DNA from: Caldilineaceae bacterium
Lineage (GTDB): Bacteria; Chloroflexota; Anaerolineae; Caldilineales; Caldilineaceae
Assembly: GCA_041391125.1 (NCBI GenBank)
Contig: JAWKON010000042.1
Location: 3,154 to 67,153 of the forward strand
Length of the DNA: 64,000 nucleotides
Reading direction: 5' to 3'
Shown here: one piece after another, positions 1 to 64,000 of the stretch
How the letters are laid out: each line of letters starts with the position of its first letter
Numbering within the stretch: the first letter of the stretch is position 1
Notes under the pieces: generated by a model
What the model was told of the DNA's origin: nothing
Seen by the model: only the letters and a program-made list of their open reading frames with translations
The model's database searches: none
Program-made: the position numbers and the translations under genes

Positions 1-92
1 TAAAATCTGTGTAATCTGTCAAGCTAATCCAGAAAACCTTTATAATTTGTGTATTTGTTTTTTTGGATTAGCCATAATAGAAGGATTTATCT

Positions 93-716
93 TTGGCTCT
101 CCAAAAACCAACCCTATTGGCGGCTGATTTTGAAGGCGTTTTTATCCCCGAAATTTGGATTGCCGTGGCCGAGCGCACGGGCATTGCGCAGCTTCGCTTG
201 ACCACCCGCGACATTGCCAATTATGATGAGCTGATGCAGATGCGTTTGGGCATTATTCGTGAACACAACCTGACCATCGCGCAAATTCAAGCCATAATCG
301 GTGAATTGGAGCCACTGCCAGGAGCATTCGACTTTATGCAGTGGGTGCGCATGCAAACCCAGTTTGTCATTCTCACCGACAGCTATTATCAGTTTGTGGC
401 CCCCTTTATGCCCAAACTGAACTACCCCACTATTTTTGCCCACATGTTGGAAATTGATGACGCCGGCATTATTACCGGCTATCACTTACGCACCGCAGAC
501 TCCAAGCGCAAGGCCGTGGAAGCATTTCGTGCAGCCGGTTTTTGCACAATGGCCACGGGCGATTCCTACAACGACACCACCATGCTGCTGGCGGCGGATA
601 AAGGCGTACTCTTTTGCCCACCGCCCAACGTCATCGCGGAATTCCCCCAACTGCCGGTGACCACAAACTATGCTGATCTCAAGGACCACGTTGTGCAGTT
701 TCTGGCTGCGGCCTAA
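93..716 (+). CDS. thrH: HAD-family phosphoserine phosphatase / homoserine phosphotransferase (ThrH-like)
   Basis: 207-aa ORF. It has an N-terminal HAD motif ([14 protein letters not shown]), TTRDI..YD..M and a C-terminal [10 protein letters not shown] motif. It is colinear over its full length with Pseudomonas ThrH as I remember it. The ORF track gives a non-ATG (TTG) start. Confidence 0.75.
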
Positions 717-740
717 CGCGCCGCACGGAGGTATTCCAGC

Positions 741-1193
741 ATGAAATCCACTGCGACCAAGCCCAAGAATAGCAATTCTACGGCGGAGCTGATCAGCACC
801 ATTGGCTATATTTTGGCCGTCTCCTATCCGGTGCTGGCCCTTTCCACCGGCGTACGCGCCATCTATCAGCTGCTCAACCCAGCCACCACCTACTATTTCC
901 CGCCCGCCATGAGTGGCGTGGCCGCCCTCTGCTACTTGGTGGCTACGATTGGCTTTGCCTATCGGCGCAAATGGTCGTGGTGGCTTTCGGTGGCTGTCCT
1001 GGGGCTGGAAACAGCGTTGACGCTGATCATCGGCATCTGGAGCTTTGTCGATCCCGCGCTGATCGGCCGCACAGTCTGGCGGCACTTTGGCGCCGACTAT
1101 GGTTACTTTCCCTTTTTTCAGCCAGTTCTTGGCCTGGTCTGGCTAATCTGGCCCGCAACGCTGCGTCAATATGGCTTTCGGGGTTCTGAATAG
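741..1193 (+). CDS. small integral membrane protein, function unknown
   Basis: 150-aa ORF with a GGAGG RBS 8 nt upstream of the ATG and about 4 hydrophobic helices. I recognise no motif. Confidence 0.5.
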
Positions 1194-1323
1194 CCGCGGA
1201 TTCTTTTGGATCGCATGTGGTTGACAAGAGCCGTTCTGCCTTATAGCGCCGCGGTCTGTTCACTTTGCTTTGCTATTTTGATGCCGCCCTCCAAACAGTA
1301 TTCATTTTGAATGGAGAATTCAC

Positions 1324-2327
1324 ATGCCGCAACCATTTCGCTTGGGCTTTCTGACCCATCTCGAAGGCAAAGGCAGCCCGCACCAAATTTACCAGGACGG
1401 GCTGAAACTCATCACCACCGCCGATCAGTTGGGCTTTGACGTATTCTGGATTGCCCAGCACCACTTTACCGGCCACGTGGGGCGCATGCCGTCACCTTTC
1501 CCCTTTCTGGCGGCGGCAGCGGAACGCACCAAGCAGATCCGCCTGGGCACCTCCATTGTGGTGCTGCCGCTGGAGACGCCGCTGCGCGTGGCCGAAGACG
1601 CCGCCGTGGTGGACACGCTGAGCGGTGGGCGGCTGGAACTGGGCGTGGGCAGCGGCAGCGACCCGGCCGAGTATGAAGCATTTGGGGGGGCGGGGGATCA
1701 GCGCCACCAGTTGACCACCAGCGGACTAGAGACGATCAAACGGGCTTTGCGCGGCGAAACGCTGGGTGAAAAGGGACAGCAATTTTTCCCGCCGGCGCCC
1801 ACGCTGCTCAATCGGCTGTGGCAGAGCGGGCTGAGCCAGGTCGGCGCCCAGTATGTGGCGCGCAACGAGGCCGGTCTGCTGCTGGCCAAGGCGGCCTGGG
1901 GGCCGGATGAGGCCACCGACAAGCTGCAGCTTCCGGTGGCGGAAACGTATCTGGAAACTTGGTCCAGTTCAACCATTCAGCCGCGCATTGGGCTCTCGCG
2001 GGCATCTATCTGGCGGCGGACAAAGAGAGCGCCCTGGCCCAAGTAGGCGACGGCGTCATGCACGATGTGGCGGCGCGCATCCGGCAAGGGTTGGTTCCGG
2101 AGGGGTTGTCTCTGGAGCGCTACGCCCGCTATACGCATCTGGCTTATGGGCATCCCGAAGAAGTGGCCGCCACCCTGGCGGCCGATCGCGTGCTGCCCCA
2201 CACGACCGATCTCATTCTGCAATTTACGCCCATCTTTCCGCCGCTGGATCAGGCGCTGCACATGATGGAGCAGATCGCGACCGTGATTGGGCCAGCCTTG
2301 GGTTGGCAACCGCACCGGAATGCTTGA
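1324..2327 (+). pseudogene. LLM-class (luciferase-like) flavin-dependent oxidoreductase, one frame shift near 1960-1990
   Basis: ORF 1324-2046 has the LLM N-terminus (FDVFWIAQHHF, LGTSIVVLP, GGRLELGVGSG). ORF 1959-2327 in another frame supplies the matching C-terminus (GIYLAADKESA...LILQF). GGAG RBS before 1324. Confidence 0.75.
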
Positions 2328-2349
2328 TGTAAAAATTTGAACGCAAGAG

Positions 2350-2416
2350 ACGCAAAGGGCGCAAGAGGCGCAAAGAAAAATGCTAGCGTTGTTTGCGCCT
2401 CTTGCGCCCTTTGCGT
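2350..2416 (+). terminator. perfect 25-bp stem hairpin after the LLM gene (word family CGCAAAGGGCGCAAGAGG)
   Basis: 2350-2374 (acgcaaagggcgcaagaggcgcaaa) is the exact reverse complement of 2392-2416, with a 17-nt loop. It lies 23 nt after the stop at 2327. There is no clear U-tract, so it may be a terminator or an RNA-stabilising hairpin. Confidence 0.5.
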
Positions 2417-2529
2417 TAAATAAATATGTCGCCTTACGTACGGTTTGACCAATTGATCAAATTCTCTTAAGATACAGATATTCTATTTTATTTATTACAA
2501 TTTTTGTTTGCTCAAGATGGGGTGTCCAC

Positions 2530-3543
2530 ATGTTTTCTAGCCCTCGTTTCTACACGCTTCCCCTTATTACACTCATTTTGGCGTCCGCCATTATGCTCCT
2601 CAATACGCAACCCGCGCTAGCGCAATCGGCCACGCACGTTGTGCAGCCGGGTGACACGTTGGCCAACATTGCGGCAGCCTATGGCGTCAGCGCCAGTTCG
2701 CTAATTGCGGCCAATGGCATCGTCGATGTGGACCACGTTTGGGTGGGGCAATCGCTGATCATTCCCGGCGCCAGCAGCGGCAGCGCCGGCAGTTGGCGCG
2801 CCAGCAGCAGCGGCGGCAGCTATGTTACTGTGCAATCAGGCGACACGCTGAGCAATATCGCCGCCCGGTATGGCATGTCCGCCGGCGCCCTCATGCAGCT
2901 CAACGGCATTGCTGACCCGAACCACATTTGGGTGGGCCAGCAGTTGGCGGTGGGCAGCAGCGGGTATAGCGCCCCGGCGGCGGCGCCGGCCATTGCGGCC
3001 AGCAGCGGCGCGCTCCACGTGGTGCAGCCGGGCGAAACACTGTCGCAAATCGCCCAGACGTACGGCACAACCATGCAGGCGCTGCTCAACGCCAACGGGC
3101 TGGCCAATGCCGATCATGTGTGGGTGGGGCAACAGTTGGTGATTGCGGGGCAAGGGAGTACGGGCTATGGCGATCCGGCAAACGCCTTCGGCCCCAAGCG
3201 CATTGAGGTTAGTTTGAGCAGCCAGACCTTGAACGCCTGGCAAGGGGATACACTGATTCTCTCCACCTACATTAGCTCAGGCACGTACAATTATCCTACT
3301 GTGCAGGGCCATTTTCAAATCTATACCAAATTGCCCAGTCAGCGCATGTACGGGCCGGGTTACGACATTGAAGGGGTGCCATGGGTCATGTACTTTTGGC
3401 AGGATTACGCCCTGCACGGCGCATTTTGGCACAACAATTTTGGGACACCGATGAGCCACGGATGCATCAATCTGCGCACCGACCAGGCCGAGTTTTTATA
3501 CAATTGGGCTGATGTGGGGACCGATGTTTATGTGGAATGGTGA
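2530..3543 (+). CDS. secreted 3xLysM L,D-transpeptidase (YkuD domain)
   Basis: Signal peptide, then three LysM repeats (VVQPGDTL.NIA..YG). The C-terminal YkuD catalytic motif HGCINLRTDQAEFLYNW is present. Confidence 0.85.
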   Translation: MFSSPRFYTLPLITLILASAIMLLNTQPALAQSATHVVQPGDTLANIAAAYGVSASSLIAANGIVDVDHVWVGQSLIIPGASSGSAGSWRASSSGGSYVTVQSGDTLSNIAARYGMSAGALMQLNGIADPNHIWVGQQLAVGSSGYSAPAAAPAIAASSGALHVVQPGETLSQIAQTYGTTMQALLNANGLANADHVWVGQQLVIAGQGSTGYGDPANAFGPKRIEVSLSSQTLNAWQGDTLILSTYISSGTYNYPTVQGHFQIYTKLPSQRMYGPGYDIEGVPWVMYFWQDYALHGAFWHNNFGTPMSHGCINLRTDQAEFLYNWADVGTDVYVEW

Positions 3544-3547
3544 TCAA

Positions 3548-4510
3548 TCATCCCTCATCCACAAAGCCATATGCCCGCGACACAATATAGAGTGGCCGGT
3601 TTTTCACTTCGTCGTAGATGCGCCCCAAATATTCACCAATGATGCCCAGAAAGATTAGCTGGATGCCGCCCAGAAAGAGCACGCTGACCAGCGTGGTGGC
3701 TTGCCCTTCAAAAAAGTGCGAGCCGGACATGCGCAGCGCAATGGTGAGTAAAATGCCCAGCAGGCTCAAAATAGCCAGCCCAAAGCCAAAATAGGTGGCC
3801 AGTTGCAGCGGCAAATAGCTAAAGCCCGTAATGGCGTTGTTGGCCAGCCGCAACATTTTACGCAACGGATACTTGGTCTCGCCGGCAAAGCGCTCCTGGC
3901 GCTCATACTCCACGGCGATCTGTTTAAAGCCCACCCAACTGCTCAACCCGCGCATAAAGCGGTGCTTCTCGCGCAGTTTACGCATGGCCAGCACCACCCG
4001 CCGGTCCATCAACCGAAAGTCGCCGGCATCTAGCGGGATGTCAATGTCATCGGTAATGCTGGCCAACAGCCGGTAAAAGAGGCTGGCCGTCCACAGCTTA
4101 AAGCGGGTTTCCCCGGCGCGCGTGGTGCGCACGGCGTAGGCCACCTCATACCCTTCCCGCCAGCGCGCGATCATCTCCTCGATCACGCTGGGGGGGTCTT
4201 GCAGATCGGCGTCCATAACAATGACCGCATCGCCTTCGGCAAAGTCGGCGCCCGCCGTAATGGCTACCTGATGGCCAAAATTACGGCTGAAGTCGATCAC
4301 TTTGACGCGCGGGTCCTGCTTATGCATGTCCAGCAGCATTTCCAGCGAGCGGTCCTTGCTGCCATCGTTGACGCAAATCAGCTCCCAGCTTTCTCCCTGA
4401 CGGTCCATTACATCTACTACACGCTTGTAGAGTTCGGGGATCACCAGCTCTTCATTCCAAATGGGCACAACTACAGAAAAGGTCGGACGAATTGGCATAA
4501 GTTCAATCAA
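3548..4510 (-). CDS. family 2 glycosyltransferase (polyprenyl-phosphate sugar transferase, GtrB/ArnC-like)
   Basis: [11 protein letters not shown]...ICVNDGSKD...[10 protein letters not shown] motifs plus two C-terminal TM helices. Confidence 0.85.
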
Positions 4511-4765
4511 CTATTGGCGTGACGTTTTGTAACCACAGATTGCACAGATAACACAGATTTTGGCGCATAGATAGCGCGGCCACCTAATGCGGCTTGCACC
4601 CATGCAGTTCAATGTGTATATTGTAGCTGCTATTCTACCTTAATCAATCGCGTGAATCTAATCTTACCAATGGCGTTGTGATCAACCGATTGCCCAGACT
4701 TCGGTGTGCGCGCAGTCGAATGATTCAACCGATTTATGGGTTTCTTGCAAGCGTAGGAAAAACAA

Positions 4766-5482
4766 GTGAACAAAAACGAAATGCAACCTACCGGCCCCGC
4801 CGCTGATTTGGCGGGCAGCCTGCCGCTCTTTCCACCCCAGCCCGGCATTGCTTCCGACGGCCGCGTGCTGGGCAACGCTCTACGGCTGCCGGATTTTGGC
4901 CAGAAATATTTAGTCTTTAATCGCATTGGTGTGCCTGGCCAGGTCCACGTTTACCGGGCCGATTGCCGAGCCGGGGATCGACTGCGGGCGCAGATATTTG
5001 CCCCCGTCTTGCCGCTGGGCGGCAGCATCAGCCCGCGCTTCGCTATTGTGGCCCAAAGCCTGCCCTACAGCGCCGATGTCCACCAACTGCCCTTTGATTT
5101 ACCCGCCGGCTTTAGTGCAGTGGTGGCGCCGGAACACAGGAAACCTCTGGCGCCGGTCACCGATCTGCTTACGCGGGTCAACTACCATCCCGGCCCAGTG
5201 GTGGATACGCGCACATTGGTGGGCGGGCGTTGTTATGTGGTGGTGTGGAGCCCGCAAAACCAGATGGGCAAATATGTGCTGCAAACCGGTCACCGCTGGC
5301 CTGTCCGCCTGAGCTACTGGGCGCAGATCCCGCGCTTCTGGTGGCAGATTCGCGGCTGGTTTGGCCAAAGCCGCGCCGTGGCCTATATTGCGCTGACCGG
5401 GCTGCTGCTCGCAACCTTTTGGCTGCTGCTGCGTAATAGAGAGGGAGTTGAAGGAATGGACAATGACAAGGTGACTGGATGA
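4766..5482 (+). CDS. hypothetical protein with C-terminal TM helix
   Basis: 238-aa ORF with a GTG start and coding-like composition. No motif recognised. The last residues (DNDKVTG) are encoded by the GATGACAAG word repeat. Confidence 0.4.
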   Translation: MNKNEMQPTGPAADLAGSLPLFPPQPGIASDGRVLGNALRLPDFGQKYLVFNRIGVPGQVHVYRADCRAGDRLRAQIFAPVLPLGGSISPRFAIVAQSLPYSADVHQLPFDLPAGFSAVVAPEHRKPLAPVTDLLTRVNYHPGPVVDTRTLVGGRCYVVVWSPQNQMGKYVLQTGHRWPVRLSYWAQIPRFWWQIRGWFGQSRAVAYIALTGLLLATFWLLLRNREGVEGMDNDKVTG

Positions 5483-5541
5483 CAAGATGATACGGTGATT
5501 TTTTCAGACCCAGTCATCTTGTCATCCGATCATCTTGTCAT
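5463..5541. repeat. word hairpin, family GATGACAAG / CTTGTCATC
   Basis: The G-rich arm (ggatgacaagatgat) and its complement (atcatcttgtcat, catcttgtcatcc) flank a short loop, immediately upstream of the ArsA-type gene. Confidence 0.8.
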
Positions 5542-5560
5542 ATAAAAAAGGGACACACAC

Positions 5561-6787
5561 GTGCGAATTATTCTCTACTTGGGCAAAGGCGGCGTGGGCA
5601 AAACCACTGTGGCCGCCGCATCGGCCCTACGCAGCGCCGAACTGGGCAAGCGGACGCTGGTGGTCAGCACCGACATTGCGCACAGCCTGGCCGATAGTTT
5701 GGATACACCGCTGGGCAGCCTGCCGGTGGAAGTGGCGCCCAACCTCTTTGCGCAAGAAATTAACGTGCTAGACGAGGTGCGCCAGCATTGGGGCAAGCTG
5801 CAAAATTATGTGGGCGGCATGTTGCGTCGCCAGGGCATGGACAAAGCCATTGCCGAAGAGATGGCCATCATCCCCGGCATGGAGGAAATTGTAAGCCTGC
5901 TGCACATTCACAAGCAGGCCAAAGAGGGCGAATTTGACCGCATCATTGTCGACGCGGCGCCCACCGGCGAAACCATGCGTCTGCTCACCATGCCGGAAAG
6001 TTTCAACTGGTATGTGGAGCGCTTCTTTGGCTGGGGCGATGCCACCACGCGGCTGGCCGCCAATTTGGTGCGCCGTTTTGTACCCGAAGCCAATCTGTCA
6101 CTAAACCTGTCCAATCTGATTGATGGGGTAAAAGAACTGCAACAGGTGCTGATCGACCCCACGGTGACCAGCTACCGCGTGGTGCTGAATCCCGAAAAGA
6201 TGGTCATTAAAGAGGGCGCGCGCGCAATTACCTATCTGTCGCTCTTTGGCTATCCGGTGGATGCGGCTGTGGTCAACCGCATTCTGCCGGGCGTGCAGTT
6301 GACGCGTGAGCCAGCGCCGCGCGGCGGGTTGGGCCGCATTGTGTCCGCCAGCGTGGCGCAGCCCAGCGTAGATCCATATCTGCACACTCTGCAAAAAACG
6401 CAGGCGAGCTATCTGACCGAAATCGGACGCGATTTTTATCCGCTGCCCATATTGAGCGCCGAATGGAGCGCCAACGAAATGGTGGGGCTGGCGCGGCTGC
6501 ACGATCTAGCCGCCACGCTCTTTGCCGACGCTGATCCAGGGCAGATTTTCTTTGTGGGGCAAACGCAGGAAGTGATCGAAGAGGGGAATGATTTTGTGCT
6601 CAAGCTGCCGCTGCCTTCGGTCGAGCTGAACAAGGTCAAGCTGACCAAGCGCGGGGATGAGCTTTTCGTCACCATTGGCAACTTCAAGCGGGAGCTGCTG
6701 CTGCCCGCCGTGCTGGCGCAGCGCAATGCGGCCGGGGCAGTCTTTGCAAATGGCATGTTGCAAGTGCGTTTTCCACCGGGACCGTAG
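5561..6787 (+). CDS. ArsA/Get3(TRC40)-family ATPase with C-terminal HSP20-like domain
   Basis: The deviant Walker [10 protein letters not shown] is followed by STD.AHSL. The C-terminal ~70 aa (VLKLPLP...[24 protein letters not shown]) look like the ArsA_HSP20 domain. GTG start. Confidence 0.85.
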
Positions 6788-6805
6788 GACAATCATTTTG
6801 AACAT

Positions 6806-6854
6806 AAATCAAATAATCGGGCCGAGGCTTAGCCTCGGCCCGATTATTTGATTT
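6806..6854. terminator. bidirectional intrinsic-type terminator between convergent genes
   Basis: Perfect 23-bp stem (aaatcaaataatcgggccgaggc / gcctcggcccgattatttgattt) with a 3-nt loop and A/T-rich flanks on both sides. It lies between the stops at 6787 (+) and 6877 (-). Confidence 0.75.
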
Positions 6855-6876
6855 ATGGTTTAGCGAACATCCACCA

Positions 6877-7953
6877 TCATTTTCCAAACCCCTGCGCAAA
6901 CGTCCGAATCTCCTCGGCCCCGTCCAGCACGCCGATTTCCAGATGAAACTCGCGCACTTCGCCGGGCTGGATGTGTTGGAGCAAGCCGTGTTTGCGATTC
7001 CAGGCCCGGCCCAACATGCTGGCGTTGCCCGGCTCGACGCCGGTGACGTAAGTGCCGCGGTGGAAGTGCTGCCACTGGTTCACAATGGGGATTTCGTTGA
7101 TGGGGAAACTCCAGGTCAGCCCCAATTGCAGGTTGTCATTGATCAGCCCGACCTGCACGTTGCCGTCGGCGTCGGGACGCGGGCGGTGCACAAAGACGGC
7201 GTCGGACACATCGCGCTGCGGCGCTTTGGCCACCGTGTATTCATCCGGTCCGACTTCGCGATCTTCCAGCCATTCGGTCGTCTTGGCGCTGTTGATCAGA
7301 AAGCGCGTCCCCGCATCTAGCAGCGGGAAGCCGGGGTTGCAGTGATACACATACATAAAAGGCGAACGATCCACGCTGAGATTCTCCACGCGGTCGTGGA
7401 TGCGCAGCCGCTTTTCGCCCAGCACGGTGGAGATTTCGCGGGTCAGCTCCAAGTTGGCGCCAAAAACCACGGCCTCACGGATTTTGCCGCGCACGCGGAT
7501 CACATAGTCATCGCCCTCCCAACCGGCGTCGGCGACCACGTTTTTGGCGGGCAGATTGGCCAGCCGCCCGTGCAGACCCAGCTCTTCATTTTCTTCCTCG
7601 GGGTCCACTTCGGGGTGGCCGGTAAAGGTCATGCCGCAGCTTGTGACCAGCCCGCCGAAAAAGCTGCGCATCCAGCCGTAACCCTGTGGCTCGTAGAAGG
7701 CCGGGCCTATATCGCCCACGCTGCCGCGGAAGCAGAGCGACATGCCTTTGTAGTGGGCCGAAGCAATGTCCAGCGCCCGTCCCGGCAGAATGGAAAAGCA
7801 GAGACCCGAAGCGTTGAAGACCTCGATCAGGTCCGACCCGCGCTCGTTGCCTTCCACCAGTTCGGCCTTGCGGGCGTGGGCCACTTGGGACATATCGCCC
7901 ACCAGATCGAGCAGTTCGCGCTTGGTGTAGGTGCGTCCAAACAAATTGGGCAT
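6877..7953 (-). CDS. aldose 1-epimerase family protein (DUF4432-like)
   Basis: MPNLFGRTYTKRELL...SGLCFSILPGRALDI...HGRLANLPA pattern. I moved the start to the ATG at 7953 because AAGGAGG lies 6 nt upstream. The longer track ORF (to 8073) runs into a repeat. Confidence 0.75.
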   Translation of the reverse strand: MPNLFGRTYTKRELLDLVGDMSQVAHARKAELVEGNERGSDLIEVFNASGLCFSILPGRALDIASAHYKGMSLCFRGSVGDIGPAFYEPQGYGWMRSFFGGLVTSCGMTFTGHPEVDPEEENEELGLHGRLANLPAKNVVADAGWEGDDYVIRVRGKIREAVVFGANLELTREISTVLGEKRLRIHDRVENLSVDRSPFMYVYHCNPGFPLLDAGTRFLINSAKTTEWLEDREVGPDEYTVAKAPQRDVSDAVFVHRPRPDADGNVQVGLINDNLQLGLTWSFPINEIPIVNQWQHFHRGTYVTGVEPGNASMLGRAWNRKHGLLQHIQPGEVREFHLEIGVLDGAEEIRTFAQGFGK

Positions 7954-8001
7954 GGGTTTCCTCCTTGGTAACGTTGAATTTAGGGCAAAAGGGGTAAGGA
8001 A

Positions 8002-8064
8002 CCACAGATTGCGCAGATTATTTTGGGGAGACAGAAAATCTGCGTAAATCTGCGCAATCTGCGG
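8002..8064. repeat. word hairpin, family CAGATTgCgCAGATT
   Basis: ccacagattgcgcagatt (8002-8019) pairs with aatctgcgcaatctgcgg (8047-8064) at 17/18 positions. It sits directly after the stop of the TMEM43-like gene. Confidence 0.8.
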
Positions 8065-8069
8065 TTTGA

Positions 8070-9170
8070 TCAAACTGGATTCGTAACTGGCTGGCGCTGG
8101 CTATACCACCAGTACGCGCCGCCGCCGATGACCAGCAGCAGCAGGATTAGAATAATCGGCGAGTGGGCCACAAAGGAGATGATCATAATCGTCACCGACA
8201 GGACCACCGCCAAGACCAGCAGCACCAGTCGCACGGCCATGCGGCCCAGCCCGCCCACCAGCGGGATCACGCCGAGCATTTGGGTCAGCGGGCTGATGGC
8301 CAGCAGGAAGCTGATCCACATGAGGAGCGTGCCAAAGAAGCGCATGCCCCAAAGCAGCATCCTATATTCGTTGCCCATCTGTTCAATCGCCGCTTCCGGG
8401 CCGGAGGCAAAGGCGCGATAGAGCGTGTCGCCGCGGCGGTGGACGTAGGGCGCAATGCGGTTGTCGGCAAGCTGGCCAAAGGCGGTCACGTCCAGCCCTT
8501 CATCCACCACTTTGTACGAAATGCGCAGGTCGCCCACCGACGGTTCTTCCAGCAGACCATCACCCTCAAAGAGATATTTGCCCTCGGCATAGCGATTCGC
8601 GTCGGGCATGATAATGCCATCATCCAAAATCAATTCGCGGCTGGGCGGCATGGTGAGGCTGCGGGCGTCCAGCGTATAGGCGCCGATTTTGACGGTGGCC
8701 ACCGTCTTTTTGGTGGATTCGACAGTCAGCGGCGGGTTTTCATGGTCAGCGGGTACAGCGAATTTGGCCGAATCTTGCGGGCTGTCGGTCCAGCCCCGCT
8801 CATATTCATAGTCATTGGGCGCCTTATCGCCCGAACTGCTGCCGGATGAGCCTTTGGCGCCTTCGCGCTTGCGCTCGATCCAGGCGTACATTTCCACGTC
8901 GCGATTCAACGCCACGTACGGACCGGGCTGCAAATAGGGCGCATCGCCCAGCGGCTCATCGCTGCGCAACTTGCCACTCACCGCCACCAGCTTGCCTTCG
9001 GCCGCGCTGTCCACGCTTTCCGGCGACAAAATCACCGCATCTTTGGCCACGCGCCCAAAATCGACGCGCCCCTCATTCGTCCACAACAGATAAACCGCAC
9101 CCACAAACAGCAACGCCCCCGCCCCTACGCGGAACAGAACGCTGCCCAAACAACCGGAACTTCGGAACAT
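8070..9170 (-). CDS. TMEM43 (DUF1625)-family membrane protein
   Basis: An N-terminal TM helix with LWTNEGR, a long soluble middle part, and a C-terminal cluster of 3-4 TM helices. The architecture and N-terminal motif match bacterial TMEM43 homologues as I recall them. Confidence 0.6.
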   Translation of the reverse strand: MFRSSGCLGSVLFRVGAGALLFVGAVYLLWTNEGRVDFGRVAKDAVILSPESVDSAAEGKLVAVSGKLRSDEPLGDAPYLQPGPYVALNRDVEMYAWIERKREGAKGSSGSSSGDKAPNDYEYERGWTDSPQDSAKFAVPADHENPPLTVESTKKTVATVKIGAYTLDARSLTMPPSRELILDDGIIMPDANRYAEGKYLFEGDGLLEEPSVGDLRISYKVVDEGLDVTAFGQLADNRIAPYVHRRGDTLYRAFASGPEAAIEQMGNEYRMLLWGMRFFGTLLMWISFLLAISPLTQMLGVIPLVGGLGRMAVRLVLLVLAVVLSVTIMIISFVAHSPIILILLLLVIGGGAYWWYSQRQPVTNPV

Positions 9171-9197
9171 GTGTACTCACTTTCTGTTTACTGCATG

Positions 9198-9271
9198 AAA
9201 GGGGGAAAGGGGGAAAGGGTGAAGGGGAGCCGTTGAGCGATTCCCCCTTTCACCCCTTCACCCTTTCACCC
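9198..9271. repeat. word hairpin, family GGGGAAAGG/GGTGAAGGG
   Basis: gaaagggggaaagggggaaagggtgaaggggag ... ttccccctttcaccccttcaccctttcacccc, lying between two minus-strand genes. Confidence 0.8.
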
Positions 9272-9284
9272 CGTCATTTTTCTT

Positions 9285-10295
9285 TCACCAACGGAACTGA
9301 TGTGGCCCAAAATCGGCTTCGTAAAAGGCCGAGACCATGCGGCCGGGCGGCACGAGCTGATCGATGGCGGCGCGGTCTTCGTCAGTAATTTCGACATCCA
9401 GCGCGCCCAGGTTGTCCACGAGCTGCTCCATGGTGCGCGGACCGATGATGGGGCTGGTGACGCCCGGCTGGTGGATCACCCAGGCCAGCGCCAACTGGGC
9501 CACAGTGCAGCCTTTGGCAGCGGCTATGGGCTGCAAGCCTTCCACCACGTCGTAGCTCTCGGCGGTCTTGCGCGCCTCCATGCGAGCGTTGCCGGCCACG
9601 TCGGCATAGCGGGCGCCGGAGGGCGACGGATTTTCACGCGTATATTTGCCGGTGAGCAGGCCGCCGGCCAGGGGGCTCCACGGGATGGTGGCCACGCCGT
9701 AGGTTTGGGCCATGGGCAGCAGTTCGCGCTCAATGCGGCGGTCCAGAATGTTGTAGGGCGGCTGCTCGCATATAAAGCGGTTGAGCCCCAGCTCTTTGGA
9801 GACCCAGAGCGATTCCATAAATTGCCAGGCCGCATAGGTGCTGGTGCCAATGTAGCGCACTTTGCCGGCGCGGATCAGGTCGTCCAGCGCGCGCAGCGTC
9901 TCGTCAATGGGTGTGTCCGAGCGCGGGCGGTGCATCTGATAGAGGTCGATGTAGTCGGTTTGCAGACGGCGCAGAGAGGCGTCGCACTGCTCAATAATGT
10001 GGCGGCGGCTGGTGCCGGAGGCGTTGGGATCGTTGTCGTCCATGGCGCCGTGGACTTTGGTGGCCAGCACAATCTGGTGGCGCTTGCCGTTGCGCTTGAG
10101 CGCTTCGCCGGTCACCTCTTCGCTGCGCCCGCGCACGTAGACATTGGCCGTGTCCAGAAAATTGATGCCGGCGTCGATGGCGCGGTCGATAATCGCGTAC
10201 GAATCTTCAGGCGTGGTCTTGCCGCCAAACATCATGCAGCCCAGGCACAGCGGGCTGACTTTGGCGGCGGTCCTGCCGAGGGTTCGATATTGCAT
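9285..10295 (-). CDS. aldo/keto reductase
   Basis: MQYRTLGRT...VSPLCLGCMMFGG...AGINFLDTANVY...LYQMHRP are hallmark AKR motifs. Confidence 0.9.
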   Translation of the reverse strand: MQYRTLGRTAAKVSPLCLGCMMFGGKTTPEDSYAIIDRAIDAGINFLDTANVYVRGRSEEVTGEALKRNGKRHQIVLATKVHGAMDDNDPNASGTSRRHIIEQCDASLRRLQTDYIDLYQMHRPRSDTPIDETLRALDDLIRAGKVRYIGTSTYAAWQFMESLWVSKELGLNRFICEQPPYNILDRRIERELLPMAQTYGVATIPWSPLAGGLLTGKYTRENPSPSGARYADVAGNARMEARKTAESYDVVEGLQPIAAAKGCTVAQLALAWVIHQPGVTSPIIGPRTMEQLVDNLGALDVEITDEDRAAIDQLVPPGRMVSAFYEADFGPHQFRW

Positions 10296-10316
10296 GAGAT
10301 TTTTCCTTTCGTTTCT

Positions 10317-10617
10317 AGACTATGATTTTTGTGATTCGTTGATGAGCTATGATTCTGTTTGCCGGATAGCGGCAGCGAAATGACATCCAACATCGCCACG
10401 CGCCATCATAGCCCTTATAAAATCATAAAAATCCAGACTATGATTTTTGTGATTCGATGATGTGCTATGATTTTGTATGCCGGGTAGCGGCAGCGAAATG
10501 ACATCCAACAGCGCCGCGCGCCATCATAGCCCTTATAAAATCATAAAAATCCAGACTATGATTTTTGTGATTCGATGATGTGCTATGATTTTGTATGCCG
10601 GGTAGCGGCAGCGAAAT
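10317..10617. repeat. 2.5 tandem copies of a 118-bp stem-loop element
   Basis: The units are 10317-10434, 10435-10552 and a truncated 10553-10617. Each unit folds on itself (gatttttgtgatt/aatcataaaaatc and gctatgat/atcatagc). The array abuts the stop codon at 10618. A related single copy lies at 44397-44512. Confidence 0.9.
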
Positions 10618-11694
10618 TCACACCGCCCCGCTTACACTATCCGTGCGCACCCATTCCCCGCTTTCCACCGAGCGCGCAATGGCCGCCAGCGTGCGCATCA
10701 CGGCAATGCCCTCGTCCACGTCGGCGCCCTGCTGCGGCGCGCCGTCCAGAATGGTTTCGGCAAAGCCCTCCACTTGCCGCTTATACGAAAAACCGTCCTC
10801 GCCCAGCGGTCGGTGATATTGGCCATCTGCCGTGGAAAAGCACTCGACATCGCTGGATTTGTAAAACCAGGGCAAATAAGCGCGCCCGCGCACGCTGCCA
10901 TGTTCGCCGAAAACTTGAAAGCCCTCTTCAAAATCACCGCGGATGGGGATGATCAAATCAAGATGGCCCAGGCTGCCGTTGGCAAATGCCGCCGCCACAA
11001 ACCAGCAATACGAATCAAAGCGCTGCGCCAGCCGCGCCTGCACCGCCTCGATGTCACCGCCCAAAAAGCGGGCCAGATCGACCAGATGGCTGCCGTGGGT
11101 CAGCATGAAATAGCGCGCTTTGTCGGCTTTGGGGTTGCCCGCCGGCCGCCGCACCTGGGCGCTGGATTCCATGATCGGCTGCAAGTTGTCGGTCATGGTG
11201 TAGCGGTAGACCGAATCATAATACCACACTTTGAGCGCCTGCACCTGCCCCATCTGCTCCTGAATAAAGCGCCGGGCAAAGGCGATGCCCGGATCAAAGC
11301 GCTTGTTCTGCCCCACTTGCAGCACCAGTCCGCTCTGCTGCACCGCATCGCGCAGCGCCAGGCACTCATCCACGCCCACGCTCAGCGGCTTTTCCACCAG
11401 CACATGTTTACCGGCGGCAATGGCCTGCCGCGCCAGCGCCACGTGAAACTGATCGGCCACGCCGATAATCACCGCCTCCACGTTGGGATCATCCAGCATG
11501 GCGGCGTAATCCGTATAGGTCACCCGCGGCTGGTGGATGGCGGCGACGCGGCCCAGCAGGTCCGCCGCCACGTCGCAAATGGCGTAGAGTTCAGCATTGC
11601 GCGCCTTGCGGCAAGCCTCAAAGTGGGCCGCTTGTGCAATGGGTCCGGCGCCGAGCACGCCAATCCGCAACAGCCGATTTTCTTTTTGAATCAT
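10618..11694 (-). CDS. Gfo/Idh/MocA family oxidoreductase
   Basis: Rossmann N-terminus LRIGVLGAGPIAQ..H and the EKPL motif (HVLVEKPLS). Confidence 0.9.
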   Translation of the reverse strand: MIQKENRLLRIGVLGAGPIAQAAHFEACRKARNAELYAICDVAADLLGRVAAIHQPRVTYTDYAAMLDDPNVEAVIIGVADQFHVALARQAIAAGKHVLVEKPLSVGVDECLALRDAVQQSGLVLQVGQNKRFDPGIAFARRFIQEQMGQVQALKVWYYDSVYRYTMTDNLQPIMESSAQVRRPAGNPKADKARYFMLTHGSHLVDLARFLGGDIEAVQARLAQRFDSYCWFVAAAFANGSLGHLDLIIPIRGDFEEGFQVFGEHGSVRGRAYLPWFYKSSDVECFSTADGQYHRPLGEDGFSYKRQVEGFAETILDGAPQQGADVDEGIAVMRTLAAIARSVESGEWVRTDSVSGAV

Positions 11695-11700
11695 TGGTAT

Positions 11701-11890
11701 TGATCAACAGATTACACAGATTTGAAAGATTAAAATATCTACTCAACAGGATCTCATGTGGATGACCCGCTTTGGGTTCGATACGGCCGGAAACTGCACC
11801 GGCCTACTCAACCGCCGCTTGCCTTGTCAACCACATGAGATCCCAAAGAGCCGACAAAAAAATCTGAGAAATCTGCGTAATCTGTTGATC
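11701..11890. mobile_element. 190-bp MITE-like composite element with 22-bp terminal inverted repeats
   Basis: The TIRs gatcaacagattacacagattt (11702-11723) and aaatctgcgtaatctgttgatc (11869-11890) match 21/22. A nested perfect 13-bp IR (11749-11761 / 11831-11843) encloses a half copy of the GGTTGAGTAG...GTATCGAAACC element (11762-11824). It has no coding capacity. Confidence 0.6.
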
Positions 11891-11904
11891 CTTCCCCTCT
11901 CTGT

Positions 11905-12976
11905 TTAAAAAATGATGACATTCCGCAACGCTTTCGCGATTGACCGCCGCAATGGCCTCGTTGATCTCCGCCAGCGGATAGCGCTTTTGGTGATTAACTC
12001 GTCCAGCTTGAGCCGGCCTTCGTGGTAGAGTTCGACCAGTTTGGGGATGTCTACACTCAGGCGGGTGGAGCCCATTTTGCTGCCCAGGACACGCTGGCTG
12101 TCGTTGGCAAAGTTGGCCGCTTCCAGCTCCAGCTTGATGCCCGTGGCGGGTATGCCCACAATGACCAGCGTACCGCCGTTGCGCATGAGCGTAGCGCCCT
12201 GCTCGATAGCCCTGCTGCTGCCGGCGGTGATAAAGACAAAATCGGCGCCACACTGCCGGTCAGTGCCTGCACCCGGCTCTGCACGTCCTCGGTGCGGGGA
12301 TTGATGGTGTGGGTGGCGCCAAAATTTATGGCCGCGGCCAGCTTGCTTTCGACCAGGTCCAGCGCAATGATGGGCTGGGCGCCGGCCAGGCGCGCCCCCT
12401 GCACGCTGTTGAGCCCTGCGGCCACCGGCGCCAATCACCACTACGCTGCTGCCCGGCGGCACGTGGGCCGTGTTCACCACCGCCCCAGCCCGGTGATCAC
12501 GCCGCAGGCCAGCAGCGAGGCGCTCTCCAGCGGCATCTCTGGCGGGACGCGCACAATCTGGCGATTCATGCACCACCACAGATTCGGCAAAGGCGCCGCA
12601 GCGCATGGCCGCCAGAATGGTCCGACCGTCCTTGGTGTGCAGCCGCCCGTTGGCGTCAATGGGCATGGACGCTTCGCACAGATGGGGCTGCCCCTGCGTG
12701 CAGAAATAGCAGCGCCTGCACGAACGGATCAGCGTCACCACCACGTGGTCGCCCGGCTGCGCCAGCGTCACGCCTGTTTTCCACGTCGGTGACCACGCCG
12801 GCGGTCGTGCCCACACGGCGGGCAGCACGCCACCCCACGCGCTCTCCATGTAGTGGATGTCGCTGTGGCAAATGGCGGCGGCCAGCTTGACCATCACCAC
12901 CAGCCTGCGGCGGGTCGATCTCAATCTCTTCAATAACGAGCGGGCGCCCAAATTCGTAACAGACGGCTGCTTTCAT
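11905..12976 (-). pseudogene. zinc-dependent alcohol dehydrogenase (MDR family), several frame shifts
   Basis: The start MKAAVCYEFGRPLVIEEIEIDPP is at 12976. The metal site and the rest (CHSDIH, CRRCYFCTQGQPHLC, VVIGAGG, GTLVIVG, RYPLAEINEAI) are spread over three minus-strand frames (ORFs 12656-13129, 11905-12951, 12057-12434, 11804-12253). Confidence 0.75.
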
Positions 12977-13018
12977 AGATCGCGTGTTTTCTGTTTGGTT
13001 AGTATTATATTTGTTACT

Positions 13019-13147
13019 GTGGCGGGTGGCGAGTGGCGGGTGGCGTGTATTGGTTATAAGCACCGAGGAGTAGGATGCTAGACACCTTTTTTGTTGACGG
13101 TCCCAAGACGAGTTTACGCCACCCGCCACTCGCCACCCGCCACCCGC
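13019..13147. repeat. word hairpin, family GGTGGCGAGTGGCG (long loop)
   Basis: gtggcgggtggcgagtggcgggtggcgtg (13019-13047) is complementary to acgccacccgccactcgccacccgccacccgc (13116-13147). A single G-rich arm of the same words lies at 28148-28190. Confidence 0.8.
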
Positions 13148-13431
13148 TCAAAACGTGCTCTCCGGCGTGGTCGACGGACACCAGCGCGCCCAGCAGATAA
13201 TCAATCAGCGCCTTGCTGCGCCTCGGGCGTGCCGATGCGGTTGGAGGGCGTCGACGGCGTTGGAAAGCACGTAGCGGTTTTCATCTTTGAGCACCTGTTG
13301 GAGGGCGGGAATCGCACTCCCGCTGCGCACCCCAGCCGCGCCAGTGAGAGCGCGCCGGTAAAGCGCACTTGGCCGTCGGCGTCGCGCAGCGTTTGCGGCC
13401 AGCGCATCGACCACACCATCGCCCGCCACAT

Positions 13432-14634
13432 TCAGCGCAGCCCAGCGCCCAGCCGTGCCAGGACGCACCATTCGGATTCACCATTGGCCAGCCGCGCCAG
13501 CCCGGCCACGGCGTCATCGGCACTGGCAGCGTCGCCCAGCCCGATTTCGCCCAGGCAAAAGCGCGCATAGTCGCCAGCCGGATTCAGCGCCCGAGCAGAT
13601 CCACCGACAGGCGCGGCTGACATCCGCCGCGGCCAGCCATAACCGGCGTTGCGCGCCACATCTTTATGATCACTGCGTTGGCCCGCCAGCGCATCGACGC
13701 CAGTGCGGCCCAGGTTGGCCAGCGCATAGGCGGTGCTGAGCGCCACCGGTTCATACTCATCGCCCAACCGCGCGGCCAAGGCGGAAACCGCATCGGCGGC
13801 ATCGGCGCCCAGCAGACCGATTTCATCGGCGGCAGCCAGGCGCGTCTGCTTTTGGTCGGCAGCGAGGCTGTCGATCAGCCCGCCAAGCTGGCCGTTGACG
13901 TGGGCGCGGCGGCTTGCATTGTTGCGCGCCGAAAGCCAGTTCCACTGGTGCTGCCAGACGGTTTCGTGGCGATTGGGCGGGCCGTCGCCATTCATGGGCG
14001 CCCACGCCGCGCCGGCATGATTCCAAGTGGGCGCGCTGGGGCGGCTCATGCGCACGAATTGAAACTTGAGCATGGAGCGGGTGGTGTTGGAGTTGTTGGC
14101 GGTGCCGCGGTGCCACAGATCATAGTGAATCAGCGCAAAGCAGCCGGCGTTGCCCAGCATGTGGATATCCTGCTCGGTTTCGTCGCCGGGCCGGTTGTTA
14201 TAATACTGGGTGCCGGGCATAAGGGCAGACGGCCCCATGACCTCGTCCACAGCGTGATCGTAGTAGAAGATCATAGCCCACCACTGGTGATGATTGCGCA
14301 CTTTGGCATAGCCCCAGTAGGAATCTTTGTGCCAATTTTGCACGCGGCGGCCCGGCTCGGTAAAGTGGCAGTGGCGGTGCGGATGCATGATGTAATCCGG
14401 CCCCAGCACGCTGGTCAGCGCCCCGCGGATCACCGGGTGCTTGAAGACTTCCTGCACTTCGGGGACGCGCGGCAAAATGTTGTTGCCGGGGTTGCCCTCC
14501 GTCTGCATAACGGCCCGGATCTTCTGGCTCATGGTTTCGTGAAATTCCGTGGGGAAATCGGTGTTGAGAATCAGATAGCCGTGGGAGATAAAGCGGCGCA
14601 TCTGCTCATCGGTGAGGAGAATTGGTTGCGACAT
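13432..14634 (-). CDS. phytanoyl-CoA dioxygenase (PhyH)-family Fe(II)/2OG oxygenase fused to C-terminal HEAT-like repeats
   Basis: The N-terminal ~230 aa are PhyH-like (FISHGYL, HKDSYW, LIHYDLWHRG). The C-terminal part has repeated AA..LG.LG...A..AL units. Further HEAT-like units (IPALQQVLKDENRYVLSNAVDAL) continue in other frames down to about 13150, so the true 3' end is frame-shifted. Confidence 0.7.
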   Translation of the reverse strand: MSQPILLTDEQMRRFISHGYLILNTDFPTEFHETMSQKIRAVMQTEGNPGNNILPRVPEVQEVFKHPVIRGALTSVLGPDYIMHPHRHCHFTEPGRRVQNWHKDSYWGYAKVRNHHQWWAMIFYYDHAVDEVMGPSALMPGTQYYNNRPGDETEQDIHMLGNAGCFALIHYDLWHRGTANNSNTTRSMLKFQFVRMSRPSAPTWNHAGAAWAPMNGDGPPNRHETVWQHQWNWLSARNNASRRAHVNGQLGGLIDSLAADQKQTRLAAADEIGLLGADAADAVSALAARLGDEYEPVALSTAYALANLGRTGVDALAGQRSDHKDVARNAGYGWPRRMSAAPVGGSARALNPAGDYARFCLGEIGLGDAASADDAVAGLARLANGESEWCVLARLGAGLR

Positions 14635-14676
14635 GGATTGGTCCCTCCAAAATCTGACTGTGGATTTTCAGATGAT

Positions 14677-14842
14677 GATCAACAGATTACACAGATTTTA
14701 AAGATTTCTTTTTTCGCATCTGTGTAATCTGTGCAATCTGTTGATCAAAAAAATCCGTTGACAACTCTGAGAAAACTACAACCGCAGATTGCGCCAATGA
14801 GCGCAGATTTTTGTCTGCGTCGTGCTGCGTAAATCTGCGGCT
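14677..14842. repeat. two adjacent word hairpins, family CAGATTaCaCAGATT
   Basis: 14677-14746: gatcaacagattacacagatt ... atctgtgtaatctgtgcaatctgttgatc. 14780-14842: aaccgcagattgcgcc..gcgcagattt ... gcgtaaatctgcgg. Confidence 0.8.
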
Positions 14843-14992
14843 GGGTCTAACAATATGATGGATAGTTTAGGCGGGGAGGCGCGCTTTGTCAAACAGTATG
14901 CCAAAGTGATCTAAATGTGATTTTGACAAGATGAATTAAGGCGGGTAGCCTGATGAAAATACCAATTCTCCCCAATTACAAAGGACAAACCC

Positions 14993-16426
14993 ATGCGCAT
15001 TGCAATCGGTGGTATTTCCAATGAAAACACGACCTTTTCCCCCATTTTCAACCGGCTGGATGACTTCACGATCTGGTCCGATGACGCGCTGCTGGCTTCG
15101 GGGCGCTATCCGTTTTTGGGCCAATTGCCGTATGTTGAATTTATCCCCACGCTCTTTGGTCGTTCGCTGCCTGGCGGCCCGGTGGAGAACGGTGCGTATC
15201 AGATCATGAAGGCGGGCATTTTGGCGCGCTTGCGGGCGGCCGGTCCGCTGGATGGCGTTTATCTGGACCTGCACGGCGCCATGTTTGTGGAGGGCATGAA
15301 CGACGCCGAAGCCGATCTGGCCGCGGCCGTGCGCCAAATTGTGGGGCCGGATGCCATCATTGCGGCCAGCATGGATCTGCACGGCAACGTGTCGCAGGCT
15401 TACGTGGATCAGATTGACATCATCACCTGCTACCGCACCGCGCCCCATCGCGACATGGTGGAAACGCGCCAGCGCGCCTGCGAGTTACTCGTGCAGGCTA
15501 TTGAAAGCGGCGTGCGACCGCAGATTGCGCTGACGCCCATCCCGGTGCTGCTGGTGGGCGAGAATACGCGCACCGATGTGCAGCCGGGGGCCAGGCTGTG
15601 GGGTTCGCTGCCGGCGCGCGATGAAACACCGGGCGTGCTGCACACGGCGCTCTTTGTGGGCTTTGCCTGGGTGGATGAGGAGAGCGCACATGGCGCCGCC
15701 GTAGTTACCGGCACCGATGCCCAGCAGATCCGGCGCGTGGCCGATGAACTGGGGCAGGACTATTTTGACGCCCGTCATGAATTCAACTTCGGTGTGGAAT
15801 CGGGCGGCGTGGATGAGTGCATTCAAATCGCCATTGCAGCGCCGGAGCAGCCCGTTTTCCTCAGCGACAGCGGCGACAATGTGACGGCCGGCGCGGTGGG
15901 CGATATTCCGCTCTTTGTGGAAAGATTATTGGCGCACGGCGCGGCCAATGCCCTGGTGGTGGGTTTGTGGGATGCGGAGGCGGTGGCGGCCTGCCAAGCG
16001 GCGGGGGAAGGCCAAATGGTGGAGACTACGCTGGGCGGCAAGGTGGATACGCAGCACGGGACGCCGCTGCCGGTGCGTGGGAGCGTGCAGAAACTGGTGG
16101 ATGCAGGCGACGGCAATCCGCAGGCCGTGCTGCAAGTGGCGGGCGTAACGGTCGTCATTACCACGCTGCGCCAAAGTTTTACGTTGCTGACCGATTTCGC
16201 CAACGCCGGCGTGGACCCGCTGGATTACAAAATTGTGGTGGTCAAGCTGGGCTATCTCTTCCCCGAATTGATGCCGATTGCGGCCAAGTGGCTCATGACG
16301 CTCAGCCACGGCGCCACCGATCTGGACCTGGCCCATTTGCCCTACCAGCAGATCAAGCGCCCCATGTTTCCGGCTGACACAGAATTCACGTGGTCGCCCG
16401 CGGCCAATCATTTGGCAACATTCTAA
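14993..16426 (+). CDS. M81-family metallopeptidase (MlrC/microcystinase C-like)
   Basis: MRIAIGGISNENTTFSP N-terminus (DUF1485-type) with the MlrC C-terminal region. 477 aa, intact. Confidence 0.8.
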   Translation: MRIAIGGISNENTTFSPIFNRLDDFTIWSDDALLASGRYPFLGQLPYVEFIPTLFGRSLPGGPVENGAYQIMKAGILARLRAAGPLDGVYLDLHGAMFVEGMNDAEADLAAAVRQIVGPDAIIAASMDLHGNVSQAYVDQIDIITCYRTAPHRDMVETRQRACELLVQAIESGVRPQIALTPIPVLLVGENTRTDVQPGARLWGSLPARDETPGVLHTALFVGFAWVDEESAHGAAVVTGTDAQQIRRVADELGQDYFDARHEFNFGVESGGVDECIQIAIAAPEQPVFLSDSGDNVTAGAVGDIPLFVERLLAHGAANALVVGLWDAEAVAACQAAGEGQMVETTLGGKVDTQHGTPLPVRGSVQKLVDAGDGNPQAVLQVAGVTVVITTLRQSFTLLTDFANAGVDPLDYKIVVVKLGYLFPELMPIAAKWLMTLSHGATDLDLAHLPYQQIKRPMFPADTEFTWSPAANHLATF

Positions 16427-16444
16427 TCGCCAAGGTAGCGAACG

Positions 16445-16552
16445 ACGGTTGAGTAGGCTCCGGCAGTTGGGAGCCGTATCGAAACCAGAGGGAACTGGTC
16501 AACCCGTTGGGGCTCGATACGCTGCAAACCACCGCAGTTACTCGACCGGCAC
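16445..16552. repeat. ~125-nt palindromic element (family GGTTGAGTAG...GTATCGAAACC), full copy
   Basis: acggttgagtaggctccggcag...ccgtatcgaaacc...ggctcgatacgctgc...cagttactcgaccggcac. The arms are mutually complementary. Confidence 0.85.
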
Positions 16553-16585
16553 TTGCCTCACGCCTTCACTGGCCTTAATTTGCGC

Positions 16586-17351
16586 CTACGCGATTAATGC
16601 AATAGACGCCCCGTGCGCCAGTTCCACATCGAGCAGACCGGCGGAGTCCGCATTGTTGGTGCGCAATTGTAAATGGCCAATGGATTCCCCCATGCGCGCT
16701 ACCTGCTCAGCGCCCGGCGCGTTGGAGGCGAGCGGCTGCACAATCGTCAGATCGCAGTTGCCCAGCGCAAACTCCACGCTGTGAGCATCAACTTCACGTT
16801 GCTCGTGAACGAGCGCGGCATTGAGCAGCGCCCCATATTTGGCCAGCGCCGCCGCCATACTCCGGCATAAACACGGTCAACGCTACATGTTCGTCGCCCC
16901 ATTTTCGTGCGTCACCTTGCCCGCATCGTCCGGCACGCAAAATGTGGGGCGTCACATCGGTGATCAAAAAACGACAGGCGCGGCCGCCCACATTGGTGGA
17001 TCGCCACCGATCCGCACGCCGTCATAGCGGTCGCGATGGCTGGCAGCGGTCGCCGCATTCAGCGCCGTCCGCAGCCGCGCCACATCGCCGTCAATGTCCG
17101 CCGTCAACAGCGCATAACCGCCAAAGCCTTCGCCATAGGCCAGAGTGTCAATCGTCCGGTCAATCTCATCGGGATTCTGCGGCGCTAACAGCTCCAAATA
17201 CGAGCCGTCCGCCAGCGCAATCAGCCCGTTGTGCGTCGCCTTGTGCGTATGTTTGCCGCCATAATAGACCGTAAAGCCCAGCGCCCGATAGTCGGCCATA
17301 GCCGCCTCCAAATCGCGCACGGCAATGATGAGGTGGCCGAAGTTGCGGCAT
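16586..17351 (-). pseudogene. VOC/glyoxalase-like domain protein (PF13468-like), frame-shifted
   Basis: An AAGGAG RBS precedes the ATG at 17351. Deleting one C at ~17342 gives MPQFGHLIIAVRDLEAAMADYRALGFTV... The C-terminal part continues in ORFs 16794-16991 and 16586-16858. Confidence 0.65.
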
Positions 17352-17365
17352 GATTGACTCCTTGA

Positions 17366-17476
17366 GCGATTGCGTATTGCGTGACATCGTAGTGCGTGAA
17401 CCGGTTTAGAATCTTGTATCGATGCAAGCAACTCAACCGGTACACGCAATACGCAACACGCAACACGCAACTCGCC
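17366..17476. repeat. word hairpin, family GTATTGCGTATTG / CGCAATACGCAA
   Basis: gagcgattgcgtattgcgtg ... cacgcaatacgcaacacgcaacacgcaactcgc. The loop contains cttgtatcgat..caactcaacc, which resembles the core of the palindromic family. Confidence 0.8.
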
Positions 17477-17501
17477 CCCTACCCTACAATTCCTCGTCCC
17501 C

Positions 17502-18388
17502 ATGCTATCATCCCCTATGGATCAACACAAGCTGCCGCCCACCTTTGCTCTCTCAGCCAGTCGAGCTTGCAGGCGTTTGACGATTGCCCGCGCCGCTTTT
17601 GGTTGGCTTACGTGCAGCAGTTGCCGTGGCCTGCCGTGGAGGCCGCGCCCGCAGGATCACGAGCTGCTTATGTGGCTGGGCGGCGCGCCGCATTTGCTCA
17701 TCGAGCGCACCGAAATTCTGGCCTGACAGCACCCTGTTTGCCGCCAATTTAGAGCCGCCGTCAGAATGGTATCAGGCCTATTTGCGCCATCGCCCGGCCG
17801 ATCTGCCCACCGATTTTGTGGAAGTGGAGCACATTCTCAGCATGCCCTTTGGCGTGGGTGAAGAGCGCTATCGCCTGGCGGCCAAATATGACTTAATCGC
17901 GGGCGCGGCAGGTGGCTCTCGGTCGTGATTGTAGATTGGAAAACCACGCGCAAACGCACCGAGCCCAGCATATTGCGGCAGCGCTTGCAGACGCTGGTCT
18001 ATCCCTACGTCTTGGTCGAAGCCAGCGCCAAACTGCTCCTTTGGTCCGGTCAAGCCCGAACAGGTGGAGATGCCTACTGTTTGTGGGCGCGCCGCAGCAG
18101 CCCGTGCGCTTTCGCTACGACAGCGCCCAACACGCCGCCGCCGAGACGCGGCTGCAACAGCTTTTGGCCCATGCGCTAGCCGGCGAAAATGAGCAGGATT
18201 TCCCCAAAGTGGCCGACACGCCCATCAACCGCAAACGCTTCTGCAACTATTGCGTCTATCGCAGCCGCTGCAACCGCGGCATCCACGCCGGCAATCTTCC
18301 GACGTGGACGACGCCGAAGAGTCTTCGTCATCGACCCGACGCTGCCCTCGAATTCACGCTGGACGATGTGGATGAACTGGCTTTTTAA
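17502..18388 (+). pseudogene. PD-(D/E)XK (Cas4/RecB-like) nuclease with C-terminal Cys cluster, frame-shifted
   Basis: LSQSSLQAFDDCPRRFWLAYVQQLPWP, then HLLIER, VIVDWKTTRKR, LQTLVYPYVL and FCNYCVYRSRCNRG are found in three frames (ORFs 17396-17752, 17584-17928, 17925-18179, 17912-18388). Confidence 0.6.
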
Positions 18389-18510
18389 ACAAGGATTGTA
18401 GGGATTTTTATTAACCGCAGATGCCGCTTCACTATTGCCAATTTGCACAGATTTGGTTGTCTCCGAAAGAGAAATGGCCCTTTGAGATCTAATGTGATTG
18501 ACAAAAGGTA

Positions 18511-18623
18511 GCGGCGGTTGAGTAGCCCCAGCACTTTCGGGGCGTATCGAAACCAAAGCGGGGTCAACCACGCGAGATCCTGTTGAACCAGAAAAATCTG
18601 TGTAACCTGTAAAATCTGTGGTT
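18511..18623. repeat. half copy of the palindromic element followed by a CAGATT-family arm
   Basis: gcggcggttgagtagccccagcactttcggggcgtatcgaaaccaaagcggggtcaaccac (18511-18571), then aaaaatctgtgtaacctgtaaaatctgtggtt (18592-18623). Confidence 0.8.
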
Positions 18624-18634
18624 CCACTTTTCTT

Positions 18635-21036
18635 ATGGAACGCATCTGGACTCTCTCCTCCCCGCCGAATCACCATTGAATTTCACAAAGCAGTTGGCGG
18701 CCATCCATTGGTGGCGCAATTGCTGATGCAGCGCATCCGCACACTGGCAGCCGCCCGCTCGTTTTTGCACACCGAGCACTACTCCCCGCGCCCCCCACCA
18801 ATCTGATCGGCGTCGAACTGGCTGCCCACCGCTATACGAAGCCATCCACACCGATCAAAATATACTGGTCTGGGGTGACTTTGATGTGGACGGCCAGACC
18901 AGCATCGTCGCTGCTCGTCGCAGGTTTGCAGGCGCTGGCCGAGCCTGGACGCGGGTGCTTTCACGTCCCCAACCGCTTTACCGAAAGCCACGCATCCGCC
19001 GCCATGCTGCAAAAAATGGCTGGACGATGACACCTGGCCGCCCCATCTGCCGCTCAGTTGCGATACCGGCATTGCCGAAGCCGAAGCCGTCACCCCGGCC
19101 AAAGCCCACGGCCTCACCGTCGTCCTCACCGACCATCACGATTTGACCGCCGAGTTCAGCGGCCTTTCCCCGCGTTGATCCGCTGTGGGCTGAGTTGGGG
19201 AAAGGGGAAAGGGAGGCAGAGCGCCGAAGCTGCACAAGCCCCCTCTCCCCTTCCCCTTCCCCCTTTCTCCCCTTCCGCCTCTCCGCGCGCCACGCCGACG
19301 CCATCGTCAACCCCAAATTCCAGCCGGACGACGATCCGTTGCGCACGCTGCCGGGAGTGGGCGTGGCGTATAAGCTTATGCAGCAGCTTTATACGCTGGC
19401 CGGACGCAGGTTTGAGGAGCATGATCTGCTCGATCTGGTGGCGTTGGGCATTGTGGCCGATGTGGCCGAGCAGTGCATGACGCCCGCTATCTGCTGCAAT
19501 TGGGACTCGAGCAGCTCAAACGCACGCGGCGCACCGGGCTCCTGGCGCTCATGGACGTAGCGCGCGTGGTTCCGGCCAACATCAGCACCGACGATATTGG
19601 CTTTCAGATCGGCCCGCGCATGAACGCGCTGGGTCGGCTGGAGGACGCCACCATTGCGGTTGAACTGCTGACCACGCGCGACGCCGTGCGCGCCGGTCAA
19701 CTGGCCGCCAAATTGGAGCGGCTCAACCAGCAGCGCCGCCTGCTGACCAGCCAGATTACAGCAGCGGCGCTGGAGATGATCAACCGCACGCCCCAGCTTT
19801 TGGATTACAATGCGCTGGTGTTGACGCATCCGGCTTGGCACGCTGGCATTGTGGGCATTGTGCCTCGCGGCTGGTGGAGGAATTTAGCCGCCCGCCGTGC
19901 TGCCATGCTCAACCCGCCCGGTGAAGGCTCTGCGGCAGCGCCCGCAGCATTCCGGGTGTGGACATCGGCGCGCCCATTGCCGGCTGCGCCCATCTGCTCA
20001 TTGGCCACGGCGGGCATCCGGCGCGGCCGGGCTCAGCCTGCAACCGGAAAAATATCGACGCCTTCCGCCGCGAGCTGGATCGGCAGATCGAACTGCACTG
20101 GCACCGCTGACGGCCCGCCGGGCTGCCCATTGACGTTGAGCTGCGGTTGGATGCCATCGATCTAAATTTGGTGAGCGAAACCAGCGGCTGGCCCCCTTTG
20201 GCAACGGCAACCCCACGCCCCAATTTATGAGCCGCGTCTGCATTGTCCACGATCAGCGCATGGGACGCGACGGCGCCCACCGCAAATTCTTACGTGCAGC
20301 AGACCGGGCCGATGGCGTCAAGTGGCCCGTGCTCTGGTTCAACCACAACGACGGCGAACTGCCGCCCGAGCCCATCGATCTGGTCTACACGCTCAACGTC
20401 AACGAGTTCCGCGGCGAACGCACGGTACAACTCATGTACGTGGCGGCGCGCCCGGCCGAGGAAGTCACCATTGAGCTGATTGCGGAGAAAACCGCCAAAC
20501 CGCGTATTCACGATCTGCGCCGCCAGACCGTGCAGCTTGGCGAGCTGCCCAAGCCACACGATGCCGTTTGGTATGCGGAAGGCACCCTGCTCATTGACGG
20601 CGTGACCTATGCGCCGCGCACGGCGGCGCGGCCGCATGCCGATCTGGTGCTGTGGACCATCCCGCCTTCGCCCGTGGTGCTGAATGGCATTTTGGAACGG
20701 GTCGAGCCGCGGCGCATCTTTGTGTGCGGCCAATCCACCACCAATGACCGGCTCGACTTTGTGCTGCAACAGACCGCCGCCATGTGCAAATACGCCTTGG
20801 CCCGGGATGGCCGCCTAGACATCAGCCGTATGGCCGCCCGCCTAGGCACCACCGAAGGCGTCATCCGCCACAGCTTACTCTGGCTGGAATGCAAAGAGTT
20901 GATCCGGATTGCCGAGTGGCTGGAGGAGGATGCGCTGCGTATCGAGACGCCCCAGCCCGCCCATCCGCCAGCCATTACCGCCGATGAACAGCGCGCCGAC
21001 CGGCGCATATCCTCCAAGCCGAACTGGATGCAATAG
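18635..21036 (+). pseudogene. recJ: single-stranded-DNA-specific exonuclease RecJ, many frame shifts and an internal repeat insertion
   Basis: HPLVAQLLMQR, VWGDFDVDGQTS, LTDHHDL, ADAIVNPK, LPGVGVAYKL, LVALGIVADV, GPRMNALGRLEDA, HAGIVGIV, GHGGH and NVNEFRGERTVQL appear in the order seen in E. coli RecJ but are spread over all three + frames. Last ORF 20227-21036. Confidence 0.8.
19196..19275. repeat. word hairpin (GGGGAAAGG family) lying inside recJ
   Basis: ttggggaaaggggaaagggagg ... ccctctccccttccccttccccctttctcccctt lies between the DHH motif (19131-19145) and ADAIVNPK (~19283). Confidence 0.75.
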
Positions 21037-21249
21037 CTCGCCGAGGTGGTTGCCTATCGCTGCTACTTTCAGCGGGTGAAACTGGATGAATTGGGGGATA
21101 GGGCAGGTCCATGCGCGTCCTCAATCGGTCAGTGGGGCAGTGGGTCAGTGGGTCAGTGAGTCAGTCCGTCGACGCGTCCATGACGCGCAGAGTCCCACCA
21201 ACAATCCCCAATAGCTCGAAGCACCCCTCACCCCTTCACCTTTCACCTT

Positions 21250-23376
21250 TCACCTTTTTCTCCGCCCCCTCCCCGAACTGGCCATCATCACCCTGGCCGC
21301 GATCCTGCGCTTCTGGCGGCTAGGCTATCACAGCATCTGGTTTGATGGAAGCGGTGAGTCTGCGCTGGGCCGTGATCGAGGGCATCGACTACATGTGGTC
21401 CATTACTCGTGGGCTGGTGGAGGAGAAGCACCCGCCGGCTCATTACACGCTGCTCAAAATTTGGCACTGTTTGCTCACGCCTTTGGGCTGGGCATGAATG
21501 ACGCTGATTGGTGCATTGGGCAGTCTGATGGGCGTATTAACCGCACTGGCGTGCTTCTTATGGCTACCGAAACCAGCGGACGCTTTCACCGGATTGTTGG
21601 CCGCGCTTCTGACCGCACTCAGCCCGGTATTTGGTCTGGTACAGCCAGGAATTGCGCATGTTTCAGCCAGCCACCACATTTCTGGTTTGGGCGGCTCTTA
21701 TTTTTTGCTGCGTCGGCAGGCAGAACAATTCCGCCATCGGCTGCTTTGGTGCTGACCGGTGATTGCGCTGGATTTGGCGCTCTATACCTATCTATTTAGC
21801 GTAATGAGTTGCCGGCGGCGGGATTGGCGCTAGTGGGATTTACGATTTTACGAATTACGATTTACGAAGGGCGACAATCACAATTCGTTGCGAGAAACAA
21901 CTCAGAAGCCGCTCCTTCCTCTTTCCCCTTCCCCCTTTTCCCTGCGTCGCTTCACCGAAGGCGTCATCGCCCCTGCGCTTCATCGTCGCTCATCTTCCTG
22001 CCGCTGGCGCTCAACGCACTCAGCGTCAATGCGGACGAAAGTACGCCCGGTGTGGCTCTTGCCAACTTTTTGGAGCAACAGCCGCCGTTTGTTAAAAATC
22101 TTCACGATCTGGCGCGAACGCTGGCCCGATTTGGGTGGGGGAGGCAGCGGTGGGGGTTGGGTGGGGTTGTTGCGATTGGCTTGCGGGGGATGTAAGAGAA
22201 AGTGGGGAAAGGGGGAAAGGAGAAAGGGAAGCAGATTGGCGGGACAGGATATGGCTGTGGATGTGGATTGGGGGCCACTGGTGGCGGCCAATGTGATGTC
22301 GAGCCGCAGCCATTCGATTTTTAAGGAGGAGCGCTATCTGATTTTTATGGCGCCCTCGTGCTGTGGGCCATTGCGCGGGCGGTGGTGATTGGCCTGCTGG
22401 CGGGCGGTGGGCGGCCGGCGCGATGGTGGTAATTATGCTGGCGGTCATGCTGCCGCTTTTGTGGACGCCGGGCGCGCATCGCGAGAATTGGCGGGCGGCC
22501 ACGATCTATATTGCGATTTTTCAATATGAGCAGATGAGCCAGGGGCTGACCGGCGTGGGCGCATCGGGCAGCGCGGCCAGCGCGGTGGTGGCGCACATCA
22601 GCTATACGCACCAGCCGGTGGATTGGTATTTGAAGCAGCGCTATACGCAGGCCGAGCTGCCCGTCTTTGGCCTTTTCGGCAATCCTTTAACGCCCGATCA
22701 GGTGGACACGGTCATCGCGCCGCCGCTGTTGGGCATTTCCAAAGAGCTGGGCGCGGCCACGCTCTGGCTGACCCAGAGTCATTTGGAAGGCATTGACGAT
22801 GAACACCTGGTGGAGGGCTGGCTCAACACGCATTACCCGCTGATCACCGAGCAGTATCCGGCGGGGGTGAAGCTGAGCGGCTATGCACTGAAAAGCATAT
22901 ATGATGCGCTGCCGCCGCTGATTGACGGCGCGGCGCGCCTGAATGCCGAACTGGCGCCCGGCATGATGCTGGCCGCCTGCGAAGTGCTGACGCCACAGGC
23001 CAGCGCCACCGATCCGCAGCTTCATCCGCCCAGCGGCTGGGTGCATGTGCGGCTCTGGTGGCAGGCCACCGGGTCAATTGGGCAGAATTTTACAGTCACG
23101 GCGCAGGTGAGCAACGCAAGGCGTGGGTGAACCGTTGCCGCGCGCCAATGACGCGCTGGGAGCGCTTTCCACCAGCAGTTGGCGGCCCGGTCAATATGTG
23201 CGCAACGAGTTGGACATCAATTTGAACCTCGAGACACCAAGTGGCGCATATACAGTTTCCATTGGCTTGCGGATGAAAACGGCGCCAACCTGCTGCGCAA
23301 TACAGAGTGTGGTTCTGTACAGATTGTCGTTCAACCGGGCATCGCGGGTGAGCAATATCTAGCGGCGGTTGAGTAG
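21250..23376 (+). pseudogene. GT39/ArnT-like (PMT_2) membrane glycosyltransferase, frame-shifted and interrupted by repeats
   Basis: [28 protein letters not shown]..., [23 protein letters not shown] and a long soluble C-terminal ORF (22363-23130) that continues to ~23376. The N-terminus is not definable. Word repeats lie at 21837-21870, 21913-21944 and 22196-22232. Confidence 0.55.
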
Positions 23377-23420
23377 CCCCAGCAGTTCGGGGCGTATCGA
23401 AACCAAAGTGGGTCAACCAC
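23361..23420. repeat. half copy of the palindromic element
   Basis: gcggcggttgagtagccccagcagttcggggcgtatcgaaaccaaagtgggtcaaccac, almost identical to 18511-18571. Confidence 0.85.
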
Positions 23421-23465
23421 CCGATATCCCAAAAGCCCAGATTGTTTCACTATGAGGAGATTACT

Positions 23466-24387
23466 ATGCGCATTGGACTCGTAACAATTCCCTGAAAAGG
23501 TGGGGCAATATACATTATCGGAACTGGTGCAACAGATTGTGCAGGCTGAAGCGGATGGCTTTGCCAACTATTGGCTGGTCCAACTGCCGCTGGCTGGCTA
23601 AGATGTGTTGACGGCCATTGCATTGGCCGGACAGCGAACCAGCCGCATCGAACTGGGTACGGCGGTTACCCTGGCCTATTCGCCATCCGCTGACGCTGGC
23701 GCAGCAGGCTTAAGCACGCAAAGTGCGGCGGATGGCCGCTTCGCCATTGGCATTGGTCCTCCCACAAGCCGGTGGTCGAGGCGGTCAGTGGGACTCTCAT
23801 ACGATCAACCGGCGGCGCCATGCGCGAATATCTTTCGGTCTTGAACCCTTTGGTGAACCAGATGCCGGTCGATTTTGCCGGTAATGTCTTACAGGCCAAG
23901 GCGCAACTGCAATTAACAGACGCGGCGCCGGTTCCCGTGCTTATCGCCGCTGGCGCCCATATGATGTTGTGCCTGGCCGGCGAACTGGCCGCGGGTACGG
24001 TGACCTGGATGGCGGGCATCAAAACCATTGCCGGCCACATCGCCCCGCGCACATTGCAGGCCGCCGCGGCAGCAGGGCGGCTGGCGCCGGATTTGCGTGG
24101 GTCTGCCCATTGCGGTGACTGATGACGCTTATAATGCGGGCGCAGATCATCAGACGTTGCTGCGCTATGGCCAATTGACCAACTACCGACGCATGTTGGA
24201 CATTGAAGGTGATGGTCCTGGCGACGAGTGACCATTGGCAACGAAGAAACGGTCACGGCCCAGTTTCACTGCTGGCTGCGGCCGGCGCCACCGATTTTGC
24301 CGCAGCCATTTTGCAGATGATGCAGATCGCACCACGGAGCAGCGTACGAGAGACCTGCTGCGTTCGTTGCAGAACAAGATTGTATAG
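23466..24387 (+). pseudogene. LLM-class (probably F420-dependent) oxidoreductase, frame-shifted
   Basis: GAGGAG RBS, then MRIGLVTIPE...ADGFANYWLVQ...RIELGTAVTLAY...RFAIGIGPSH...MREYLSVLNPL...AGELAAGTVTWM, read across three frames. TAG at 24385-24387. Confidence 0.7.
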
Positions 24388-24400
24388 TATAATTCACGCC

Positions 24401-25324
24401 ATGACGAAGCTGATTACCACTCTTGGCCCACGCACGCAGGATCAACTGGGCTTGATCCTGCCCCACGAGCACATTTTTGTGGACCTTGGCCCCATTGAGG
24501 CCGAGAGCTTTCGCCATGCCAATGCCGATGAAGTCATCGCGCTGATGGCGCCGGAGATTGAGAAGATCAAGGCGCAAGGCGTCACCGCGCTGGTGGAATG
24601 CACGCCCGCTTCGGTGGGTCGCCGCGCCGATATTGATCGCGCCGTCTCCGAAGCTTCACCGATTTTCCCATCGTCGTGCCGACCGGCATTTATCACGAAC
24701 CGTGGGTGCTGACGTGGCGCACGCGGCGCACGAAGATGAGATCCGCGATTGGATGCTGGGCGAGTTGATGGGCGAGATCGAAGAGAGCGTGGGCGTGCAG
24801 GCAGCCTGACTGGGCTGAGCGCCAGCAGACGGCATGACGCCCTCCGAAGAGAAGATATTGAAGGCGGCGGCGCAGGCTGGCCGCGCACCGGCGCCGTCAT
24901 TGGCAGCCACACCATTCGCGGCAAAGTGGCGCTGCATCAGCTTGAAGTGCTGGAAGCTGCGGGCTATAGCGCCGGCCGCTTTATCTGGATACACACGCAA
25001 GTGGAGCCTGATTTTGCCCTGCATTTAGCCGCCGCCCGCCGCGGCGCCTGGCTCGAGTATGACTTTATCGGCAATCAGGATGCCTACAACGACAACTTTT
25101 TCATCGAGCGCATTCACCGCCTGCTGGACGCCGGTTTCGGCGCCCAATTGCTCTTGAGCCATGACCGCGGCTGGTTCGACCCCTCCAAGCCTGGTGGCGG
25201 TATCCCCAAACCCTACACCTATCTGGTTGAGCACTTCCTGCCCAAGCTGGGCGCCAGCGGTGTAGATGAAGCCACCCTCCGCCAGCTCACCCACACCAAC
25301 CCCTGGCGCGCCTTTGCCCGTTGA
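24401..25324 (+). pseudogene. phosphotriesterase-family (PTER/aryldialkylphosphatase-like) hydrolase, frame-shifted
   Basis: LILPHEHIFVDL (HxH metal site), GVTALVECTP, IVVPTGIY, GSHT, IWIHTQ and LLLSHDRGW are in the correct order across ORFs 24203-24712, 24558-24809 and 24749-25324. Confidence 0.75.
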
Positions 25325-25422
25325 CAACACATTCATTTTTCGTTAATCTTCCCCTCATCCCACACCCATATTGCGTGCCGTTTATGATGTAGAATGATTT
25401 GACCAGCAGGAGGGACTCTCTC

Positions 25423-26856
25423 ATGATATTTGGTCAACCAATCGACTTTGAATGGCGCTATTTTGATAACGATGAGCGCTGGTCCGCCTTGAGCAGGGTA
25501 TCGGCCCAATTGAACGCCAATTTGCGCCGCGATCACGCTATGCGCCGGATGAGCGGCGATCTGCGCCTGGGGCTGTACGCGTTGTGCGGACTGATACTGT
25601 TCTTTACCGCCGCCATTATGACCACCGGCGCCTCAGATCTGCCGGAAGAACGCCGGCAGATTGGCGTGGCCAGCAATCTTTATACCACGCTGGCGCTGGA
25701 AGAGGAGGCGCGCCGAAACAACGATGAAAGTCAGCTCGCCCGGCTGATCGACCCCCAGATCGGCCAGCGCTGGCAGCGAGCGTGGACGGCACTAGGGGCG
25801 GCGCAATCGACCGACGGTGAGCGTTACGGCGTGCGCATTGTGGAGCTAAGAGGCATCGATTCCCTGATGCAGGCCGAGGTGGTTTTTGACCGTCCGCTGC
25901 CCACCGGCTGGTGGCAACTGGGACCCTATCGCGAAACACGCTTCTATCGCCAAGGCCCAAACGGCTGGCTGCGCACCCTGCCGCCCGCCGCCTTTTGGGG
26001 CCAAGAGCGCGTGCTGGAGACCAATCATCTGCGCTTTGAATTTCGCGAACGCGACGCCGCTACTATTATGGCCATTGCTAACCGCATCGAAGAGAGCTAT
26101 CTATCGCTACGCGAAGTGCTTGCCTTGGACGAGTTTGAGGCAATCGAATCAGCTATCAGTCGGTCCGCCTCGGCCATTTCAGCCACCCGCAATATAGTCA
26201 ACCCAGCCACCGACAGCGCTGCCCCCGTGGAAAAGATCACCATCCGCCTGACATTGGAGCAAGTTAGCGGGCGCGGCAGTTACGGCAACCGCTTAGAGGT
26301 GACGGCGCCGCTCATGCTGCCATCGCCGGCGGATGTGACTGCCGTAGACTTTCTCACGCACACCGTGATCAGTCGCTTGACCACGCTGGCCGTGGACCGA
26401 TTGGGGACGCCAAATGATGATTTTATAGCCAACGCCAGCTTTGCCTATTCCTGGCGCAACATGCGGCGCGGCGTGCGCAGTTGGCTGCGCACCGAGCTGA
26501 TTGGCGTTCCTTACTATTGGGATGCCCAGGCCAACGCGATTTTGCGCAGCCAGCGCATTGCCCAATTGCCGCTGTCATTGACCGAGATCACCGATGTCAA
26601 CGCCGACCGGCTGGCCGATCGGGATTATCTCATGTGGCAATCAGCGGCGGCGGCGTCCGTGGTGCAATACGCCGTAAAGACATATGGGCGCGAGGCCATC
26701 CCGCCGCTGATGGAAGGCTTCCGCCACGCTCACTCCTGGCAGGAACTGCTCGACGATACTTTTGACGCAACTTACGCAGACTTTGAAGCCGATTGGAACC
26801 GTTTTTTGCAAGAGCAGCTTGAATCAACTACAGATTACACAGATTTTACAGATTGA
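25423..26856 (+). CDS. membrane-anchored hypothetical protein
   Basis: An AGGAGG RBS lies 9 nt before the ATG at 25423, and there is one N-terminal TM helix (LGLYALCGLILFFTAAIM). No catalytic motif recognised. The last 10 codons are encoded by a CAGATT-family repeat. Confidence 0.5.
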   Translation: MIFGQPIDFEWRYFDNDERWSALSRVSAQLNANLRRDHAMRRMSGDLRLGLYALCGLILFFTAAIMTTGASDLPEERRQIGVASNLYTTLALEEEARRNNDESQLARLIDPQIGQRWQRAWTALGAAQSTDGERYGVRIVELRGIDSLMQAEVVFDRPLPTGWWQLGPYRETRFYRQGPNGWLRTLPPAAFWGQERVLETNHLRFEFRERDAATIMAIANRIEESYLSLREVLALDEFEAIESAISRSASAISATRNIVNPATDSAAPVEKITIRLTLEQVSGRGSYGNRLEVTAPLMLPSPADVTAVDFLTHTVISRLTTLAVDRLGTPNDDFIANASFAYSWRNMRRGVRSWLRTELIGVPYYWDAQANAILRSQRIAQLPLSLTEITDVNADRLADRDYLMWQSAAAASVVQYAVKTYGREAIPPLMEGFRHAHSWQELLDDTFDATYADFEADWNRFLQEQLESTTDYTDFTD

Positions 26857-26900
26857 GATCAGCGCAGAGTGCGATGCACGCAGGCAACAATCAACACAAA

Positions 26901-27045
26901 CGAACAATCGCCCATCTGCGTACGTTGCACTCGTAGCGGGTATTGCCAACGAACAATCGCCCATCTGCGTGCGTTGCACTCGTAGCGGGTATTGCCAACG
27001 AATAATCGCCCATCTGCGTGCGTTGCACGCGCAGCGGGTATTCAT
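26901..27045. repeat. three tandem copies of a 49-bp unit upstream of the DUF3500 gene
   Basis: cgaacaatcgcccatctgcgtacgttgcactcgtagcgggtattgccaa starts at 26901, 26950 and 26999 with a few substitutions. The array ends 14 nt before the RBS/ATG at 27059. Confidence 0.85.
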
Positions 27046-27058
27046 AAGGAAACAGATC

Positions 27059-28147
27059 ATGCCCAAACTCACCAGACGCAACTTTCTCGGCCTCTCGGCC
27101 GCCGGTACGGGCGCGATTTTATTGGGCGCGGCGGGCTGCACCAATCCGCTGGACCCCACCGGCGGCGCCGATATTGCCGCCGACGTGGCCGCCATGCAGG
27201 AAATGGCGCAGGAGGCCGCAGCCGAATTGGCGTCCGACGTTATCGCCGATGAAAGCACGCTCATTGCCAATATGACCCAAGCGGCGTCCCATTTTGTGCA
27301 AACGCTGGATGCCGCGCAACTGGCTCAGGCTAGCTACGACTTTGGCGACCCCGAGCGCTTCCGCTGGCATTGGACCACCCCGCGCGGCTTCCCGCGCAAC
27401 GGGCTGCCGCTGCGCCAGATGAACGAGGAGCAGAAAGCGGCGGCATTGGCCCTTTTGCAGAGCAGCCTTTCCGAAAGCGGCTTTCAAAAAGCGCTGGATA
27501 TTATTTCGCTCCAGCAGGACTTGGGCAACGACCCCGAACTCTACTATGTGACCCTCTTTGGTGAACCGGGCGGCGAACGCTGGAGCTGGCGCTGGGAAGG
27601 CCATCACCTGTCGCACCATTTTGCCGTCCTCGGCGACCGCGTCGCCATGACGCCCTTCTTCCTGGGTTCGTGGCCCACCAAAACCGAAGCCGGTCTGCGC
27701 GCCATGTCCGTCGAAGAAGACGCCGGGCTGGAGCTGATCAACACGCTGCCGGACGATCTGCGCCAGGCCGCCATTTTCCAGAACGACACGCTGACCCGCC
27801 ACGTGACGCAGAACGCGGCCTATGTGGAGCCGTTGGCGCCGGTGGGCGTCTTCTACGGCGACCTGCCGGAAACGCATCAGCCGCTGGTGGACCAGATTGT
27901 GCAAACCTATTTGCATAGCCTGCCGGAGATTGTGGCCGCGCCCGCGTTGGAGCGCATTGCCCAGGCGGACATGATGCAGGTGCGCTTTGGTTGGGCGGGC
28001 AGTCTGGAATATCAGCGACCTCAATATTATCGCTTGCAAGGCCCCACTTTCTTGCTGGAATTCGACAATTCGCGTAACGGCGGCACACATATTCATAGTG
28101 TATGGCGCGATTTTGAGAAGGATTTTGGGGCGGATTTGAGCGGATAG
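27059..28147 (+). CDS. Tat-exported lipoprotein, DUF3500 family
   Basis: The MPKLTRRNFLGLSAAGTGAILLGAAGC twin-arginine signal carries a lipobox. RFRWHWTTPRG, WRWEGHHLSHHF and GGTHIHSVWRD are typical of DUF3500 as I recall it. The upstream part of track ORF 26762-28147 is repeat-encoded. Confidence 0.75.
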   Translation: MPKLTRRNFLGLSAAGTGAILLGAAGCTNPLDPTGGADIAADVAAMQEMAQEAAAELASDVIADESTLIANMTQAASHFVQTLDAAQLAQASYDFGDPERFRWHWTTPRGFPRNGLPLRQMNEEQKAAALALLQSSLSESGFQKALDIISLQQDLGNDPELYYVTLFGEPGGERWSWRWEGHHLSHHFAVLGDRVAMTPFFLGSWPTKTEAGLRAMSVEEDAGLELINTLPDDLRQAAIFQNDTLTRHVTQNAAYVEPLAPVGVFYGDLPETHQPLVDQIVQTYLHSLPEIVAAPALERIAQADMMQVRFGWAGSLEYQRPQYYRLQGPTFLLEFDNSRNGGTHIHSVWRDFEKDFGADLSG

Positions 28148-28172
28148 CGAGTGGGCGAGTGGCGGGTGGCGG

Positions 28173-28760
28173 GTGGTGAGTGGCGTGTACTGGTTGAGGC
28201 GGAATTGGCATCGGGTTTTGACGCACGTGATTGGCGGCGGGTTGCTGCTGATTATGGGCTATTATTATGTTTCGGGCCGGTTGGTGAACCCGACGCGCTA
28301 CATCGTGCTCAGTTCGGGTACGTTGGGGTTGGTCTTTTTGGTGTCTTCGCTGGCCTGTTCGCCGCTGCGACGTTGGGCGGGCTGGTCGGGCGCCATTCAA
28401 ATTCGGCGAGCGCTGGGACTGTATAGCTTTACCTTTATGGCGATCCATCTGCTGGGTTATGCCGTGCTGGAAAACTCGTTAAGCCCGCGCCTGATCTGGC
28501 GCGATTTGGGGGAACGGCGAGCCATGCCGCTGGGGCTGCTGGCCTTTGCGCTGTTGATTCCGCTAGCCGTTACCTCTACGCAGGGCTGGCAGCGGCGATT
28601 GGGACGGCGCTGGCGGAGGTTGCACTTCCTAGTTTATCCGGCGGCCCTGCTCAGCGTGTGGCACTATCTGTGGCTGGATCGCGACATCATCACGGCGCCG
28701 CTGATCTATGCGGGTATTGTGGGGCTGCTGCTGGCGGCCAGGTTGGTCAAACGCAGATAA
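28173..28760 (+). CDS. MsrQ/YedZ-like ferric-reductase-domain haem b membrane protein
   Basis: Six-TM pattern with conserved His positions (FMAIHLLGY, SVWHYLW) and TSTQGWQRRLGRRWRRLH, colinear with E. coli MsrQ as I recall it. Confidence 0.7.
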   Translation: MVSGVYWLRRNWHRVLTHVIGGGLLLIMGYYYVSGRLVNPTRYIVLSSGTLGLVFLVSSLACSPLRRWAGWSGAIQIRRALGLYSFTFMAIHLLGYAVLENSLSPRLIWRDLGERRAMPLGLLAFALLIPLAVTSTQGWQRRLGRRWRRLHFLVYPAALLSVWHYLWLDRDIITAPLIYAGIVGLLLAARLVKRR

Positions 28761-28794
28761 CAAGTAAAACTAGGATTGGCTCAATGGATTTTCG

Positions 28795-28941
28795 GGTGGT
28801 TGACCCGCTTTGGTTTCGATACTGCCGCTGTTCTCTCAAGGCTGCCAACTGCCGCAGCCTACTCAACCGCCGCTTGCCGTTTCAAGGTCATGAGTTCTAA
28901 AAGAGCCCCAAAAATCTGTGCCATCTGCATAATCTGTAGTT
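28795..28941. repeat. half copy of the palindromic element (opposite arm) followed by a CAGATT-family arm
   Basis: gtggttgacccgctttggtttcgatactgcc...gcagcctactcaaccgccgcttgcc (28795-28876), then aaaaatctgtgccatctgcataatctgtagtt (28910-28941). Confidence 0.8.
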
Positions 28942-28996
28942 AACTCAAATGTAAGTCCATTGAATTGTCCAAAGTTCAAATCAAACTGATAGGAGT

Positions 28997-29735
28997 ATGT
29001 TCGTGATCGAGAAGTTTTCAATTCGCTATATAGCCACTTTCCTTTCGATTTTACTGTTTAGCTGGCTGGTTTCAGCGTGCGCCGGTGGTCAGTCGGCGCC
29101 AGCAGAAAGCGCTGGTGAATCTGCGAGCGCACCCGTGCAAGAGGCTGCCGAAGCGCCCGCCCAAAATCAAGTCGCCGACGTTGCAATTGGCAACGCCAAA
29201 ACGTTCCAAATTGTCCAAGACGGCACCGAAGCCCGCTTTTACATTGACGAAGTGCTCATGGGCAAGGACAAAACAGTCATTGGCGTCACCTCCCTGGTCG
29301 AAGGCGAGCTGACCGTGGACCCCGCCAACCCCAGCAGCGCCCAGATTGGCGCCATTCGCATTGACGCCCGCGATCTGACCACCGACAGTGGTCAACGCAA
29401 CGGCGCCATCCGCCGCTTTATTTTGCAGTCCAATCAGGATCAATATCAGTACATCACCTTTGAACCCACGGCCATTGCGGGCATGCCCGCCGCCGTCAAC
29501 GTGGGCGACACCTTTGAATTTAGCGTCACCGGCAACCTGACCATTCGCGACGTCACGCAGCCGGAAACATTCGCTGTCTCCGTCACGGTCAATTCTGAGA
29601 ATGAATTGGTCGGCCTGGGCAAAACCACCATCCAGCGCGCCGACTTCAACCTGACCATCCCCAGCGTGCCTTCGGTGGCCAATGTGGCCGAGGAAGTGCC
29701 GTTGGAGATTGAATTTACGGCGTGCAGAGCAGTAG
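28997..29735 (+). CDS. YceI-family lipoprotein (polyisoprenoid-binding)
   Basis: Lipoprotein signal (LVSAC), then the YceI core (EARFYIDEVL..., GELTVD, DARDLTTDSGQRNGAIRRFIL, GNLTIRDVTQP, DFNLTIPSV). The frame has no stop before 30274. A TAG at 29733-29735 in the +1 frame suggests a 1-nt indel near 29720. Confidence 0.7.
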
Positions 29736-29800
29736 AGGGGTGGAGGGTAGAGGGGAGATCGTCTGGCGACCTTCACTCCTCCACCCCTCTACTCCTCCAC
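29730..29800. repeat. word hairpin, family AGAGGGGTGGAGG
   Basis: agtagaggggtggagggtagagggga ... tcactcctccacccctctactcctccac. Confidence 0.8.
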
Positions 29801-29818
29801 TTTTTCCCGAAACAAAAT

Positions 29819-31163
29819 ATGAAACAAATCAAACTCTTTTCCCTCGTCTCCCTGTGCAGCTTGCTTTTACCATGCTGCCAGGGGCCACGGTGCATGCGCA
29901 GACGGCTGTCCAGAGTGCGCCAGCAGCGTGATTGTGCAGCCGGGCGATACGCTTTCCATCATTGCGGGCGACTATCTGGGCAACCAGACAGCCTATGCGC
30001 GTATTGTGGCGGCCACCAATGCCAAGGCGGAGACCGACCCCACTTACGCCACCATCACCAATCCCAACGTGTTGGTGGTGGGCTGGCGCTTGTGCATCCC
30101 CAACGGAGGGCAAACTGCGGCCAGCGCGCCCGCGGCATCAACCGGCGGCGCCGCGGCTTCGGCCAACGCCGAAACGGTCACCAGTTCTGCGGCCCCGCAA
30201 CCCATTGCGCCTGCGGCCACGCCGGAACCGCTGGTGCAACTCGCCCCCGGAGAGCTACATCCGCTGACCATTGAGCGCATGCGCCAGGAAAGCTATCCCG
30301 GCAGCGACATCGTGATCGAGCAGGTGCTGGATGCGGGCGTCAATTATGACCGCTACCTGGCTTCGTATCTTTCCGAAGGCAACAAAATCTACGCCATGCT
30401 AACCGTGCCGCGCGGCGAAAAGCCGGCCAGCGGCTGGCCCGTGATCATCTTCAACCACGGCTTTATTCCGCCCGAAATCTATCGCACCACCGAGCGCTAT
30501 GTGGCCTATTTGGATGCCTTTGCCCGCAATGGCTATATTGTCTTGAAGTCGGATTACCGCGGCCACGGCTTTTCCGAAGGTGAGGCCACCGGCGGTTACG
30601 CCACGCCCGCCTACACCGTCGATGTGCTCAACGCCGTCTCGTCGATCAAGCGCTATGCCGCCGCCGACCCCAACCGCATTGGCATGTGGGGGCACTCCAT
30701 GGGCGGGCAGATTACGCTGCGCGCCATGGTCGTCACCAAAGACATTAAAGCCGGCGTCATTTGGGGCGGCGTGGTGGCTTCATACCCGGATTTGCTGGAA
30801 CGGTGGCGGCGACGCAACAACGACACGCCGCCGCCCACCACCACCAATCGCTCGCGGCGCTGGCGTGAGGAGCTGACCGAGCAATTTGGCGCCCCGGCAG
30901 AAAATCCCGCCTTCTGGGCCTCCATTTCGCCCAACAGCTACCTGACCGATCTCTCCGGTCCCATCCAGTTGCATCACAGCACGCTGGATGAAAGCGTGCC
31001 GGTGGAACTTTCGCAACTCCTGCGCGATGAAATTTTGGCCGTCAATGGCACAGTCGAATATTACGAATACGCCGGTGATAACCACAACATCTCGGTCAAC
31101 TTCAACACGGCGGCTGCCCGCTCGGTGGCGTTTTTTGACCGGTATGTGAAGGGGATTCAATAG
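29819..31163 (+). CDS. secreted LysM-domain alpha/beta hydrolase (S9 peptidase / dienelactone-hydrolase-like); two frame shifts in the first 40 codons
   Basis: The signal peptide MKQIKLFSLVSLCSL..(frame change)..FTMLPGATVHAQ is followed by LysM (IVQPGDTLSIIAGDY) and a hydrolase core with GMWGHSMGG (nucleophile elbow). Main ORF 29928-31163. Confidence 0.7.
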
Positions 31164-31282
31164 TGAGTATTGCGTATTGCGTATTGAGTATTGCGTATTG
31201 AGTGTTGAGTAGTCCGCTAGAGAATCTTGTTTCGATATGAGTTACTCTGCCCGAATACTCAACACTCAATACTCGATACGCT
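31164..31282. repeat. word hairpin, family GTATTGCGTATTGAG
   Basis: gagtattgcgtattgcgtattgagtattgcgtattgagtgttgagtag ... gaatactcaacactcaatactcgatacgc. Confidence 0.85.
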
Positions 31283-31317
31283 ACACTTCCCACAAATTCT
31301 TAATCAAGGAGAACCAC

Positions 31318-32292
31318 ATGAAAGAAATCCAAACTTTCCGCAAGTATTTGATCGAAGAGTTTTATGAGGATTATCGTGAGGGGGAGATCAGCCGCCGCAC
31401 CTGTATTCGCCGGGTGGCCTTTTTGACGGGCAGCATGGCGGCCGCCGCCACGGCCATGACGGCGGTGGGCTGCGCGCCGCTGGAATTACCCGCCGCCACG
31501 GAGCCCATGCCCACCGCCACCCCACCGGCAGAAGAAGAAGCCGCGGCCGGCGGCCTCATGCCGGTGGAGGGCGCCCAGAGCCCATTGAGCGTGCCCGAAG
31601 GCGACCCGGACGTGATCTCTGGCATGGTCACCTTTATGAATGGCAGCGATGAGATCATGGCCTATCAGGCGCGGCCGGCTGCCGATGGCGTCTATCCGGC
31701 GATCCTGGTTTGCCACGAGAACCGCGGGCTCAATCCGCACATTGCGGACGTGGCCCGGCGCTTTGCCAAGAATGGTTACGCGGCATTGGCGCTAGACCTG
31801 CTCTCGCGCGAGGGCGGCACCTCTACCCATGATCGCGATGCGGTGCCGGCGCTGTTGACCGATGCCGGCGCCGACCGCCACGTGAGCGATTTCCTGGCGG
31901 CGGCGGACTATCTGCAAACGCTCGACTTTGTGGATGGCGAGCGGCTGGGCATGATCGGCTTCTGCTTTGGCGGCGGCATTACGTGGCGCGTGGCCACGGC
32001 GCTGCCCACGCTCAAGGCGGCAGTCCCCTTCTACGGCCCGGCGCCCGATCTGAGCCAGGTTCCCAATATAAAAGCGGCTGTACTGGGCGTCTATGCCGAA
32101 CTGGACGAACGTATTGGCGCCGGCGTGCCCGATTTGCAGGCGGCGCTGGATGCGGCGGGTACGAATTATCAGATCAACGTATATCCCGGCGTCAACCACG
32201 CTTTCCACAACGACACCGGTGAGCGCTACGTGGAAGAGCAAGCCACTCAGGCCTGGATGGATGCTCTGGCTTGGTTTGCTGAATATGTGTAA
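31318..32292 (+). CDS. dienelactone hydrolase family protein with N-terminal anchor/signal
   Basis: AAGGAG RBS. The RR-containing N-terminus has a hydrophobic stretch ending in GCA. DLH core: PAILVCHENRGL, GMIGFCFGG, GVNHAFHND. Confidence 0.85.
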   Translation: MKEIQTFRKYLIEEFYEDYREGEISRRTCIRRVAFLTGSMAAAATAMTAVGCAPLELPAATEPMPTATPPAEEEAAAGGLMPVEGAQSPLSVPEGDPDVISGMVTFMNGSDEIMAYQARPAADGVYPAILVCHENRGLNPHIADVARRFAKNGYAALALDLLSREGGTSTHDRDAVPALLTDAGADRHVSDFLAAADYLQTLDFVDGERLGMIGFCFGGGITWRVATALPTLKAAVPFYGPAPDLSQVPNIKAAVLGVYAELDERIGAGVPDLQAALDAAGTNYQINVYPGVNHAFHNDTGERYVEEQATQAWMDALAWFAEYV

Positions 32293-32586
32293 GGCCATTG
32301 TAGAAAAATAATTGCGCCGTCTATGCGTGTTGCGTGTACCGCTCGAGCAGTTTGTTCGTAAGGGTGTGGTTGTTTCGTTAACATGACCCAAAATGATAGC
32401 CATAAATGCAAAAGGCGCCGAGATCGCAAGCGAACACGGCGCCTATTGCATTTATGGCCGGGTTGGCAGCCAGTGCGTTTTAGTTTGGAGGACATCTCGG
32501 AGGAAAAGAGCAAGCTGTGGTAATGTAAAAGAGAGGATCTGCGGTTCCTAGCAACCATCAATTCATCCAGGTGAGGAGCACCCACA

Positions 32587-33423
32587 ATGTCGCACAAACC
32601 AACCGATTTGGAAATATTTCTCTTTGACCTGCGCGGCTACATCGTGCTGAAAAACGCCCTTTCGGCTGCGGAAGTGGCGGAGATCAACGCCGGGCTGGAC
32701 GCCATCCCGCCGCTCAAAAAGGGCGAATGGTACGGCTATGTCCACGGCCACTCGTTTGGCCCCAAGGATGGCTTGAACTATCAGCAGATCTATGAGGCGG
32801 GCGAGCCGTTTGAAAAGCTCATCGATCATCCATCGTGGATCGAAAAAGTGAAGCACTTTGTGGGTGGCGCAGGCACCTTTGATTACAATCACGGGCCGCT
32901 CTTTATTGACGAAAACTTTGCCAACTTCCGCGAACCGGGCGAGGCCATTGGCATCCATTCGGGCGGCCACACCCACACCAAGCGCACCCAATTTCAGCAC
33001 GTGGACGGCAAATTCCACTGTGGCCAGATCAACATCCTCATGGCGCTGACGCCTATGGGACCGGGCGACGGCGCCACCATGGTCATCCCCGGCTCGCACA
33101 AATCCAACTATGCGCATCCGCACCTGGCCGGCCACACCATTGGTGAAGGCGGCTCGGTAGACGGCATCGAAGGCGCCGTCGAAGTCAACATGGAGACGGG
33201 CGACGCGCTGCTCTTTGTGGACGCCATTTGTCACGGCTCGGCCCGCCGCAGCAATCCAGGCGTGCGGCGCACCCTTGTCTATCGCTACGGTCCCTCCTGG
33301 GGCAACTTCCGCCACGGCTACCAGCCTTCGCCCGCACTGCTGGCCCGCTTGACGCCCGCGCGGCGTCAGATCGTGCAGCCCCAGCGCCTGATCCCGCGCG
33401 AACCACAGGTGGCCGCACCATGA
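32587..33423 (+). CDS. phytanoyl-CoA dioxygenase (PhyH)-family oxygenase
   Basis: FLFDLRGYIVLKNALS, IHSGGH..., MVIPGSHKSN and CHGSARR. The stop overlaps the next start (ATGA at 33420-33423). Confidence 0.8.
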   Translation: MSHKPTDLEIFLFDLRGYIVLKNALSAAEVAEINAGLDAIPPLKKGEWYGYVHGHSFGPKDGLNYQQIYEAGEPFEKLIDHPSWIEKVKHFVGGAGTFDYNHGPLFIDENFANFREPGEAIGIHSGGHTHTKRTQFQHVDGKFHCGQINILMALTPMGPGDGATMVIPGSHKSNYAHPHLAGHTIGEGGSVDGIEGAVEVNMETGDALLFVDAICHGSARRSNPGVRRTLVYRYGPSWGNFRHGYQPSPALLARLTPARRQIVQPQRLIPREPQVAAP

Positions 33424-34176
33424 ACTCATCCACCACCAAGCTTGATGCAGTCCAAGCCCTTCTCTTCGATGTCTTCGGCACCGTGACCGACTGGCGCAGC
33501 ACCATCATCCGCGCAGGGTCAACAGTGGGGACGGGAGAAAGGGCTTACCGTAGATTGGGTCCAGTTTGCCGACGCCTGGCGTGCGGGCTACGCCCCGGCC
33601 ATGCAGCGCGTGCGCCGCGGCGATCTACCGTGGATGAACATCGACGCGCTGCACCGCTTGATCCTGGAAGATTTGCTGGTCCAATTCAACATCCGCGGGC
33701 TGAGCGAAGACGAAAAGGCGCACATGAACCGGGTCTGGCACCGGCTCGATCCGTGGCCCGACGCGCGCAGCGGATTGGCGCGACTGCGCCAGCGCTTCAT
33801 CGTGGCGCCGCTCTCCAACGGCAACCTGGCCCTGCTGACCAACATGGCCAAACAGGCCGACTTGCGCTGGGACTGCATCCTCTCCGCCGAGCTGGCTCAC
33901 CACTACAAGCCCGACCCGGAAGCCTATTTGACTGCCGTGCAATTGCTTGGCCTACAGCCGGAGCAGGTCATGATGGTGGCTGCGCATAACGGCGATCTGC
34001 TGGCGGCGCAGGCGCTTGGTTTGCGCACGGCCTTTGTCTATCGCCGGCAAGAATACGGCCCCAACCAGACCACCGATTTGGTACCGGCCGCCCCCATTGA
34101 TGTTGTGGCGCAGGATTTTAATCATTTGGCGGACATATTGGCAATTGAACTTTGTGTCAAAGTCAACAGTTTTTAG
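33420..34176 (+). pseudogene. type II haloacid dehalogenase-like HAD hydrolase, frame shift near 33510-33590
   Basis: ALLFDVFGTVTDWRS (DxxGT motif) lies in ORF 33228-33989. The rest (WHRLDPWPD, APLSNGN, SAELAHHYKPDPEAY, MVAAHNGDL) lies in ORF 33601-34176. Confidence 0.75.
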
Positions 34177-34227
34177 TGCTCAGTTCCCAGGGAAAACTTC
34201 TAGACTGCCCACTGAAAACTGAGCACT
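34175..34227 (+). terminator. 11-bp stem hairpin overlapping the HAD stop codon
   Basis: agtgctcagtt (34175-34185) pairs with aactgagcact (34217-34227) across a 31-nt loop. It has no U-tract, so this is a weak terminator call. Confidence 0.3.
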
Positions 34228-34372
34228 GTTCACTGCTAACTTAACGACATTGGGTGTACACTCCATCATCTCATTTTGTCCATCCTCCCAAATCCATTAA
34301 AATGAAGCACATTGTAATGCAACCGTTTGCGTAGTTGCCATTTTCCGTTATTTTGAGAAGGAGCACTCATCC

Positions 34373-36952
34373 ATGAAATTTATTGGAAAACTTTCCGTTT
34401 TACCCAAGTTGCCGGAACCAATCCAGCGCCTGGAAGAGCTTGCGTACAATCTTTGGTGGAGCTGGGAGCCAGATGCGCAGGCGCTATACGCCCAGATCGA
34501 CCCCGCGGTATGGGAAGCTGTGAATCACAATCCGGTAAAGCTTTTGCGTCGTGTACAGCAAGGCAAACTGGACGCCGCGGCTCAAGATGCGGCTTTTTTG
34601 CAAGCGTACGAAAGCGTATTGGCGCGATTTGACGCCTATATGAACGCCGACGATGTCTGGTTTGCCGCTACCTATCCCAACAAAGGGCGCGAATTGATTG
34701 CGTACTTTAGCGCTGAATTTGGGCTGCACGAGGCGCTGCCAATTTACAGCGGCGGTTTGGGCATTTTGAGCGGCGATCACTGCAAGGCGGCCAGCGATTT
34801 GGGTCTGCCCTTTGTGGGCGTCGGTTTTCTCTATCCGCAGGGCTATTTTACGCAGCATATTGACATTGAAGGGCGGCAGCAGGCTCAATATGAAAAAGCC
34901 GACTTGAGTGAAGTTCCCGCCACCCCCACTGTCGATAAGAACGGCGCGCCCATTTTAATCCAGGTGGATATGCCCGGACGTACGGTCTATGCGAAAATCT
35001 GGCGCATTCAGGTGGGACGCATCGCGATTTTCTTGATGGATACCGATGTGGAGCGCAACGCCCCGCAGGATCGCGAGCTGAGCGCCCGGCTCTACGGCGG
35101 CGACCGCGAGCTGCGCATCAGCCAGGAGGTGGTGTTGGGCATTGGCGGCGTGCGCGCGCTGCGCGCCTTGCAGGCCGCAGGCATCATCGACAAGGCGCCC
35201 ACGGTTTGGCACATGAATGAGGGACACAGCGCCTTTTTGGGTCTGGAGCGCGTGCGCGAGCTGGTGCAGGGCAGCGGGCTCTCTTTTGACGAGGCGGTGG
35301 AGGCGGTGCGCGCCGATTCGCTCTTTACCACGCACACGCCGGTGCCGGCGGGCAACGACGCCTTTGCCTTTGAGCTGGTGGAGAAATTCTTTTGGCAATA
35401 TTGGGGCCAACTGGGCATCGACCGCGATGGGTTTATCAACTTTGCCCGCCAGGAGCTGGATTGGGGACCGCAGTACAGCATGACCGTGCTGGCCATCAGG
35501 CTGAGTGCGTATCAGAATGGCGTGAGCAAGCTGCACGGCGAAGTGAGCCGCGACATGTGGAAATTCCTGTGGCCGGATACGCCGGCCGTGCAGACGCCCA
35601 TTGGCCACATCACCAACGGCGTCCACGTCAAAACCTGGCTGGCGGCGGAGCTGCGTGAATTGTACGACCGGCATTTGGCGCCCAATTGGCTGGATGATGT
35701 GGACGATCCCAACATTTGGGCGGCGGCCCAATCGTTGCCCGACGGTGAACTATGGCTTGTGCATCAGGAGCGCAAGCAGAAGCTGGTGCAACTGGTGCGG
35801 CAGCGCGTGGCGCGCCAATTTTTGCAACACGGTGAGGGTCCACAACGCATAGACGCCGCCCAACATCTGCTCAATCCGGACGCGCTGACTATTGGTTTTG
35901 CCCGGCGCTTTGCCACCTATAAGCGCGCTACGCTGCTCTTCCGGGACGAGGAGCGGCTGCGGCGGCTGCTCAATGACCCCGAGCGTCCGGTGCAGATCAT
36001 CTTTAGCGGCAAAGCGCATCCGGCCGACGAGCCGGGCAAAGGGCTGATCCAGCACATTTATCACATGAGCCAGCGGCCCGAATTTTGGGGCAAAATTGTC
36101 TTTGTGGAAAATTACGACATGAATATCGCCCGCCACCTGATTGCGGGCGTGGACGTGTGGCTCAACAATCCGCGGCGCCCGCATGAGGCCAGCGGCACCA
36201 GCGGCCAAAAAGCCGCGCTCAGCGGCATCCCCAACTTTAGCGTACTGGACGGCTGGTGGGTCGAAGGTTATGTGGGCGACAAAGAAAACCGCAACGGCTG
36301 GTCGATTGGCGAAGAACGGGCCTACAAGGACGAAGAAACCCAGGATCAGGCGGACGTGCTGCATCTTTACGCCACGCTGGAAAATGAGATCATCCCGGCC
36401 TATTTTGAACGCAACGAAGCGAGCGTGCCGGAAAAGTGGCTCACCATCATGAAGAACTCCATCCGCACCTGCACGCCGCAGTTCAGCATGCAGCGCATGG
36501 TGAAAGAATATACCACCACCTATTATTTGTCCGCCATGCAAAGCGGCGCCCAATATCACGATGAGAGCTTCGCCACGGCGCGCACCATGTCGGCCTGGAA
36601 AAATCGCATGCGCCAAAGCTGGGGCAGCGTGCGCGTGGAATCGGTGGCGCCCCAGCTGATGCAGATTCAGACCGGCCAGGCCATTGAGCTAAGCGCGCGT
36701 GTCTGGCTCAACGGCGCCGCGCAGGACGAAGTGGCGCTGGAGATCATCGCCGGTCAGCAGAACGAACAGGGCGAGCTGACCGCGCCCACCGTGGCGCCCA
36801 TGACGGCGGTCTCGACGCAAGACGGTGCGCTGGTCTATCGCGGCCAGCTTCAGCCTACGGACAGCGGGCAGCTGGTGGTGGGCATTCGCGCCCGCCCGCA
36901 AAATGAGCACTTGATCAACCGCTACGAAACCGGCCTCAACCGCTGGGCATAA
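34373..36952 (+). CDS. glgP: alpha-glucan (glycogen/maltodextrin) phosphorylase, GT35 'alpha-glucan family' type
   Basis: 859 aa, intact. It has the N-terminal DUF3417-type segment (LPEPI.RLEELAYNLWWSW), SGGLGILSGDH and EASGTSGQKAA (PLP-Lys region). Confidence 0.9.
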   Translation: MKFIGKLSVLPKLPEPIQRLEELAYNLWWSWEPDAQALYAQIDPAVWEAVNHNPVKLLRRVQQGKLDAAAQDAAFLQAYESVLARFDAYMNADDVWFAATYPNKGRELIAYFSAEFGLHEALPIYSGGLGILSGDHCKAASDLGLPFVGVGFLYPQGYFTQHIDIEGRQQAQYEKADLSEVPATPTVDKNGAPILIQVDMPGRTVYAKIWRIQVGRIAIFLMDTDVERNAPQDRELSARLYGGDRELRISQEVVLGIGGVRALRALQAAGIIDKAPTVWHMNEGHSAFLGLERVRELVQGSGLSFDEAVEAVRADSLFTTHTPVPAGNDAFAFELVEKFFWQYWGQLGIDRDGFINFARQELDWGPQYSMTVLAIRLSAYQNGVSKLHGEVSRDMWKFLWPDTPAVQTPIGHITNGVHVKTWLAAELRELYDRHLAPNWLDDVDDPNIWAAAQSLPDGELWLVHQERKQKLVQLVRQRVARQFLQHGEGPQRIDAAQHLLNPDALTIGFARRFATYKRATLLFRDEERLRRLLNDPERPVQIIFSGKAHPADEPGKGLIQHIYHMSQRPEFWGKIVFVENYDMNIARHLIAGVDVWLNNPRRPHEASGTSGQKAALSGIPNFSVLDGWWVEGYVGDKENRNGWSIGEERAYKDEETQDQADVLHLYATLENEIIPAYFERNEASVPEKWLTIMKNSIRTCTPQFSMQRMVKEYTTTYYLSAMQSGAQYHDESFATARTMSAWKNRMRQSWGSVRVESVAPQLMQIQTGQAIELSARVWLNGAAQDEVALEIIAGQQNEQGELTAPTVAPMTAVSTQDGALVYRGQLQPTDSGQLVVGIRARPQNEHLINRYETGLNRWA

Positions 36953-36984
36953 AATAAACGCAACTACGCCGGCCAAGTACGAGC

Positions 36985-37123
36985 GAACGGTGGTTGAGTA
37001 GCCTGGGCAGTATCAGGCGTATCGAAACCCAAGTGAGCGGGACGAGCCCGTTTGGCTTCGGCGTGAGCTCAGTCGAACGGTTTCGATACGGCCAAAAACA
37101 GCCCTGGCCTACTCAACCGGCGC
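36985..37123. repeat. palindromic element, full and nearly perfect copy
   Basis: ggtggttgagtagcctgggcag...ggcgtatcgaaaccc ... ggtttcgatacggcc...ctggcctactcaaccggcgcc. Confidence 0.9.
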
Positions 37124-37254
37124 CAACTGCGTATAAAGAATAGCATCATTTGGGCAAGTTTGACATTGCGCCCAAATGGTGTTATTCTTCTCCACGCGCA
37201 CACGTATGCGCATACCACCCCAATCGCGCAAGCGAAGTCCAAAACGATTCAATC

Positions 37255-37294
37255 AAAATCTGTGTTCATCTTTTAAATCTGTGCAATCTGTGTT
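37255..37294. repeat. CAGATT-family arm upstream of the LacI regulator gene
   Basis: aaaatctgtgttcatcttttaaatctgtgcaatctgtgtt. Confidence 0.7.
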
Positions 37295-37303
37295 CCTTTG
37301 CTT

Positions 37304-38368
37304 ATGGCGAAAAAGCGCATTTCCATTAAGGATATTGCCGAAGTAGCCGGCGTCAGCCACCCCACCGTCAGCCGAGCGCTGCGTGGGCAGGGCCGCATGA
37401 GCGAGAGTACGCGCGAGCGTATTCTGGATGTGGCCAAGGAACTGGGCTATGCGCCGAGCCTGATGGCGCGCGGATTGGTCATGCAGCGCAGCTTTTGCGT
37501 CGGACTGATTGTGCCCACCTTTTTGGACCCATTTCACAGCGAGGTGGCCCAGGGTGTTGAAGAGTGGGCCCGGCGTCATCACTATAGCCTGTTTGTCTCT
37601 AGCACCGATCTAGATCCCAAGCGCGAAATGGAAGTGGCCCATAGTTTTTTAGGCCGCCAGGTCGATGGTATCATTGTGTCATCCAGTTGCGTGGGAGATC
37701 AATATGTGGAGATGTCACGGGAAAGTGATATTCCCATTGTGCTGATCAATCCCCAGACAGACAGTACGCAAATTCACACCGTGGCGCATGATGATTACAG
37801 TGGCGGACTTCTGCTTATGGAGCATCTCATCCAGCAGGGGCATCGCAACATTGCCCACTTGGGCGTCACGACGCAGGGCCGGGCGCACCACGAGCGCAAG
37901 CAGGCCTGGATCGACTCCATGCGCAAAGCAGATCTGTCCCCCAAACTGAGCGTCGATTGCCCCGCCGGCAGCATCAGCGGGGGGATGCGCGGCGGGGCGC
38001 AGCTGTTGCAGAAAGCGCTCGAGATCTGGCAAGCGCCGCCCGATGCCATTTTCTGTTACAACGACGCTGCGGCCATCGGCGTCATCGCCGCCCTACGCGA
38101 CGCCGGGTATGCAGTGCCGGATGCTGTAGCTATTACGGGTTTCGACGATCTGGACATTGCGGCGGCCATCGAGCCAGCGCTAACCACGATTCACCAGCCG
38201 CGGCGCGACATGGGTGTGCTGGCCATGCGCACTTTGCTTTCCTTGATCGACCAAATTCATCCCCAAAAAGACGGCGAGGTGCATAGCGTCTCGCCATCAA
38301 ATGCATCGCAGCTTGAACAGATATCGACTTTAGTCCCAGGACGTATGATAATACGCCGTTCAGCATAA
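37304..38368 (+). CDS. LacI-family transcriptional regulator (likely regulator of the inositol cluster)
   Basis: The HTH is ISIKDIAEVAGVSHPTVSRALRG, followed by a periplasmic-binding-protein-like sugar-binding core. It lies directly upstream of iolC. Confidence 0.9.
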   Translation: MAKKRISIKDIAEVAGVSHPTVSRALRGQGRMSESTRERILDVAKELGYAPSLMARGLVMQRSFCVGLIVPTFLDPFHSEVAQGVEEWARRHHYSLFVSSTDLDPKREMEVAHSFLGRQVDGIIVSSSCVGDQYVEMSRESDIPIVLINPQTDSTQIHTVAHDDYSGGLLLMEHLIQQGHRNIAHLGVTTQGRAHHERKQAWIDSMRKADLSPKLSVDCPAGSISGGMRGGAQLLQKALEIWQAPPDAIFCYNDAAAIGVIAALRDAGYAVPDAVAITGFDDLDIAAAIEPALTTIHQPRRDMGVLAMRTLLSLIDQIHPQKDGEVHSVSPSNASQLEQISTLVPGRMIIRRSA

Positions 38369-38380
38369 AGGACAAGGACT

Positions 38381-39406
38381 ATGACCAACAGAGCCACCAC
38401 TTACGATTCAGTCCATATGGGCCGTTCCTCCATCGATCTTTACAGCAATGATGTGGGCGCCCCTTTTGTCGACATTCAAAGTTTTGCCGCCTATGTGGGC
38501 GGCTCGCCGACCAACATCAGCGTGGGCGGACGGCGTTTAGGTCTCAAGACCGCGCTGATCACCGGTTTGGGTGTGGACCCGGTGGGCGATTTCATATTAA
38601 ACTTCCTCAACAAAGAAGGCGTGGAAACCCAATTCAGCCCACGCAAACCGGGCCACCGCACCAGCGCCGTGGTGCTGGGCATCGAGCCGCCCAACAAGTT
38701 CCCGCTGGTCTATTATCGCGACAACTGCGCCGACATTGAATTGACCATTGATGACGTGCTGGCCGCCCCCATTGCCGACGCCAAAGTTTTCCAATTTGCC
38801 GGCACCAATCTGTGCAAAGAGCCCAGCCGCAGCGCCACCATGTTTGGCGCCGAGCTGGCGCGCCAATCCGGCGTGGACGTGGTTTTCGATGTGGATTTTC
38901 GCCCCGACCAGTGGCACGACCCGCGGGCCTTTGGCGTAGTGGTGCGCTCGATTTTGCACACGGTGGACATTGTGATCGGTACCGAGGACGAGATCAACGC
39001 CGCCATGCTCAAAGACGCCAGCCAAATGTCGCTGACCCACTCGCAAATCTCTGATGCCAAAGTGGCGGGCGACACCCAATCGGCCATTCGCACGCTGCTC
39101 TCTCTGGGTCCCAAAGCCGTCATCGAAAAAGTGGGCGCGCTTGGCTCCCGCGTCCATCTGGCCGACCGCGCTGAACCCATCGAAGCGCCCGGTTATCCAG
39201 TGGAAGTGTACAACATCCTGGGCGCGGGCGATGCTTTTGGCGCCGGTTTTATTTACGGCTACGTCAATGGCTGGGATCTGCGCAAGGCGGCGCGGCTGGG
39301 CAATGCCTGCGGCGCCATTGTCGTGCAGGCCCACGGTTGCGCCAATTTCATGCCCACGCTGGATGAGGTGATGGCGTTTGTGGAGCCTAGGGGAGGATTG
39401 GAGTAA
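38381..39406 (+). CDS. iolC: 5-dehydro-2-deoxygluconokinase (PfkB family)
   Basis: GRSSIDLYSN..G......SF..YVGGSPTNI N-terminus and a GAGDAF.AGF C-terminal PfkB motif, with iol-cluster context. Confidence 0.8.
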   Translation: MTNRATTYDSVHMGRSSIDLYSNDVGAPFVDIQSFAAYVGGSPTNISVGGRRLGLKTALITGLGVDPVGDFILNFLNKEGVETQFSPRKPGHRTSAVVLGIEPPNKFPLVYYRDNCADIELTIDDVLAAPIADAKVFQFAGTNLCKEPSRSATMFGAELARQSGVDVVFDVDFRPDQWHDPRAFGVVVRSILHTVDIVIGTEDEINAAMLKDASQMSLTHSQISDAKVAGDTQSAIRTLLSLGPKAVIEKVGALGSRVHLADRAEPIEAPGYPVEVYNILGAGDAFGAGFIYGYVNGWDLRKAARLGNACGAIVVQAHGCANFMPTLDEVMAFVEPRGGLE

Positions 39407-40659
39407 TGAAAGCAATTTTGCGTCGATTAGAGTGTCATAATTATAAAAACATTCACCTGGAAGCTGGTCTTGAATTAGATCAGCTAAACATATTTATTGG
39501 TCCAAACGGTGCGGGAAAAAGCAATCTAATTGGGTTGCTTCAATTCTTGCAACAATGCTTGATTCATCTGAACGCTAGATAGAGGGCGGACAAGTTTTGA
39601 GGATGCTGTTTGTATGGGCTGATAAAGAATTCTCGACGGGAGAATGCAAGGTCAGCCAATGTTGAACTCAATTACACGTTTGACGACAATATACATTTTT
39701 TCCTCACTTTACTGGTGCAATCTCAGCGCCACCCAAGTAATCATTGATGATGGGCGCTAGCTCGCAATCAGAACGAATGAACCATTTTATTTTCCAAGCC
39801 CATAATCGAGGAAGTGGTCGGGGAGTTGTATCAGTTTATGATGATGCAACCCTAAAGGGGATTACTCATTATGAGAAGATTACAGATATTCCAGTTAATG
39901 ACTTGGTTCTCGCGAATATTCCAAGTTGCTTGAACGCAGTGCGTTCCCCCGAGCAAACACCCCGTATTCCGAAACTCGCAGAAAACTAATGAAACCATTC
40001 GTGGCTGGAGATTTTACAATGCCAATAACATGAATTTGGGGGATATACGAGAAGTGAACCCCAACTTGGACCCCAAGATGAGTTATTCTTCAACAGGCGA
40101 AAACCTTGCCTTGGTTTTCCATAACTTAGTGCAATCCGATTTTGAATTCGAAGAACAGATTAATCAGTTAGTTATGGATATTTTACCTGAAGCTCGTAGA
40201 TTCGAGCATATGCCTCTGGCAGGTTGAGGCTAACCGTTGAATGGTATGTGGAAGTATTACAAAGCCCGTTTTACCTAGATCAAATGTCAGATGGCACCGT
40301 TAGGATGTTATGCTGGGCAATTATACTTAACTCACCCTAAATTGCCATCCCTAATAGCGATAGATGAACCAGAATTGGGTATTCATGTATCCTGGTTATA
40401 TCGCTTGCTGCTTGGATTAAACATGCAGCAGGAAAACACAGGTGATTGTCAGCACCCTGCTTCGATCTCTTAGACCATTTTACCGATCAGCTAGATACAG
40501 ATGGCAACATACTGGTTTTGAGCTGGATAAGAGAAAATCATCAACATTTCAATGTCAACAAGTTAACCAAAGATACCGTGATCGAATGGCTAGAGGGCTG
40601 GCAGTTGGGCGACCCAGCACCGTGTAGGAGATCCATCTGTTGGAGGTTGGCCGTGGTAG
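39407..40659 (+). pseudogene. ABC-type (AAA15/AAA21-like, COG4637-like) ATPase on an AT-rich island; many frame shifts
   Basis: MKAILRRLECHNYKNI...IFIGPNGAGKSNLIGLLQFL (Walker A), WRFYNANNMNL, GENLALVFHNL, QMSDGTVRMLCWAI (signature), LIAIDEPELGIH (Walker B), QVIVST, LLDHFTD and GDPSVGGWPW* appear in order across frames. G+C is about 35-40 %. Confidence 0.7.
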
Positions 40660-41269
40660 TTTGGATCTTTTTGCAGGTGGCGGAGAGTCTGAAGTAGAAG
40701 GCTTAAAACCCTTTTTTGAAAACAACTATCCTCAGCACCAATTGAGCTGAAGTTGCCAGAGCGTCGTAAGCCTGACCCCAAACCGACTGGTCAGCCAGGC
40801 TATGGCCGCGCCCTGAATGCGCTTATCTGCGCAGATTGTTAAAAGTTGAGCATCGCTATCACGCGGTAATATATGCGATTTCATATTGGTTATTGACGAT
40901 CTCGATTGCCAAAGAGATCCATCAAAAGATCAATATTTTTACAAAAGCTGTAGACACTGTCGCTTCCGGTACCCAATCCCTCTTCATATTGGTCTGGCTT
41001 CACCAGAAATAGAAGCATGGCTAATTGCTGATTGGGACAATACTTTTGCACGACGTAGATTTTCGTCACTGCCATAGTGCAATGCGTCATTGGCTACGGA
41101 CTCAGAAGAACGTAAAATTCGATATAGAAGATTTAGCGAGTTTGACCCAGACAAAAATACATGTGTTGAAAAGTTATCTGATGCCATTATAGAATCCACT
41201 CAAAACCGATATTTCAGCAAAGCGAGAATATTCGAAAGCAATCCACACTCGACTATTGAGAAAAGCTGA
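40654..41269 (+). pseudogene. DUF4276-like small protein, partner of the ATPase; frame-shifted
   Basis: The GTG start overlaps the upstream stop (GTGGTAG). Motifs are VWIF/LDLFAGGGESEVEGLKPFFEN at the N-terminus, VIDDLDC, and ASPEIEAWLIADWD. It ends ...STIEKS* at 41267-41269 and is followed by the 9-bp hairpin gctgatagt/actatcagc. The family assignment is from memory of DUF4276 motifs. Confidence 0.45.
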
Positions 41270-41358
41270 TAGTCAAACTATCAGCCAATAAATGTCCTCT
41301 TTATCGCCAAATCCATATTAAATTATCATCTGTATAGGATGTGCTGAGAGACAACCCA

Positions 41359-42257
41359 ATGAACATCAACATCGCCACTGCCCCGGTCTCCTGGGGCGTG
41401 CTCATGAAGGACACCCCCAACGTTCCCCCCTATACCGAAGTTTTAGACGGCATCCAGGCCGCGGGCTACACCGGCACCGAGCTCGGTCCCTATGGCTATC
41501 TGCCCTTTGACATCCCCCAGATTGCGCGCCGAACTTGACTCGCGTGGGCTCCAACTCATCTCAGCCTTTACCATTTTCAACTTCGTCGAAGGCAAAAAGG
41601 ACAGAAGTAGTCTATCGCCGGTAACTAGAAACCATGCAGGTGCTCAGCGCGGGATGCGAATACATTGTGCTCTCCGATGCGCTCTTTGTCATTGAAAATC
41701 GCGCCCGCCGCGCCGGCCGCATTCGCCCGCAAGATTCGCTGAGCGGTGCGCAGTGGGATCAAGCGGCGCAGAACGTCAACGATTTCGCCAAGATTGTCCA
41801 CGAAGAGTATGGCATGCGGTGCGCCGCCCATCCTCACGTGGGCGGCTACCTGGAGACCGATTTTGAGCTGGACGCCTTTCTAGAGCGCACCAATCCCGAG
41901 CTGGTCGGCCTCTGCTTTGACATGGCGCACATTGCGTATGGCGGCGGCGATCCGGTGGCCGTGCTGGACAAATGGCGCGACCGCACCTGGTACATGCACA
42001 TCAAAGAGTGCAACAACGTGGTGCGCGACCAAGTGCTGGGCCGCGAAGGTGACTATTTTGACGGTGTGCAGGCCGGCGTCTTCCCAGAAATTGGCCAAGG
42101 CACCATCGACTGGCAGAGCATCCGCCGCATTTTAGAGGAAATGAATTATCAAGGCTGGGGTACGGTAGAGCAGGACATCCTGCCCGGCATGGGTATCGAT
42201 CCGCTGGAAAGCGCCAAGCGCAATCGCGCCTATTTGCGCCGCGAACTGGGCTGGTAA
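41359..42257 (+). pseudogene. iolE: inosose dehydratase-like sugar-phosphate isomerase/epimerase (xylose isomerase-like TIM barrel), two frame shifts
   Basis: NIATAPVSWGVLMKD....Y..VLDGIQAAGYTGTELGPYG resembles the IolE N-terminus. The rest (ORF 41634-42257) has HPHVGG, DMAHIAYGG, MHIKE and GWGTVEQD. Confidence 0.6.
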
Positions 42258-42362
42258 CCTACATAGCGCAGAGTGCGATGCACGGCGTCCAAAACTCTCG
42301 GCCTAGCCAACCGCTTATCCGCCAGTCGCAGCGGCTAGCTACGCAAACGCAATCATCAACCA

Positions 42363-44340
42363 ATGTCTACCATCAAAGAAGGCGACCTGCTCTGGCAGCC
42401 CTCGCCCGCCACAATTGAACAGGCCAACTTAACCCGCTACATGCGCTGGCTGTCCCAACATAAGGGACTGCACTTTGCTAGCTATCCCGAACTGTGGCGC
42501 TGGTCGGTGGAAAACCTTGGCCCTTTCTGGCAGACCATCTGGGACTTCTGCCAGATCAAGGCGTCGGCGCGCGGAGAAATTGCGCTGGCGGATGATGCTA
42601 TGCCGGGCGCACGCTGGTTTCCCGACGCCCGCCTCAATTATGCGGAAAATATTTTTGCGCAGGCGTCGGACACGCGTCCGGCACTGCTATACGAAAACGA
42701 GAATAGCGCACTCATCGAAATAAGCTGGCCGGAGTTGACGGCCCAAACGGCGGCCCTCCAACAGACGCTCTTAGCCGCCGGAGTACGAAAAGGGGATCGC
42801 GTCGCCGCCTATCTGCCTAATATTCCCGAAGCAATCATTGGCTGCTTGGCCACAGTGGGAGTGGGCGCGGTCTGGTCCAGCGCCTCGCCCGATTTTGGCG
42901 CCAAGGCGGTGCTGGATCGCTTTTCGCAGATCGAGCCCAAGGTACTGCTGGCGGTGGATGGCTATCGCTATGGCGGCAAAGATTTTGAACGGGTCGACAC
43001 AGTGCAACAATTGCAAGCTGGCTTGCCCACGGTGCAGCAGACAATCATCGTTCCCCTGCTCGATCTGCCGCTGGACGGGCTGCAAAACACTAGCCGCTGG
43101 GACGACGCCTTGCGTTTGCATATTGGGGCGGCAACGCCCGTTTTTGAGCAAGTTTCATTTGACCACCCGCTGTGGGTGCTCTATTCATCCGGCACCACCG
43201 GGCTGCCCAAACCCATTGTCCACGGCCACGGCGGCAACCTGTTGGAACACGCCAAATCGCTAACGCTGCACAACGACATCCGTCCCGGTGACCGCTTTTT
43301 CTGGTTCACCAGCACCGGCTGGATGATGTGGAACTATCTGCTCGGCTCCATGCTGGCGGGCAGCACCGCCATTCTGTACAACGGCAGCCCGGCCACGCCT
43401 ACGCTGGACCGCCTGTGGAGCTTGGCCGAGCGCAGCGGCATGACCTACTTTGGCCTATCGCCGGCCTATATTGCGGCGTGCATCAATGCGGGCATTCGGC
43501 CGAATCAAATCCACGATCTGAGCAAATTGCGCGCCATCGGCTCCACCGGCGCGCCGCTGCCGGTCAGCGCGTTTCAGTGGATATACGAAAATGTTCATGC
43601 CGATGTAGCGCTTGAATCGCTGAGCGGCGGCACCGATGTGTGTACGGCCTTTGTGGGCGGCGCCCGCATCCAGCCCATTTACGCCGGTGAATTGCAGGGC
43701 GCTTCATTGGGAGCTAAGGTGCAGGCATACAATGCGGTGGGTCAGCCCGTGGCGGATGAAGTGGGCGAACTGGTGATCAGCGCGCCCATGCCCTCCATGC
43801 CGGTCAGGTTTTGGAACGATCCGGACGGTGAGCGCTATCGAGCCAGCTATTTTGATGTCTACCCAGGCGTTTGGCGGCACGGCGACTGGATCAAGTTTAA
43901 CCAGCGCGGCGGCTGCGTGATCTATGGCCGCTCCGATTCGACCATCAACCGCAAGGGCGTACGCATGGGGACCAGCGAGATCTACGCCTGTGTGGAGGCC
44001 ATAGATGAGGTGATGGACAGCCTGGTGGTTGATTTGAACAAGCTGGGGCGAGATTCATTATGCGCTTTTTGTATTGCTGCGAAAATTCAAGGCTCGATGA
44101 TACACTCAGCGCGCTATCAACCAGCGGCTGCGCAATGAGCTTTCACCGCGTCACATTCCCGACGCTATTTACCAGGTGAAGGATATCCCCTACACCTTGA
44201 GCGGCAAAAAGCTGGAAATACCCGTGCGCCGCATCCTGCTCGGGGAAGATGTGGAAAAGGCTGCCAACCCGGGCGCCATGCGCAATCCGCAGGCGCTGGC
44301 CTTTTTTATCGAATTAGCCGAAAAATTAAACACCAAATAG
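42363..44340 (+). CDS. acetoacetate-CoA ligase (acetoacetyl-CoA synthetase)-like acyl-CoA synthetase; frame shift near 44060-44130
   Basis: LWQPS...I..ANLTRYMRWL, YSSGTTGLPKPIVH and GSTGAPL. The C-terminus (LSPRHIPDAIYQVKDIPYTLSGKKLEIPVRRILLG...LNTK*) lies in another frame and ends at 44340. Confidence 0.8.
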
Positions 44341-44396
44341 AAAACTGATAAAAGAGATGCTATGATGCGAATGTGAAGCGGAATAGGCATCTAAAC

Positions 44397-44512
44397 CATG
44401 ATTTTTATGATTTGCTGATGGGCTATGATTTCGGGTAGCGGATAGCGAGAAGGAAATGACAACGAACTTTTGGCGGCGGAATCATAATATTCATAAAATC
44501 ACAAAAATCATT
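44397..44512. repeat. single diverged copy of the 118-bp stem-loop element
   Basis: catgatttttatgatttgctgatgggctatgatt...gggtagcggatagcga...aaatgacaacgaac...aatcataat..ataaaatcacaaaaatcatt. Same organisation as 10317-10617. Confidence 0.8.
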
Positions 44513-44578
44513 GTACGGACAAGGTTTTTCTTTCACTTACCGCGCCACTCTGAATAGTAACAAGAAAACGAGGCCAAC

Positions 44579-45399
44579 ATGAAGCACAGAATCCAATCCG
44601 ACTATAGCCAGACCAAACGGTGGATGTGACCCGTGAATCAGCCGGGTGGGACTATCTTGACCTATTTCGCCGTGGTGCGGTTGCAGCCCGGTGAAAGATT
44701 GCGCGGAAGCGACAGGTGGCGACGAGGTGGCGCTGGTGCCGCTGCAAAGGTGCAGGCACATTAGCCGCCAGCGACCAACAATGGTCGTATCGCGCGAAAA
44801 TGTTTTCACCCAGTTGCCGCACGTTATCTACCGCCGCCGGGCCAGGAGATCAAAGTGGGCAACAGCGCACGGTGCGCTGGGCGGCGCCCCGGCCACCGGC
44901 AAATATCCGGTGCGCCTCTTTACGCCAGAGGAACAGAAAGTGGAAATCCGCGGGGGTGGACCGGCCGTGCTTGAAGTGCATCATACGCTGGCCTGGCCGC
45001 GCTGCCCGCCGAGCGGCTGATTCTCTTTGAAGTGTACGTGCCGGGCGGAACCTGTGGCCGCCCACTGTCACGACCGCGTGGGCGATTCCCCCTATTTGGA
45101 GGAGACCTACTATTACCGCATCCAGCCCGAAAACGGCCAGCCTTCCACACAACTACCGCCGCGACACCGACTTCGATGAAGTGATTCCAGCTCGCCACGG
45201 CGACTGCGTGCTGGTGACGCAGGGCTTTCACCCGGTTGCGGCCAACCCCAACTCCAAATATCTATTTTTCTCAATTACTTAGCCGGTGAGCCGCAAAACG
45301 AGGCCGTGACTATCGCCCCTTTGAAGACCCGACACCACCTGGATCAAGAAAGACAACTGGGACGCCAATCAGATGACGTTGCCGATTCAATGGAAGTGA
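44579..45399 (+). pseudogene. iolB: 5-deoxy-glucuronate isomerase, multiple frame shifts
   Basis: GWDYLD..VVRLQPGE, EVALVPL, SRENVFTQLPHVIY, KYPVRLFTPEE.KVEIRGGG, ERLILFEVYVPGG, HCHDRVGDSPYLEETYYYRIQPENG and GFHPVAANP appear in IolB order across three frames. Confidence 0.7.
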
Positions 45400-45488
45400 A
45401 GAGGACAAGGTGACAGGATGAAGAGGATGACAAGGTGATATGGTGACTTCTTGAGCTCAGTCATCTTGTCATCTTGTCATCTTGTCAA
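45400..45488. repeat. word hairpin, family GATGACAAG
   Basis: gaagaggacaaggtgacaggatgaagaggatgacaaggtga ... agtcatcttgtcatcttgtcatcttgtca, lying between iolB and iolD. Confidence 0.85.
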
Positions 45489-45506
45489 ACCACAAGGAGA
45501 AACCTA

Positions 45507-47430
45507 ATGAGTACGAACGCCACCACCCGCCTGACCATGTCGCGGGCAATCGTGCAGTTTTAAAAATCAATACAGCGAACGCGATGGGGTTGAGCACAAG
45601 TTTTTGCCGGCTGCTTTGGCATCTTTGGCCACGGCAATGTGTCCGGCATGGGGCAGGCGCTGCAGCAATATCCCGACTTTCGTTATTATCAGGCGCGTAA
45701 TGAACAGGCTATGGTGCATACTGCGGCCGCCTGTCTGAAACATGCCAACCGGCTGCGCACCCTTGCCTGCACCACCTCCATTGGCCCCGGCGCCACCAAC
45801 ATGGTGACCGGCGCCGCCACCGCCACGGTCAACCGGCTGCCGGTGCTGCTGCTGCCCGGCGACATTTTTGCCCGCCGCAATGTGGCCCCTGTCCTCCGCT
45901 TGGGAATCGAATGGGAGCACAGCCAGGACATCTCGGCCAACGACTGCTTCAAACCGGTCAGCCGCTACTGGGACCGCATCAACCGGCCCGACCAGCGCTG
46001 GTTACGTCGCTCATCAGGGCCATGCGCGTGCTCACCAGCCCGGCCGATACCGGCGCCGTCACCGTGGCCATCCCGCAGGACGTGCCAGACCGAAGCATGG
46101 GATTACCCCAGCGAACTCTTTGCGAAGCGTCTGGCGCATTCCGCCGCAACCGGCCCGATGCTGATGCGATCAAACGGGCGGCGCAAAGATACATCCGCAA
46201 CGCCCAGAAGCCCATGATCATCGCCGGCGGCGGCGTGGCTCTATAGCGAAGCCACGGCCACGCTGGCCAACTTTGTGGAGCGCACGGGCATCCCCGTGGG
46301 CGAGACGATGGCGGGCAAAGTATGCGCTACGACAACCCACTCTGCCTGGGCGCCGTAGGCACCGCTGATACTTCTGCCGCCAACATTGTAGCCAAAGAGG
46401 CCGACCTGATCATCGGTATCGGCACCCGCTACAGCGACTTTACCACGGCCAGCAAAACCCAGTTCCGCAACGCCGACGTGCATTTTGTCAATATCAACGT
46501 AGCCGAGTTCGATTCCGCCAAACATAGCGCCATCCCCTCACCGGCGATGCCAAAGTTACATTGGAAGAGCTGCTCGGCCTTTTGGATGGCTACATCTTGA
46601 AGCCAATCAATCTCAAGCGCGCAAGCTACACGATGCGTGGGAAGCCGAAGTGGATCGCCTCTACGCCATCCAGACCGCCGACAGCGGCTTGCCCTGGCAG
46701 GCGCGCTTATCGGCGCCGTCAACGACCACGGCGACCCCAATGCCGTCATGGTGGGCGCGGCGGGCAGCCTGCCCGGCGACATGCACAAGCTGTGGCGGGC
46801 GCGCCATCCCAAGCAATATCACCTGGAGTATGGCTACTCATGCATGGGCTACGAGATTGCCGGCGGGCTGGGCCTCAAATGGCCGACCCGGACCGCGAGG
46901 TCTATGTCATGGTGGGCGACGGCTCCTATTTGATGATGAACACCGACCTGATCACCTCGGTGCAGGAAGGGTATAAGCTGACCGTGGTGCTCATGGACAA
47001 CAGCGGCTTCCGCTCCATTGGCTCGCTGAGCCGCAGCCTGGGTCAAGGTGGCTTTGGCACCCGCTACGTCTTCCCCGAAAATGGCGGGCTGCCCACCGAT
47101 GCCAAGGGCTATGAGGTGGATACGCTGCCGGTGGACCTGGCCATGAACGCCCTGGCCTGGGCCGCCACGTCATCGAATGCAGCAGCGTGGATGATGTGAT
47201 TCAGGCGCTGCAGGACGCCGAGCATTGACCGCACCACCGTCATCCACGTGCGCAACGACCGCTACCTGGGCGTCCCCGGCTACGAAAGCTGGTGGGACGT
47301 ACCCGTGGCCGAAGTCAGCGAGCTGGATTCGGTCAACGCCGCCCGCGAAGAGTGGGCGGAGAATCAGGTGATGGAGCGCGCTATTTTTGGAGAGCCTGTG
47401 AGGATGAGGGATGACAAGATGACCGGGTGA
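45507..47430 (+). pseudogene. iolD: 3D-(3,5/4)-trihydroxycyclohexane-1,2-dione acylhydrolase (ThDP enzyme), many frame shifts
   Basis: AAGGAG RBS, then MSTNATTRLTMSRAIVQFLKNQYSERDG...FGHGNVSGMGQAL...ARNEQAMVH...SIGPGATNMVTGAA...GDGSYLMMN (ThDP motif)...VVLMDN...WWDVPVAEVS, spread over all + frames. Confidence 0.8.
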
Positions 47431-47573
47431 CAAGGTGAATCCTGTTCTGGCCAACTGATTTCGTCGGCGCGTTGGGGCATGATTGGCGGCGGGAAAGCGC
47501 GGCGACAGCAGATTGGATTTGTTCGCCGCCTATCGTGCCCCGCCGGCCAACATTTAGTTGAGCCAATATCATA

Positions 47574-48256
47574 ATGAACGAAACAGAATTGACCTTGGCC
47601 CATTTAAAACAGGCTATCAGCTCAAATGGAGCCCCACCATCGCCGCGAAAAGAAAAAGCCATTTATGGCTAACGCGGCTACACCTTCTCGAACTACTTTC
47701 GGCTCAACAATTCAGCGGTCGAAATTGCGGCGCTGCTCGGCTACACGTATGAGCACGCATATCTCAATCTGCCGTACAGAAAGATGCGCTGCCAAACTGG
47801 AATTACGCTGCAACACAGGCTAAACAGATCTGGTACATATTGCATGACCAGCAAAATGGCGCGGCGAATTTTTGATTGCGCCGATTCTGGCTAACTGCTC
47901 GACTATGTGGATGCCCGCCTGAGCGTTGGTACCACCATCAGCGTCAACAACATTTTGCGAGGCGCGCTTGACTACTACTTGGAGGCCAGCGCCTGCTGCG
48001 TGGTGATTGAGGCCAGAATGCTGATTTACAGGCTGCCCGGCTTTCATCAGCTCATGGCGGAAATGGCCGCGCTGGATCAACATCCCGGACATACCGGCCT
48101 GCTCTACGGCATCACCGTGGGGGACGTGTGGCAATTTGGACGGCTGCACCGCCCCACCAAAGCGATCTATCAGACCTTGCGCTCTACACGATTCCCGCCC
48201 AGGTGGAATCGCTACTGCGCACTTTGATTGCAATACTCACAAAGGAATACCTATGA
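47574..48256 (+). pseudogene. HsdR_N-like (type I restriction enzyme R N-terminal domain / PD-(D/E)XK-like) protein embedded in the iol cluster, frame-shifted
   Basis: MNETELTLAHLKQAI..., then LLDYVDARLSVGTTISVNNILRGALDYYLE, VVIEA, HQLMAEMAAL, LLYGITVGDVWQFGRL and ..[17 protein letters not shown] whose TGA overlaps the mmsA ATG (ATGA at 48253-48256). Local G+C looks lower than the flanks by eye. The family call is from memory of the cyanobacterial/Chloroflexi family. Confidence 0.4.
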
Positions 48257-49730
48257 CCACAAACGGACAGCTACTCAACTACGTCAACGGCCAGTGGGCG
48301 CGCTCCGCGCCGCTGACTATCTGGACGTGATGAATCCGGCCACGGCGCAGGCCATCACGACCGTACCCATGTCGCCGGGCGGTGAGGTGGACAATGCGGT
48401 GCAAAAGGCGCAGGCAGCCTACGTTGGCTGGCGCCACACGCCGGTGGGCGACCGCATCCAGCCGCTCTTTAAGCTCAAGCAGCTCTTGGAAGACAATCTG
48501 GACGCATTTGGGCGCATTATTACCGACGAGTGCGGCAAGACCTATGCCGAAAGCGTGGCCGAAATGCGCCGCGGCATCGAAAATGTGGAGGTGGCGTGCG
48601 GCGCGCCGGTTCTCATGCAGGGCTACAACAACGAAGACATTGCCCGCGGCATCGATGAGCACATGTTCCGCCAGCCGTTGGGCGTGGTGGCGGCCATCAC
48701 CCCCTTCAACTTCCCCGGCATGATCCCGCTCTGGTTTCTGCCCTATGCGGTGGCCACGGGCAACTGCTTTATCCTCAAGCCCAGCGAAAAGGTGCCCATG
48801 AGCAGCCAAAAGCTCTTTGAGCTGATCGACCAGGCGGGCTTCCCGGCGGGCGTGCTGCAATTGGTCAACGGCGGCAAAGAGACGGTGGACGCGCTGCTGG
48901 ATCACCCCGGCGTCCGCGCCATCAGCTTTGTGGGCTCGACGCCGGTGGCCAGATATGTGTACAGCCGGGCCACGGCCAACGGCAAGCGCGCCCAATGTCA
49001 GGGCGGCGCCAAGAATCCGGTGGTGATCATGCCCGACGCCGATTTGGAATCGGCCACGCGCATTGTGGCAGACTCGGCCTGGGGCTGCGCCGGTCAGCGC
49101 TGTCTGGCGCTCTCGGTGGCCGTGACCGTGGGCGAGGCCAAGAACACTTTTACCGAAATGCTGGCCGATGCCGCTGCCAGCCGCAAGGTGGGCTATGGGC
49201 TGGGCGAAGGCATCGAAATGGGTCCCGTCATCACGGGCGAGAGCAAAACGCGCATTGAGAGCATTATTGGCAAAGCGGGTCAAGAAGGCGCCAATGTGCT
49301 GGTGGATGGACGAGACAAAAAGGTGGGCGGTTACGAAGATGGCTACTTTGTCTTCCCCACCATTTTGGACAACGTGAACCCCAACGGCGAAATCGCTAAG
49401 ACCGAAATCTTTGGCCCGGTGCTGAGCATGATGCACGCCAATACGGTCGAAGACGCGCTGGAGATCGTCAACAACAGCGCCTATGGCAACATGGCCTGCA
49501 TCTTCACCAGCGACGGCAACACGGCCCGCCAGTTCCGCTACGGCGCCGACGCCGGCAATGTGGGCATCAACATTGGCGTAGCTGCTCCGATGGCCTATTT
49601 CCCCTTTAGCGGCTGGAACGAAAGCTTTTTCGGCGACCTGCACGCCCAAAGCCACCACGGCGTCGAGTTCTACACGCAGACCAAGGTGGTGGTGGAACGG
49701 TGGCCGCGGGAGTGGAGTCGGAAGTTTTAG
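48253..49730 (+). CDS. mmsA: CoA-acylating methylmalonate/malonate-semialdehyde dehydrogenase; one frame shift at about codon 17-22
   Basis: [18 protein letters not shown] (ORF 48136-48330), then [12 protein letters not shown]...ITPFNFP...[10 protein letters not shown]...VGST.VA...G.RCLA (ORF 48228-49730). Typical MmsA/IolA. Confidence 0.85.
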
Positions 49731-49739
49731 GAGTGCTGC

Positions 49740-49830
49740 TTATAGCTGTATTGCTGTATTGCTGTATTGCTGTATAAAGGGTTGTCTCAGTGAGAAATAC
49801 AGCAAGACAGCGATAAGCTATACAACAACA
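49740..49830. repeat. word hairpin, variant family GTATTGCT
   Basis: cttatagctgtattgctgtattgctgtattgctgtat ... aaatacagcaagacagcgataagctatac. Confidence 0.8.
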
Positions 49831-49849
49831 AACCCAAAGGAACACCACA

Positions 49850-51019
49850 TTGCAAACACACACACTCGGCATCGGCGTAATCGGCATGGGCTGGATGGGG
49901 CAGGCGCATAGCCGGGCGTATCGGAATATTGCGGACCGCTTTTATGATAGCGGCATTCGTCCCCAACTGGTGATTTGCGGCGATGAGGCGCCGGCGCGGG
50001 CGCAGCAGGCGCAAGAGGCGCTGGGCTTCGCGCAATCGACCACCGATTGGCATGAGGTGATTGAACATCCCAACGTGCAGGTGGTCAACGTGGCTTCGCC
50101 CAACTATCTGCATTTGGAGATGGTGCGGGCGGCCACGGCGGCGGGCAAGCACGTCTTTTGCGAAAAACCGGTGGGTCGCTCGCCCGCCGAAACGGCGGAG
50201 ATTGAGCGGTTGGCGCGTGAGGCGGGCGTGATGAGCTTTGTGGGATTCAACTATCGCTGGGCGCCCATGGTGCAATATGCCAAACAGCTCATTGACGAGG
50301 GCCGGCTAGGCCAAATCACGCATTACCGCGGCCGCTTTTTCGCCATGTATGGCTCTAACCCGCTGGGGCATCTCACCTGGCGCTTTAAGCAAGAGTATGC
50401 CGGTTCGGGCGTGCTGGGCGACATTATGTCCCACGCCGTGGATATGGCGCACATGTTGATTGGCGACATTGACCGCGTGGTCAGCAGCCGCCACACCTTC
50501 ATCACCGAACGCCCCCTTCCCAGCGGCCAAGGCACGCACTTCGGCCTGGGTCAACCGGGTGACCCCACTGGGCCGGTCGAGAATGAAGATTACGTGGGCG
50601 CGCTGGTCCAATTTGCCAACGGCGCCCAAGGCTCGTTTGAAACCTGCCGCGCCATCTTTGGTCCCAAATGTGAAATGTCGTTTGAGGTCAATGGGACCAA
50701 AGGCGCGCTCAAATGGAACTTTGAACGACTTAATGAGCTGGAACTTTATCTTCCTACCGAGGATGCCGCCTCCGATGGCTACACGAATCTACTGGGTGGA
50801 CCGCGCTTTCCGTTCCACGGCCGCTTTAATCCGGGCGACGGCATTGGCGTGGGCTACGAGGATCTCAAATGCATTGAGGCGTTCCACTTTCTCCGCTCTA
50901 TTGCAGACGGCCAGCAGATCGAGCCCAGTTTTGCCTCGGCGCTTAAACTGGCCAATGTACAGACGGCCATGATGAAGTCGTGGGAGAGTGGAGGGTGGGA
51001 GGCAGTATCGAGTGTTTAG
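49850..51019 (+). CDS. Gfo/Idh/MocA family oxidoreductase, probable inositol dehydrogenase
   Basis: [16 protein letters not shown] Rossmann motif and FCEKPV. TTG start with an AAAGGA RBS. The functional guess comes only from the iol-cluster context. Confidence 0.75.
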
Positions 51020-51104
51020 GATTGAGTATTCCGTGGCTGATTTTTTCACGAAACAAGCTCCACGCATTCTATTACTCAATACTCGATAAAAAAGAGACAC
51101 TCCC

Positions 51105-51179
51105 ATGACCAATTCCAACGCATCCCCCGTCATCGAAGCCCGCGGCATTTCCAAGGGCAAAGGGGCACTATCTACATAA
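51105..51179 (+). pseudogene. 24-codon remnant resembling the N-terminus of an ABC-transporter ATP-binding protein
   Basis: MTNSNASPVIEARGISKGKGALST* resembles the usual ...P.IE.RGISK.FG start of sugar ABC ATPases but stops after 24 codons. No ATPase gene is present in this transporter cluster. Confidence 0.3.
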
Positions 51180-51286
51180 CAGAAACTCGCAACCCTACAA
51201 CAGCTTCAACCGGTACCCGCAACACGCAACATTCCAGTTTTCAACGCAACACCAAAACCAATACCATCCCATTAAGGAGGACCTCC

Positions 51287-52655
51287 ATGAAACAACGCAA
51301 ATTCTGGCTAATTTTCGTCCTGCTCTTTGGCTTGCTCATGGCGGCCTGCGCGCCAGCTCAGCAGGCCGCGCCTGCCGAGGAGCGACGCGCACAGCCGCAC
51401 CGGAAAAGGCGACCGTCGAATTTTGGTTCAACCCACCGTCGGGCGGCGTATCGAAGGCATCAACTGCATGGTGGAATCCGCCATTGACCCGTTCAATGAG
51501 CAAAGCGAAACTATTTTTGTCAACGCCGTGGCCAATCCAGATACGTGGAACGCCACGCGCACGGCACTGGCGGGCGGCGCCGGTCCGGATATTGTAGGGA
51601 CGCCGGGACCATCCTTTGTCTATGAATTGGCGGCGGCTGGCCAGCTTTTGCCGCTGGATGATTTTGTGGACACGCTGGGCTGGGACCAGAACGTGGTGCC
51701 GTGGGCCCTGAGCCTGGGCCAGGTGGACGGCAAGCTCTACAGCCTGCCCGATGAGCTGGAAACGCTGGTGCTCTATTACAACAAAACGCTCTTTGAAGCC
51801 AACGGCTGGGAGCCGCCCACCACGATGGACGAGATGACCGCGCTGGCAGAAAAAGTGGCCGCCGCCGACATTATCCCCTTCTCGCACGCCAATGCCGAAT
51901 GGCGGCCGGCCAACGAGTGGTTTGTGGGCGAATGGCTCAACCACGTGGCCGGGCCGGACAAGGTCTATCAGGCGCTCAAAGGTGAAATTAGCTGGGACGA
52001 TCCCGACTTTGTGACCGCCATGAACATCCTCAACGATTACCAGCAAAACGGCTACTTTATGGGCGGGTTGGAGCTCTATTACACGACCACTTTTGACGAA
52101 TTCCTGACCACCTTTGCCAAGGGCGAAGCCGCCATGAATATCGAAGGCACCTGGCGGGCGCAAGACCTGGTGGATGTCTATTTCACTGAGGATAACGGCG
52201 GCAACGAGTGGGACTGGGTACCCGTACCCTCCACCACCGGCGACGCCATTTTTGACATCGGCATGGGCCAAACCTGGTCGATCAACAAAAACGCGGCCAA
52301 TCCACAGGCGGCGGCGGAATTTCTGACCTACTTGTACTCGCCGGCCACCCAGGCCACGCTGATCCAGAAATGCGGCAAGGCGCCAGCCCCCGTCAAGCTG
52401 GAGGCCGATGCGCTGGACTCGATTGACCCGCGCATTGCCAGCATCTTCGCCGCCTTCTCCGAGGCCAACGACCAGGGTCGCTACGGCTACACCACCTGGA
52501 CCTTCTGGCCGCCCAAGAGCGACGCCTATATTTACGAAGAGGTGGAAAAAGTGTGGGCCGGCGACATGACCGTCGAGGAGTACCTGACCGGGCTCAACGA
52601 TCTGTTCCAGGAAGAGCTGGCCGAGGGCGCAATTCCGCCGATTCCGGAGCGGTAA
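51287..52655 (+). CDS. sugar ABC transporter substrate-binding lipoprotein (family 1 SBP); two frame shifts in codons ~30-60
   Basis: Lipoprotein signal MKQRKFWLIFVLLFGLLMAAC, then EKATVEFWFNPPSGG (third frame), then ORF 51327-52655 with typical SBP_bac_1 content. Confidence 0.8.
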
Positions 52656-52719
52656 GGGATGATAAGATGAAGGGATGACAGGATGACATGGTGACTATTC
52701 ATCTTGTCATCTTGTCATA
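52656..52719. repeat. word hairpin, family GATGACAAG
   Basis: ggtaagggatgataagatgaagggatgacaggatgacatggtga ... ttcatcttgtcatcttgtcat, lying between the SBP and permease genes. Confidence 0.85.
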
Positions 52720-52733
52720 GAAAAGGAGCAACA

Positions 52734-53675
52734 ATGGCTCAAGTACAAGAAGCGCCCATGCTGACCGGCGGCGTGGCCACGCAATCGCGGCGGCGCACAA
52801 AGCGGCTGTTTCAGAAGAACGTTGTGCCGTGGCTTTTTATTGCACCGATTTTGCTGCTGCATCTGGTGGTGGTGATTGGGCCGTCGCTGGCTGCGTTTTA
52901 TTATTCGCTGACCGACTGGTCCGGCATTGGGCCGGCCGAGTATGTGGGGCTGAAGAATTTTCAAGAGCTGATCTTTGAGGACCGCAACTATCGGGCCGCG
53001 CTCCAGCACAACATCTCGTGGCTGCTCTTTTTTATGACCGTGCCCTTTTTTATGGCGCTGGTGGCGGCGGCGCTGTTGGCGCAGATCAAGCGCGGCAGTA
53101 TGCTCTTCCGCGCCGTCATGTTCATCCCCTACATTCTGCCCAGCGTGATCATCGTCAGCATCTGGCGCAACCTGTTGAGCCCGCGCCTGGGCATTGGCGC
53201 GCAACTGGCCAGTTGGGGCATTGGCGGGCTGGATCGCGCCTTTTTGGGCGAGACCACCACGGCGCTGCTCACCATTGCGTTTATCGACAACTGGCACTTT
53301 TGGGGCTTTTTGATGGTGCTCTTTCTGGCCGCCATGCAAAACATCCCGCCTGAACTCTACGACGCCGCCAAGATCGACGGCGCCAATCGCCGTCAAGAAT
53401 TTCGCCACGTGACCATTCCGGGCATCCTGCCCACGCTGTCGTTTATGCTGCTCATGGTGGGCATCTGGTCGTTCCTGGTCTTTGACTATGTGTGGCTGCT
53501 CACGCAGGGCGGGCCGGCCGGCGCCTCCGAGGTGATGGCGACCTATCTGTACAAGCAGGCGTTCAACCGCTTTGAAGCCGGTTACGCCTCAGCCATTGGT
53601 CTATCCATGAGCCTCTTTGCGGGCGTCATCATCAGCGTCTTTGTAATCCTGCGCCGCCGGGGATGGGAGATTTAG
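52734..53675 (+). CDS. carbohydrate ABC transporter permease (MalF/UgpA-like)
   Basis: AAGGAG RBS, six TM segments and the EAA-type loop (PPELYDAAKIDGANRRQEFRHVTIP). Confidence 0.9.
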   Translation: MAQVQEAPMLTGGVATQSRRRTKRLFQKNVVPWLFIAPILLLHLVVVIGPSLAAFYYSLTDWSGIGPAEYVGLKNFQELIFEDRNYRAALQHNISWLLFFMTVPFFMALVAAALLAQIKRGSMLFRAVMFIPYILPSVIIVSIWRNLLSPRLGIGAQLASWGIGGLDRAFLGETTTALLTIAFIDNWHFWGFLMVLFLAAMQNIPPELYDAAKIDGANRRQEFRHVTIPGILPTLSFMLLMVGIWSFLVFDYVWLLTQGGPAGASEVMATYLYKQAFNRFEAGYASAIGLSMSLFAGVIISVFVILRRRGWEI

Positions 53676-53678
53676 CCT

Positions 53679-54512
53679 ATGTTTCGCAAACAACGGGGCG
53701 CCAGCCTGCTGCCCAATTACTTAATCCTGCTGCTGCTGACGGCGTTCGCCATCGGGCCGCTAATGGTGCTGGGCTTCAATTCGGTCAAGGATCGCACCGA
53801 AATTGCCGCCAATCCGCTGGGGCCGCCCAGCGAAATCCATTTGGAGAATTTCAGCAACGCCTGGCGCGAAGGCAAGTTTGCCACCACAGTGACCAACAGC
53901 GCAATTCTGGTCATCTCCACCGTGATCGCCGAGCTGATCTTTGCTGGCATGGCGGCCTACAGCCTGGCCCGGCTCAATCCGCCGGGCGAGAATGTTTTTA
54001 TGCTTTACATGCTGGTCGGCTCCACGCTGCCGGTCTGGCTCTTTCTGGTGCCGCTCTTTTCGCTGTGGCGCATGTTGGGGCTGATCAACAGCCTCTTTGG
54101 GCTGATCCTGCTCTATACGGCCTTCAATTCGCCCTTCTCCATTTTTCTGCTGCGCTCGTTTATGATACAGGTGCCGCGCGATTTTGATGACGCCGCCCGC
54201 GTCGACGGCGCCAATACGTTTCAGGTCTTTACGCGCGTGCTGCTGCCGCTGACCTGGCCCGGCTTTCTCACCGTGGGCCTGATTGTGGGGCTGGGCGTGT
54301 GGAGCGAATTCCAGATTGCGCTCATCTTTGTCTCCAAGCCGGAACTCTTCCCGGTCACCACCAGCTACTACAACTTTACCGAACGCTTTGGCCGCGACTG
54401 GTCGCTCACCAGCGCCGCCGCCGTCATTATGATCGCGCCCATTCTGGTGCTCTTTTTGGGTCTGCAGCGGCGGTTTATTGATGGGCTGACGCAAGGCGGG
54501 TTGAAAGCGTGA
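53679..54512 (+). CDS. carbohydrate ABC transporter permease (MalG/UgpE-like)
   Basis: Six TM segments and the EAA loop (VPRDFDDAARVDGANTFQVFTRVLLP). Confidence 0.9.
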   Translation: MFRKQRGASLLPNYLILLLLTAFAIGPLMVLGFNSVKDRTEIAANPLGPPSEIHLENFSNAWREGKFATTVTNSAILVISTVIAELIFAGMAAYSLARLNPPGENVFMLYMLVGSTLPVWLFLVPLFSLWRMLGLINSLFGLILLYTAFNSPFSIFLLRSFMIQVPRDFDDAARVDGANTFQVFTRVLLPLTWPGFLTVGLIVGLGVWSEFQIALIFVSKPELFPVTTSYYNFTERFGRDWSLTSAAAVIMIAPILVLFLGLQRRFIDGLTQGGLKA

Positions 54513-54676
54513 TTTACGATCTCAGATTTACGATTTACGAAGGCGTCGCTTGTAACCCACGGGGAAAGTGTGCGTTGCACCGCCTCGGATCATTTAATAC
54601 TATGTGACAGCGTGGCAGGCGGTGCGATGCACACGGCTTAAACCATTTACGATTTCAGATGTACGATTTACGAAGG
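54511..54676. repeat. direct GATTTACGA-word repeats flanking a 17-bp inverted repeat
   Basis: gatttacgatctcagatttacgatttacgaagg (54511-54543) and atttacgatttcagatgtacgatttacgaagg (54644-54676) flank gtgtgcgttgcaccgcc / ggcggtgcgatgcacac (54568-54584 / 54618-54634). Confidence 0.85.
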
Positions 54677-54704
54677 TGGCTGATAGTTCCAGAATGAACG
54701 CGCG

Positions 54705-55112
54705 ATGATTGAGATTGCATTGTATAGCGAACGCCCTATCCCTGCACAGGCCGTGCGGCAGCTTTATGATGCTGTAGATTGGTGGCCGGATCGCGCTATC
54801 GAACAGATCGAAGCGGTTTTGGAACAGGATGTGGCCGTCGGGGCCTGGGATGGAGAGCGATTGGTGGGGTTTGCGCGGGCGCTATCCGATGGCCATTTTC
54901 ACGCCTACGTCGAAGACGTGATGGTGCATCCCGATTATCGACGGCGCGGCATCGCAGATCGCATGTTGCAGCGGCTGCTGGAGGCGCTGGCGCATATTGA
55001 TACGATTTCACTTTTCTGTAAGAACGACTTAATTCCTCTATATGAGCGGCGCGGTTTTGTGGCTTTCGAAAAGCAGAAAGTGCTGCACTGCCATTTCCAT
55101 TCTGGAGCGTAG
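54705..55112 (+). CDS. GNAT-family N-acetyltransferase
   Basis: 135 aa with the acetyl-CoA motif V.PDYRRRGIADRML. Confidence 0.8.
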   Translation: MIEIALYSERPIPAQAVRQLYDAVDWWPDRAIEQIEAVLEQDVAVGAWDGERLVGFARALSDGHFHAYVEDVMVHPDYRRRGIADRMLQRLLEALAHIDTISLFCKNDLIPLYERRGFVAFEKQKVLHCHFHSGA

Positions 55113-55172
55113 AGCGAAATCATAGTGAATCAAACGATCACAAAAATCAAAGTAGAGACATACGACGGGGAA

Positions 55173-56421
55173 TCATGGCGTAACCAAAAGACGCGCTACG
55201 GGCACAGCCCAAATATTGGGAGCAAGCTGCTCCAGCGTTGGGCCATTGTAAACCACAATGCCGCCGCGCCACTGACTGCCGAGAGCTTCGCCCACCGTTT
55301 TTAGACTCCGCCAGTCCGCCGAAGCCAGCCGCAATGACGATTTTATCTCCATGCCCCAGATTCCGTGCGGGGTTGTCGCCAACAGGTCAACTTCCAGCCC
55401 GGAGTGTGTACGATAAAAGGCCAGATCCACATCCAATTCATTGGTTTTGATCCATTTATGCACTTCCGTCACCACCAATGTTTCAAAGAGCGCGCCTGTG
55501 GCCGGACCCCGATAGCGGGTCAGTTGGCGGTAGAGCCCCATATCGCCCCAATAAATTTTGGGCGATTTGATCAGCGCGCTGGTCATATTGGTAGAATATG
55601 GCGGCAAGAGAAATGCCTGATAGGAGAGCCGCAGATACTCAAGATAGCGCCGGCTGGTAGTGGCGCTTAGACCAGCGTCACGCGCCAGTTGCGAATAGGA
55701 AAGGAGTTGGCCCGTGCGCAACGCCAGAGACGCTGAATTTGGCGAAACGGCATCAGATCATTCAGGCGCGCCAAATCGGTCAAATCTCGTTCCAGATAGG
55801 CGGTGTCATAAGATTGCAACCATTTGCGACGTTCCGCATCAGGCAGCGGCAAAAGGGCCGGCATACCGCCCCATTCCAACAGATGCTCAATCGCTTGAGC
55901 GCCCACGTTGGCCGCTTCTCCTACCAGAATATTGGGGCGGTCGCCAACAGTTCATCCGCATTGCCGGGTTCATTGAGCAGGCGGTCCAACAGCGGTCTTT
56001 GCGGTTCAGCATCAGCGGGGCAAACAAGTTCACATGCCATCAGCGGCCAAAGTTCATAGATAAAGGCGCGCCCAGCCAGCGTCTCGCGCACCTTTTGCAG
56101 CATTAATATCTGGGATGAACCGAGCAAAACGGTGGACTGAATTTGACCGGCATCAAAAGCGTACTTCACTTTATCAAAAACGCCCGGCTCTTTTTGCGCT
56201 TCATCCAAAATGGCGGGGCCAACCGCCTCCGCCCACATATCGGTGCGGACGGCGCGCACAGCCTCGCGCTGCTCAATGGCATCCAGATTGATATAATTGA
56301 GGTCGGCGTAAAGCCCTCTGGCCAGCGTCGTCTTTCCCGTCTGACGGGCGCCGGTTATGACGACGAGATGTTGCGCAGAATAGGCGGTTAATGGCTGACT
56401 CAAGTAGCGAAACCTCGGCAT
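55173..56421 (-). pseudogene. AAA+ ATPase with DUF4143 domain (AAA_14/DUF4143 family), two frame shifts
   Basis: MPRFRYL...VVITGARQTGKTTLA (ORF 55921-56442), a middle part in 55667-55906, and the DUF4143-type C-terminus LSATTSRRYLEYL...YWGDMGL (55173-55721). An alternative ATG lies at 56433. Confidence 0.75.
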
Positions 56422-56493
56422 TTCTGTTCTCATAATGGTCAATTATACCCTAAAATTGACCACCAAGCAAACAAATTAATAGGAATTCTAACC

Positions 56494-58649
56494 ATGACCC
56501 TACCACACGACTACACCGAACGCGTCTACGCCGGCGTCCTCGGCAAAATCATCGGCGTCTACCTGGGCCGCCCATTTGAGGGCTGGAGCTATGAGCGCAT
56601 CATGGCCGAGCTGGGCGAGATCAACTATTACGTGCACGAGCGGCTGGACGTGCCGCTGGTGGTGACCGATGACGACATCTCCGGCACCTTCACCTTTCTG
56701 CGCGCCTGCCCGATTATGGCAACAGCCTGGCGCTGACCCCCGCCCAAATTGGCCAGACCTGGCTCAACTATCTGATCGAAAAGCGCACCATTCTCTGGTG
56801 GGGCGGCATGGGCAACTCGACCGAACACACCGCCTACATGCGGCTCAAGCACGGCATCCAAGCGCCGGAGAGCGGCTCGATAGCGCTCAACGGCAAAGTG
56901 GTGGCCGAGCAGATCGGCTCGCAGATCTTTATCGACGGCTGGGCGATGGTCTCACCGGGCGACCCGGAGCGAGCCGCCGACCTGGCGCGACGGGCAGCCA
57001 GCGTCAGCCACGACGGCGAGGCGATCTACGGTGCGCAGGTCATCGCGGCCATGGAAGCCCAAGCCTTTGTCGAGTCGGACATCAATAAACTCATCGACAC
57101 GGCGGTGCGCTTTATCCCCAAAGATTCGATCATCTACCGGCTGATCAGCGATATTCGGGATTGGCACGCCGAGGTCCCGCATGATTGGCGGAAGACGCGC
57201 GCAGCGATTGCTGCGTACTATGGCTACGACAAATATGGCGGCAACTGCCACATGGTGCCCAACCACGCGCTGATCATCCACGCCCTGCTGCACGGCGAGG
57301 ATGACTTCCAGAAATCGCTCATGATCGTCAACACCTGCGGCTGGGACACCGACTGCAATTCGGGCAACGTGGGCTGTCTGCTGGGCATCAAAAACGGCCT
57401 CGCCGCCATTGACCAGAGCGGGCCGGACTGGCGCGGCCCGGTGGCCGACCGCATGTATCTGCCCACGGCGGACGGCGGCCGCGCCATCTCTGACGCCGTC
57501 ACCGAAACGCTGCACGTGGTCAACATTGGGCGCGCCTTGGCCGGCGCCGAAGCGCTGGCGCCAAAAAACGGCGCCCAATTTCACTTTGAATTGCCGGGTG
57601 CGGTACAGGGCTTTATGCCCGAGGAGAGCATCGAGGCCAAAGGCGTGGCCACGGTGGAAAACGTAACCGGCCACAGCCGCCTGGGGTCGCGCAGCCTGGC
57701 CATCCGCTATCATGGTGTGGCCACCGGGCGTAGTGCCCGCGTCGCCACGCCCACTTTTACGCCGTCGCGCGCCGTGGCCGACTATTTCAGCCGCCGCGGC
57801 TATGCGCTGCTGGCCTCGCCGCGGCTCTATCCCGGCCAAACCGTACGCGCCGCGGTCAGCGCCGATGCACTCAATCAGCAACCGGTGCAGTGCTGCCTCT
57901 ACGCCCGCGTCTACGGTCCAGCCGATGCGCTGGAAATTGTGCGCGGCCCACAAGTTGAACTTAAGCCCGGCGCCGAACACGAATTCACCTGGACGCTGGC
58001 CGATACGGGCGGCGCGCCCATTGCCGAAGTGGGCGTGGAGGTGAGCAGCGCCACCCGCGCCGATGGCGTCGTCTATCTCGACTATCTGACCTGGGACGGC
58101 GCGCCCAATGTCACCCTGCGCAAGCCCGATTATGACGTGGGCTTCCAGCGCTTTGGCGGCGGGCCAACCAGCGATATGTGGCGTATGGCCTGGGTCAATG
58201 GCGTGGACCAGTATGACTGGTGGTGGCCCGAGGCGTACCGGCTGGTGCAGAACGAGGGGCGCGGTCTGCTCATGCAAGGCACGCGCCAATGGACCGATTA
58301 CACGGCGCGCGCCCAGATCACGCCGCACCTGGCCAAAGCCGCCGGGCTGGCCGCCCGCGTCCAGGGCATGCGGCGCTACTATGCCCTGCTGCTCTGCGCC
58401 GACCAAAAAGTGCGGCTGATCAAGGCGCTGGATGGCGACACCGTGCTGGCCGAGCAGGATTTCCCCTGGCGGTTGGGCGATGCGTACGAGCTGAGTTTGC
58501 AGGTGGCGGGGACCACAATCCGCGCCGGTGTGGATGGGCGCGAGCTGTTTGTGGTGGAAGATGCTGACGGTGCGCTGGAAAGTGGTGGCGTGGCGCTGGT
58601 GATTGAGGAGGGGCGCGTGGCGTGTGAGGCGGTGGTGGTGGCGGGATGA
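56494..58649 (+). CDS. ADP-ribosylglycohydrolase-family protein fused to a ~330-aa beta-rich C-terminal domain; one frame shift near 56710
   Basis: ERVYAGVLGKIIGVYLGRPFEGW...VTDDDISGT (ORF 56494-56736), then ORF 56808-58649 with WDTDCNSGNVG (ARH metal site). The C-terminus ends with a LamG/DUF1080-like segment (RYYALLL...VRLIKA.DG....AEQDFPW..G..Y.L...V.G..I...VDG). Confidence 0.75.
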
Positions 58650-58707
58650 GAGAGCAGCGGTAAATTCAATCGTCCCCCATTTGTATCTGGCGGCCCAACA
58701 GGAGAGC

Positions 58708-58843
58708 GAACGGCAGTTGAGCAGCCCTCGGCAGTTTGAGTCCTTGGGAGCGCAGCGGCAGTATCGAAACCAGAGTGAGCGGGTTTGACCCGTTTGGTCT
58801 CGATACGCTGCAAACGGCCGCAGCTACTCGACCGGCACTCGTC
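58708..58843. repeat. palindromic element, full copy
   Basis: gaacggcagttgagcagccctcggcag...gcagtatcgaaaccagagtgagcgggtttgacccgtttggtctcgatacgctgc...gcagctactcgaccggcactcg. Confidence 0.85.
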
Positions 58844-58927
58844 TGCACGGTCCGCCAGTCCTTCGCTTGATACATATGGCGGTAAATTCAGCCGTCCCCT
58901 GAACGTCTAAACGCAGTTTTAGGGCAT

Positions 58928-59230
58928 CCAGGGACGCGGCTTGACAAGCTTAGCCCTCGAGGATCATAAAAGACCCAATCAGAGAATTGATTGGGGTCTT
59001 TTGCTGCATTCCTTATAGAGATCACCCTTAAACATGGCACAAATGCAGGTTGTTTTTATGCGAGCCATTTGTGCCATGTTTATGGTTTGTCCATTAGTCG
59101 TACCAAATATACCACAACAAACAAGTTTGGGGGCATTCAAGGGGACGCGGGCTTCGACAAGCTTAGCCCTCGAGGATCATAAAAGACCCCAATCAGAGAA
59201 TTGAGTGGGGTCTTTTGCTGCATTCCTTAT
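58928..59230. repeat. two ~90-bp direct repeats, each containing a terminator-like hairpin
   Basis: Copy 1 is 58928-59016 and copy 2 is 59139-59230 (..gacgcgg.ctt.gacaagcttagccctcgaggatcataaaagacccc.aatcagagaattga.tggggtcttttgctgcattcctta). Both contain the stem gacccc.a.tca/tga.tggggtc followed by TTTT. Copy 2 ends at the stop codon of the cytochrome gene. Confidence 0.85.
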
Positions 59231-61513
59231 TTGCCGAAGATCGACATGATCTTCTCGATGACTGTGCTGAGCGTGCTGCCGGGATCTTCGCCCGCTTCGA
59301 TCAGATAACCGCCTTGCTTGGTGTGTTGGTTAAAGGAGATCAGGTCGCCCGCTTTGTCCTCATTGATCAACTCGGCGCGGTGGCATCCACCACAGGCGCG
59401 CGAGGCGGGGCCGGTGACGTAACTCGGTATGTTGCCGATGTTGCGGTCCCAACCGTTGATCGGGTCGGTGGCCGAAAGCAGACCGGGCAGCGCCTTGAAC
59501 TGATCCGGCACGTTGTAAGTACCCGTCACGTGGCAGGACTCACAATCTGTGCTGCCATGTTTGGGATAGGGGAACTCAATGTGATGCTGATAGTGCATGG
59601 CTTGCACCGGGTCGCTAAAGTCAATATCGCCAATATCGAAGGCCTGGAAGGAGTGAATCGCATGGATATAGGAATCGATGGAGCGCGACTGCAATTCCAG
59701 ATGCGAACCGCCGCTCTTGGTGATGTGGCACATTTTACAGACCACAATGTTGCCCCCGCGATCCGGTGAATGGAAGGTGGTGGCCAGCGCTTCATGGCAG
59801 TTGTTGCATCCATCCGCCACCTTGGCGACAGGCGTGTAAAAGTCATCGGCAAAGGCATTGGCGCCCAGGTCAAACGTCCGCGACGGCGCATTGAGCGCAA
59901 CCTGGACGCCCCCCGATTTCTCCAGATCCGGCATGACGCCAATCTCCACTCTTTTGACGACGCCGGCCGACACCAAACCAAACCAATTCGACAAATCGGC
60001 CGTCACTTCCCAACTGCCGTCGGCGGCCAATACGGTCGTAAAGCGCGGGTGCTCCGTACCCACCACATATTCCAGCGCTCTTTGATCGTTGTTGTCAATG
60101 GCGCCGTCGCCGTTATCATCGGTCAGGCGCTCATGGGGGCCAATGATGAAATTCTTCGTGTCGTACCCATACAGACCGACCATCAACGTGGGCGTAATAT
60201 CCGCCACATCGAGCCCGGGGACATCCGGTGACTCGGCCGCGCTAAAGGTGACCGTGAGCATGGCGCCATCCAGAGATGCGCTGTTGATGGTAACGGAAAT
60301 GGCGTCGGAATACTTGAGCCCAGCAGTGGTGTAGATCACGTTGTTATAGCCGCTGTGAATTTCCCTAAAGCTTGGCCCCTCTTCGCCCTCACCATGACAC
60401 CCCGTACAGGACTTGGTGTTTAGGTCCATGCCATCATGCTCCGACGACTTGGCCAGGAGGGTCTGCAAGGCGAGTTTGTTGGTGCCATGCCTCGGAACCG
60501 GTCACAGGATGGCAGCTTTTACAGGTTTCTACGGTAAAGTTCGCATCGGTCAGCCATCTTGTCCAGTTTGCCCTCGTGACAGGTCAGCACAGTTGCCATG
60601 ATTGCGGATACGGGAACTCCATGGAGTGCGACATATGCACGTCGTTCATCAACCTTGTTTTATAGGCGTACTGGGTCTCCTGCTCGGGAGTCAATGTAAC
60701 TTCCTTGGCCAGATACGAAGCTGCCAGCGCCGGGTCGTCGACCAAAAGCTGCCATTCCACATGGCCGCCTTCCCCATTATCCAGATGGCAGCCCTTGCAG
60801 ACATAAAAATCCGTGGTGGGATCGTGGTTGACCTCGCCATAGATGTACCTGTGCTTGAGAAAAGGTGAAGTATGACACTTTTCACAGCCGGCCGCATTGG
60901 CGGCGGAAACAGATAATCCACCCCGGCGCCGGTTTGCAGCACTGGCAAAGGGATATTTCACTTCGCCGGCGCGCCGGCAGTTGACCGGACCGTCTCATCC
61001 GCACCGTACAACACGATGAGGCCCGCCATATTGGTGACATCCGGGGCCTCGCCGACCAGAGTGCTCGTACATCCGTCGGCGCCATCGCAGGTTGGGGATC
61101 GCCCAGCAGCGATAAGCGTTCACCGACCGGCTCAAACTGAATTTTTCACCGGTGTACGGTGTAAAGTAGATGCCCAGCGACTCCACTCGTCGGCATCAAT
61201 CGGTGACAGTCATCTTTGGTGATTTCCGAACGTCACTGTGCTCGTATCGGGCACCGTAATGCATACGCCAAATCGGTGACCTGAATGACGCCATCCTGGA
61301 TACACCATCATAAGACGCCTGATGTTTGGCACCGGCGTCTTTATGACAGTGGTGCACTGATCCTGGCTGCACATCCACTGTGGCAACAGTCGTGAGAGTC
61401 GGGCGGGACGGCTGACAGCGGCGCCCGGCCACGCCCACGCAGCCCGCCAGCCCAACCATGACTATAAAGAAGACAAAAATAAGGGAGAGCCCCCCCACAA
61501 GTTTCGTTTGCAT
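59227..61513 (-). pseudogene. multihaem (about 10 CxxCH) c-type cytochrome lipoprotein, several frame shifts
   Basis: AAGGAG RBS and the lipoprotein signal MQTKLVGGLSLIFVFFIVMVGLAGC at 61513. CxxCH motifs: CTGCH, CNNCH, CKMCH, CESCH, CGGCH (ORF 59227-60468) and CEKCH, CKGCH (ORF 60584-60961). CKSCH is in-frame in a short fragment at ~60500-60520. CATCH (60577-60592) and CTTCH (61343-61356) are restored by single-nt corrections. Confidence 0.8.
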
Positions 61514-61888
61514 AAATATCTGCTCCTTGCTTCGTTACAGGGATTTACCGCATCGTCGCGTAAGGATTTGGATTGTATGTCTCATTACATTAAATAGAAA
61601 ACATCATAAGGCATTTTCCCTATCCAATACACCTGCCACTTGGCTAGTCATTACCTGCTACCTAATAAGTCTTTGGCGCTGGTCAGCGGCATTGATGGCG
61701 GCAAGCGGCCGGCCATATGAGTTCGAGGGCGATCCAAAGTGCGCCTGATCATAGCGTTGGAGGGTGGTGGGGCGTGGGGGATAGTGTGGGTGGGGGATGG
61801 ATTGTAGGGGATGGTGGTGAGGGGAGTCATCGGGATTTTCCCACATATGGAGCAAGCTAAGGCATTTTGGCGCCTAAAACAGGGAGAT

Positions 61889-62012
61889 GAACGGCGGTTG
61901 GGATAGGCTCCCGGCAGTTGGAGGCCGTATCGAAACCAAAGTGAGCGGGTCGACCCGTTTGGTCTCGATACGTGCGGAAACTGCCCCGCACTACTCGACC
62001 GGCACTCGCTTA
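61889..62012. repeat. palindromic element, full copy
   Basis: gaacggcggttgggataggctcccggcag...ggccgtatcgaaaccaaagtgagcgggtcgacccgtttggtctcgatacgtgcgg...cgcactactcgaccggcactcg. Confidence 0.85.
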
Positions 62013-62152
62013 AATGGTGCGCGCATTCCTTAGCTTGATACCTATGGGCGTCATTGATTTTCCCAAAAACGAAAAAACCGCTTGACATATATGCAGCCAA
62101 ATCGTACAATCTGGATGGTCCAACCTATTCCGTATAAATCAGGGAGACGAAG

Positions 62153-62396
62153 ATGTCCCAAACGTGGCGACCACGCGGAAGCGCAAAATCGGCTGAGCAA
62201 GCTCATTGACGCCGCCCTTGCGCATGGGCCGCAGATCATCACCAGGCACGGCAGCGCAGTTGCAGTTGTGTTGGCCTATGATGAGTATCGAATGCTGACG
62301 GCATCGAAACAAAAGATGTCGGAATTTTTCCGGCAATCCCTGCTGGCAGAGGCAGAGATTGATTTGACACGCGATAAGAGTGAAAACTGTATATGA
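62153..62396 (+). pseudogene. Phd/YefM-family type II antitoxin, one frame shift after about codon 5-10
   Basis: The RBS agggag precedes ATG 62153 (MSQTW...). ORF 62082-62396 continues with EAQNRLSKLIDAALAHGPQIITRHGSAVAVVLAYDEYRML....EFFRQS.L....IDLTRDKS, typical of VapB/Phd-type antitoxins. Confidence 0.65.
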
Positions 62397-62406
62397 AGGA
62401 AGACAG

Positions 62407-64000
62407 ATGGTGACCGCACACGAACCAAACCAGACCCGGACGAGCAAACTAATCCCTTAGATATGCAAGTGATCACGGCTGGGCAGAATGTTCAACACAG
62501 CATTTTGGTGACCGGTGACAACAACCAGGTGATTTTGGGAAGTGTGGCAACTCAACGCGGCTACCCAGAGCGCTCGCCACGCCTCAGAAGTGGCTCCCAG
62601 CCCCGGTATCCCTGCAAGAATACCACGTCTTTCTGGCCTCTCCGGGCGATGTGAATGAGGAACGCACTGGCCGTGCGGCGCTTTTTTGACCAGTACAATC
62701 GCACCGTGGCCAGACCCAACTTCGGCGTCCAGTTTACGGTCATTGACTGGGAGAACTATGCGACGGCGGGCGTGGGCAGACCGCAAGAGTTAATCGAATG
62801 GCAAACGCTCGCAAAATATCGGGGTTCGCTGGCGCTGGTCATCGGTCTCCATGAGGCAACGCTTTTGGCATCGCCGACGGTGACCATGAGTCCGGCACGA
62901 GGCAGAATTTCGCTGGGCCATGCAGAACTATCTATGCACGGCTTCCCGAAATCAAGTGGTTCTTTCGCAAAATTGAGAGTTTTCGACGCCCTCCACCGAT
63001 CCGGACAGATCCTGCGGTCGAGCAGTGGAAAAGGGTCCAAACCTTCAAAGCTAGCTTGGGTGACAAACGGAACAACAGGGGGACTTTCCGCCCCCCATTA
63101 CAAAGAATTCACGGACCTGCAAAATTTCCGCGATGCATTGCAGGACGATCTGCTGCTCTTTGGCTCAATACCGCGGAACGGCCGTGGGTGCAAATCTTGC
63201 CGCTGCTCGAATCTTCCGCCGTTGCCTCTACAACGCAACCCCCCGCTGCATATTATCAAGCCCTTTGTAATGACTTCAGTGGTTGGACACGTCGGCATCG
63301 ACAATGACTGCTCGTTTCGCATTCCGCTGAGCGAGATGTACGTGCGGCTGCGCGTGATGATGGATGAGGACACAAGCGACGCCGACAGCGACTATGATGG
63401 CCGCCCGATTGACATTCAGGCGGCCCTTGCCCGCTACCAGAATCTAGTCATTGTGGGCGATCCGGGCAGCGGCAAGTCGACTTTCTGCGCTTTATTGCGT
63501 TGATGATTAAGGCGCCAAAAGGCGAACACGATCTAGACCTGGCCCAAGAGCGGCTCAACCTGTACCCCCGCCGATTCCCATCTTTGTCTCGCTTTGGGAC
63601 CTGGCCGACTTTGCGCGCCAGCAGCCACAATCTACGGTGAAACTACCAGTCCTTCTCGAATTCATATGAGACCGGCTTGCGAGTATGGGTTGTAAACTCT
63701 CGAAAGAAGAGCTTAAAAACGTGGCTTGATGACGATGCCTTTGTATCCTGCTATTTGACGGTCTCGATGAAGTCCCAACCGACATGGGCGTGCACTGTAA
63801 GTCGACTGGTCGAAAGCCGGTGTAACTGAATATCCGAAAAATCGCTATGCGATTACCTCACGCAACTGCTTCTACACGGGCGACACCATCCTACGCGGTA
63901 ACTTTGTGCGCTGCGATATTCAGCCCTTTCAACCAGACTGATCGGGCAGAATTTCTACGCAACTGGACCGCATTGCTTCTTCAAGACGGCTCCGGCTGAT
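62407..64000 (+). pseudogene. STAND NTPase: DUF4062-like N-terminal domain + NACHT P-loop domain; frame-shifted and truncated by the window end
   Basis: YHVFLASPGDVNEERTAVRRFFDQYN...VIDWENYA..G.GRPQELI...IGL..QRFGSPTG..ESGT is DUF4062-like. Then come LVIVGDPGSGKSTF (Walker A, ~63455), LLFDGLDEVP (Walker B, ~63750), YAITSR and IQPFNQTDRAEFLRNW, across three frames. G+C looks lower than the backbone by eye. Confidence 0.6.

Follow-up and report, generated by a model that had tools for sequence, protein, structure and literature searches.

Results

The window, by which we mean the whole 64,000-nucleotide stretch analysed here, comes from a Caldilineaceae metagenome-assembled genome (MAG) in which many genes are frameshifted. 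It carries small, dispersed palindromic repeats that fall into families, with arms built of 7-9-nt words repeated in microsatellite fashion. These tandem-word palindromes are real and lie far above chance: strict hairpins and strict arrays of period 6-10 number 16 each, where 30 dinucleotide shuffles of the window averaged 0.1 hairpins (maximum 1) and 0.4 arrays (maximum 3). An earlier note on this DNA had expected both an excess over shuffled controls and a preference for intergenic DNA, and in the window both are borne out, with 16 of the 16 strict arrays falling outside our gene calls, which make up 72.5% of the sequence. The words it listed are present at every coordinate it gave, and the 10 or more word families that it recognized become at least 12 different ones in a single genome. 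Its entry GAGTGCGATGCAC is a 13-mer motif instead of a tandem word, and its list lacked the family of ATGATTTTT words (10317-10617 and 44395-44514). A REPIN-like family that is not built of words was also absent from that list. The statement that almost every intergenic gap holds a hairpin was too strong. An array or hairpin is found, with lax thresholds, in 24-27 of the 56 called gaps of at least 20 nt; because the MAG has so many frameshifted genes some of these gaps are broken genes, and after correction for them we estimate that about 60% of true gaps hold a word element. Likewise, the two-armed design of tandem words facing their reverse complements is complete at about 17 sites, whereas about 15 of the listed sites are lone arrays with no partner arm.

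The complete hairpins have strong predicted folds, with minimum free energies of -21.9 to -83.8 kcal/mol (energies below are in the same unit and signs give the strand, where one is assigned). That at 2341..2416 (+; CGCAAAGGG/CGCAAGAGG words, period 9; -52.9) begins 9 nt past the stop of a luciferase-like monooxygenase ORF ending at 2332 (gene assigned by Pfam) and has the perfect 25-bp stem ascribed to it, 2350-2374/2392-2416. The GATGACAAG family, members of which were aligned, supplies full hairpins at 5463..5541 (+; -46.8), where the upstream ORF stops within the first arm (TGA 5480-5482) and an ArsA-like gene begins 20 nt past the hairpin, at 45399..45488 (+; -44.4 for 45400-45488) in the iolB/iolD gap, right past a TGA stop, and at 52656..52719 (+; -26.7) between the solute-binding-protein and first permease genes. 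A GAAAGGGG/GTGAAGGG hairpin of period 8 at 9196..9271 (-; -49.3) separates the aldo-keto reductase and TMEM43 genes. The most stable, at 13019..13147 (-; -83.8), consists of GTGGCGG/GTGGCGA words with period 7 and super-period 14, has perfect 28-bp arms and begins directly at the TGA stop of the minus-strand PhyH-HEAT gene, as placed by alignment to the related locus L088. The divergent gap at 17366..17476 is occupied by a GTATTGCG/ACACGCA hairpin of period 7 with a nested inner hairpin (-56.6), and GTATTGCG/GTATTGAG words (6.9 copies, period 7) form the hairpin at 31164..31287 (+; -49.5 for 31164-31282), which opens on the first base past the stop codon at 31163. Others are the GTAGAGGGGTGGAGG hairpin at 29727..29800 (-49.9), just past the YceI domain region of ORF 28997-30274; the GCTGTATT hairpin at 49738..49818 (+; -37.6 for 49740-49830) in the ALDH/GFO-IDH gap; and a GTATTGAG-like hairpin at 51007..51087 (+; -21.9) that overlaps the GFO/IDH stop.

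CAGATT words recur in several arrangements. A full hairpin at 8000..8066 (-; -35.3 for 8002-8064) stands 3 nt past the TMEM43 stop codon. The segments 11702-11723 and 11869-11890 both belong to a single composite element of 190 nt, 11700..11890 (-), and form its ends; inverted CAGATT-word termini (TGATCAACAGATTACACAGATTT...) enclose a REPIN-like core of about 110 nt (11743-11852), 14 nt past the stop of a window-specific Zn-ADH gene. The 72-nt hairpin at 14676..14747 shares its TGATCAACAGATTACACAGATT termini and is missing the core; it lies with a second, CAGATT-type (CGCAGATT) hairpin at 14780..14842 in the divergent MlrC/PhyH spacer (joint energy for 14677-14842, -69.7). Larger assemblies include a 118-nt ATGATTTTT/AAAATCAT hairpin element repeated 2.6 times in tandem at 10317..10617 (TRF score 553), which matches 44390-44532 by self-BLAST, the site of a ATGATTTTT-family inverted repeat at 44395..44514. 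At 54511..54676 (+), direct 33-nt GATTTACGA arrays (54511-54543 and 54644-54676) flank a hairpin at 54568-54634 (-38.5), and the first word of the former array is the permease TGA stop.

Lone arrays fold weakly (0 to -9 kcal/mol; two of them -15 to -16). Apart from the two GATTTACGA arrays just described they are, on the plus strand, the adjoining GGTCAGTG (21126-21166, 4.9 copies) and TTCACCT (21224-21262, 3.3 copies) arrays, which have no complementarity to one another; GATTTACGA (21837-21870) and TTCCCCT (21913-21944); GAAAGGGG (22196-22232); CAGATT at the end of ORF 25399-26856 (26825-26854); GGCGAGTGG/GGTGGCG directly past the TAG stop of a DUF3500 gene (28148-28190); and GATGACAAG at the end of iolD (47401-47438). 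Further CAGATT arrays lie at the window edge (2-19) and at 4531-4561, 18592-18623, 28910-28941 and 37255-37294.

The elements are placed within a few nucleotides of the stop of the upstream gene, between divergent genes, or in protein loops tolerant of them. The claim that many start close to a stop is upheld for 15 window elements (2341, 5463, 8066, 9271, 11890, 13147, 26825, 28148, 31164, 45400, 47401, 49740, 51007, 52656 and 54511), which range from overlap with the stop to 14 nt past it. Dozens of GATGACAAG hairpins from metagenome contigs are anchored in the same way, and across metagenome loci an end of an ORF of at least 150 codons falls within -40 to +20 nt on 37 of 76 testable sides, compared with 6.1% of random positions (p ~1e-24). 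Elements do lie between genes of one operon, as had been noted, in the solute-binding-protein/permease gap and in the iolB/iolD/ALDH/GFO gaps. Divergent spacers with hairpins are found at 14676, 14780 and 17366, and in L088 at 3 of 3 divergent gaps. Of three ORFs said to end in repeat words, those ending DNDKVTG* (5482) and DYTDFTD* (26856) stand, whereas RMRDDKMTG* (47430) rests on a T5/T6 homopolymer difference: in L081 and L082 the iolD stop is a TGA just before the array. The elements are not exclusively intergenic. The plus-strand GGGGAAA/CCCCTT hairpin at 19188..19279 (-43.3 for 19196-19275) lies inside recJ, between the DHH motif and ADAIVNPK, in a frame that stays open through it provided that a 2-nt gap near 19165 reflects an error of assembly, and comparison with relatives shows that RecJ can accommodate translated, in-frame arrays. 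The arrays at 21837..21944 belong to an open frame of a gene that is frameshifted and, as judged by eye from the translation, glycosyltransferase-39-like.

Stem mismatches on the sense strand are biased, with 31 G·U and 10 A·C (p=0.0015); the hairpins at 5463..5541 and 45399..45488 have 3 and 6 G·U pairs in their sense folds and 1 and 0 in their antisense folds. The sense fold is the more stable in 10 of 12 window hairpins, although an automated comparison over all loci gave 12 versus 6, which is not significant (p=0.17). The G·U bias could reflect transcription-associated C-to-T mutation of the non-template strand, not selection. Stable GC-containing hairpins directly past genes might be intrinsic, Rho-independent terminators, a role also suggested earlier, but on the sense strand no T-run trails any of the word hairpins, their loops, at 11-70 nt, greatly exceed those of terminators, and a terminator consensus scan returned 27 sites versus 22.5 +/- 4.2 in shuffles, its sole strong hit being a non-word palindrome (6803-6857). 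Moreover, hairpins separate genes of conserved operons, iolB-iolD-ALDH-GFO for one, and a -40 kcal/mol terminator in such a place would shut off the genes downstream. We regard this role as highly improbable.

Comparison of orthologous intergenic regions, one of the checks proposed earlier, revealed differences in presence, changes in word number and swaps of family. L088 is better assembled, and its 4-fold sites differ from those of the window by only about 20%; a word hairpin is present in 12 of its 14 gaps that measure 100 nt or more. Nine slots are comparable between the two: four hold a different family, four the same and one is partly changed. The 8000..8066 hairpin is kept in L088 with one extra word and a second hairpin of CGCCAAGAG words alongside; the 9196..9271 slot holds a GACAAGAT/GACAAGGT hairpin with the same boundaries; the gap orthologous to 10317..10617 has a single copy of the ATGATTTTT element; and the 17366..17476 slot has an expanded member of the same GTATTGCG/ACACGCA family. 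The two CAGATT hairpins of the MlrC/PhyH spacer (93% and 90% conserved in L088) are together 92% conserved, whereas the remainder of the gap reaches 76% and 4-fold sites about 80% (p=1.8e-4). In L081, in L082-L085 and in L086 the ALDH/GFO slot is filled by differing word families. Between L081 and L082 its flanks are 98.2% identical upstream and 95.8% downstream, and the segment from stop to Shine-Dalgarno sequence is unrelated. The 5' arm has four perfect GCTGTATT words in the window and three heterogeneous ones in L081. Judging by these alignments, orthologous slots keep their boundaries while the word family is swapped, at only about 20% neutral divergence; this exchange of word elements among close relatives is surprisingly rapid. 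In L089 one slot is empty and word hairpins are scarce, which shows that a site can do without a hairpin.

The many frameshifted genes invite the suspicion that the elements are artefacts of an error-prone long-read assembly. However, four independent ENA assemblies (L082-L085) share one gene arrangement around GFO/IDH, and L082 and L084, the pair aligned there, have an identical ALDH/GFO hairpin; homologous elements are present in further NCBI MAGs (L081, L086 and L088), in more than 100 metagenome contigs and in cultured-strain Herpetosiphon records (L061 and L062). The likelihood of an artefact is practically negligible.

Beyond the window, loci of Caldilineaceae, Anaerolineae, Herpetosiphon and Litorilinea also contain word arrays with inverse partners, which are near absent from the non-Chloroflexota loci compared. 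At least 120 metagenome stretches contain TCATCTTGTCATCTTGTCA, and in 47 of these it forms a full hairpin. Loops usually bear no relation to one another, unlike the arms, which are conserved across loci and genomes; loop sequence is, however, shared between 5463 and 45400 and between 17366 and 31164. Family alignments and self-BLAST matches, which sometimes extend into loops, show that members of a family at different loci are homologous. No Rfam family matches the elements, and the literature that could be searched yielded no account of them.

Discussion

How did such elements arise? One answer is that they are local by-products, neither mobile nor functional: fragile palindromes in which slippage and intrastrand template switching or fold-back repair build and mirror words, similar words at different loci reflecting a limited mutational vocabulary. 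In its favor, lone arrays and hairpins coexist; variant words GACAGGAT and ATCCTGTC are mirrored at the mirrored position in L100, L107 and L109; words grade within one array (CCCCTTCA to CCTTGTCA to TCTTGTCA); neither a transposase among the ORFs scanned nor a target-site duplication was seen; and at 49738-49818 the 3' arm has fewer words than the 5' arm, so arms slip independently. Yet some family members have loop sequence in common between loci, dozens of contigs that differ in GC content carry the same arms of 26-37 nt, and swaps of family at fixed boundaries with 98% identical flanks are hard to obtain by point-wise slippage. We consider this account unlikely.

Alternatively, the arrays could be a recognition code, multimeric DNA or RNA sites for a conserved word-specific protein, with the hairpin form secondary. 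The perfect 8-nt word GATGACAA/TTGTCATC is kept across many metagenome contigs (GC 0.47 to 0.69) while loops vary freely, the CAGATT pair in the divergent promoter spacer is conserved above the rest of its gap, and ATGACA repeats score as -35-like hexamers. A sequence-specific reader is somewhat strengthened by the recurrence of identical arms with unrelated loops across many genomes. Against it, the presence of at least 12 families in one genome and a largely species-specific vocabulary would demand many readers, orthologous slots swap family while neighbouring genes are unchanged, and no candidate protein is encoded beside the elements. We judge a recognition code quite unlikely.

Very unlikely, in our estimation, are classical MITEs, deletion derivatives of a DDE-type insertion sequence whose transposase-bound terminal inverted repeats would be the word arrays. 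Termini common to the 72-nt and 190-nt elements, conserved arms with variable interiors, and differences in presence (the extra hairpin in L088, the empty slot in L089) speak for this reading. But no target-site duplication flanks any copy inspected, arm length differs by whole words, many sites are lone arms, and the interval between inverted CAGATT arrays (26825-28941) encodes a DUF3500 protein and a ferric-reductase-like protein and no transposase.

With moderate confidence we favor a model in which the elements are co-transcribed stem-loops, the Chloroflexota counterpart of the STRR hairpins of cyanobacteria and the REP/BIME elements of enterobacteria. The number of words in an arm rises and falls, entire elements give way to others at fixed slots, and U-tracts are lacking. 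We envision that arrays lengthen and shorten by replication slippage and that arms are spread or homogenized between loci by a sequence-specific process acting on words; candidates for this process are ectopic gene conversion among copies and a transposase or recombinase as yet unseen. Copies would persist only where no gene or promoter is broken. Co-transcribed with the upstream gene, they would fold into long RNA stem-loops that, like REPs, most likely block 3'-5' exonucleases and serve as structured spacers between cistrons, tuning operon expression, and are not terminators. Counting against this model, the ORFs scanned, a part of those in the 64-kb window, include neither a transposase nor a RAYT, and target-site duplications are not evident. 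Hairpins in divergent spacers also weigh against a 3'-end role, since such spacers contain no 3' ends, as do the in-frame recJ arrays, where that role is impossible.

STRR runs of filamentous cyanobacteria form intergenic hairpins, for example in the hupS/hupL gap, where they were proposed to stabilise transcripts or couple translation (PMC2670836), and the likeness to these heptamer repeats drawn in the earlier note fits. Its REP-like proposal fits both position, directly past stops and within operons, including the solute-binding-protein/permease gap, and the sense-strand G·U bias. The elements, small palindromic repeats that in this genome mostly start at a stop codon, resemble cyanobacterial STRRs and E. 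coli REPs, and the operon context is like that of the malE-malF REPs. Against the favored model, a classical mobile unit has a conserved interior, with which identical arms around unrelated loops are a misfit, and a pure RNA stabiliser would not need identical arms.

A class of tandem-word hairpins and its abundance

Palindromic repeats whose arms are tandem 7-9-nt words, which we call word hairpins, are a real and abundant repeat class. Using our own hairpin and array detectors, with 30 dinucleotide shuffles of the window as control, we found 16 hairpins with a score of at least 14 (mean 0.1 and maximum 1 in shuffles) and 16 strict arrays of period 6-10 (0.4 in shuffles), which upholds the tandem-word hairpins reported in an earlier note. 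TRF returned dozens of arrays of period 7, 8 and 9 from the window, the claimed hairpins rank among the longest matches of an inverted-repeat finder, and the complete ones fold in RNAfold at -22 to -84 kcal/mol. About 15 sites that had been listed as hairpins are single arrays with no partner arm, and GAGTGCGATGCAC, taken for a tandem word, is a motif instead. An intergenic location holds for the strict arrays, all 16 of which lie outside gene calls, but not for several elements inside genes. The statement that almost every gap carries an element was too strong for the window, where 24-27 of 56 called gaps have one at lax thresholds; in the better-assembled L088, a related locus from an NCBI MAG, word hairpins occupy 12 of the 14 gaps that reach 100 nt, and "most gaps" is fair wording for the genus.

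These gap counts depend on gene calls, and naive ORF maps of the window are unreliable. Small 1-2-nt indels, several of them at homopolymers, break many genes, including a luciferase-like monooxygenase gene (1324-2332), recJ (18632-21036, with a 2-nt gap near 19165), a GT39-like gene (21040-22400) and iolB/iolD (44566-47429, T5 vs T6 near 47385), and further indel-split regions lie at 39406-41340 and 59227-61500. Such splits reflect either an error-prone long-read assembly or real pseudogenes. Because so many genes are broken, our crude gene map (72.5% coding) overstates intergenic DNA. The window has a GC content of ~58% and no tRNAs, and its nearest genomes are all Caldilineaceae or other Chloroflexota; even the top species-representative relative reaches only 69% amino acid identity in alpha-glucan phosphorylase.

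Two protein searches supplied the relatives used for comparison (L081-L086, L088 and L089). The GFO/IDH protein (49850-51019) has 94% amino acid identity to the window in L081, 93% in L082-L085 and 87% in L086. L088 is syntenic with 6885-20375 at 86-90% nucleotide identity, with a 4-fold-site identity of 0.78-0.82 that marks modest neutral divergence, and L089 lies at 78-84% nucleotide identity. The elements recur in independent assemblies and are not artefacts: L082-L085, which come from four independent ENA assemblies, share one gene arrangement, the hairpin between the ALDH and GFO genes is identical in the two that were aligned (L082 and L084), and three other NCBI MAGs carry homologues of the elements. 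Loci from Caldilineaceae, Anaerolineae, Herpetosiphon and Litorilinea yielded word arrays with inverse partners, but hardly any were found in Thermotogota, Spirochaetota and Burkholderiales loci returned by the same query. The elements are short, imperfect, extragenic palindromes present in high copy number, judged from 64 kb and the related loci.

Anatomy and word families

A typical element consists of two to five words of period 7, 8 or 9, a loop of 11-70 nt and the complementary words. Copies of one family at different loci are homologous; the hairpins at 5463 and 45400 share a loop (GGTGAyTT...CAG), as do those at 17366 and 31164 (GAATCTTGTwTCGAT). The termini of the CAGATT family, TGATCAACAGATTACACAGATTT, enclose two elements, a hairpin of 72 nt (14676-14747) and a composite of 190 nt (11700-11890) that carries inside it a copy of a second palindromic family, one without tandem words. 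A hairpin of a different family at 54568-54634 lies between two direct GATTTACGA arrays of 33 nt each that agree at 30 of 33 positions; the whole structure (54511-54676) may have arisen when an insertion left a long duplication, or when array and hairpin were duplicated together in tandem.

Of 16 window hairpins, 13 have a 5' arm rich in G or purines and a 3' arm rich in C, an asymmetry that looks identical whichever strand is read. Several of the 5' words are Shine-Dalgarno-like (GGAGG, AAGGTGA), with partners like the anti-Shine-Dalgarno sequence (CCTCC, CACCTT); reversed arm order is seen in some relatives (L053, L059 and L088 17801-17824). We rejected stops in all three frames as a general word design, since the property is true of GATGACAAG and GTATTGAG but fails for GGGGAAAGG, GGTGGCG and CGCAAAGGG.

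Larger units are repeated as well. At 10317-10617 a 118-nt unit, itself a hairpin element of ATGATTTTT/AAAATCAT words, stands in 2.6 tandem copies with 96% matches; a relative occurs as a single copy upstream of iolB (44390-44532), and the orthologous AKR|GFO gap of L088 has a single copy (8746-8865). A 49-nt unit in 2.9 copies (95% matches) at 26899-27042 lies directly upstream of, or overlaps, the 5' end of a TAT-signal DUF3500 gene and adjoins the GAGTGCGATGCAC motif and a CAGATT array.

The second family, which has no tandem words, is an imperfect palindrome of 110-125 nt with eight copies in 64 kb. Full copies lie at 16440-16553(-), 36988-37123, 58757-58879 and 61889-62006, half copies at 11743-11852, 18476-18586(-), 23360-23429(-) and 28792-28872, and L088 (reverse-complemented) has one at about 1157-1304. 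The copies keep conserved modules, GTATCGAAACC/GGTTTCGATAC and CGGCGGTTGAGTAG/CTACTCAACCGCCG, while a small stem beside CTAC (GTAG) varies between copies with its pairing kept. Often flanked by CAGATT arrays and with no match in Rfam, this family looks like a GTAG-tagged REP/REPIN. A separate feature of the window is an island of low GC (~48% vs 58%) at 39406-41340, separating a PfkB-like gene from the remainder of the inositol cluster, with P-loop ATPase-like ORF fragments (...IFIGPNGAGKSNL...) that are possibly a decayed defence or mobile gene.

Word hairpins are anchored at stop codons

Elements start at or within a few nucleotides of the upstream stop codon and usually end 15-50 nt before the next start. 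The distance from stop to element is 0 nt at 13147, 28148, 31164, 45400, 47401 and 52656, the element overlaps the stop at 5463, 26825, 51007 and 54511, and elsewhere the distance is +9 nt (2341), 3 nt (8066), about 10 nt (9271), 14 nt (11890) or 7 nt (49740). Hairpins lie within operons, as in the iolB|iolD, ALDH|GFO and SBP|permease gaps (SBP, solute-binding protein), and divergent spacers are also filled, in the window at 14676, 14780 and 17366 and in each of the three that L088 has.

A scan of public metagenomes for TCATCTTGTCATCTTGTCA gave at least 120 stretches, and the 80 loci fetched from these contain 47 distinct full hairpins. An open frame of at least 90 codons ends between -22 and +15 nt from the first paired base in 42 of the 47. 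Among the matches listed, the modal frame end for these hairpins is -3, at which the stop is the TGA of the first word, and frames of at least 150 codons abut a hairpin on 37 of 76 testable sides, compared with 6.1% at random positions.

Orthologous gaps exchange word families and keep their boundaries

The earlier note had proposed comparing orthologous gaps, here called slots and named by their flanking genes. Between the window and L088, four of nine comparable slots carry the same family, four another family, and one is partly changed. Replacement that preserves the boundaries is seen between strains 80-98% identical. The ALDH|GFO slot holds a GCTGTATT x4 hairpin in the window, a homologous TATTGC(T/G) hairpin of heterogeneous words in L081, a GGATAAAGG/GATGACAAG hairpin in L082-L085, and GGTGACAAG in L086, where the TGA stop falls within the first word. 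L081 and L082 are 98.2% identical with zero gaps over 3.3 kb upstream of this slot and 95.8% identical downstream, yet they share no related sequence between the stop and the Shine-Dalgarno. Slippage is visible here too, with four perfect words in the window vs three imperfect ones in L081, and with fewer words in the 3' arm of the window hairpin than in its 5' arm.

The TMEM43|AKR slot has identical boundaries around GAAAGGGG in the window and GACAAGAT/GACAAGGT in L088, and the similarity between the loops of the two (window 9196-9271) is too weak to claim homology. At PhyH|GFO, L088 has a GTGCGTG hairpin, L089 a CAGAGTACACAGATT hairpin, and the window a GGTGGCG hairpin, a 1-kb Zn-ADH gene and a CAGATT composite. 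Copy number differs at TMEM43|DUF4432, which holds one hairpin in the window, two in L088 and zero in L089. The divergent MlrC/PhyH spacer keeps both of its CAGATT hairpins in L088, with 124 of 135 hairpin positions conserved vs 145 of 191 in the rest of the spacer (Fisher p=1.8e-4).

Two segments differ in presence between relatives. A 1.4-kb segment (11697-13150) is absent from L088 and L089. Its gene, Zn-dependent alcohol dehydrogenase-like (11905-12951; local GC 65%), has a word hairpin at one flank and the CAGATT composite at the other. The ~700 nt at 47441-48131, between iolD and the ALDH gene, are missing from L081 and L082, with a junction at the exact end of the GATGACAAG array; they seem to be what is left of a small gene, the final codons of which the relatives retain.

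Translated arrays in recJ

In recJ, a variable slot separates the DHH motif from ADAIVNPK. It comprises 27 ordinary codons in locus L087, and in the intact ORF of L088 it comprises four CAGTGGGA and four ACGCAAC words translated in frame. The window has a GGGGAAA/CCCCTT hairpin there, and its frame stays open across the hairpin if the gap of 2 nt against L088 stems from an assembly error. The in-frame arrays show such arrays to be tolerated insertions rather than dedicated 3'-end modules. Rickettsia palindromic elements can likewise lie in frame inside protein-coding genes and be translated, as are the arrays in the L088 slot; those elements, however, are 100-150-nt units of conserved sequence rather than word arrays, and the elements described here are mostly extragenic.

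A strand signal, and the terminator and stabiliser readings

We examined pairing in 26 curated hairpins for which the upstream gene defines the sense strand. Stem positions that depart from Watson-Crick pairing are, on the sense strand, G·U in 31 cases vs A·C in 10 (binomial p=0.0015), an A·C on the sense strand being a G·U on the antisense, and for 10 of 12 window hairpins the sense strand folds more stably than the antisense (sign test p=0.04). An automated test of sense against antisense stability over ~90 loci gave 12 vs 6, which is not significant, and the strand signal is confined to the curated set and the mismatch-type count. This signal shows that the elements are predicted to be transcribed in the direction of the gene and is compatible with selection on RNA pairing; a transcription-associated C-to-T bias on the non-template strand could be an alternative source of the G·U excess. 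[quoted passage not shown]

A terminator role, which the earlier note had entertained, does not survive. The word hairpins are not intrinsic terminators because they lack a U-tract, and tails inspected by eye show no T-runs. A consensus scan for intrinsic terminators gave 27 sites vs 22.5 +/- 4.2 in shuffles and reported zero word hairpins. Its sole strong match was a non-word perfect palindrome between convergent genes (6803-6857). This palindrome and the one at 32399-32458, perfect or near-perfect with 27- and 29-nt arms, a core rich in GC and, on either strand, a T-rich tail, are clearly distinct from word hairpins and look like canonical bidirectional intrinsic terminators. Rfam gave no match in the window at the gathering score, and at E<=1 only far-sub-threshold eukaryotic miRNA precursor models, which amount to generic long hairpins.

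Conserved arms, free loops and the proposed spread of words

Among the metagenome matches listed, arms are often perfect and identical (for example TGACAAGATGACAAGATGACAAGATG), a variant word in a 37-nt arm is mirrored exactly in the other arm at three loci, and the loops are unrelated on contigs of 47-69% GC. Arms of AACCRCAGATTGCGCAGAT enclose different loops at window 8000, window 14780 and L088 4082. An RNA stabiliser pure and simple would have no need of conserved arms with unrelated loops, and they are not expected of a classical MITE. The pattern calls for an agent that acts on the words themselves, which might be an arm-recognising transposase or recombinase, ectopic gene conversion between copies, or a binding protein. 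The tblastx placement of the metagenome contigs against reference loci is uninformative as to taxon because the reference set is nearly all Chloroflexota.

No transposase or RAYT was found by Pfam among 28 window ORFs, which returned only housekeeping or unknown-function domains. The scan included the window-specific 1.4-kb insert and the genes between inverted CAGATT arrays, which are ordinary: DUF3500, ferric-reductase-like and, in the window only, Zn-ADH. The copies inspected are flanked by no target-site duplications.

Single GATGACAAG-type arrays in eight metagenome loci (L091, L096, L108, L113, L116 and L123-L125) are often directly preceded by runs of non-complementary words (GAGAACC, AAACGTA, GATGAAC, GGGGTCA, CGATCTT), and word gradients run within metagenome arrays from CCCCTTCA through CCTTGTCA to TCTTGTCA. 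These patterns suggest that GGGGAAAGG/GGTGAAGGG and GATGACAAG, treated as separate families, are linked by stepwise word mutation.

We envision a scenario in which the elements would be slippage-prone palindromic repeats whose arms are spread or homogenised by a sequence-specific process, whose copies are retained where harmless, and which, once transcribed, would serve as REP-like RNA stem-loop barriers and spacers. Taken as a whole, this scenario seems to us evenly balanced between right and wrong. A much bolder idea is that a dedicated, sequence-specific system writes or reads the words to mark where reading frames end, either a templated repeat-adding or copy-correcting enzyme that would put an array and its mirror image at stops, or a modular protein that would read 7-9-nt words on mRNA. 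Such a system would explain the identical multi-word arms with unrelated loops in many genomes, the exact mirroring of variant words, the frequency with which the first TGA of the first word is the stop codon, and the switching of word family at a slot with boundaries kept; we nevertheless consider it improbable. The residual novelty lies in what spreads and mirrors the words.

Significance

REP, STRR and similar short dispersed repeats have been known for more than 30 years, and their origin and function are still debated. Our findings show such repeats in filamentous Chloroflexota in a particularly clear and plentiful form, in which mechanisms are testable through the fixed stop-codon anchor, the conserved arms with free loops and the very fast boundary-preserving replacement. 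If the elements are REP-like RNA barriers, they would be a general tool for tuning operon expression in a poorly studied phylum, and a sequence-specific agent that wrote or read the words would amount to new biology. On the practical side, gene callers are misled where ORFs enter or cross the hairpins and arrays, proteins such as RecJ can gain peptide segments from them, and the repeats offer hypervariable markers for strain typing in metagenomes.

Comparison with known repeat systems

The likeness to the STRR repeats of cyanobacteria drawn in the earlier note stands as regards tandem heptamer runs dispersed in intergenic DNA and hairpins between operon genes, but not as regards taxon and words. 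The host phylum here is Chloroflexota (Caldilineaceae), whereas STRR come from cyanobacteria, and periods of 7, 8 and 9 go beyond the strict heptamer definition. Several words share the CAGT/GGTCA flavour of STRR consensus sequences, and the word sets differ from the STRR consensus words. To our knowledge, systematic stop-codon abutment, swapping of families at fixed slots and in-frame occurrence are not documented for STRR. The elements thus work and look like STRR but are not members, because taxon and words fail. In filamentous cyanobacteria, STRR hairpins lie between hupS and hupL and upstream of hoxW, and transcript stabilisation or translational coupling has been proposed for them (PMC2670836).

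The REP-like idea fares similarly. REPs and REPINs of Enterobacteria and Pseudomonas are mobilised by RAYT (IS200/IS605-like) transposases, and the classic REP case, malE-malF, is a solute-binding-protein gene followed by a permease gene. Two reports describe REP, BIME and REPIN elements as dispersed, high-copy imperfect palindromes after stops and within operons, with REP elements transcribed, stabilising upstream mRNA and proposed to be non-autonomous mobile DNA (PMC3116915; PMC3733652). Word hairpins match these in position, after stops and within operons, and in likely consequences. They differ in that REP arms are single 20-40-nt units and those here tandem words, in that the loops of word hairpins are not conserved, and in that RAYT is lacking among the window ORFs scanned. 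Word hairpins are not REP members because the conserved GTAG or CGTC tag of REPs is missing, the different families having no common tag.

Other systems are further removed. The TAACTGA heptamer repeats of Beggiatoaceae, cyanobacteria and Bacteroidetes are abundant intergenic tandem repeats with a strong bias in position relative to ORFs and a proposed post-transcriptional role (PMC4679880); they are almost all direct (one inverted set among 170) and lie just upstream of start codons (PMC4679880), whereas inverted pairs are common among word elements and the anchor is the upstream stop codon. The elements resemble MITEs in being short, non-coding, bounded by inverted repeats and polymorphic for presence, but their arm length is variable, no related transposase was seen in the ORFs inspected and, despite the inverted termini, they are not MITEs because target-site duplications are missing from the copies inspected. 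An analogy with integron attC sites, which would place a hairpin after each gene, was rejected because relatives keep the flanking genes as syntenic housekeeping operons and R'/R'' core sites are not evident. A full-text literature search found no description of such repeats in Chloroflexota, and the word hairpins are best filed as a variant of the STRR/REP kind that is, as far as we found, new to the phylum.

Follow-up and report, generated by a model that had tools for sequence, protein, structure and literature searches.

The REPs of Escherichia coli and Pseudomonas are mobilised by RAYT/TnpA-REP. Among the described families of small palindromic repeats, the GTAG-tagged REP superfamily, together with BIMEs and REPINs (Di Nocera, De Gregorio & Rocco 2013, PMC3733652; Quentin et al. 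2018, PMC6006769), offers the closest comparison for the repeat described here, a module of ~45–52 nt found in a 64-kb window (the whole stretch of DNA analyzed). As in GTAG-REPs, GTAG lies at the 5' foot of a short hairpin whose stem varies by complementary changes; hundreds of intergenic copies prefer convergent and unidirectional spacers, and singles occur alongside head-to-head dimers with GTAG on the outside. Insertion inside larger palindromes is likewise shared with the A. variabilis GTAG-15 and T. roseum GTAG-23 families (PMC3733652, PMC6006769). Unlike GTAG-REPs, the module has 17 more fixed bases beyond GTAG (GGTTGA 5' and GTATCGAAACC 3' of the hairpin), is closed by a basal stem, and retains the same clamp around unrelated hairpins in Chloroflexota, Actinomycetota, a Spirochaete and phage contigs; our searches turned up no module-flanked RAYT, and several carriers lack a Y1 gene. 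Its hairpin, with a stem of 5–6 bp and a loop of ~7–8 nt, also lies outside the rule of a 7–20-bp stem and a 2–5-nt loop (PMC6006769).

Other systems share selected features. The ends of IS200/IS605 elements (IS608, ISDra2; single-stranded DNA "peel and paste") resemble the module in being imperfect hairpins whose conserved unpaired bases set polarity, and single-stranded targets of this kind would explain the preference of the module for hairpin tips. A replication-linked strand bias, which fork-coupled ssDNA transposition would be expected to produce, was present in one genome (G292, 21 of 26 single modules concordant with GC-skew replichores) but not reproduced in another (G078, 8 of 16); the GC skew of the source genome has no replichore signal, so it is uninformative for strand bias. 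Unlike IS200/IS605, the module has no associated TnpA, falls far short of an IS in size and shows no conserved target tetranucleotide that we could identify. CGTC-tagged REPs, ERIC and Correia/NEMIS are also small intergenic palindromes present in abundance, and no mobilising enzyme is known for them, but they differ in sequence and are restricted to narrower taxa; we know of no family of these types with a 21-nt clamp round a free-sequence hairpin. Integron attC sites similarly combine a folded single strand, conserved paired boxes, polarity-setting unpaired bases and a variable terminal hairpin, whereas the module has the reversed box order (GTT...AAC, against RYYYAAC...GTTRRRY in attC), and its copies lie outside cassette arrays and have no link to intI. 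Identity with attC was rejected: the module reads GTTGAGT...CGAAAC, in which only GTT and AAC pair, whereas the two boxes of attC pair fully. Our verdict is that the modules form a REP/BIME-like, DNA-level mobile hairpin family.

Module architecture and copies in the window

Each module consists of GGTTGAGTAG, a free-sequence hairpin (P2) and GTATCGAAACC; the two conserved segments, 5' and 3' of the hairpin, form a clamp of 21 invariant bases. The basal stem (P1) is GGTT/AACC and is longer in other taxa. The internal loop is invariant and asymmetric, with GAGTA on the 5' strand and GTATCGA on the 3' strand, and GTAG abuts the hairpin. GAGTAG is present in ~95% of 375 modules, its final G being the first base of the stem.

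Module calls in the window were based on covariance model R1, which identified 12 modules, arranged as four inverted doublets and four singles, plus one marginal relic. Allowing one mismatch at most, GTATCGAAACC is matched at 12 places in the window, where 0.58 matches would be expected by chance; 0 of 100 shuffles gave such a count, and a reversed-pattern control gave 0 matches in every genome searched. Inspection of the sequences and matches to the model confirmed an element at all eight places listed in the earlier note; the flanks quoted there are roughly correct, with 1–3 mismatches in some copies. The description of a ~125-nt palindrome with half copies gives way to a ~45-nt module that is either single or paired in inverted orientation. 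The supposed halves or split elements are rather complete single modules, each with its own outer stem.

In doublet 1, the left module (16441–16492, + strand) comprises GGTTGAGTAG, a GCTCC/GGAGC hairpin and GTATCGAAACC (57.1 bits, E 1.3e-12), and the right module (16505–16553, − strand) is of a degenerate GGTC/GACC type (16.3 bits). The modules of doublet 2, at 36986–37035 (+, 52.5 bits) and 37073–37124 (−, GGTT/AACC type, 52.2 bits), enclose the core (37036–37072) of a long, 49-nt spacer of the 48/49-nt class, with an extra segment, GGCTTCGGCGTGAGCTCAGTCGAAC, that recurs in ~13 doublets genome-wide. The left module of doublet 3 (58709–58777, +, 11.7 bits) carries, between its hairpin and its 3' clamp, a ~17-nt insert of the CCTTGGGAGCGCAGCGGCA type, a variant class that recurs genome-wide, and is paired with a GGTC/GACC-type module at 58790–58839 (−, 39.6 bits). 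Doublet 4 joins a module with a mutated 5' clamp, GGTTGGGATAG (61890–61943, +, 28.7 bits), to one of the GGTC/GACC type (61955–62006, −, 44.6 bits).

The single at 11768–11819 (−, 41.7 bits, DNA fold z = −3.28) sits in a shell stem, GATCTCATGTGG...CCACATGAGATC (~11747–11838), outside which lie CAGATT arms at 11701–11731 and 11862–11890. A second single (18510–18560, +, 53.8 bits) is enclosed by a shell stem at ~18486–18580 and followed by a CAGATT-type arm at 18587–18624. The third lies at 23361–23410 (+, 53.3 bits), and the fourth (28806–28874, −, 38.2 bits) contains an extra internal segment and is accompanied by a CAGATT-type arm at 28914–28942; arms of this type had been reported beside the partial copies and do flank the first, second and fourth singles. 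The marginal partial match at 31229–31263 (−, 13.5 bits, E 0.25), which overlaps repeat family D12, may be a relic.

Further copies occur throughout the source genome, which is Caldilineaceae-like and contains ~375 modules, with 98 head-to-head doublets and ~174 singles. The close pairs (n = 104) are overwhelmingly "+−" (98), with four "−+" and two "++", and the "+−" spacer is mostly 23/24 nt.

Pairing, covariation and relation to transcription

The sequence of P2 is free provided that pairing is kept: ~96% of its pairs are Watson–Crick among distinct sequences, with 3–4 pair types per position. The T4–A8' pair is TA in 307 modules, CG in 62 and otherwise composed in 6, which distinguishes the GGTT/AACC from the GGTC/GACC type, and the variants at G2–C10' include 8 AT pairs. 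In a cross-phylum module alignment (A1), assessed against shuffles and slid alignments, 80.9% of cells were paired versus 64% in shuffles, and the covariation score was 0.344 versus 0.105 in shuffles (equalled by 0 of 500) and 0.065–0.121 in the slid controls. Covariation in the helices, proposed earlier as a check, is present in T4–A8', in P2 and across alignment A1. The apparent conflict between two wobble positions, one G–U compatible on the + strand and the other on the − strand, disappears because these positions pair with each other within one module. Template-switch "palindrome correction" can also yield stem covariation without selection, a point against our main reading, and the covariation of the module is equally expected of a DNA hairpin and of a structured RNA.

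A structured RNA motif, either a cis-acting 3'-UTR/operon-spacer element or the site of a conserved RNA-binding protein or RNase, would accommodate the strong cross-phylum covariation and the invariant internal loop between free-sequence helices, which we take to be a loop-E-like AGUA...GAA arrangement forming the proposed functional core of such an RNA. Modules lie downstream of genes and in tight phage late-operon spacers, as this explanation would have it, and inverted doublets would place one sense module in transcripts from either direction. However, modules are unbiased relative to transcription. Sense:antisense counts of single modules relative to flanking co-directional genes are 49:35 in the source genome, 19:16 in other genomes and 4:9 in viral contigs. 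Nor is there a G·U excess: G·T in the stems roughly matches A·C in frequency or falls below it. The search for a known Rfam family, also suggested earlier, gave no match in the window at the gathering score, on a copy at E up to 10, or on the Gordonia and Treponema module loci at E up to 1. The lack of orientation bias, of G·U excess and of any Rfam match weakens the ncRNA reading; patchy bursts among close relatives and antisense copies nested inside sense copies count further against it, and we consider it unlikely.

Modules are intergenic, and the doublets scored for placement (n = 86) are distributed over 31 convergent, 43 unidirectional and 12 divergent spacers. Convergent spacers are enriched for doublets in the source genome (31/86 versus a 21% background), and divergent spacers hold 4 of the 97 modules scored in other genomes and viral contigs. 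Among the candidates that the earlier note had left unranked (MITE, REP/BIME-like element and ncRNA), the REP/BIME-like reading fits best because GTAG lies directly 5' of the hairpin, head-to-head doublets coexist with singles, and copies are intergenic with few in divergent spacers.

Mobilising enzymes, unit of mobility and distribution

In a classical REP/REPIN system, a RAYT, the Y1 tyrosine transposase associated with REPs, would mobilise the modules, here perhaps by cross-recognising GTAG and the hairpin. GTAG at the hairpin foot and the coexistence of head-to-head doublets with singles agree with such a system (criteria of PMC3733652 and PMC6006769); in addition, the source genome encodes a bona fide RAYT at C54:9150–9566 (137.8 bits, cut-off 80), and genuine REP doublets use the same shell as the module. 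However, its three RAYT-like genes have REPs of other types beside them and not the module, and when 17 Y1/RAYT loci were scanned with model R1, among them the loci of two genomes rich in modules (G015 and G292), none had a module within ~1.5 kb. No cognate RAYT flanked by the module was found, the source assembly being 87% complete. Four carriers (Gordonia sinesedis, T. bryantii, Aeromicrobium piscarium and Cryobacterium) gave no match to PF01797 or NF047646, and relatives that lack modules have RAYTs just as often. To our knowledge, distant taxa with known REP families share the tetranucleotide only, and not 21 bases. Mobilisation by a RAYT is rather improbable, and a classical RAYT is not required for module mobility. 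Other searches gave no protein family recurrent beside modules at 113 loci of other genomes, no gene recurring between module pairs 0.25–4 kb apart and no IS-like partner in the source assembly, whose long repeats are not transposases.

An ordinary MITE, in which the doublet would be a miniature derived from an IS whose terminal inverted repeats it shares, the singles being halves left by decay, has little probability. The doublet is indeed an imperfect inverted repeat of ~105–140 nt with no ORF, in a genome with many other palindromic repeat families, but the singles are whole and conserved, match the doublets in number (~174) and each have their own closing stem. Moreover, covariation runs within one arm of the doublet and not between arms; in other phyla the repeating unit is the single module, with tandem or tail-to-tail arrays besides; we saw no target-site duplication at individual copies, and no IS with such ends was found.

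Exact clamps number 245 in the source genome, 7 in a same-genus relative, 118 in one family member and 0 in 16 other family members. The clamp is patchy in Chloroflexota and distributed in bursts, with a match in 17 of 401 genomes of the phylum sample; in one Anaerolineae-level family, 15 of 24 genomes keep the module in low numbers. The exact clamp reaches 281 copies in Gordonia sinesedis and 151 in Treponema bryantii, with unrelated hairpins, and 43 IMG/VR viral contigs carry the module in tight spacers of structural or phage late operons. It is very unlikely that the clamp hairpin is a host-selected site, bound by a nucleoid, gyrase, IHF-like or replication factor and kept for chromosome function: E. 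coli BIMEs do bind IHF and gyrase, and the low-copy persistence in one family would suit such a role, but the module was not found in most own-family relatives, its copy number ranges from 1 to ~375 across genomes, it occurs in phage contigs, and its hairpins are unrelated between hosts, with nested copies.

Nesting, proposed propagation and implications

Modules occupy the tips of larger palindromic shells, and doublets are likewise placed at the tips of other shells. The shell CATGTGGTTGAC...GTCAACCACATG holds the module, a genuine RAYT-flanking REP doublet (CGTAGGTCAC...) or a third element, and in the relative G292 sense modules carry antisense modules within their hairpin. Flanks on the 5' and 3' sides are alike by subfamily (AGCGG.../...AGCGG; AGTGAACG.../...AGTGAACG), but those of any one copy are not identical. 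Divergence from the nearest relative is too great for filled-versus-empty site pairs, and the species has one assembly on record; we infer that the module transposes.

On balance, the module is probably a mobile DNA element of the REP/BIME-like kind, non-autonomous and active as a folded single strand of DNA. In this reading, the hairpin shape and the non-complementary clamp bases, which would give the hairpin its polarity, are recognised together by a trans-acting DNA-processing enzyme. That enzyme would then copy the module, or move it, to single-stranded sites, for instance apical loops at the tips of other hairpins. Propagation would be limited to copies that retain both the clamp and the pairing, a proposal that would explain why the clamp is invariant while the stems covary. 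Phage genomes carrying the module could transfer it between hosts.

Beside known REPs, the distinguishing features are a 21-base clamp shared across phyla and the finding of no matching transposase. Under our main reading, any effect on host transcripts, such as the 3'-end stabilisation or attenuation associated with REPs, would be a by-product. More tentatively, the clamp (GGTTGAGTAG / GTATCGAAACC) might define a cross-phylum hairpin superfamily, spanning Chloroflexota, Actinomycetota, Spirochaetota and phages, that is propagated without RAYT/Y1, either by an undescribed ssDNA-processing enzyme reading the asymmetric internal loop or through the folded nucleic acid's own activity.

Module architecture and covariation

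The palindromic element is composed of modules of ~45-52 nt, each consisting of a basal stem (P1), a 21-base clamp divided into 5' and 3' parts, and a hairpin (P2). A covariance model of the module, R1, identified exactly 12 modules and one marginal relic in the window; eight form four inverted pairs (doublets) and four stand alone (singles), which confirms the element at all eight places where the earlier note had described four full and four half copies. With at most one mismatch, the 3' clamp word GTATCGAAACC occurs 12 times in the window against a chance expectation of 0.58, and a control in which the clamp pattern was read backwards returned zero matches in every genome searched. The earlier note had suggested that the half copies are split or composite elements; this reading was abandoned, since the invariant internal loop sits between P1 and P2 within one module, and the singles are thus whole modules, each closed by its own outer stem, which varies in sequence.

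The source Caldilineaceae assembly (8.95 Mb, 182 contigs, 57% G+C) was searched with the pattern GGTTGAGTAG-N(8-60)-GTATCGAAACC, allowing few mismatches. This recovered ~375 modules, the further genome-wide copies that the earlier note had suggested looking for. They include 98 head-to-head pairs with the GTAG ends outside and a spacer of mostly 23/24 nt, close pairs in other arrangements numbering only 4 and 2, and ~174 singles.

Base pairing is maintained within individual modules. The paired clamp positions read GGTT...AACC in 307 copies, GGTC...GACC in 62 and otherwise in 6, and the G2-C10' pair is replaced by A-T in 8 copies. Two arm positions had previously appeared wobble-compatible on opposite strands; they are indeed variable, and the puzzle disappears once the two are recognised as partners of each other within one module. 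P2 lies between the clamps and is built from 5 bp together with the G of GTAG; counting distinct sequences, ~96% of its pairs are Watson-Crick, and each position shows three or four types of pair. Across an alignment of 53 sequences from several phyla, 80.9% of cells were paired compared with 64% in shuffles, and the covariation score reached 0.344 against 0.105 in shuffles (0/500 as high) and 0.065-0.121 in slid controls. The internal loop separating P1 from P2, GAGTA opposite GTATCGA, is invariant and non-complementary.

A further repeat family, D12, lies at window 17408-17458, 31221-31271 and 51181-51231, where GTATCGA is followed by ACTCAACC on the same strand. It joins the 3' clamp half to the complement of the 5' clamp half and could be related to the module or derived from it by rearrangement.

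Genomic placement and nested palindromes

Modules are intergenic, at a median distance of 104 nt from a gene 3' end and 158 nt from a 5' end. Doublets are enriched in convergent spacers (31/86 vs 21% background) and depleted in divergent ones, and contig ends hold no excess of modules. Apparent intragenic copies were nearly all artefacts of crude ORF calling, with one plausible in-frame copy inside a PMT-like ORF.

Modules are located at the tips of larger palindromes, here termed shells. The shell CATGTGGTTGAC...GTCAACCACATG is present in 77 copies, its cargo being one of three element types: the module (~45 copies), a doublet of a classical GTAG REP (CGTAGGTCAC...), or an 88-nt three-hairpin element (ACCGCCGAATAAATTCGGCG ... 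CCGGCTTAAGCCGG ... CCACCGGTTTTAACCGGTGG). The last is found at C1:214270, C21:72822, C4:32907, C11:73947 and other sites of the source assembly (G000; C-numbers denote contigs), and its short forms resemble internal deletions. At least two further shells likewise bear doublets at their tips.

Several other repeats accompany these elements in the window. Arms in which CAGATT/AATCTG words recur every 8-9 nt make up an outer layer of the nested palindromes; in many cases two such arms in inverted orientation enclose another palindromic element (window 4529-4559, 11701-11731, 11862-11890, 14676-14746, 18587-18624, 26824-26854, 28914-28942 and 37268-37296). Arrays of GGTGACA/GATGACA-type words of 7-8 nt and their complements occur at window 5450-5547, 45389-45494, 47406-47438 and 52654-52724; in other parts of the source genome these words border some of the doublet shells. 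Purine-rich GGGGAAAGGG word arrays and pyrimidine-rich mirror tracts, sometimes in inverted pairs, occur at window 9194-9276, 19242-19292, 21226-21269, 21914-21957 and 22204-22241. A 118-nt unit forms three tandem copies at 10314-10667 (100%, 93% and 64% identity) and recurs once more at 44390-44507, at a distance of 34 kb, and a 49-nt unit is repeated three times in tandem at 26899-27045. Among the genes, a VOC-family ORF at 16964-17503 (-) encodes 179 aa; its homologues of ~257-261 aa align to only ~63-69% of the ORF, and to judge from these alignments the gene may be frameshifted or truncated.

Distribution across taxa and search for a mobilising enzyme

Many Chloroflexota metagenome-assembled genomes (MAGs) contain the exact clamp, as do Treponema and, among the Actinomycetota, Gordonia, Aeromicrobium, Microbacteriaceae and others, with 281 copies in Gordonia sinesedis, 151 in Treponema bryantii, 9 in Aeromicrobium piscarium, 6 in Cryobacterium and 18 in an Anaerolineales genome. 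The hairpin it encloses has a wholly different sequence from taxon to taxon, and P1 is lengthened in other taxa by covarying pairs, for example CGCTGGTT/AACCAGCG and CGGTGGTT/AACCACCG. The source genome falls in or near the Caldilineaceae according to the names of homologous proteins. Within its family, exact copies number 245 in the source genome, 7 in a same-genus genome and 118 in another genus, with none in 16 genomes; in a phylum sample, 17 of 401 genomes were positive, 15 of these 17 belonging to one family, with 1-39 copies. Five sense modules of the complete genome G292 hold an antisense module nested in the hairpin. In IMG/VR, the module is present on 43 viral contigs, in narrow gaps within structural operons: following the large terminase, between the genes for prohead protease and capsid, and beside an adaptor gene. 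On three of these contigs it has the hairpin type of the source genome.

The closest known system is the GTAG-REP superfamily, which the module resembles in the GTAG at the hairpin foot, head-to-head dimers and placement (PMC3733652; criteria PMC6006769); however, the link to a REP-associated Y1 tyrosine transposase (RAYT) that defines this superfamily fails for the module. The source genome contains three RAYT-like genes, one above the NCBIfam cut-off, all flanked by other REPs rather than the module. The RAYT at C54:9150-9566 scores 137.8 bits and belongs to a genuine REP/RAYT system, being flanked by clusters of CGTAGGTCACACATGTTGTGTGAC and GTCACTCTGCAAGAGTGACCTACG hairpins (L003:940-1310, on C54), which also occur at C2:236629, C13:7125 and other sites. 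Doublets of this REP share the palindromic shell with the module, the classical GTAG REP found there being the type flanking one RAYT gene of this genome. When 17 Y1/RAYT loci were scanned with R1, none had a module within ~1.5 kb. Relatives that lack modules carry RAYT and Y1 genes just as commonly, and PF01797 and NF047646 had no match in the Gordonia, Treponema, Aeromicrobium and Cryobacterium carriers.

In f14, a family of genomes, 24/24 genomes searched showed a Y1_Tnp-like domain match (E about 1e-12 to 1e-15), in most of them within an open frame of ~430-650 aa; examples are G292:C1:1539025-1539381, G147:C41:57741-58103 and G404:C20:21021-21380. The frame looks like a conserved HUH-domain protein, possibly domesticated.

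An IS-like or autonomous partner was not found in the source genome, where the genes between module pairs are ordinary (e.g., fructose-bisphosphate aldolase), and clustering of neighbouring genes at 113 loci of other genomes yielded housekeeping families only, none recurrent beside modules. Multi-copy long repeats of the assembly, considered as transposases, proved to be a DUF4399 repeat protein and a non-coding 1-kb repeat. The latter has ~7 copies at ≥88% identity (including C37:77069-78123, C2:78037-78880 and C21:106311-107176), with no ORF of ≥90 aa and no Rfam match.

DNA or RNA, and a proposed mechanism

The earlier note had also considered a structured RNA and suggested comparison with Rfam. 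Copies from the source genome, Gordonia and Treponema matched no Rfam family at the gathering and E-value thresholds. Singles between co-directional genes have no preferred orientation (sense:antisense 49:35 in the source genome, 19:16 in other genomes and 4:9 in viral contigs), and the sense strand has no excess of G·T over A·C mismatches. Taken with the nesting, the occurrence on phage contigs and a patchy distribution with bursts of copies, these results make a mobile DNA element more likely than a strand-specific RNA. Resemblances to hammerhead, K-turn, T-loop, parS, LexA-box and attC motifs, judged by reading the sequence, were dropped, as the core positions of these motifs do not fit.

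As to a replication-coupled single-strand mechanism, a suggestive strand bias appears in G292, where 21/26 singles have the sense strand on the G-rich replichore strand, replichores being assigned from sampled GC skew; it is absent in G078, where 8/16 are so oriented and GC skew is noisy; in the source genome GC skew carries no replichore signal. In a search for empty sites, the same-genus genome G006 proved only ~80% identical in its genes and unalignable in its intergenic DNA, and no second assembly of the species was found in the protein collection.

We propose that the module folds as single-stranded DNA, in which the conserved, non-complementary clamp bases would confer polarity and be read by a putative trans-acting enzyme. 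Such an enzyme would place new copies of the module in DNA exposed as a single strand, for example in apical loops; unpaired copies would fail to propagate, so that stems would remain paired, and template-switch correction possibly contributes.

Bacterial intergenic DNA is shaped by small palindromic repeats. To our knowledge, a mobilising enzyme is known for one class of these only, the RAYT-associated REPs. REP/BIME-like repeats are a well-known kind, and the present variant is without description in the literature searched, where the clamp words match only primers, by chance. The mycobacterial TRIT motif is reported as restricted to Mycobacterium. The variant combines the 21-base cross-phylum clamp, the free hairpin, the lack of a RAYT link and a high copy number in genomes without a Y1 gene. 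In practical terms, R1 could serve to mask this repeat family, which breaks up Chloroflexota MAG assemblies and gives rise to spurious ORFs. Across phage contigs and three phyla of bacteria, the same 21 bases surround a hairpin of free sequence, and the cultured strains Gordonia sinesedis JCM 12126 and Treponema bryantii NK4A124 carry hundreds of copies and lack any gene for a Y1 transposase. With these two hosts in culture and an oligonucleotide of defined sequence as bait, a search for the missing enzyme or binding factor becomes tractable.

Follow-up and report, generated by a model that had tools for sequence, protein, structure and literature searches.

A predicted HEC-01-type ATPase-DUF4276 gene pair at a polymorphic iolC-iolE junction of Caldilineaceae

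The closest described relatives of the gene pair considered here belong to HEC-01 (Hma-embedded candidate 01), in which an ABC ATPase, HEC-01A, is accompanied by a TOPRIM-like protein, HEC-01B. Tests of HEC-01 in E. coli have given mixed results, with no defence seen in one study (bioRxiv 10.1101/2024.01.29.577857), and a representative protecting against at least one of T4, T5 and T7 in another (PMC12881386); a first-pass annotation of this DNA had taken the DUF4276 pairing to be experimentally uncharacterised, which is not the case since it corresponds to this PADLOC candidate. Homologues of DUF4276 also occur as parts of MADS (Mad4) and Menshen (PMC12065111), and two papers assign DUF4276/HEC-01B to TOPRIM (10.1101/2024.01.29.577857; PMC12065111). 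A further related system, PARIS, consists of AriA together with AriB, a DUF4435 TOPRIM nuclease; it senses Ocr and cuts tRNA (PMC11464382).

The window, by which we mean the whole 64,000-nucleotide stretch of Caldilineaceae DNA that was analysed, derives from a 75.7-kb MAG contig and carries a cassette of two genes between iolC and iolE (Table 1). Our reading, to which we give a probability of about 0.65, is that this is a HEC-01-type cassette representing one allele of a polymorphic locus, that it is a candidate defence pair, and that the frameshifts interrupting its genes are consensus errors. The cassette forms an island (39407-41337) with a G+C content of 0.422, compared with 0.588 in the 5 kb upstream and 0.582 in the 5 kb downstream, and it is the lowest-G+C 1931-nt stretch in the whole window (mean 0.582, sd 0.031; the runner-up elsewhere is 0.533). 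The island is therefore compositionally foreign, as first proposed, but while the drop itself stands, the figure of about 35-40% originally given is slightly low, with 300-nt windows across the island lying at 0.39-0.45. Its coordinates bear out the original description of an insert that begins right after the iolC TAA, ends just before iolE and so separates these two genes: the ATPase ATG (39406-39408) shares a base with the iolC TAA (39404-39406) to give TAATG, and the iolE ATG (41359) lies 21 nt beyond the DUF4276 stop (41335-41337). The AATGAA common to both ends of the island is start-codon context. The iolC product is 96% identical in amino acid sequence to that of the relative L001, and its orthologue in L087 matches Pfam PfkB.

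Table 1. Coordinates within the window of the cassette genes, their flanking genes and the indel-rich blocks.
Feature	Position	Strand	Basis or remarks
iolC (5-dehydro-2-deoxygluconokinase, PfkB family)	38381..39406	+	Intact, 341 aa; left flank; ORF list
Predicted ABC-type ATPase gene (AAA_21/AAA_15, HEC-01A-like)	39406..40659	+	Pfam, PADLOC, mapping onto L082
Predicted DUF4276 gene (TOPRIM-like, HEC-01B-like)	40653..41337	+	Pfam, L082 mapping, motifs
iolE (AP_endonuc_2 / inosose dehydratase family)	41359..42257	+	Right flank; frame broken by six indels
Indel-rich block 1	39406..41660		55 indels, 24 per kb; alignment to L082 and L087
Indel-rich block 2	44051..48310		78 indels, 18 per kb

The first gene is predicted to encode an ABC-family ATPase of the AAA_15/AAA_21 class, related to AriA of PARIS, GajA of Gabija and PtuA of Septu, which are its nearest solved structures by sequence. 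The intact orthologue is 423 aa long, and codon-wise mapping of the window gene onto the intact gene of L082 gives 344/423 identical residues with 31 codons broken. The frame-corrected protein reaches the gathering cut-offs for AAA_21 (2.4e-22 to 2.7e-23; 80.8-84 bits, cut-off 27) and AAA_15 (1e-7 to 1e-9; 1.3e-9 for the version with AAA_21 at 2.4e-22); for the latter the hand-stitched window protein scores 38.6 bits and the codon-mapped version 32.0, against a cut-off of 32.1. The orthologue scores 112 bits on AAA_21 and 64 bits on AAA_15, and Pfam SMC_N is matched by the ATPase as well. The hmmscan suggested by the first-pass annotation thus returned ABC/AAA15-type matches, and the motifs quoted there are all found, scattered over three reading frames: the Walker A sequence GPNGAGKSN (39499-39525), WRFYNANNMNL (40006-40038), the signature QMSDGTVRMLCWAI with its MSDGT (40281-40322), the Walker B sequence LIAIDEPELGIH with its IDEPE (40351-40386), QVIVST (40439-40456) and the C-terminal GDPSVGGWPW (40627-40656). 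Walker A, ABC signature, Walker B and H-loop can all be recognised, and we note that in the window a 2-nt deletion falls on the H-loop histidine codon (QVIVSTH in the orthologue). Among PDB sequences GajA matches best (E = 1.6e-6, in the Walker A region only).

The GTG start of the second gene overlaps the ATPase stop by 7 nt (GTGGTAG, 40653-40659), just as had been read initially. The initial description of an ABC-type ATPase with a small partner also stands, although the lengths of about 417 and 200 aa do not, the intact orthologue of the partner being 231 aa, of which 190 residues are identical between the window and L082. On PF14103 (DUF4276) the frame-corrected window protein, with X at broken codons, falls slightly short of the cut-off (28.9 bits against 30.2), whereas the intact orthologue L081/P0121, which is 82% identical to it overall and 87% across unbroken codons, exceeds it with 32.8 bits; a precomputed PF14103 match is present in most of the listed homologues. 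The DUF4276 family expected at the outset is therefore recovered with the orthologue and narrowly missed with the window copy. The motif FAGGGESEVEGLKPFFEN (40670-40723) contains GGGESE, IDDLD lies inside 40886-40909, and ASPEIEAWLIADWD (40997-41038) contains SPEIEAW. An AlphaFold2 model (pLDDT 88.9) has a b-a-b-a-b-a-b core, with strands E2-7, E29-32, E77-83 and E111-116 and helices between them; among 32 homologues E13, in the GGGESE after strand 1, is near-invariant, and D82, D83 and D85, in the DDLD after strand 3, are invariant. The model thus combines a glutamate after strand 1, a DxD after strand 3 and a four-stranded parallel sheet, as in TOPRIM, and both TOPRIM-like motifs are intact in the window. 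Foldseek comparison of the model with the PDB gave no TOPRIM protein in the top 50 (best E 3.7e-3, glycosyltransferases, TM-scores about 0.3) and nothing below 1e-3 in BFVD, the matches being generic three-layer alpha/beta folds of which none is significant, and a profile search against PDB sequences returned nothing at E <= 10. Because neither approach yields a significant TOPRIM match, the assignment rests on the motifs and the literature, and we regard the protein as a candidate TOPRIM-like, metal-dependent nuclease.

Comparison with PADLOC families, a check suggested earlier, places the pair with HEC-01. HEC-01A is the best family for the ATPase (9.1e-41 for the window copy, 8.8e-53 for the orthologue). 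The DUF4276 protein matches HEC-01B models weakly (0.036 for a crude window translation, 5.1e-4 for the orthologue), but HEC-01B is matched by 30/32 DUF4276 homologues (best E 1.4e-8), and the sole match to any other family among these 32 is to PtuA, in one member (E = 0.0079). A HEC-01A ATPase is thus found with an adjacent HEC-01B partner, the latter recognised weakly but specifically, and on these profile matches the cassette is predicted to be a HEC-01-type pair, a new member of an already known candidate family. The same matches support the earlier view that an ATPase with a nuclease-like partner belongs to a class of conflict systems.

We have compared the junction in 43 related species-level Caldilineaceae genomes having iolC beside iolE. 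A full cassette is present at the same junction in 16 of them, with a G+C content 8-16 points under the flanks in every case; two more (L047 and L055) have deletion scars, and the remainder have short spacers. Intact cassettes (423 + 231 aa) are found at this position in the other MAGs L081, L082 and L083, and no cassette is present in L087, the nearest relative at 87% nucleotide identity. The search for empty sites called for by the first-pass annotation was successful: iolC abuts iolE in L002, L005 and L061 (3-6 nt), and spacers of 92-113 nt without a cassette are seen in L087 and L001. We also considered the 'empty' spacers of about 188 nt in a sponge clade as possible scars, but only those of L047 and L055 are, the others being unrelated to the cassette. 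The distribution is patchy on a tree of the flanks, and sister genomes all retain the iol genes. The junction holds the same two-gene family nearly always, L006 being the single exception seen. Between near-identical genomes the ATPases share only 59-64% amino acid identity, compared with 99% for iolC, 92-95% for DUF4276 and 97-98% for iolE. In Caldilineaceae the iolC-iolE junction is thus the site of an old polymorphism, both in the presence or absence of the cassette and in its alleles, of which the window carries one; deletion occurs and leaves scars, and the ATPase gene has been replaced wholesale between otherwise near-identical genomes.

This pattern bears directly on a different account, in which the cassette is a recent horizontal insertion from a low-G+C donor, private to the source genome. 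The G+C content 16 points under the flanks and the lack of a cassette in L087 and L001 agree with such an event, and between the window and L082 third positions have diverged less in the ATPase (0.23) and DUF4276 (0.15) genes than in iolE (0.34), suggesting that transfer took place among Caldilineaceae lineages once these had separated. Against it, the 16 occupied genomes are spread across deep Caldilineaceae branches, in addition to the L081-L083 population, and the nearest homologues are all in Caldilineaceae. The island consists of the two genes alone, with neither integrase nor transposase; no target-site duplication and no terminal repeats, direct or inverted, beyond chance-level short ones were found at its borders, and a tRNA scan of the whole window found none, so that the hallmarks of an integrative mobile island (integrase or transposase, tRNA/att target, direct repeats) are missing. 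We therefore consider a private insertion very unlikely. Given the occupied junctions in relatives, the Caldilineaceae homologues and the lack of mobility marks, any transfer would have been an allele exchange through flanking homology and not a de novo insertion. The proposal of an insertion particular to one genome does not survive this comparison, the junction being occupied or scarred in relatives and its alleles exchanged between lineages; the converse case, in which the same genes with host-like composition would be present in all relatives, is not seen either. An Rfam scan of 37-49 kb found no family, and the counts of a promoter and terminator scan of 38.3-42.3 kb equal the shuffled expectation.

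Many single-nucleotide corrections are needed to read the cassette genes, as had been pointed out, and against the intact genes of L082 indels break the frame 32 times in the ATPase gene and 11 times in the DUF4276 gene (about 43 in total). Both decay and mis-assembly had been offered in explanation, and the distribution of indels favours the second. They are concentrated in two blocks, the first spanning the first cassette base to about 290 nt inside iolE, and the second covering the acs 3' end, iolB, iolD, a hypothetical gene and the 5' end of an aldehyde dehydrogenase gene; between them lies a clean 2.4 kb with one indel (Poisson P = 4e-18 at the indel-rich rate), and the stretches flanking the blocks have 0-1.5 indels per kb, iolC having none relative to L087. 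The block borders fall within the iolE, acs and aldehyde dehydrogenase genes. The indels of iolE all lie between 41514 and 41648, where a tblastn alignment with L001 iolE passes from frame 1 to frame 3, and in total the host genes carry 6 (iolE), 4 (acs), 16 (iolB) and 15 (iolD) frame-breaking indels. Despite these dozens of indels there are no nonsense substitutions in about 2,300 host codons; in iolD, for example, the substitution rates at codon positions 1, 2 and 3 are 0.039, 0.024 and 0.181, with no nonsense changes. In the two cassette genes the ratios of position 1+2 to position 3 substitutions are 0.30 and 0.47, within the 0.18-0.5 seen between pairs of intact cassettes, and the codon mapping shows two in-frame nonsense substitutions, at 39428 and 40814, each in a poorly aligned stretch. 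Because the blocks ignore gene borders and the substitutions look like those of genes under purifying selection, the indels are probably assembly errors. The frameshifts are most likely consensus errors, reflecting uncorrected error-prone sequence in two blocks of the contig, and the organism itself probably carries an intact gene pair.

If the frameshifts were real, the cassette together with iolE, the acs 3' end, iolB and iolD would be pseudogenes in a lineage that is losing both inositol catabolism and the cassette. The indels are, after all, present in the given sequence, deletions exceed insertions (57 to 35) as they do in natural pseudogenes, and cassette loss is evident in L047 and L055. 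Decay would not, however, be expected to disregard gene borders or to leave the clean gap between the blocks; substitutions at first and second codon positions are not in excess, the cassette's substitution pattern is indistinguishable from that of intact cassettes, and the source is a MAG contig. Real decay therefore seems unlikely. Frameshifts in iolE of L081 were considered as possible proof of shared, real mutations, but their positions differ from those in the window and they are uninformative. A reference-free GC3 frame plot was likewise uninformative, the codon-position G+C bias being too weak. Exact-protein look-ups of the 58-aa first ATPase fragment and of iolC found neither on record, and scans of JGI metagenome contigs with protein and DNA patterns of the window allele gave no match.

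By analogy with related systems, the ATPase may act as a sensor and scaffold that holds the candidate DUF4276 nuclease, or activates it upon a phage cue, and the activated nuclease would then cut nucleic acid so that infection is aborted or blocked. Because the ATPase start overlaps the iolC stop in the source lineage, the ATPase gene presumably shares the transcript of the iol operon and is coupled to it in translation. The same pair is found elsewhere, after fabF in Microcoleus, beside hsdR in Desulfonema, and in another Caldilineaceae genome adjoining a D12 methyltransferase and a HepT/MNT pair, and we count its autonomy as a module in support of our reading. A metabolic role in the iol pathway was considered and is unlikely, as these contexts are unrelated and sister genomes can do without the pair.

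More broadly, the pair might not be anti-phage at all: it could be a selfish module of the addiction or toxin-antitoxin-like kind, or serve the iol operon in some accessory way. The AAA_21 Pfam label refers to an AbiEii-type toxin, one of the two HEC-01 tests saw no defence, and the fixed spot in the operon with its TAATG coupling could suggest a functional link. Yet two of the unrelated neighbourhoods in which the pair recurs are rich in restriction and toxin-antitoxin genes, sister genomes that have all kept their iol genes differ in carrying it, a HEC-01 representative did protect E. coli, and ATPase alleles turn over beside a conserved partner as an arms race would predict, leaving a role outside defence highly improbable. 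Within the defence reading, it is tempting but doubtful to go further and propose that the junction is a long-lived trans-species immune locus, with a balanced presence/absence polymorphism, sensor ATPase alleles swapped against a conserved DUF4276 gene, and expression slaved to the inositol operon; were this true, the coupling to iolC would place defence under the control of a nutrient signal.

The gene pair by itself adds little, as pairs of an ABC ATPase and a DUF4276/TOPRIM protein are already listed under HEC-01 and turn up again in MADS and Menshen. The comparative pattern provides population-genetic support for a poorly validated candidate family as a conflict system, and points to the ATPase as the component determining specificity, because the cassette has a fixed intra-operon site, patchy presence, deletion scars, low G+C content and replacement of its ATPase. 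An assembly artefact is the probable cause of the apparent pseudogenisation, both in the cassette and over 4 kb of iol genes beside it, and it would be unsafe to call the genes decayed, or the organism inositol-negative, from the source contig.

The cassette resembles HEC-01 in being a two-gene, same-strand pair and differs in lying within a catabolic operon and not embedded in an Hma system; the E. coli tests of HEC-01 concern other branches than that of the window cassette. With PARIS it shares an architecture in which a small TOPRIM-type partner comes after an AAA_15/21 ABC ATPase, and AriA (8ux9, E = 6e-6) is near the ATPase in sequence, but PADLOC AriA models match the ATPase less well than HEC-01A does (2e-22 to 8e-32), and the partner is DUF4276 and not DUF4435, DUF4276 being its only Pfam match, with no AriB among its PADLOC matches. 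Mad3 and Mad4 of MADS similarly place an AAA-type ATPase beside a DUF4276-family protein (PMC12065111), and PADLOC mad3 matches the ATPase at 5e-11 to 8e-20; however, the ATPase scores only 78.9 bits on NCBIfam MAD3 (cut-off 420), PADLOC mad4 models do not match the partner, and no methyltransferase or other mad gene adjoins the cassette, whose only neighbours are iolC and iolE. OLD-family nucleases and GajA likewise combine an ABC ATPase with TOPRIM chemistry, but fuse them in one protein where the cassette has two separate genes, and Gabija adds a UvrD-like helicase that the cassette lacks. The locus as a whole is reminiscent of defence hotspots between conserved core genes, with a fixed junction, low G+C content, presence or absence among close relatives and divergent alleles exchanged through flanking homology, and departs from them in that its site is within an operon, between cistrons that otherwise abut or overlap, and nearly always holds one two-gene family.

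The sequence belongs to Caldilineaceae (Chloroflexota) and derives from an NCBI MAG contig of 75,730 nt; its iolC protein shares 96% identity with the one in MAG HK-STAS-CHLO-11 (locus L001), and the best 80 relatives by iolC are all Caldilineaceae or Anaerolineae MAGs. The first-pass annotation described a sharp G+C drop between iolC and iolE, and this is borne out: G+C falls from 0.59 to 0.42 across 39407-41337, the minimum for any 1.9-kb stretch of the window (mean 0.582, sd 0.031; second-lowest elsewhere, 0.533). No long ORF is left there in the ORF list, and every motif named in that annotation can be seen in three-frame translation. The iolC TAA and the ATPase start codon (ATG, 39406) overlap in a shared TAATG, the GTG start of the DUF4276 gene overlaps the ATPase stop (40653-40659), and the DUF4276 gene ends at 41337, 21 nt from the iolE ATG; with such overlapping or near-abutting borders, the 'island' is thus precisely two genes with zero additional DNA. 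Examination of the borders, with Rfam and tRNA scans, found no flanking repeats, integrase, tRNA gene or Rfam family.

Intact copies, each a 423-aa ATPase gene overlapping a 231-aa DUF4276 gene, are present in two further MAG contigs (L081 and L083) and a Logan contig (L082), and are mutually 99.9% identical. L082 extends from the iolC 3′ end through both genes to the iolE 5′ end, with the same TAATG overlap and 21 nt to iolE as in the window. We surveyed the junction in 80 species-level loci fetched by iolC, 43 of which have iolE directly downstream, and found the states listed in the table.

Window features and iolC-iolE junctions of relatives (coordinates are each sequence's own; indels are from the window aligned to L087, its closest relative, and for 39406-41660 also to L082)
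Sequence	Positions	Feature	Observation
Window	1187-34340	Variable region	Anchor genes syntenic on both sides with L001 3330-5988; ~33 kb between them vs 2.6 kb in L001
Window	1324-2043	Luciferase-like monooxygenase ORF, 240 aa	Covers just residues 2-229 of 328-aa solved homologue 8k74_A
Window	1853-2329	Overlapping ORF	No match
Window	34353-36952		0 indels, 0.0 per kb
Window	37400-39405		3 indels, 1.5 per kb
Window	39406-39600	ATPase 5′ end, ~200 nt	69-78% identical to L082; remaining cassette ~90%
Window	39406-41660		55 indels, 24 per kb
Window	41661-44050		1 indel, 0.4 per kb
Window	44051-48310	Breaks acs 3′ end, iolB (KduI), iolD (TPP enzyme), a 237-aa hypothetical gene and ~60 nt of the aldehyde dehydrogenase start	78 indels, 18 per kb
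Window	48311-49728		0 indels, 0.0 per kb
Window	49835-50631		1 indel, 1.3 per kb
16 of 43 genomes		Full ATPase + DUF4276 cassette	Gap ~2.1 kb
L055	11053-11645	In-frame N- plus C-terminal ATPase fusion (146 aa) and DUF4276 stub	635-bp gap
L047	11017-11222	5′ spacer, initial 12 nt of ATPase and ~75 nt of DUF4276 end retained	205-bp gap
L006	4031-6680	518-aa AAA_35/AAA-ATPase_like protein with C-terminal PDDEXK_3 nuclease domain; TauD-family dioxygenase	Unrelated 2.65-kb insert
Remaining genomes of 43			Spacers 3-265 nt
L087	11027-11118	Spacer with hairpin	92 nt
L001	11028-11124	Same spacer with hairpin
L046, L041, L027, L036, L049	~11100-12400	Three ATPase allele classes	59-64% identical
L081	2008-2936	iolE	Split over frames 1, 2 and 3 (tblastn)

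Cassette-free junctions are thus found, L087 (87% nucleotide identity to the window, with all iol genes intact) being one. Rather than being universal and host-like in composition, the cassette occurs in about 40% of relatives and its G+C is always low: 8-12 points below its flanks in every occupied genome, and 16 points in the window and L082. On a tree of the flanking genes its presence is patchy, sister genomes included, and the L001 flanks are 93-96% identical to those of the cassette-bearing L081/L083 population. L055 carries a deletion derivative of the cassette, and the L047 remnant, 93% identical to its sister L029, is a deletion scar. The earlier picture of a cassette inserted here therefore stands as to a low-G+C segment between iolC and iolE but fails as to a one-off event, with 16 of 43 relatives occupied at the same junction; it must give way to that of an old polymorphic locus at which this cassette is one allele. 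The spacer common to L087 and L001, with its 13-bp perfect hairpin (ACACGGTGAC...GTCACCGTGT), is the alternative 'allele' at this site, possibly of a terminator-like or REP-like kind. The unrelated insert in L006 indicates that the junction is able to take other cargo. The spacing of the syntenic anchors upstream of the iol locus reveals a large variable region there too, where L087 has different genes again, including a phage-type integrase; near the window's left end, the luciferase-like monooxygenase ORF is truncated or frameshifted near 2040.

The window and L082 differ at third positions by 0.23 in the ATPase gene and 0.15 in the DUF4276 gene, less than the 0.34 of adjacent iolE, so the cassette moved between the two lineages after their split, presumably by recombination via the conserved flanks. 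The low identity at the ATPase 5′ end and an N-terminal peptide closer to the L055 than to the L082 allele suggest that the first 200 nt or so are mosaic. ATPase alleles are also swapped in a sponge-associated clade, where genomes sharing iolC at 99%, DUF4276 at 92-95% and iolE at 97-98% identity differ in their ATPases (59-64%), the divergence beginning at the iolC stop and ending at the ATPase/DUF4276 overlap; the five loci listed in the table, with iolC 99% and DUF4276 and iolE 92-98% identical, have these breakpoints. The same gene pair follows fabF in Microcoleus, adjoins hsdR in Desulfonema magnum, and, in another Caldilineaceae genome, neighbours a D12 methyltransferase and a HepT/MNT pair. 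Its recurrence at this junction, patchiness, allele swaps and other contexts lead us to describe the cassette as an autonomous module that occupies a fixed junction and shows conflict-type evolution.

The first-pass annotation left open whether the broken frames reflect decay or mis-assembly. Against L082 we count 18 insertions and 32 deletions in the window cassette, 43 of them frame-breaking, yet third positions bear most of the substitutions. Substitution rates at codon positions 1, 2 and 3 are 0.079, 0.061 and 0.23 (ATPase) and 0.073, 0.064 and 0.146 (DUF4276), giving ratios of positions 1+2 to position 3 of 0.30 and 0.47, both inside the span of 0.18-0.5 given by intact-to-intact cassette pairs. 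From usual bacterial indel-to-substitution ratios, a natural pseudogene with so many indels should carry several-fold more neutral substitutions. Furthermore, the indels reach beyond the cassette, in blocks with borders within iolE, acs and the aldehyde dehydrogenase gene; at the indel-rich rate, a 2.4-kb stretch as clean as the one between them would have a probability of 4e-18. In the second block iolB and iolD have 16 and 15 frame-breaking indels, no nonsense substitutions and no excess of position 1/2 substitutions; substitutions there are of the purifying-selection type, and its indels probably share the cassette's assembly-quality problem. The blocks and the third-position bias favor mis-assembly, and the simplest reading, to which we give a probability of 0.75-0.8, is that both stretches are uncorrected error-prone consensus in the MAG contig; decay is unlikely. 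Such errors could originate where a short-read graph broke because strains differ in cassette presence. More than one dataset shows variable assembly quality near this locus: in L081 iolE is frame-split and acs is called as two pieces, and iolE is intact in L083, from the same population.

The hand-stitched window ATPase matches Pfam AAA_21 (2.4e-22), AAA_15 (1.3e-9) and SMC_N, and its top PADLOC family is HEC-01A (9.1e-41), ahead of AriA, PDC-M07A, AbiLi, mad3 and NsnB; a database search also recovered the intact 423-aa homologue P0001, encoded on the L081 contig. The nearest solved structures by sequence, GajA, AriA and PtuA, are all weak matches. For the partner, an intact orthologue passes the Pfam DUF4276 cut-off (32.8 bits vs 30.2) and the window copy, after codon-wise mapping onto L082, reaches 28.9. 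HEC-01B models match 30 of 32 DUF4276 homologues, and the sole match to another family is PtuA (one member, E = 0.0079). An AlphaFold2 model (pLDDT 88.9) predicts a b-a-b-a-b-a-b core and then a helical domain, with a near-invariant Glu after strand 1 (GGGESE), an invariant DDLD after strand 3 and an invariant PExE..W after strand 4; as modelled, these elements make up the TOPRIM signature, and HEC-01B/DUF4276 is assigned there by two papers (10.1101/2024.01.29.577857; PMC12065111). Neither Foldseek of the model nor a profile search of PDB sequences gave a significant TOPRIM match, and we therefore treat TOPRIM as a candidate fold, backed by motifs and literature.

The families, motifs, architecture and evolutionary behaviour seen here can be given putative roles if PARIS, OLD/Gabija and HEC-01 as described serve as models: the ABC ATPase would act as sensor and scaffold, and DUF4276 as a metal-dependent TOPRIM-type nuclease effector freed or activated upon infection, with DNA or tRNA as its candidate target. 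ATPase allele swaps beside a conserved nuclease fit a specificity-determining sensor. Experimental backing for HEC-01 defence is thin and mixed, as protection was not seen in E. coli MG1655 (10.1101/2024.01.29.577857), whereas a cold-seep representative was reported to protect against one or more of T4, T5 and T7 (PMC12881386).

Among known systems, the pair groups with HEC-01, by a strong ATPase match and a weak but specific partner match. It is set apart from PARIS by a partner other than DUF4435, from MADS by a MAD3 score of 78.9 bits, where the cut-off is 420, and by the absence of a methyltransferase, and from OLD/Gabija, in which the ATPase and TOPRIM are fused. The pair is thus of an already known type, the candidate HEC-01 kind, and the fixed intra-operon site with its trans-species polymorphism is the sole part that specialists might find noteworthy.
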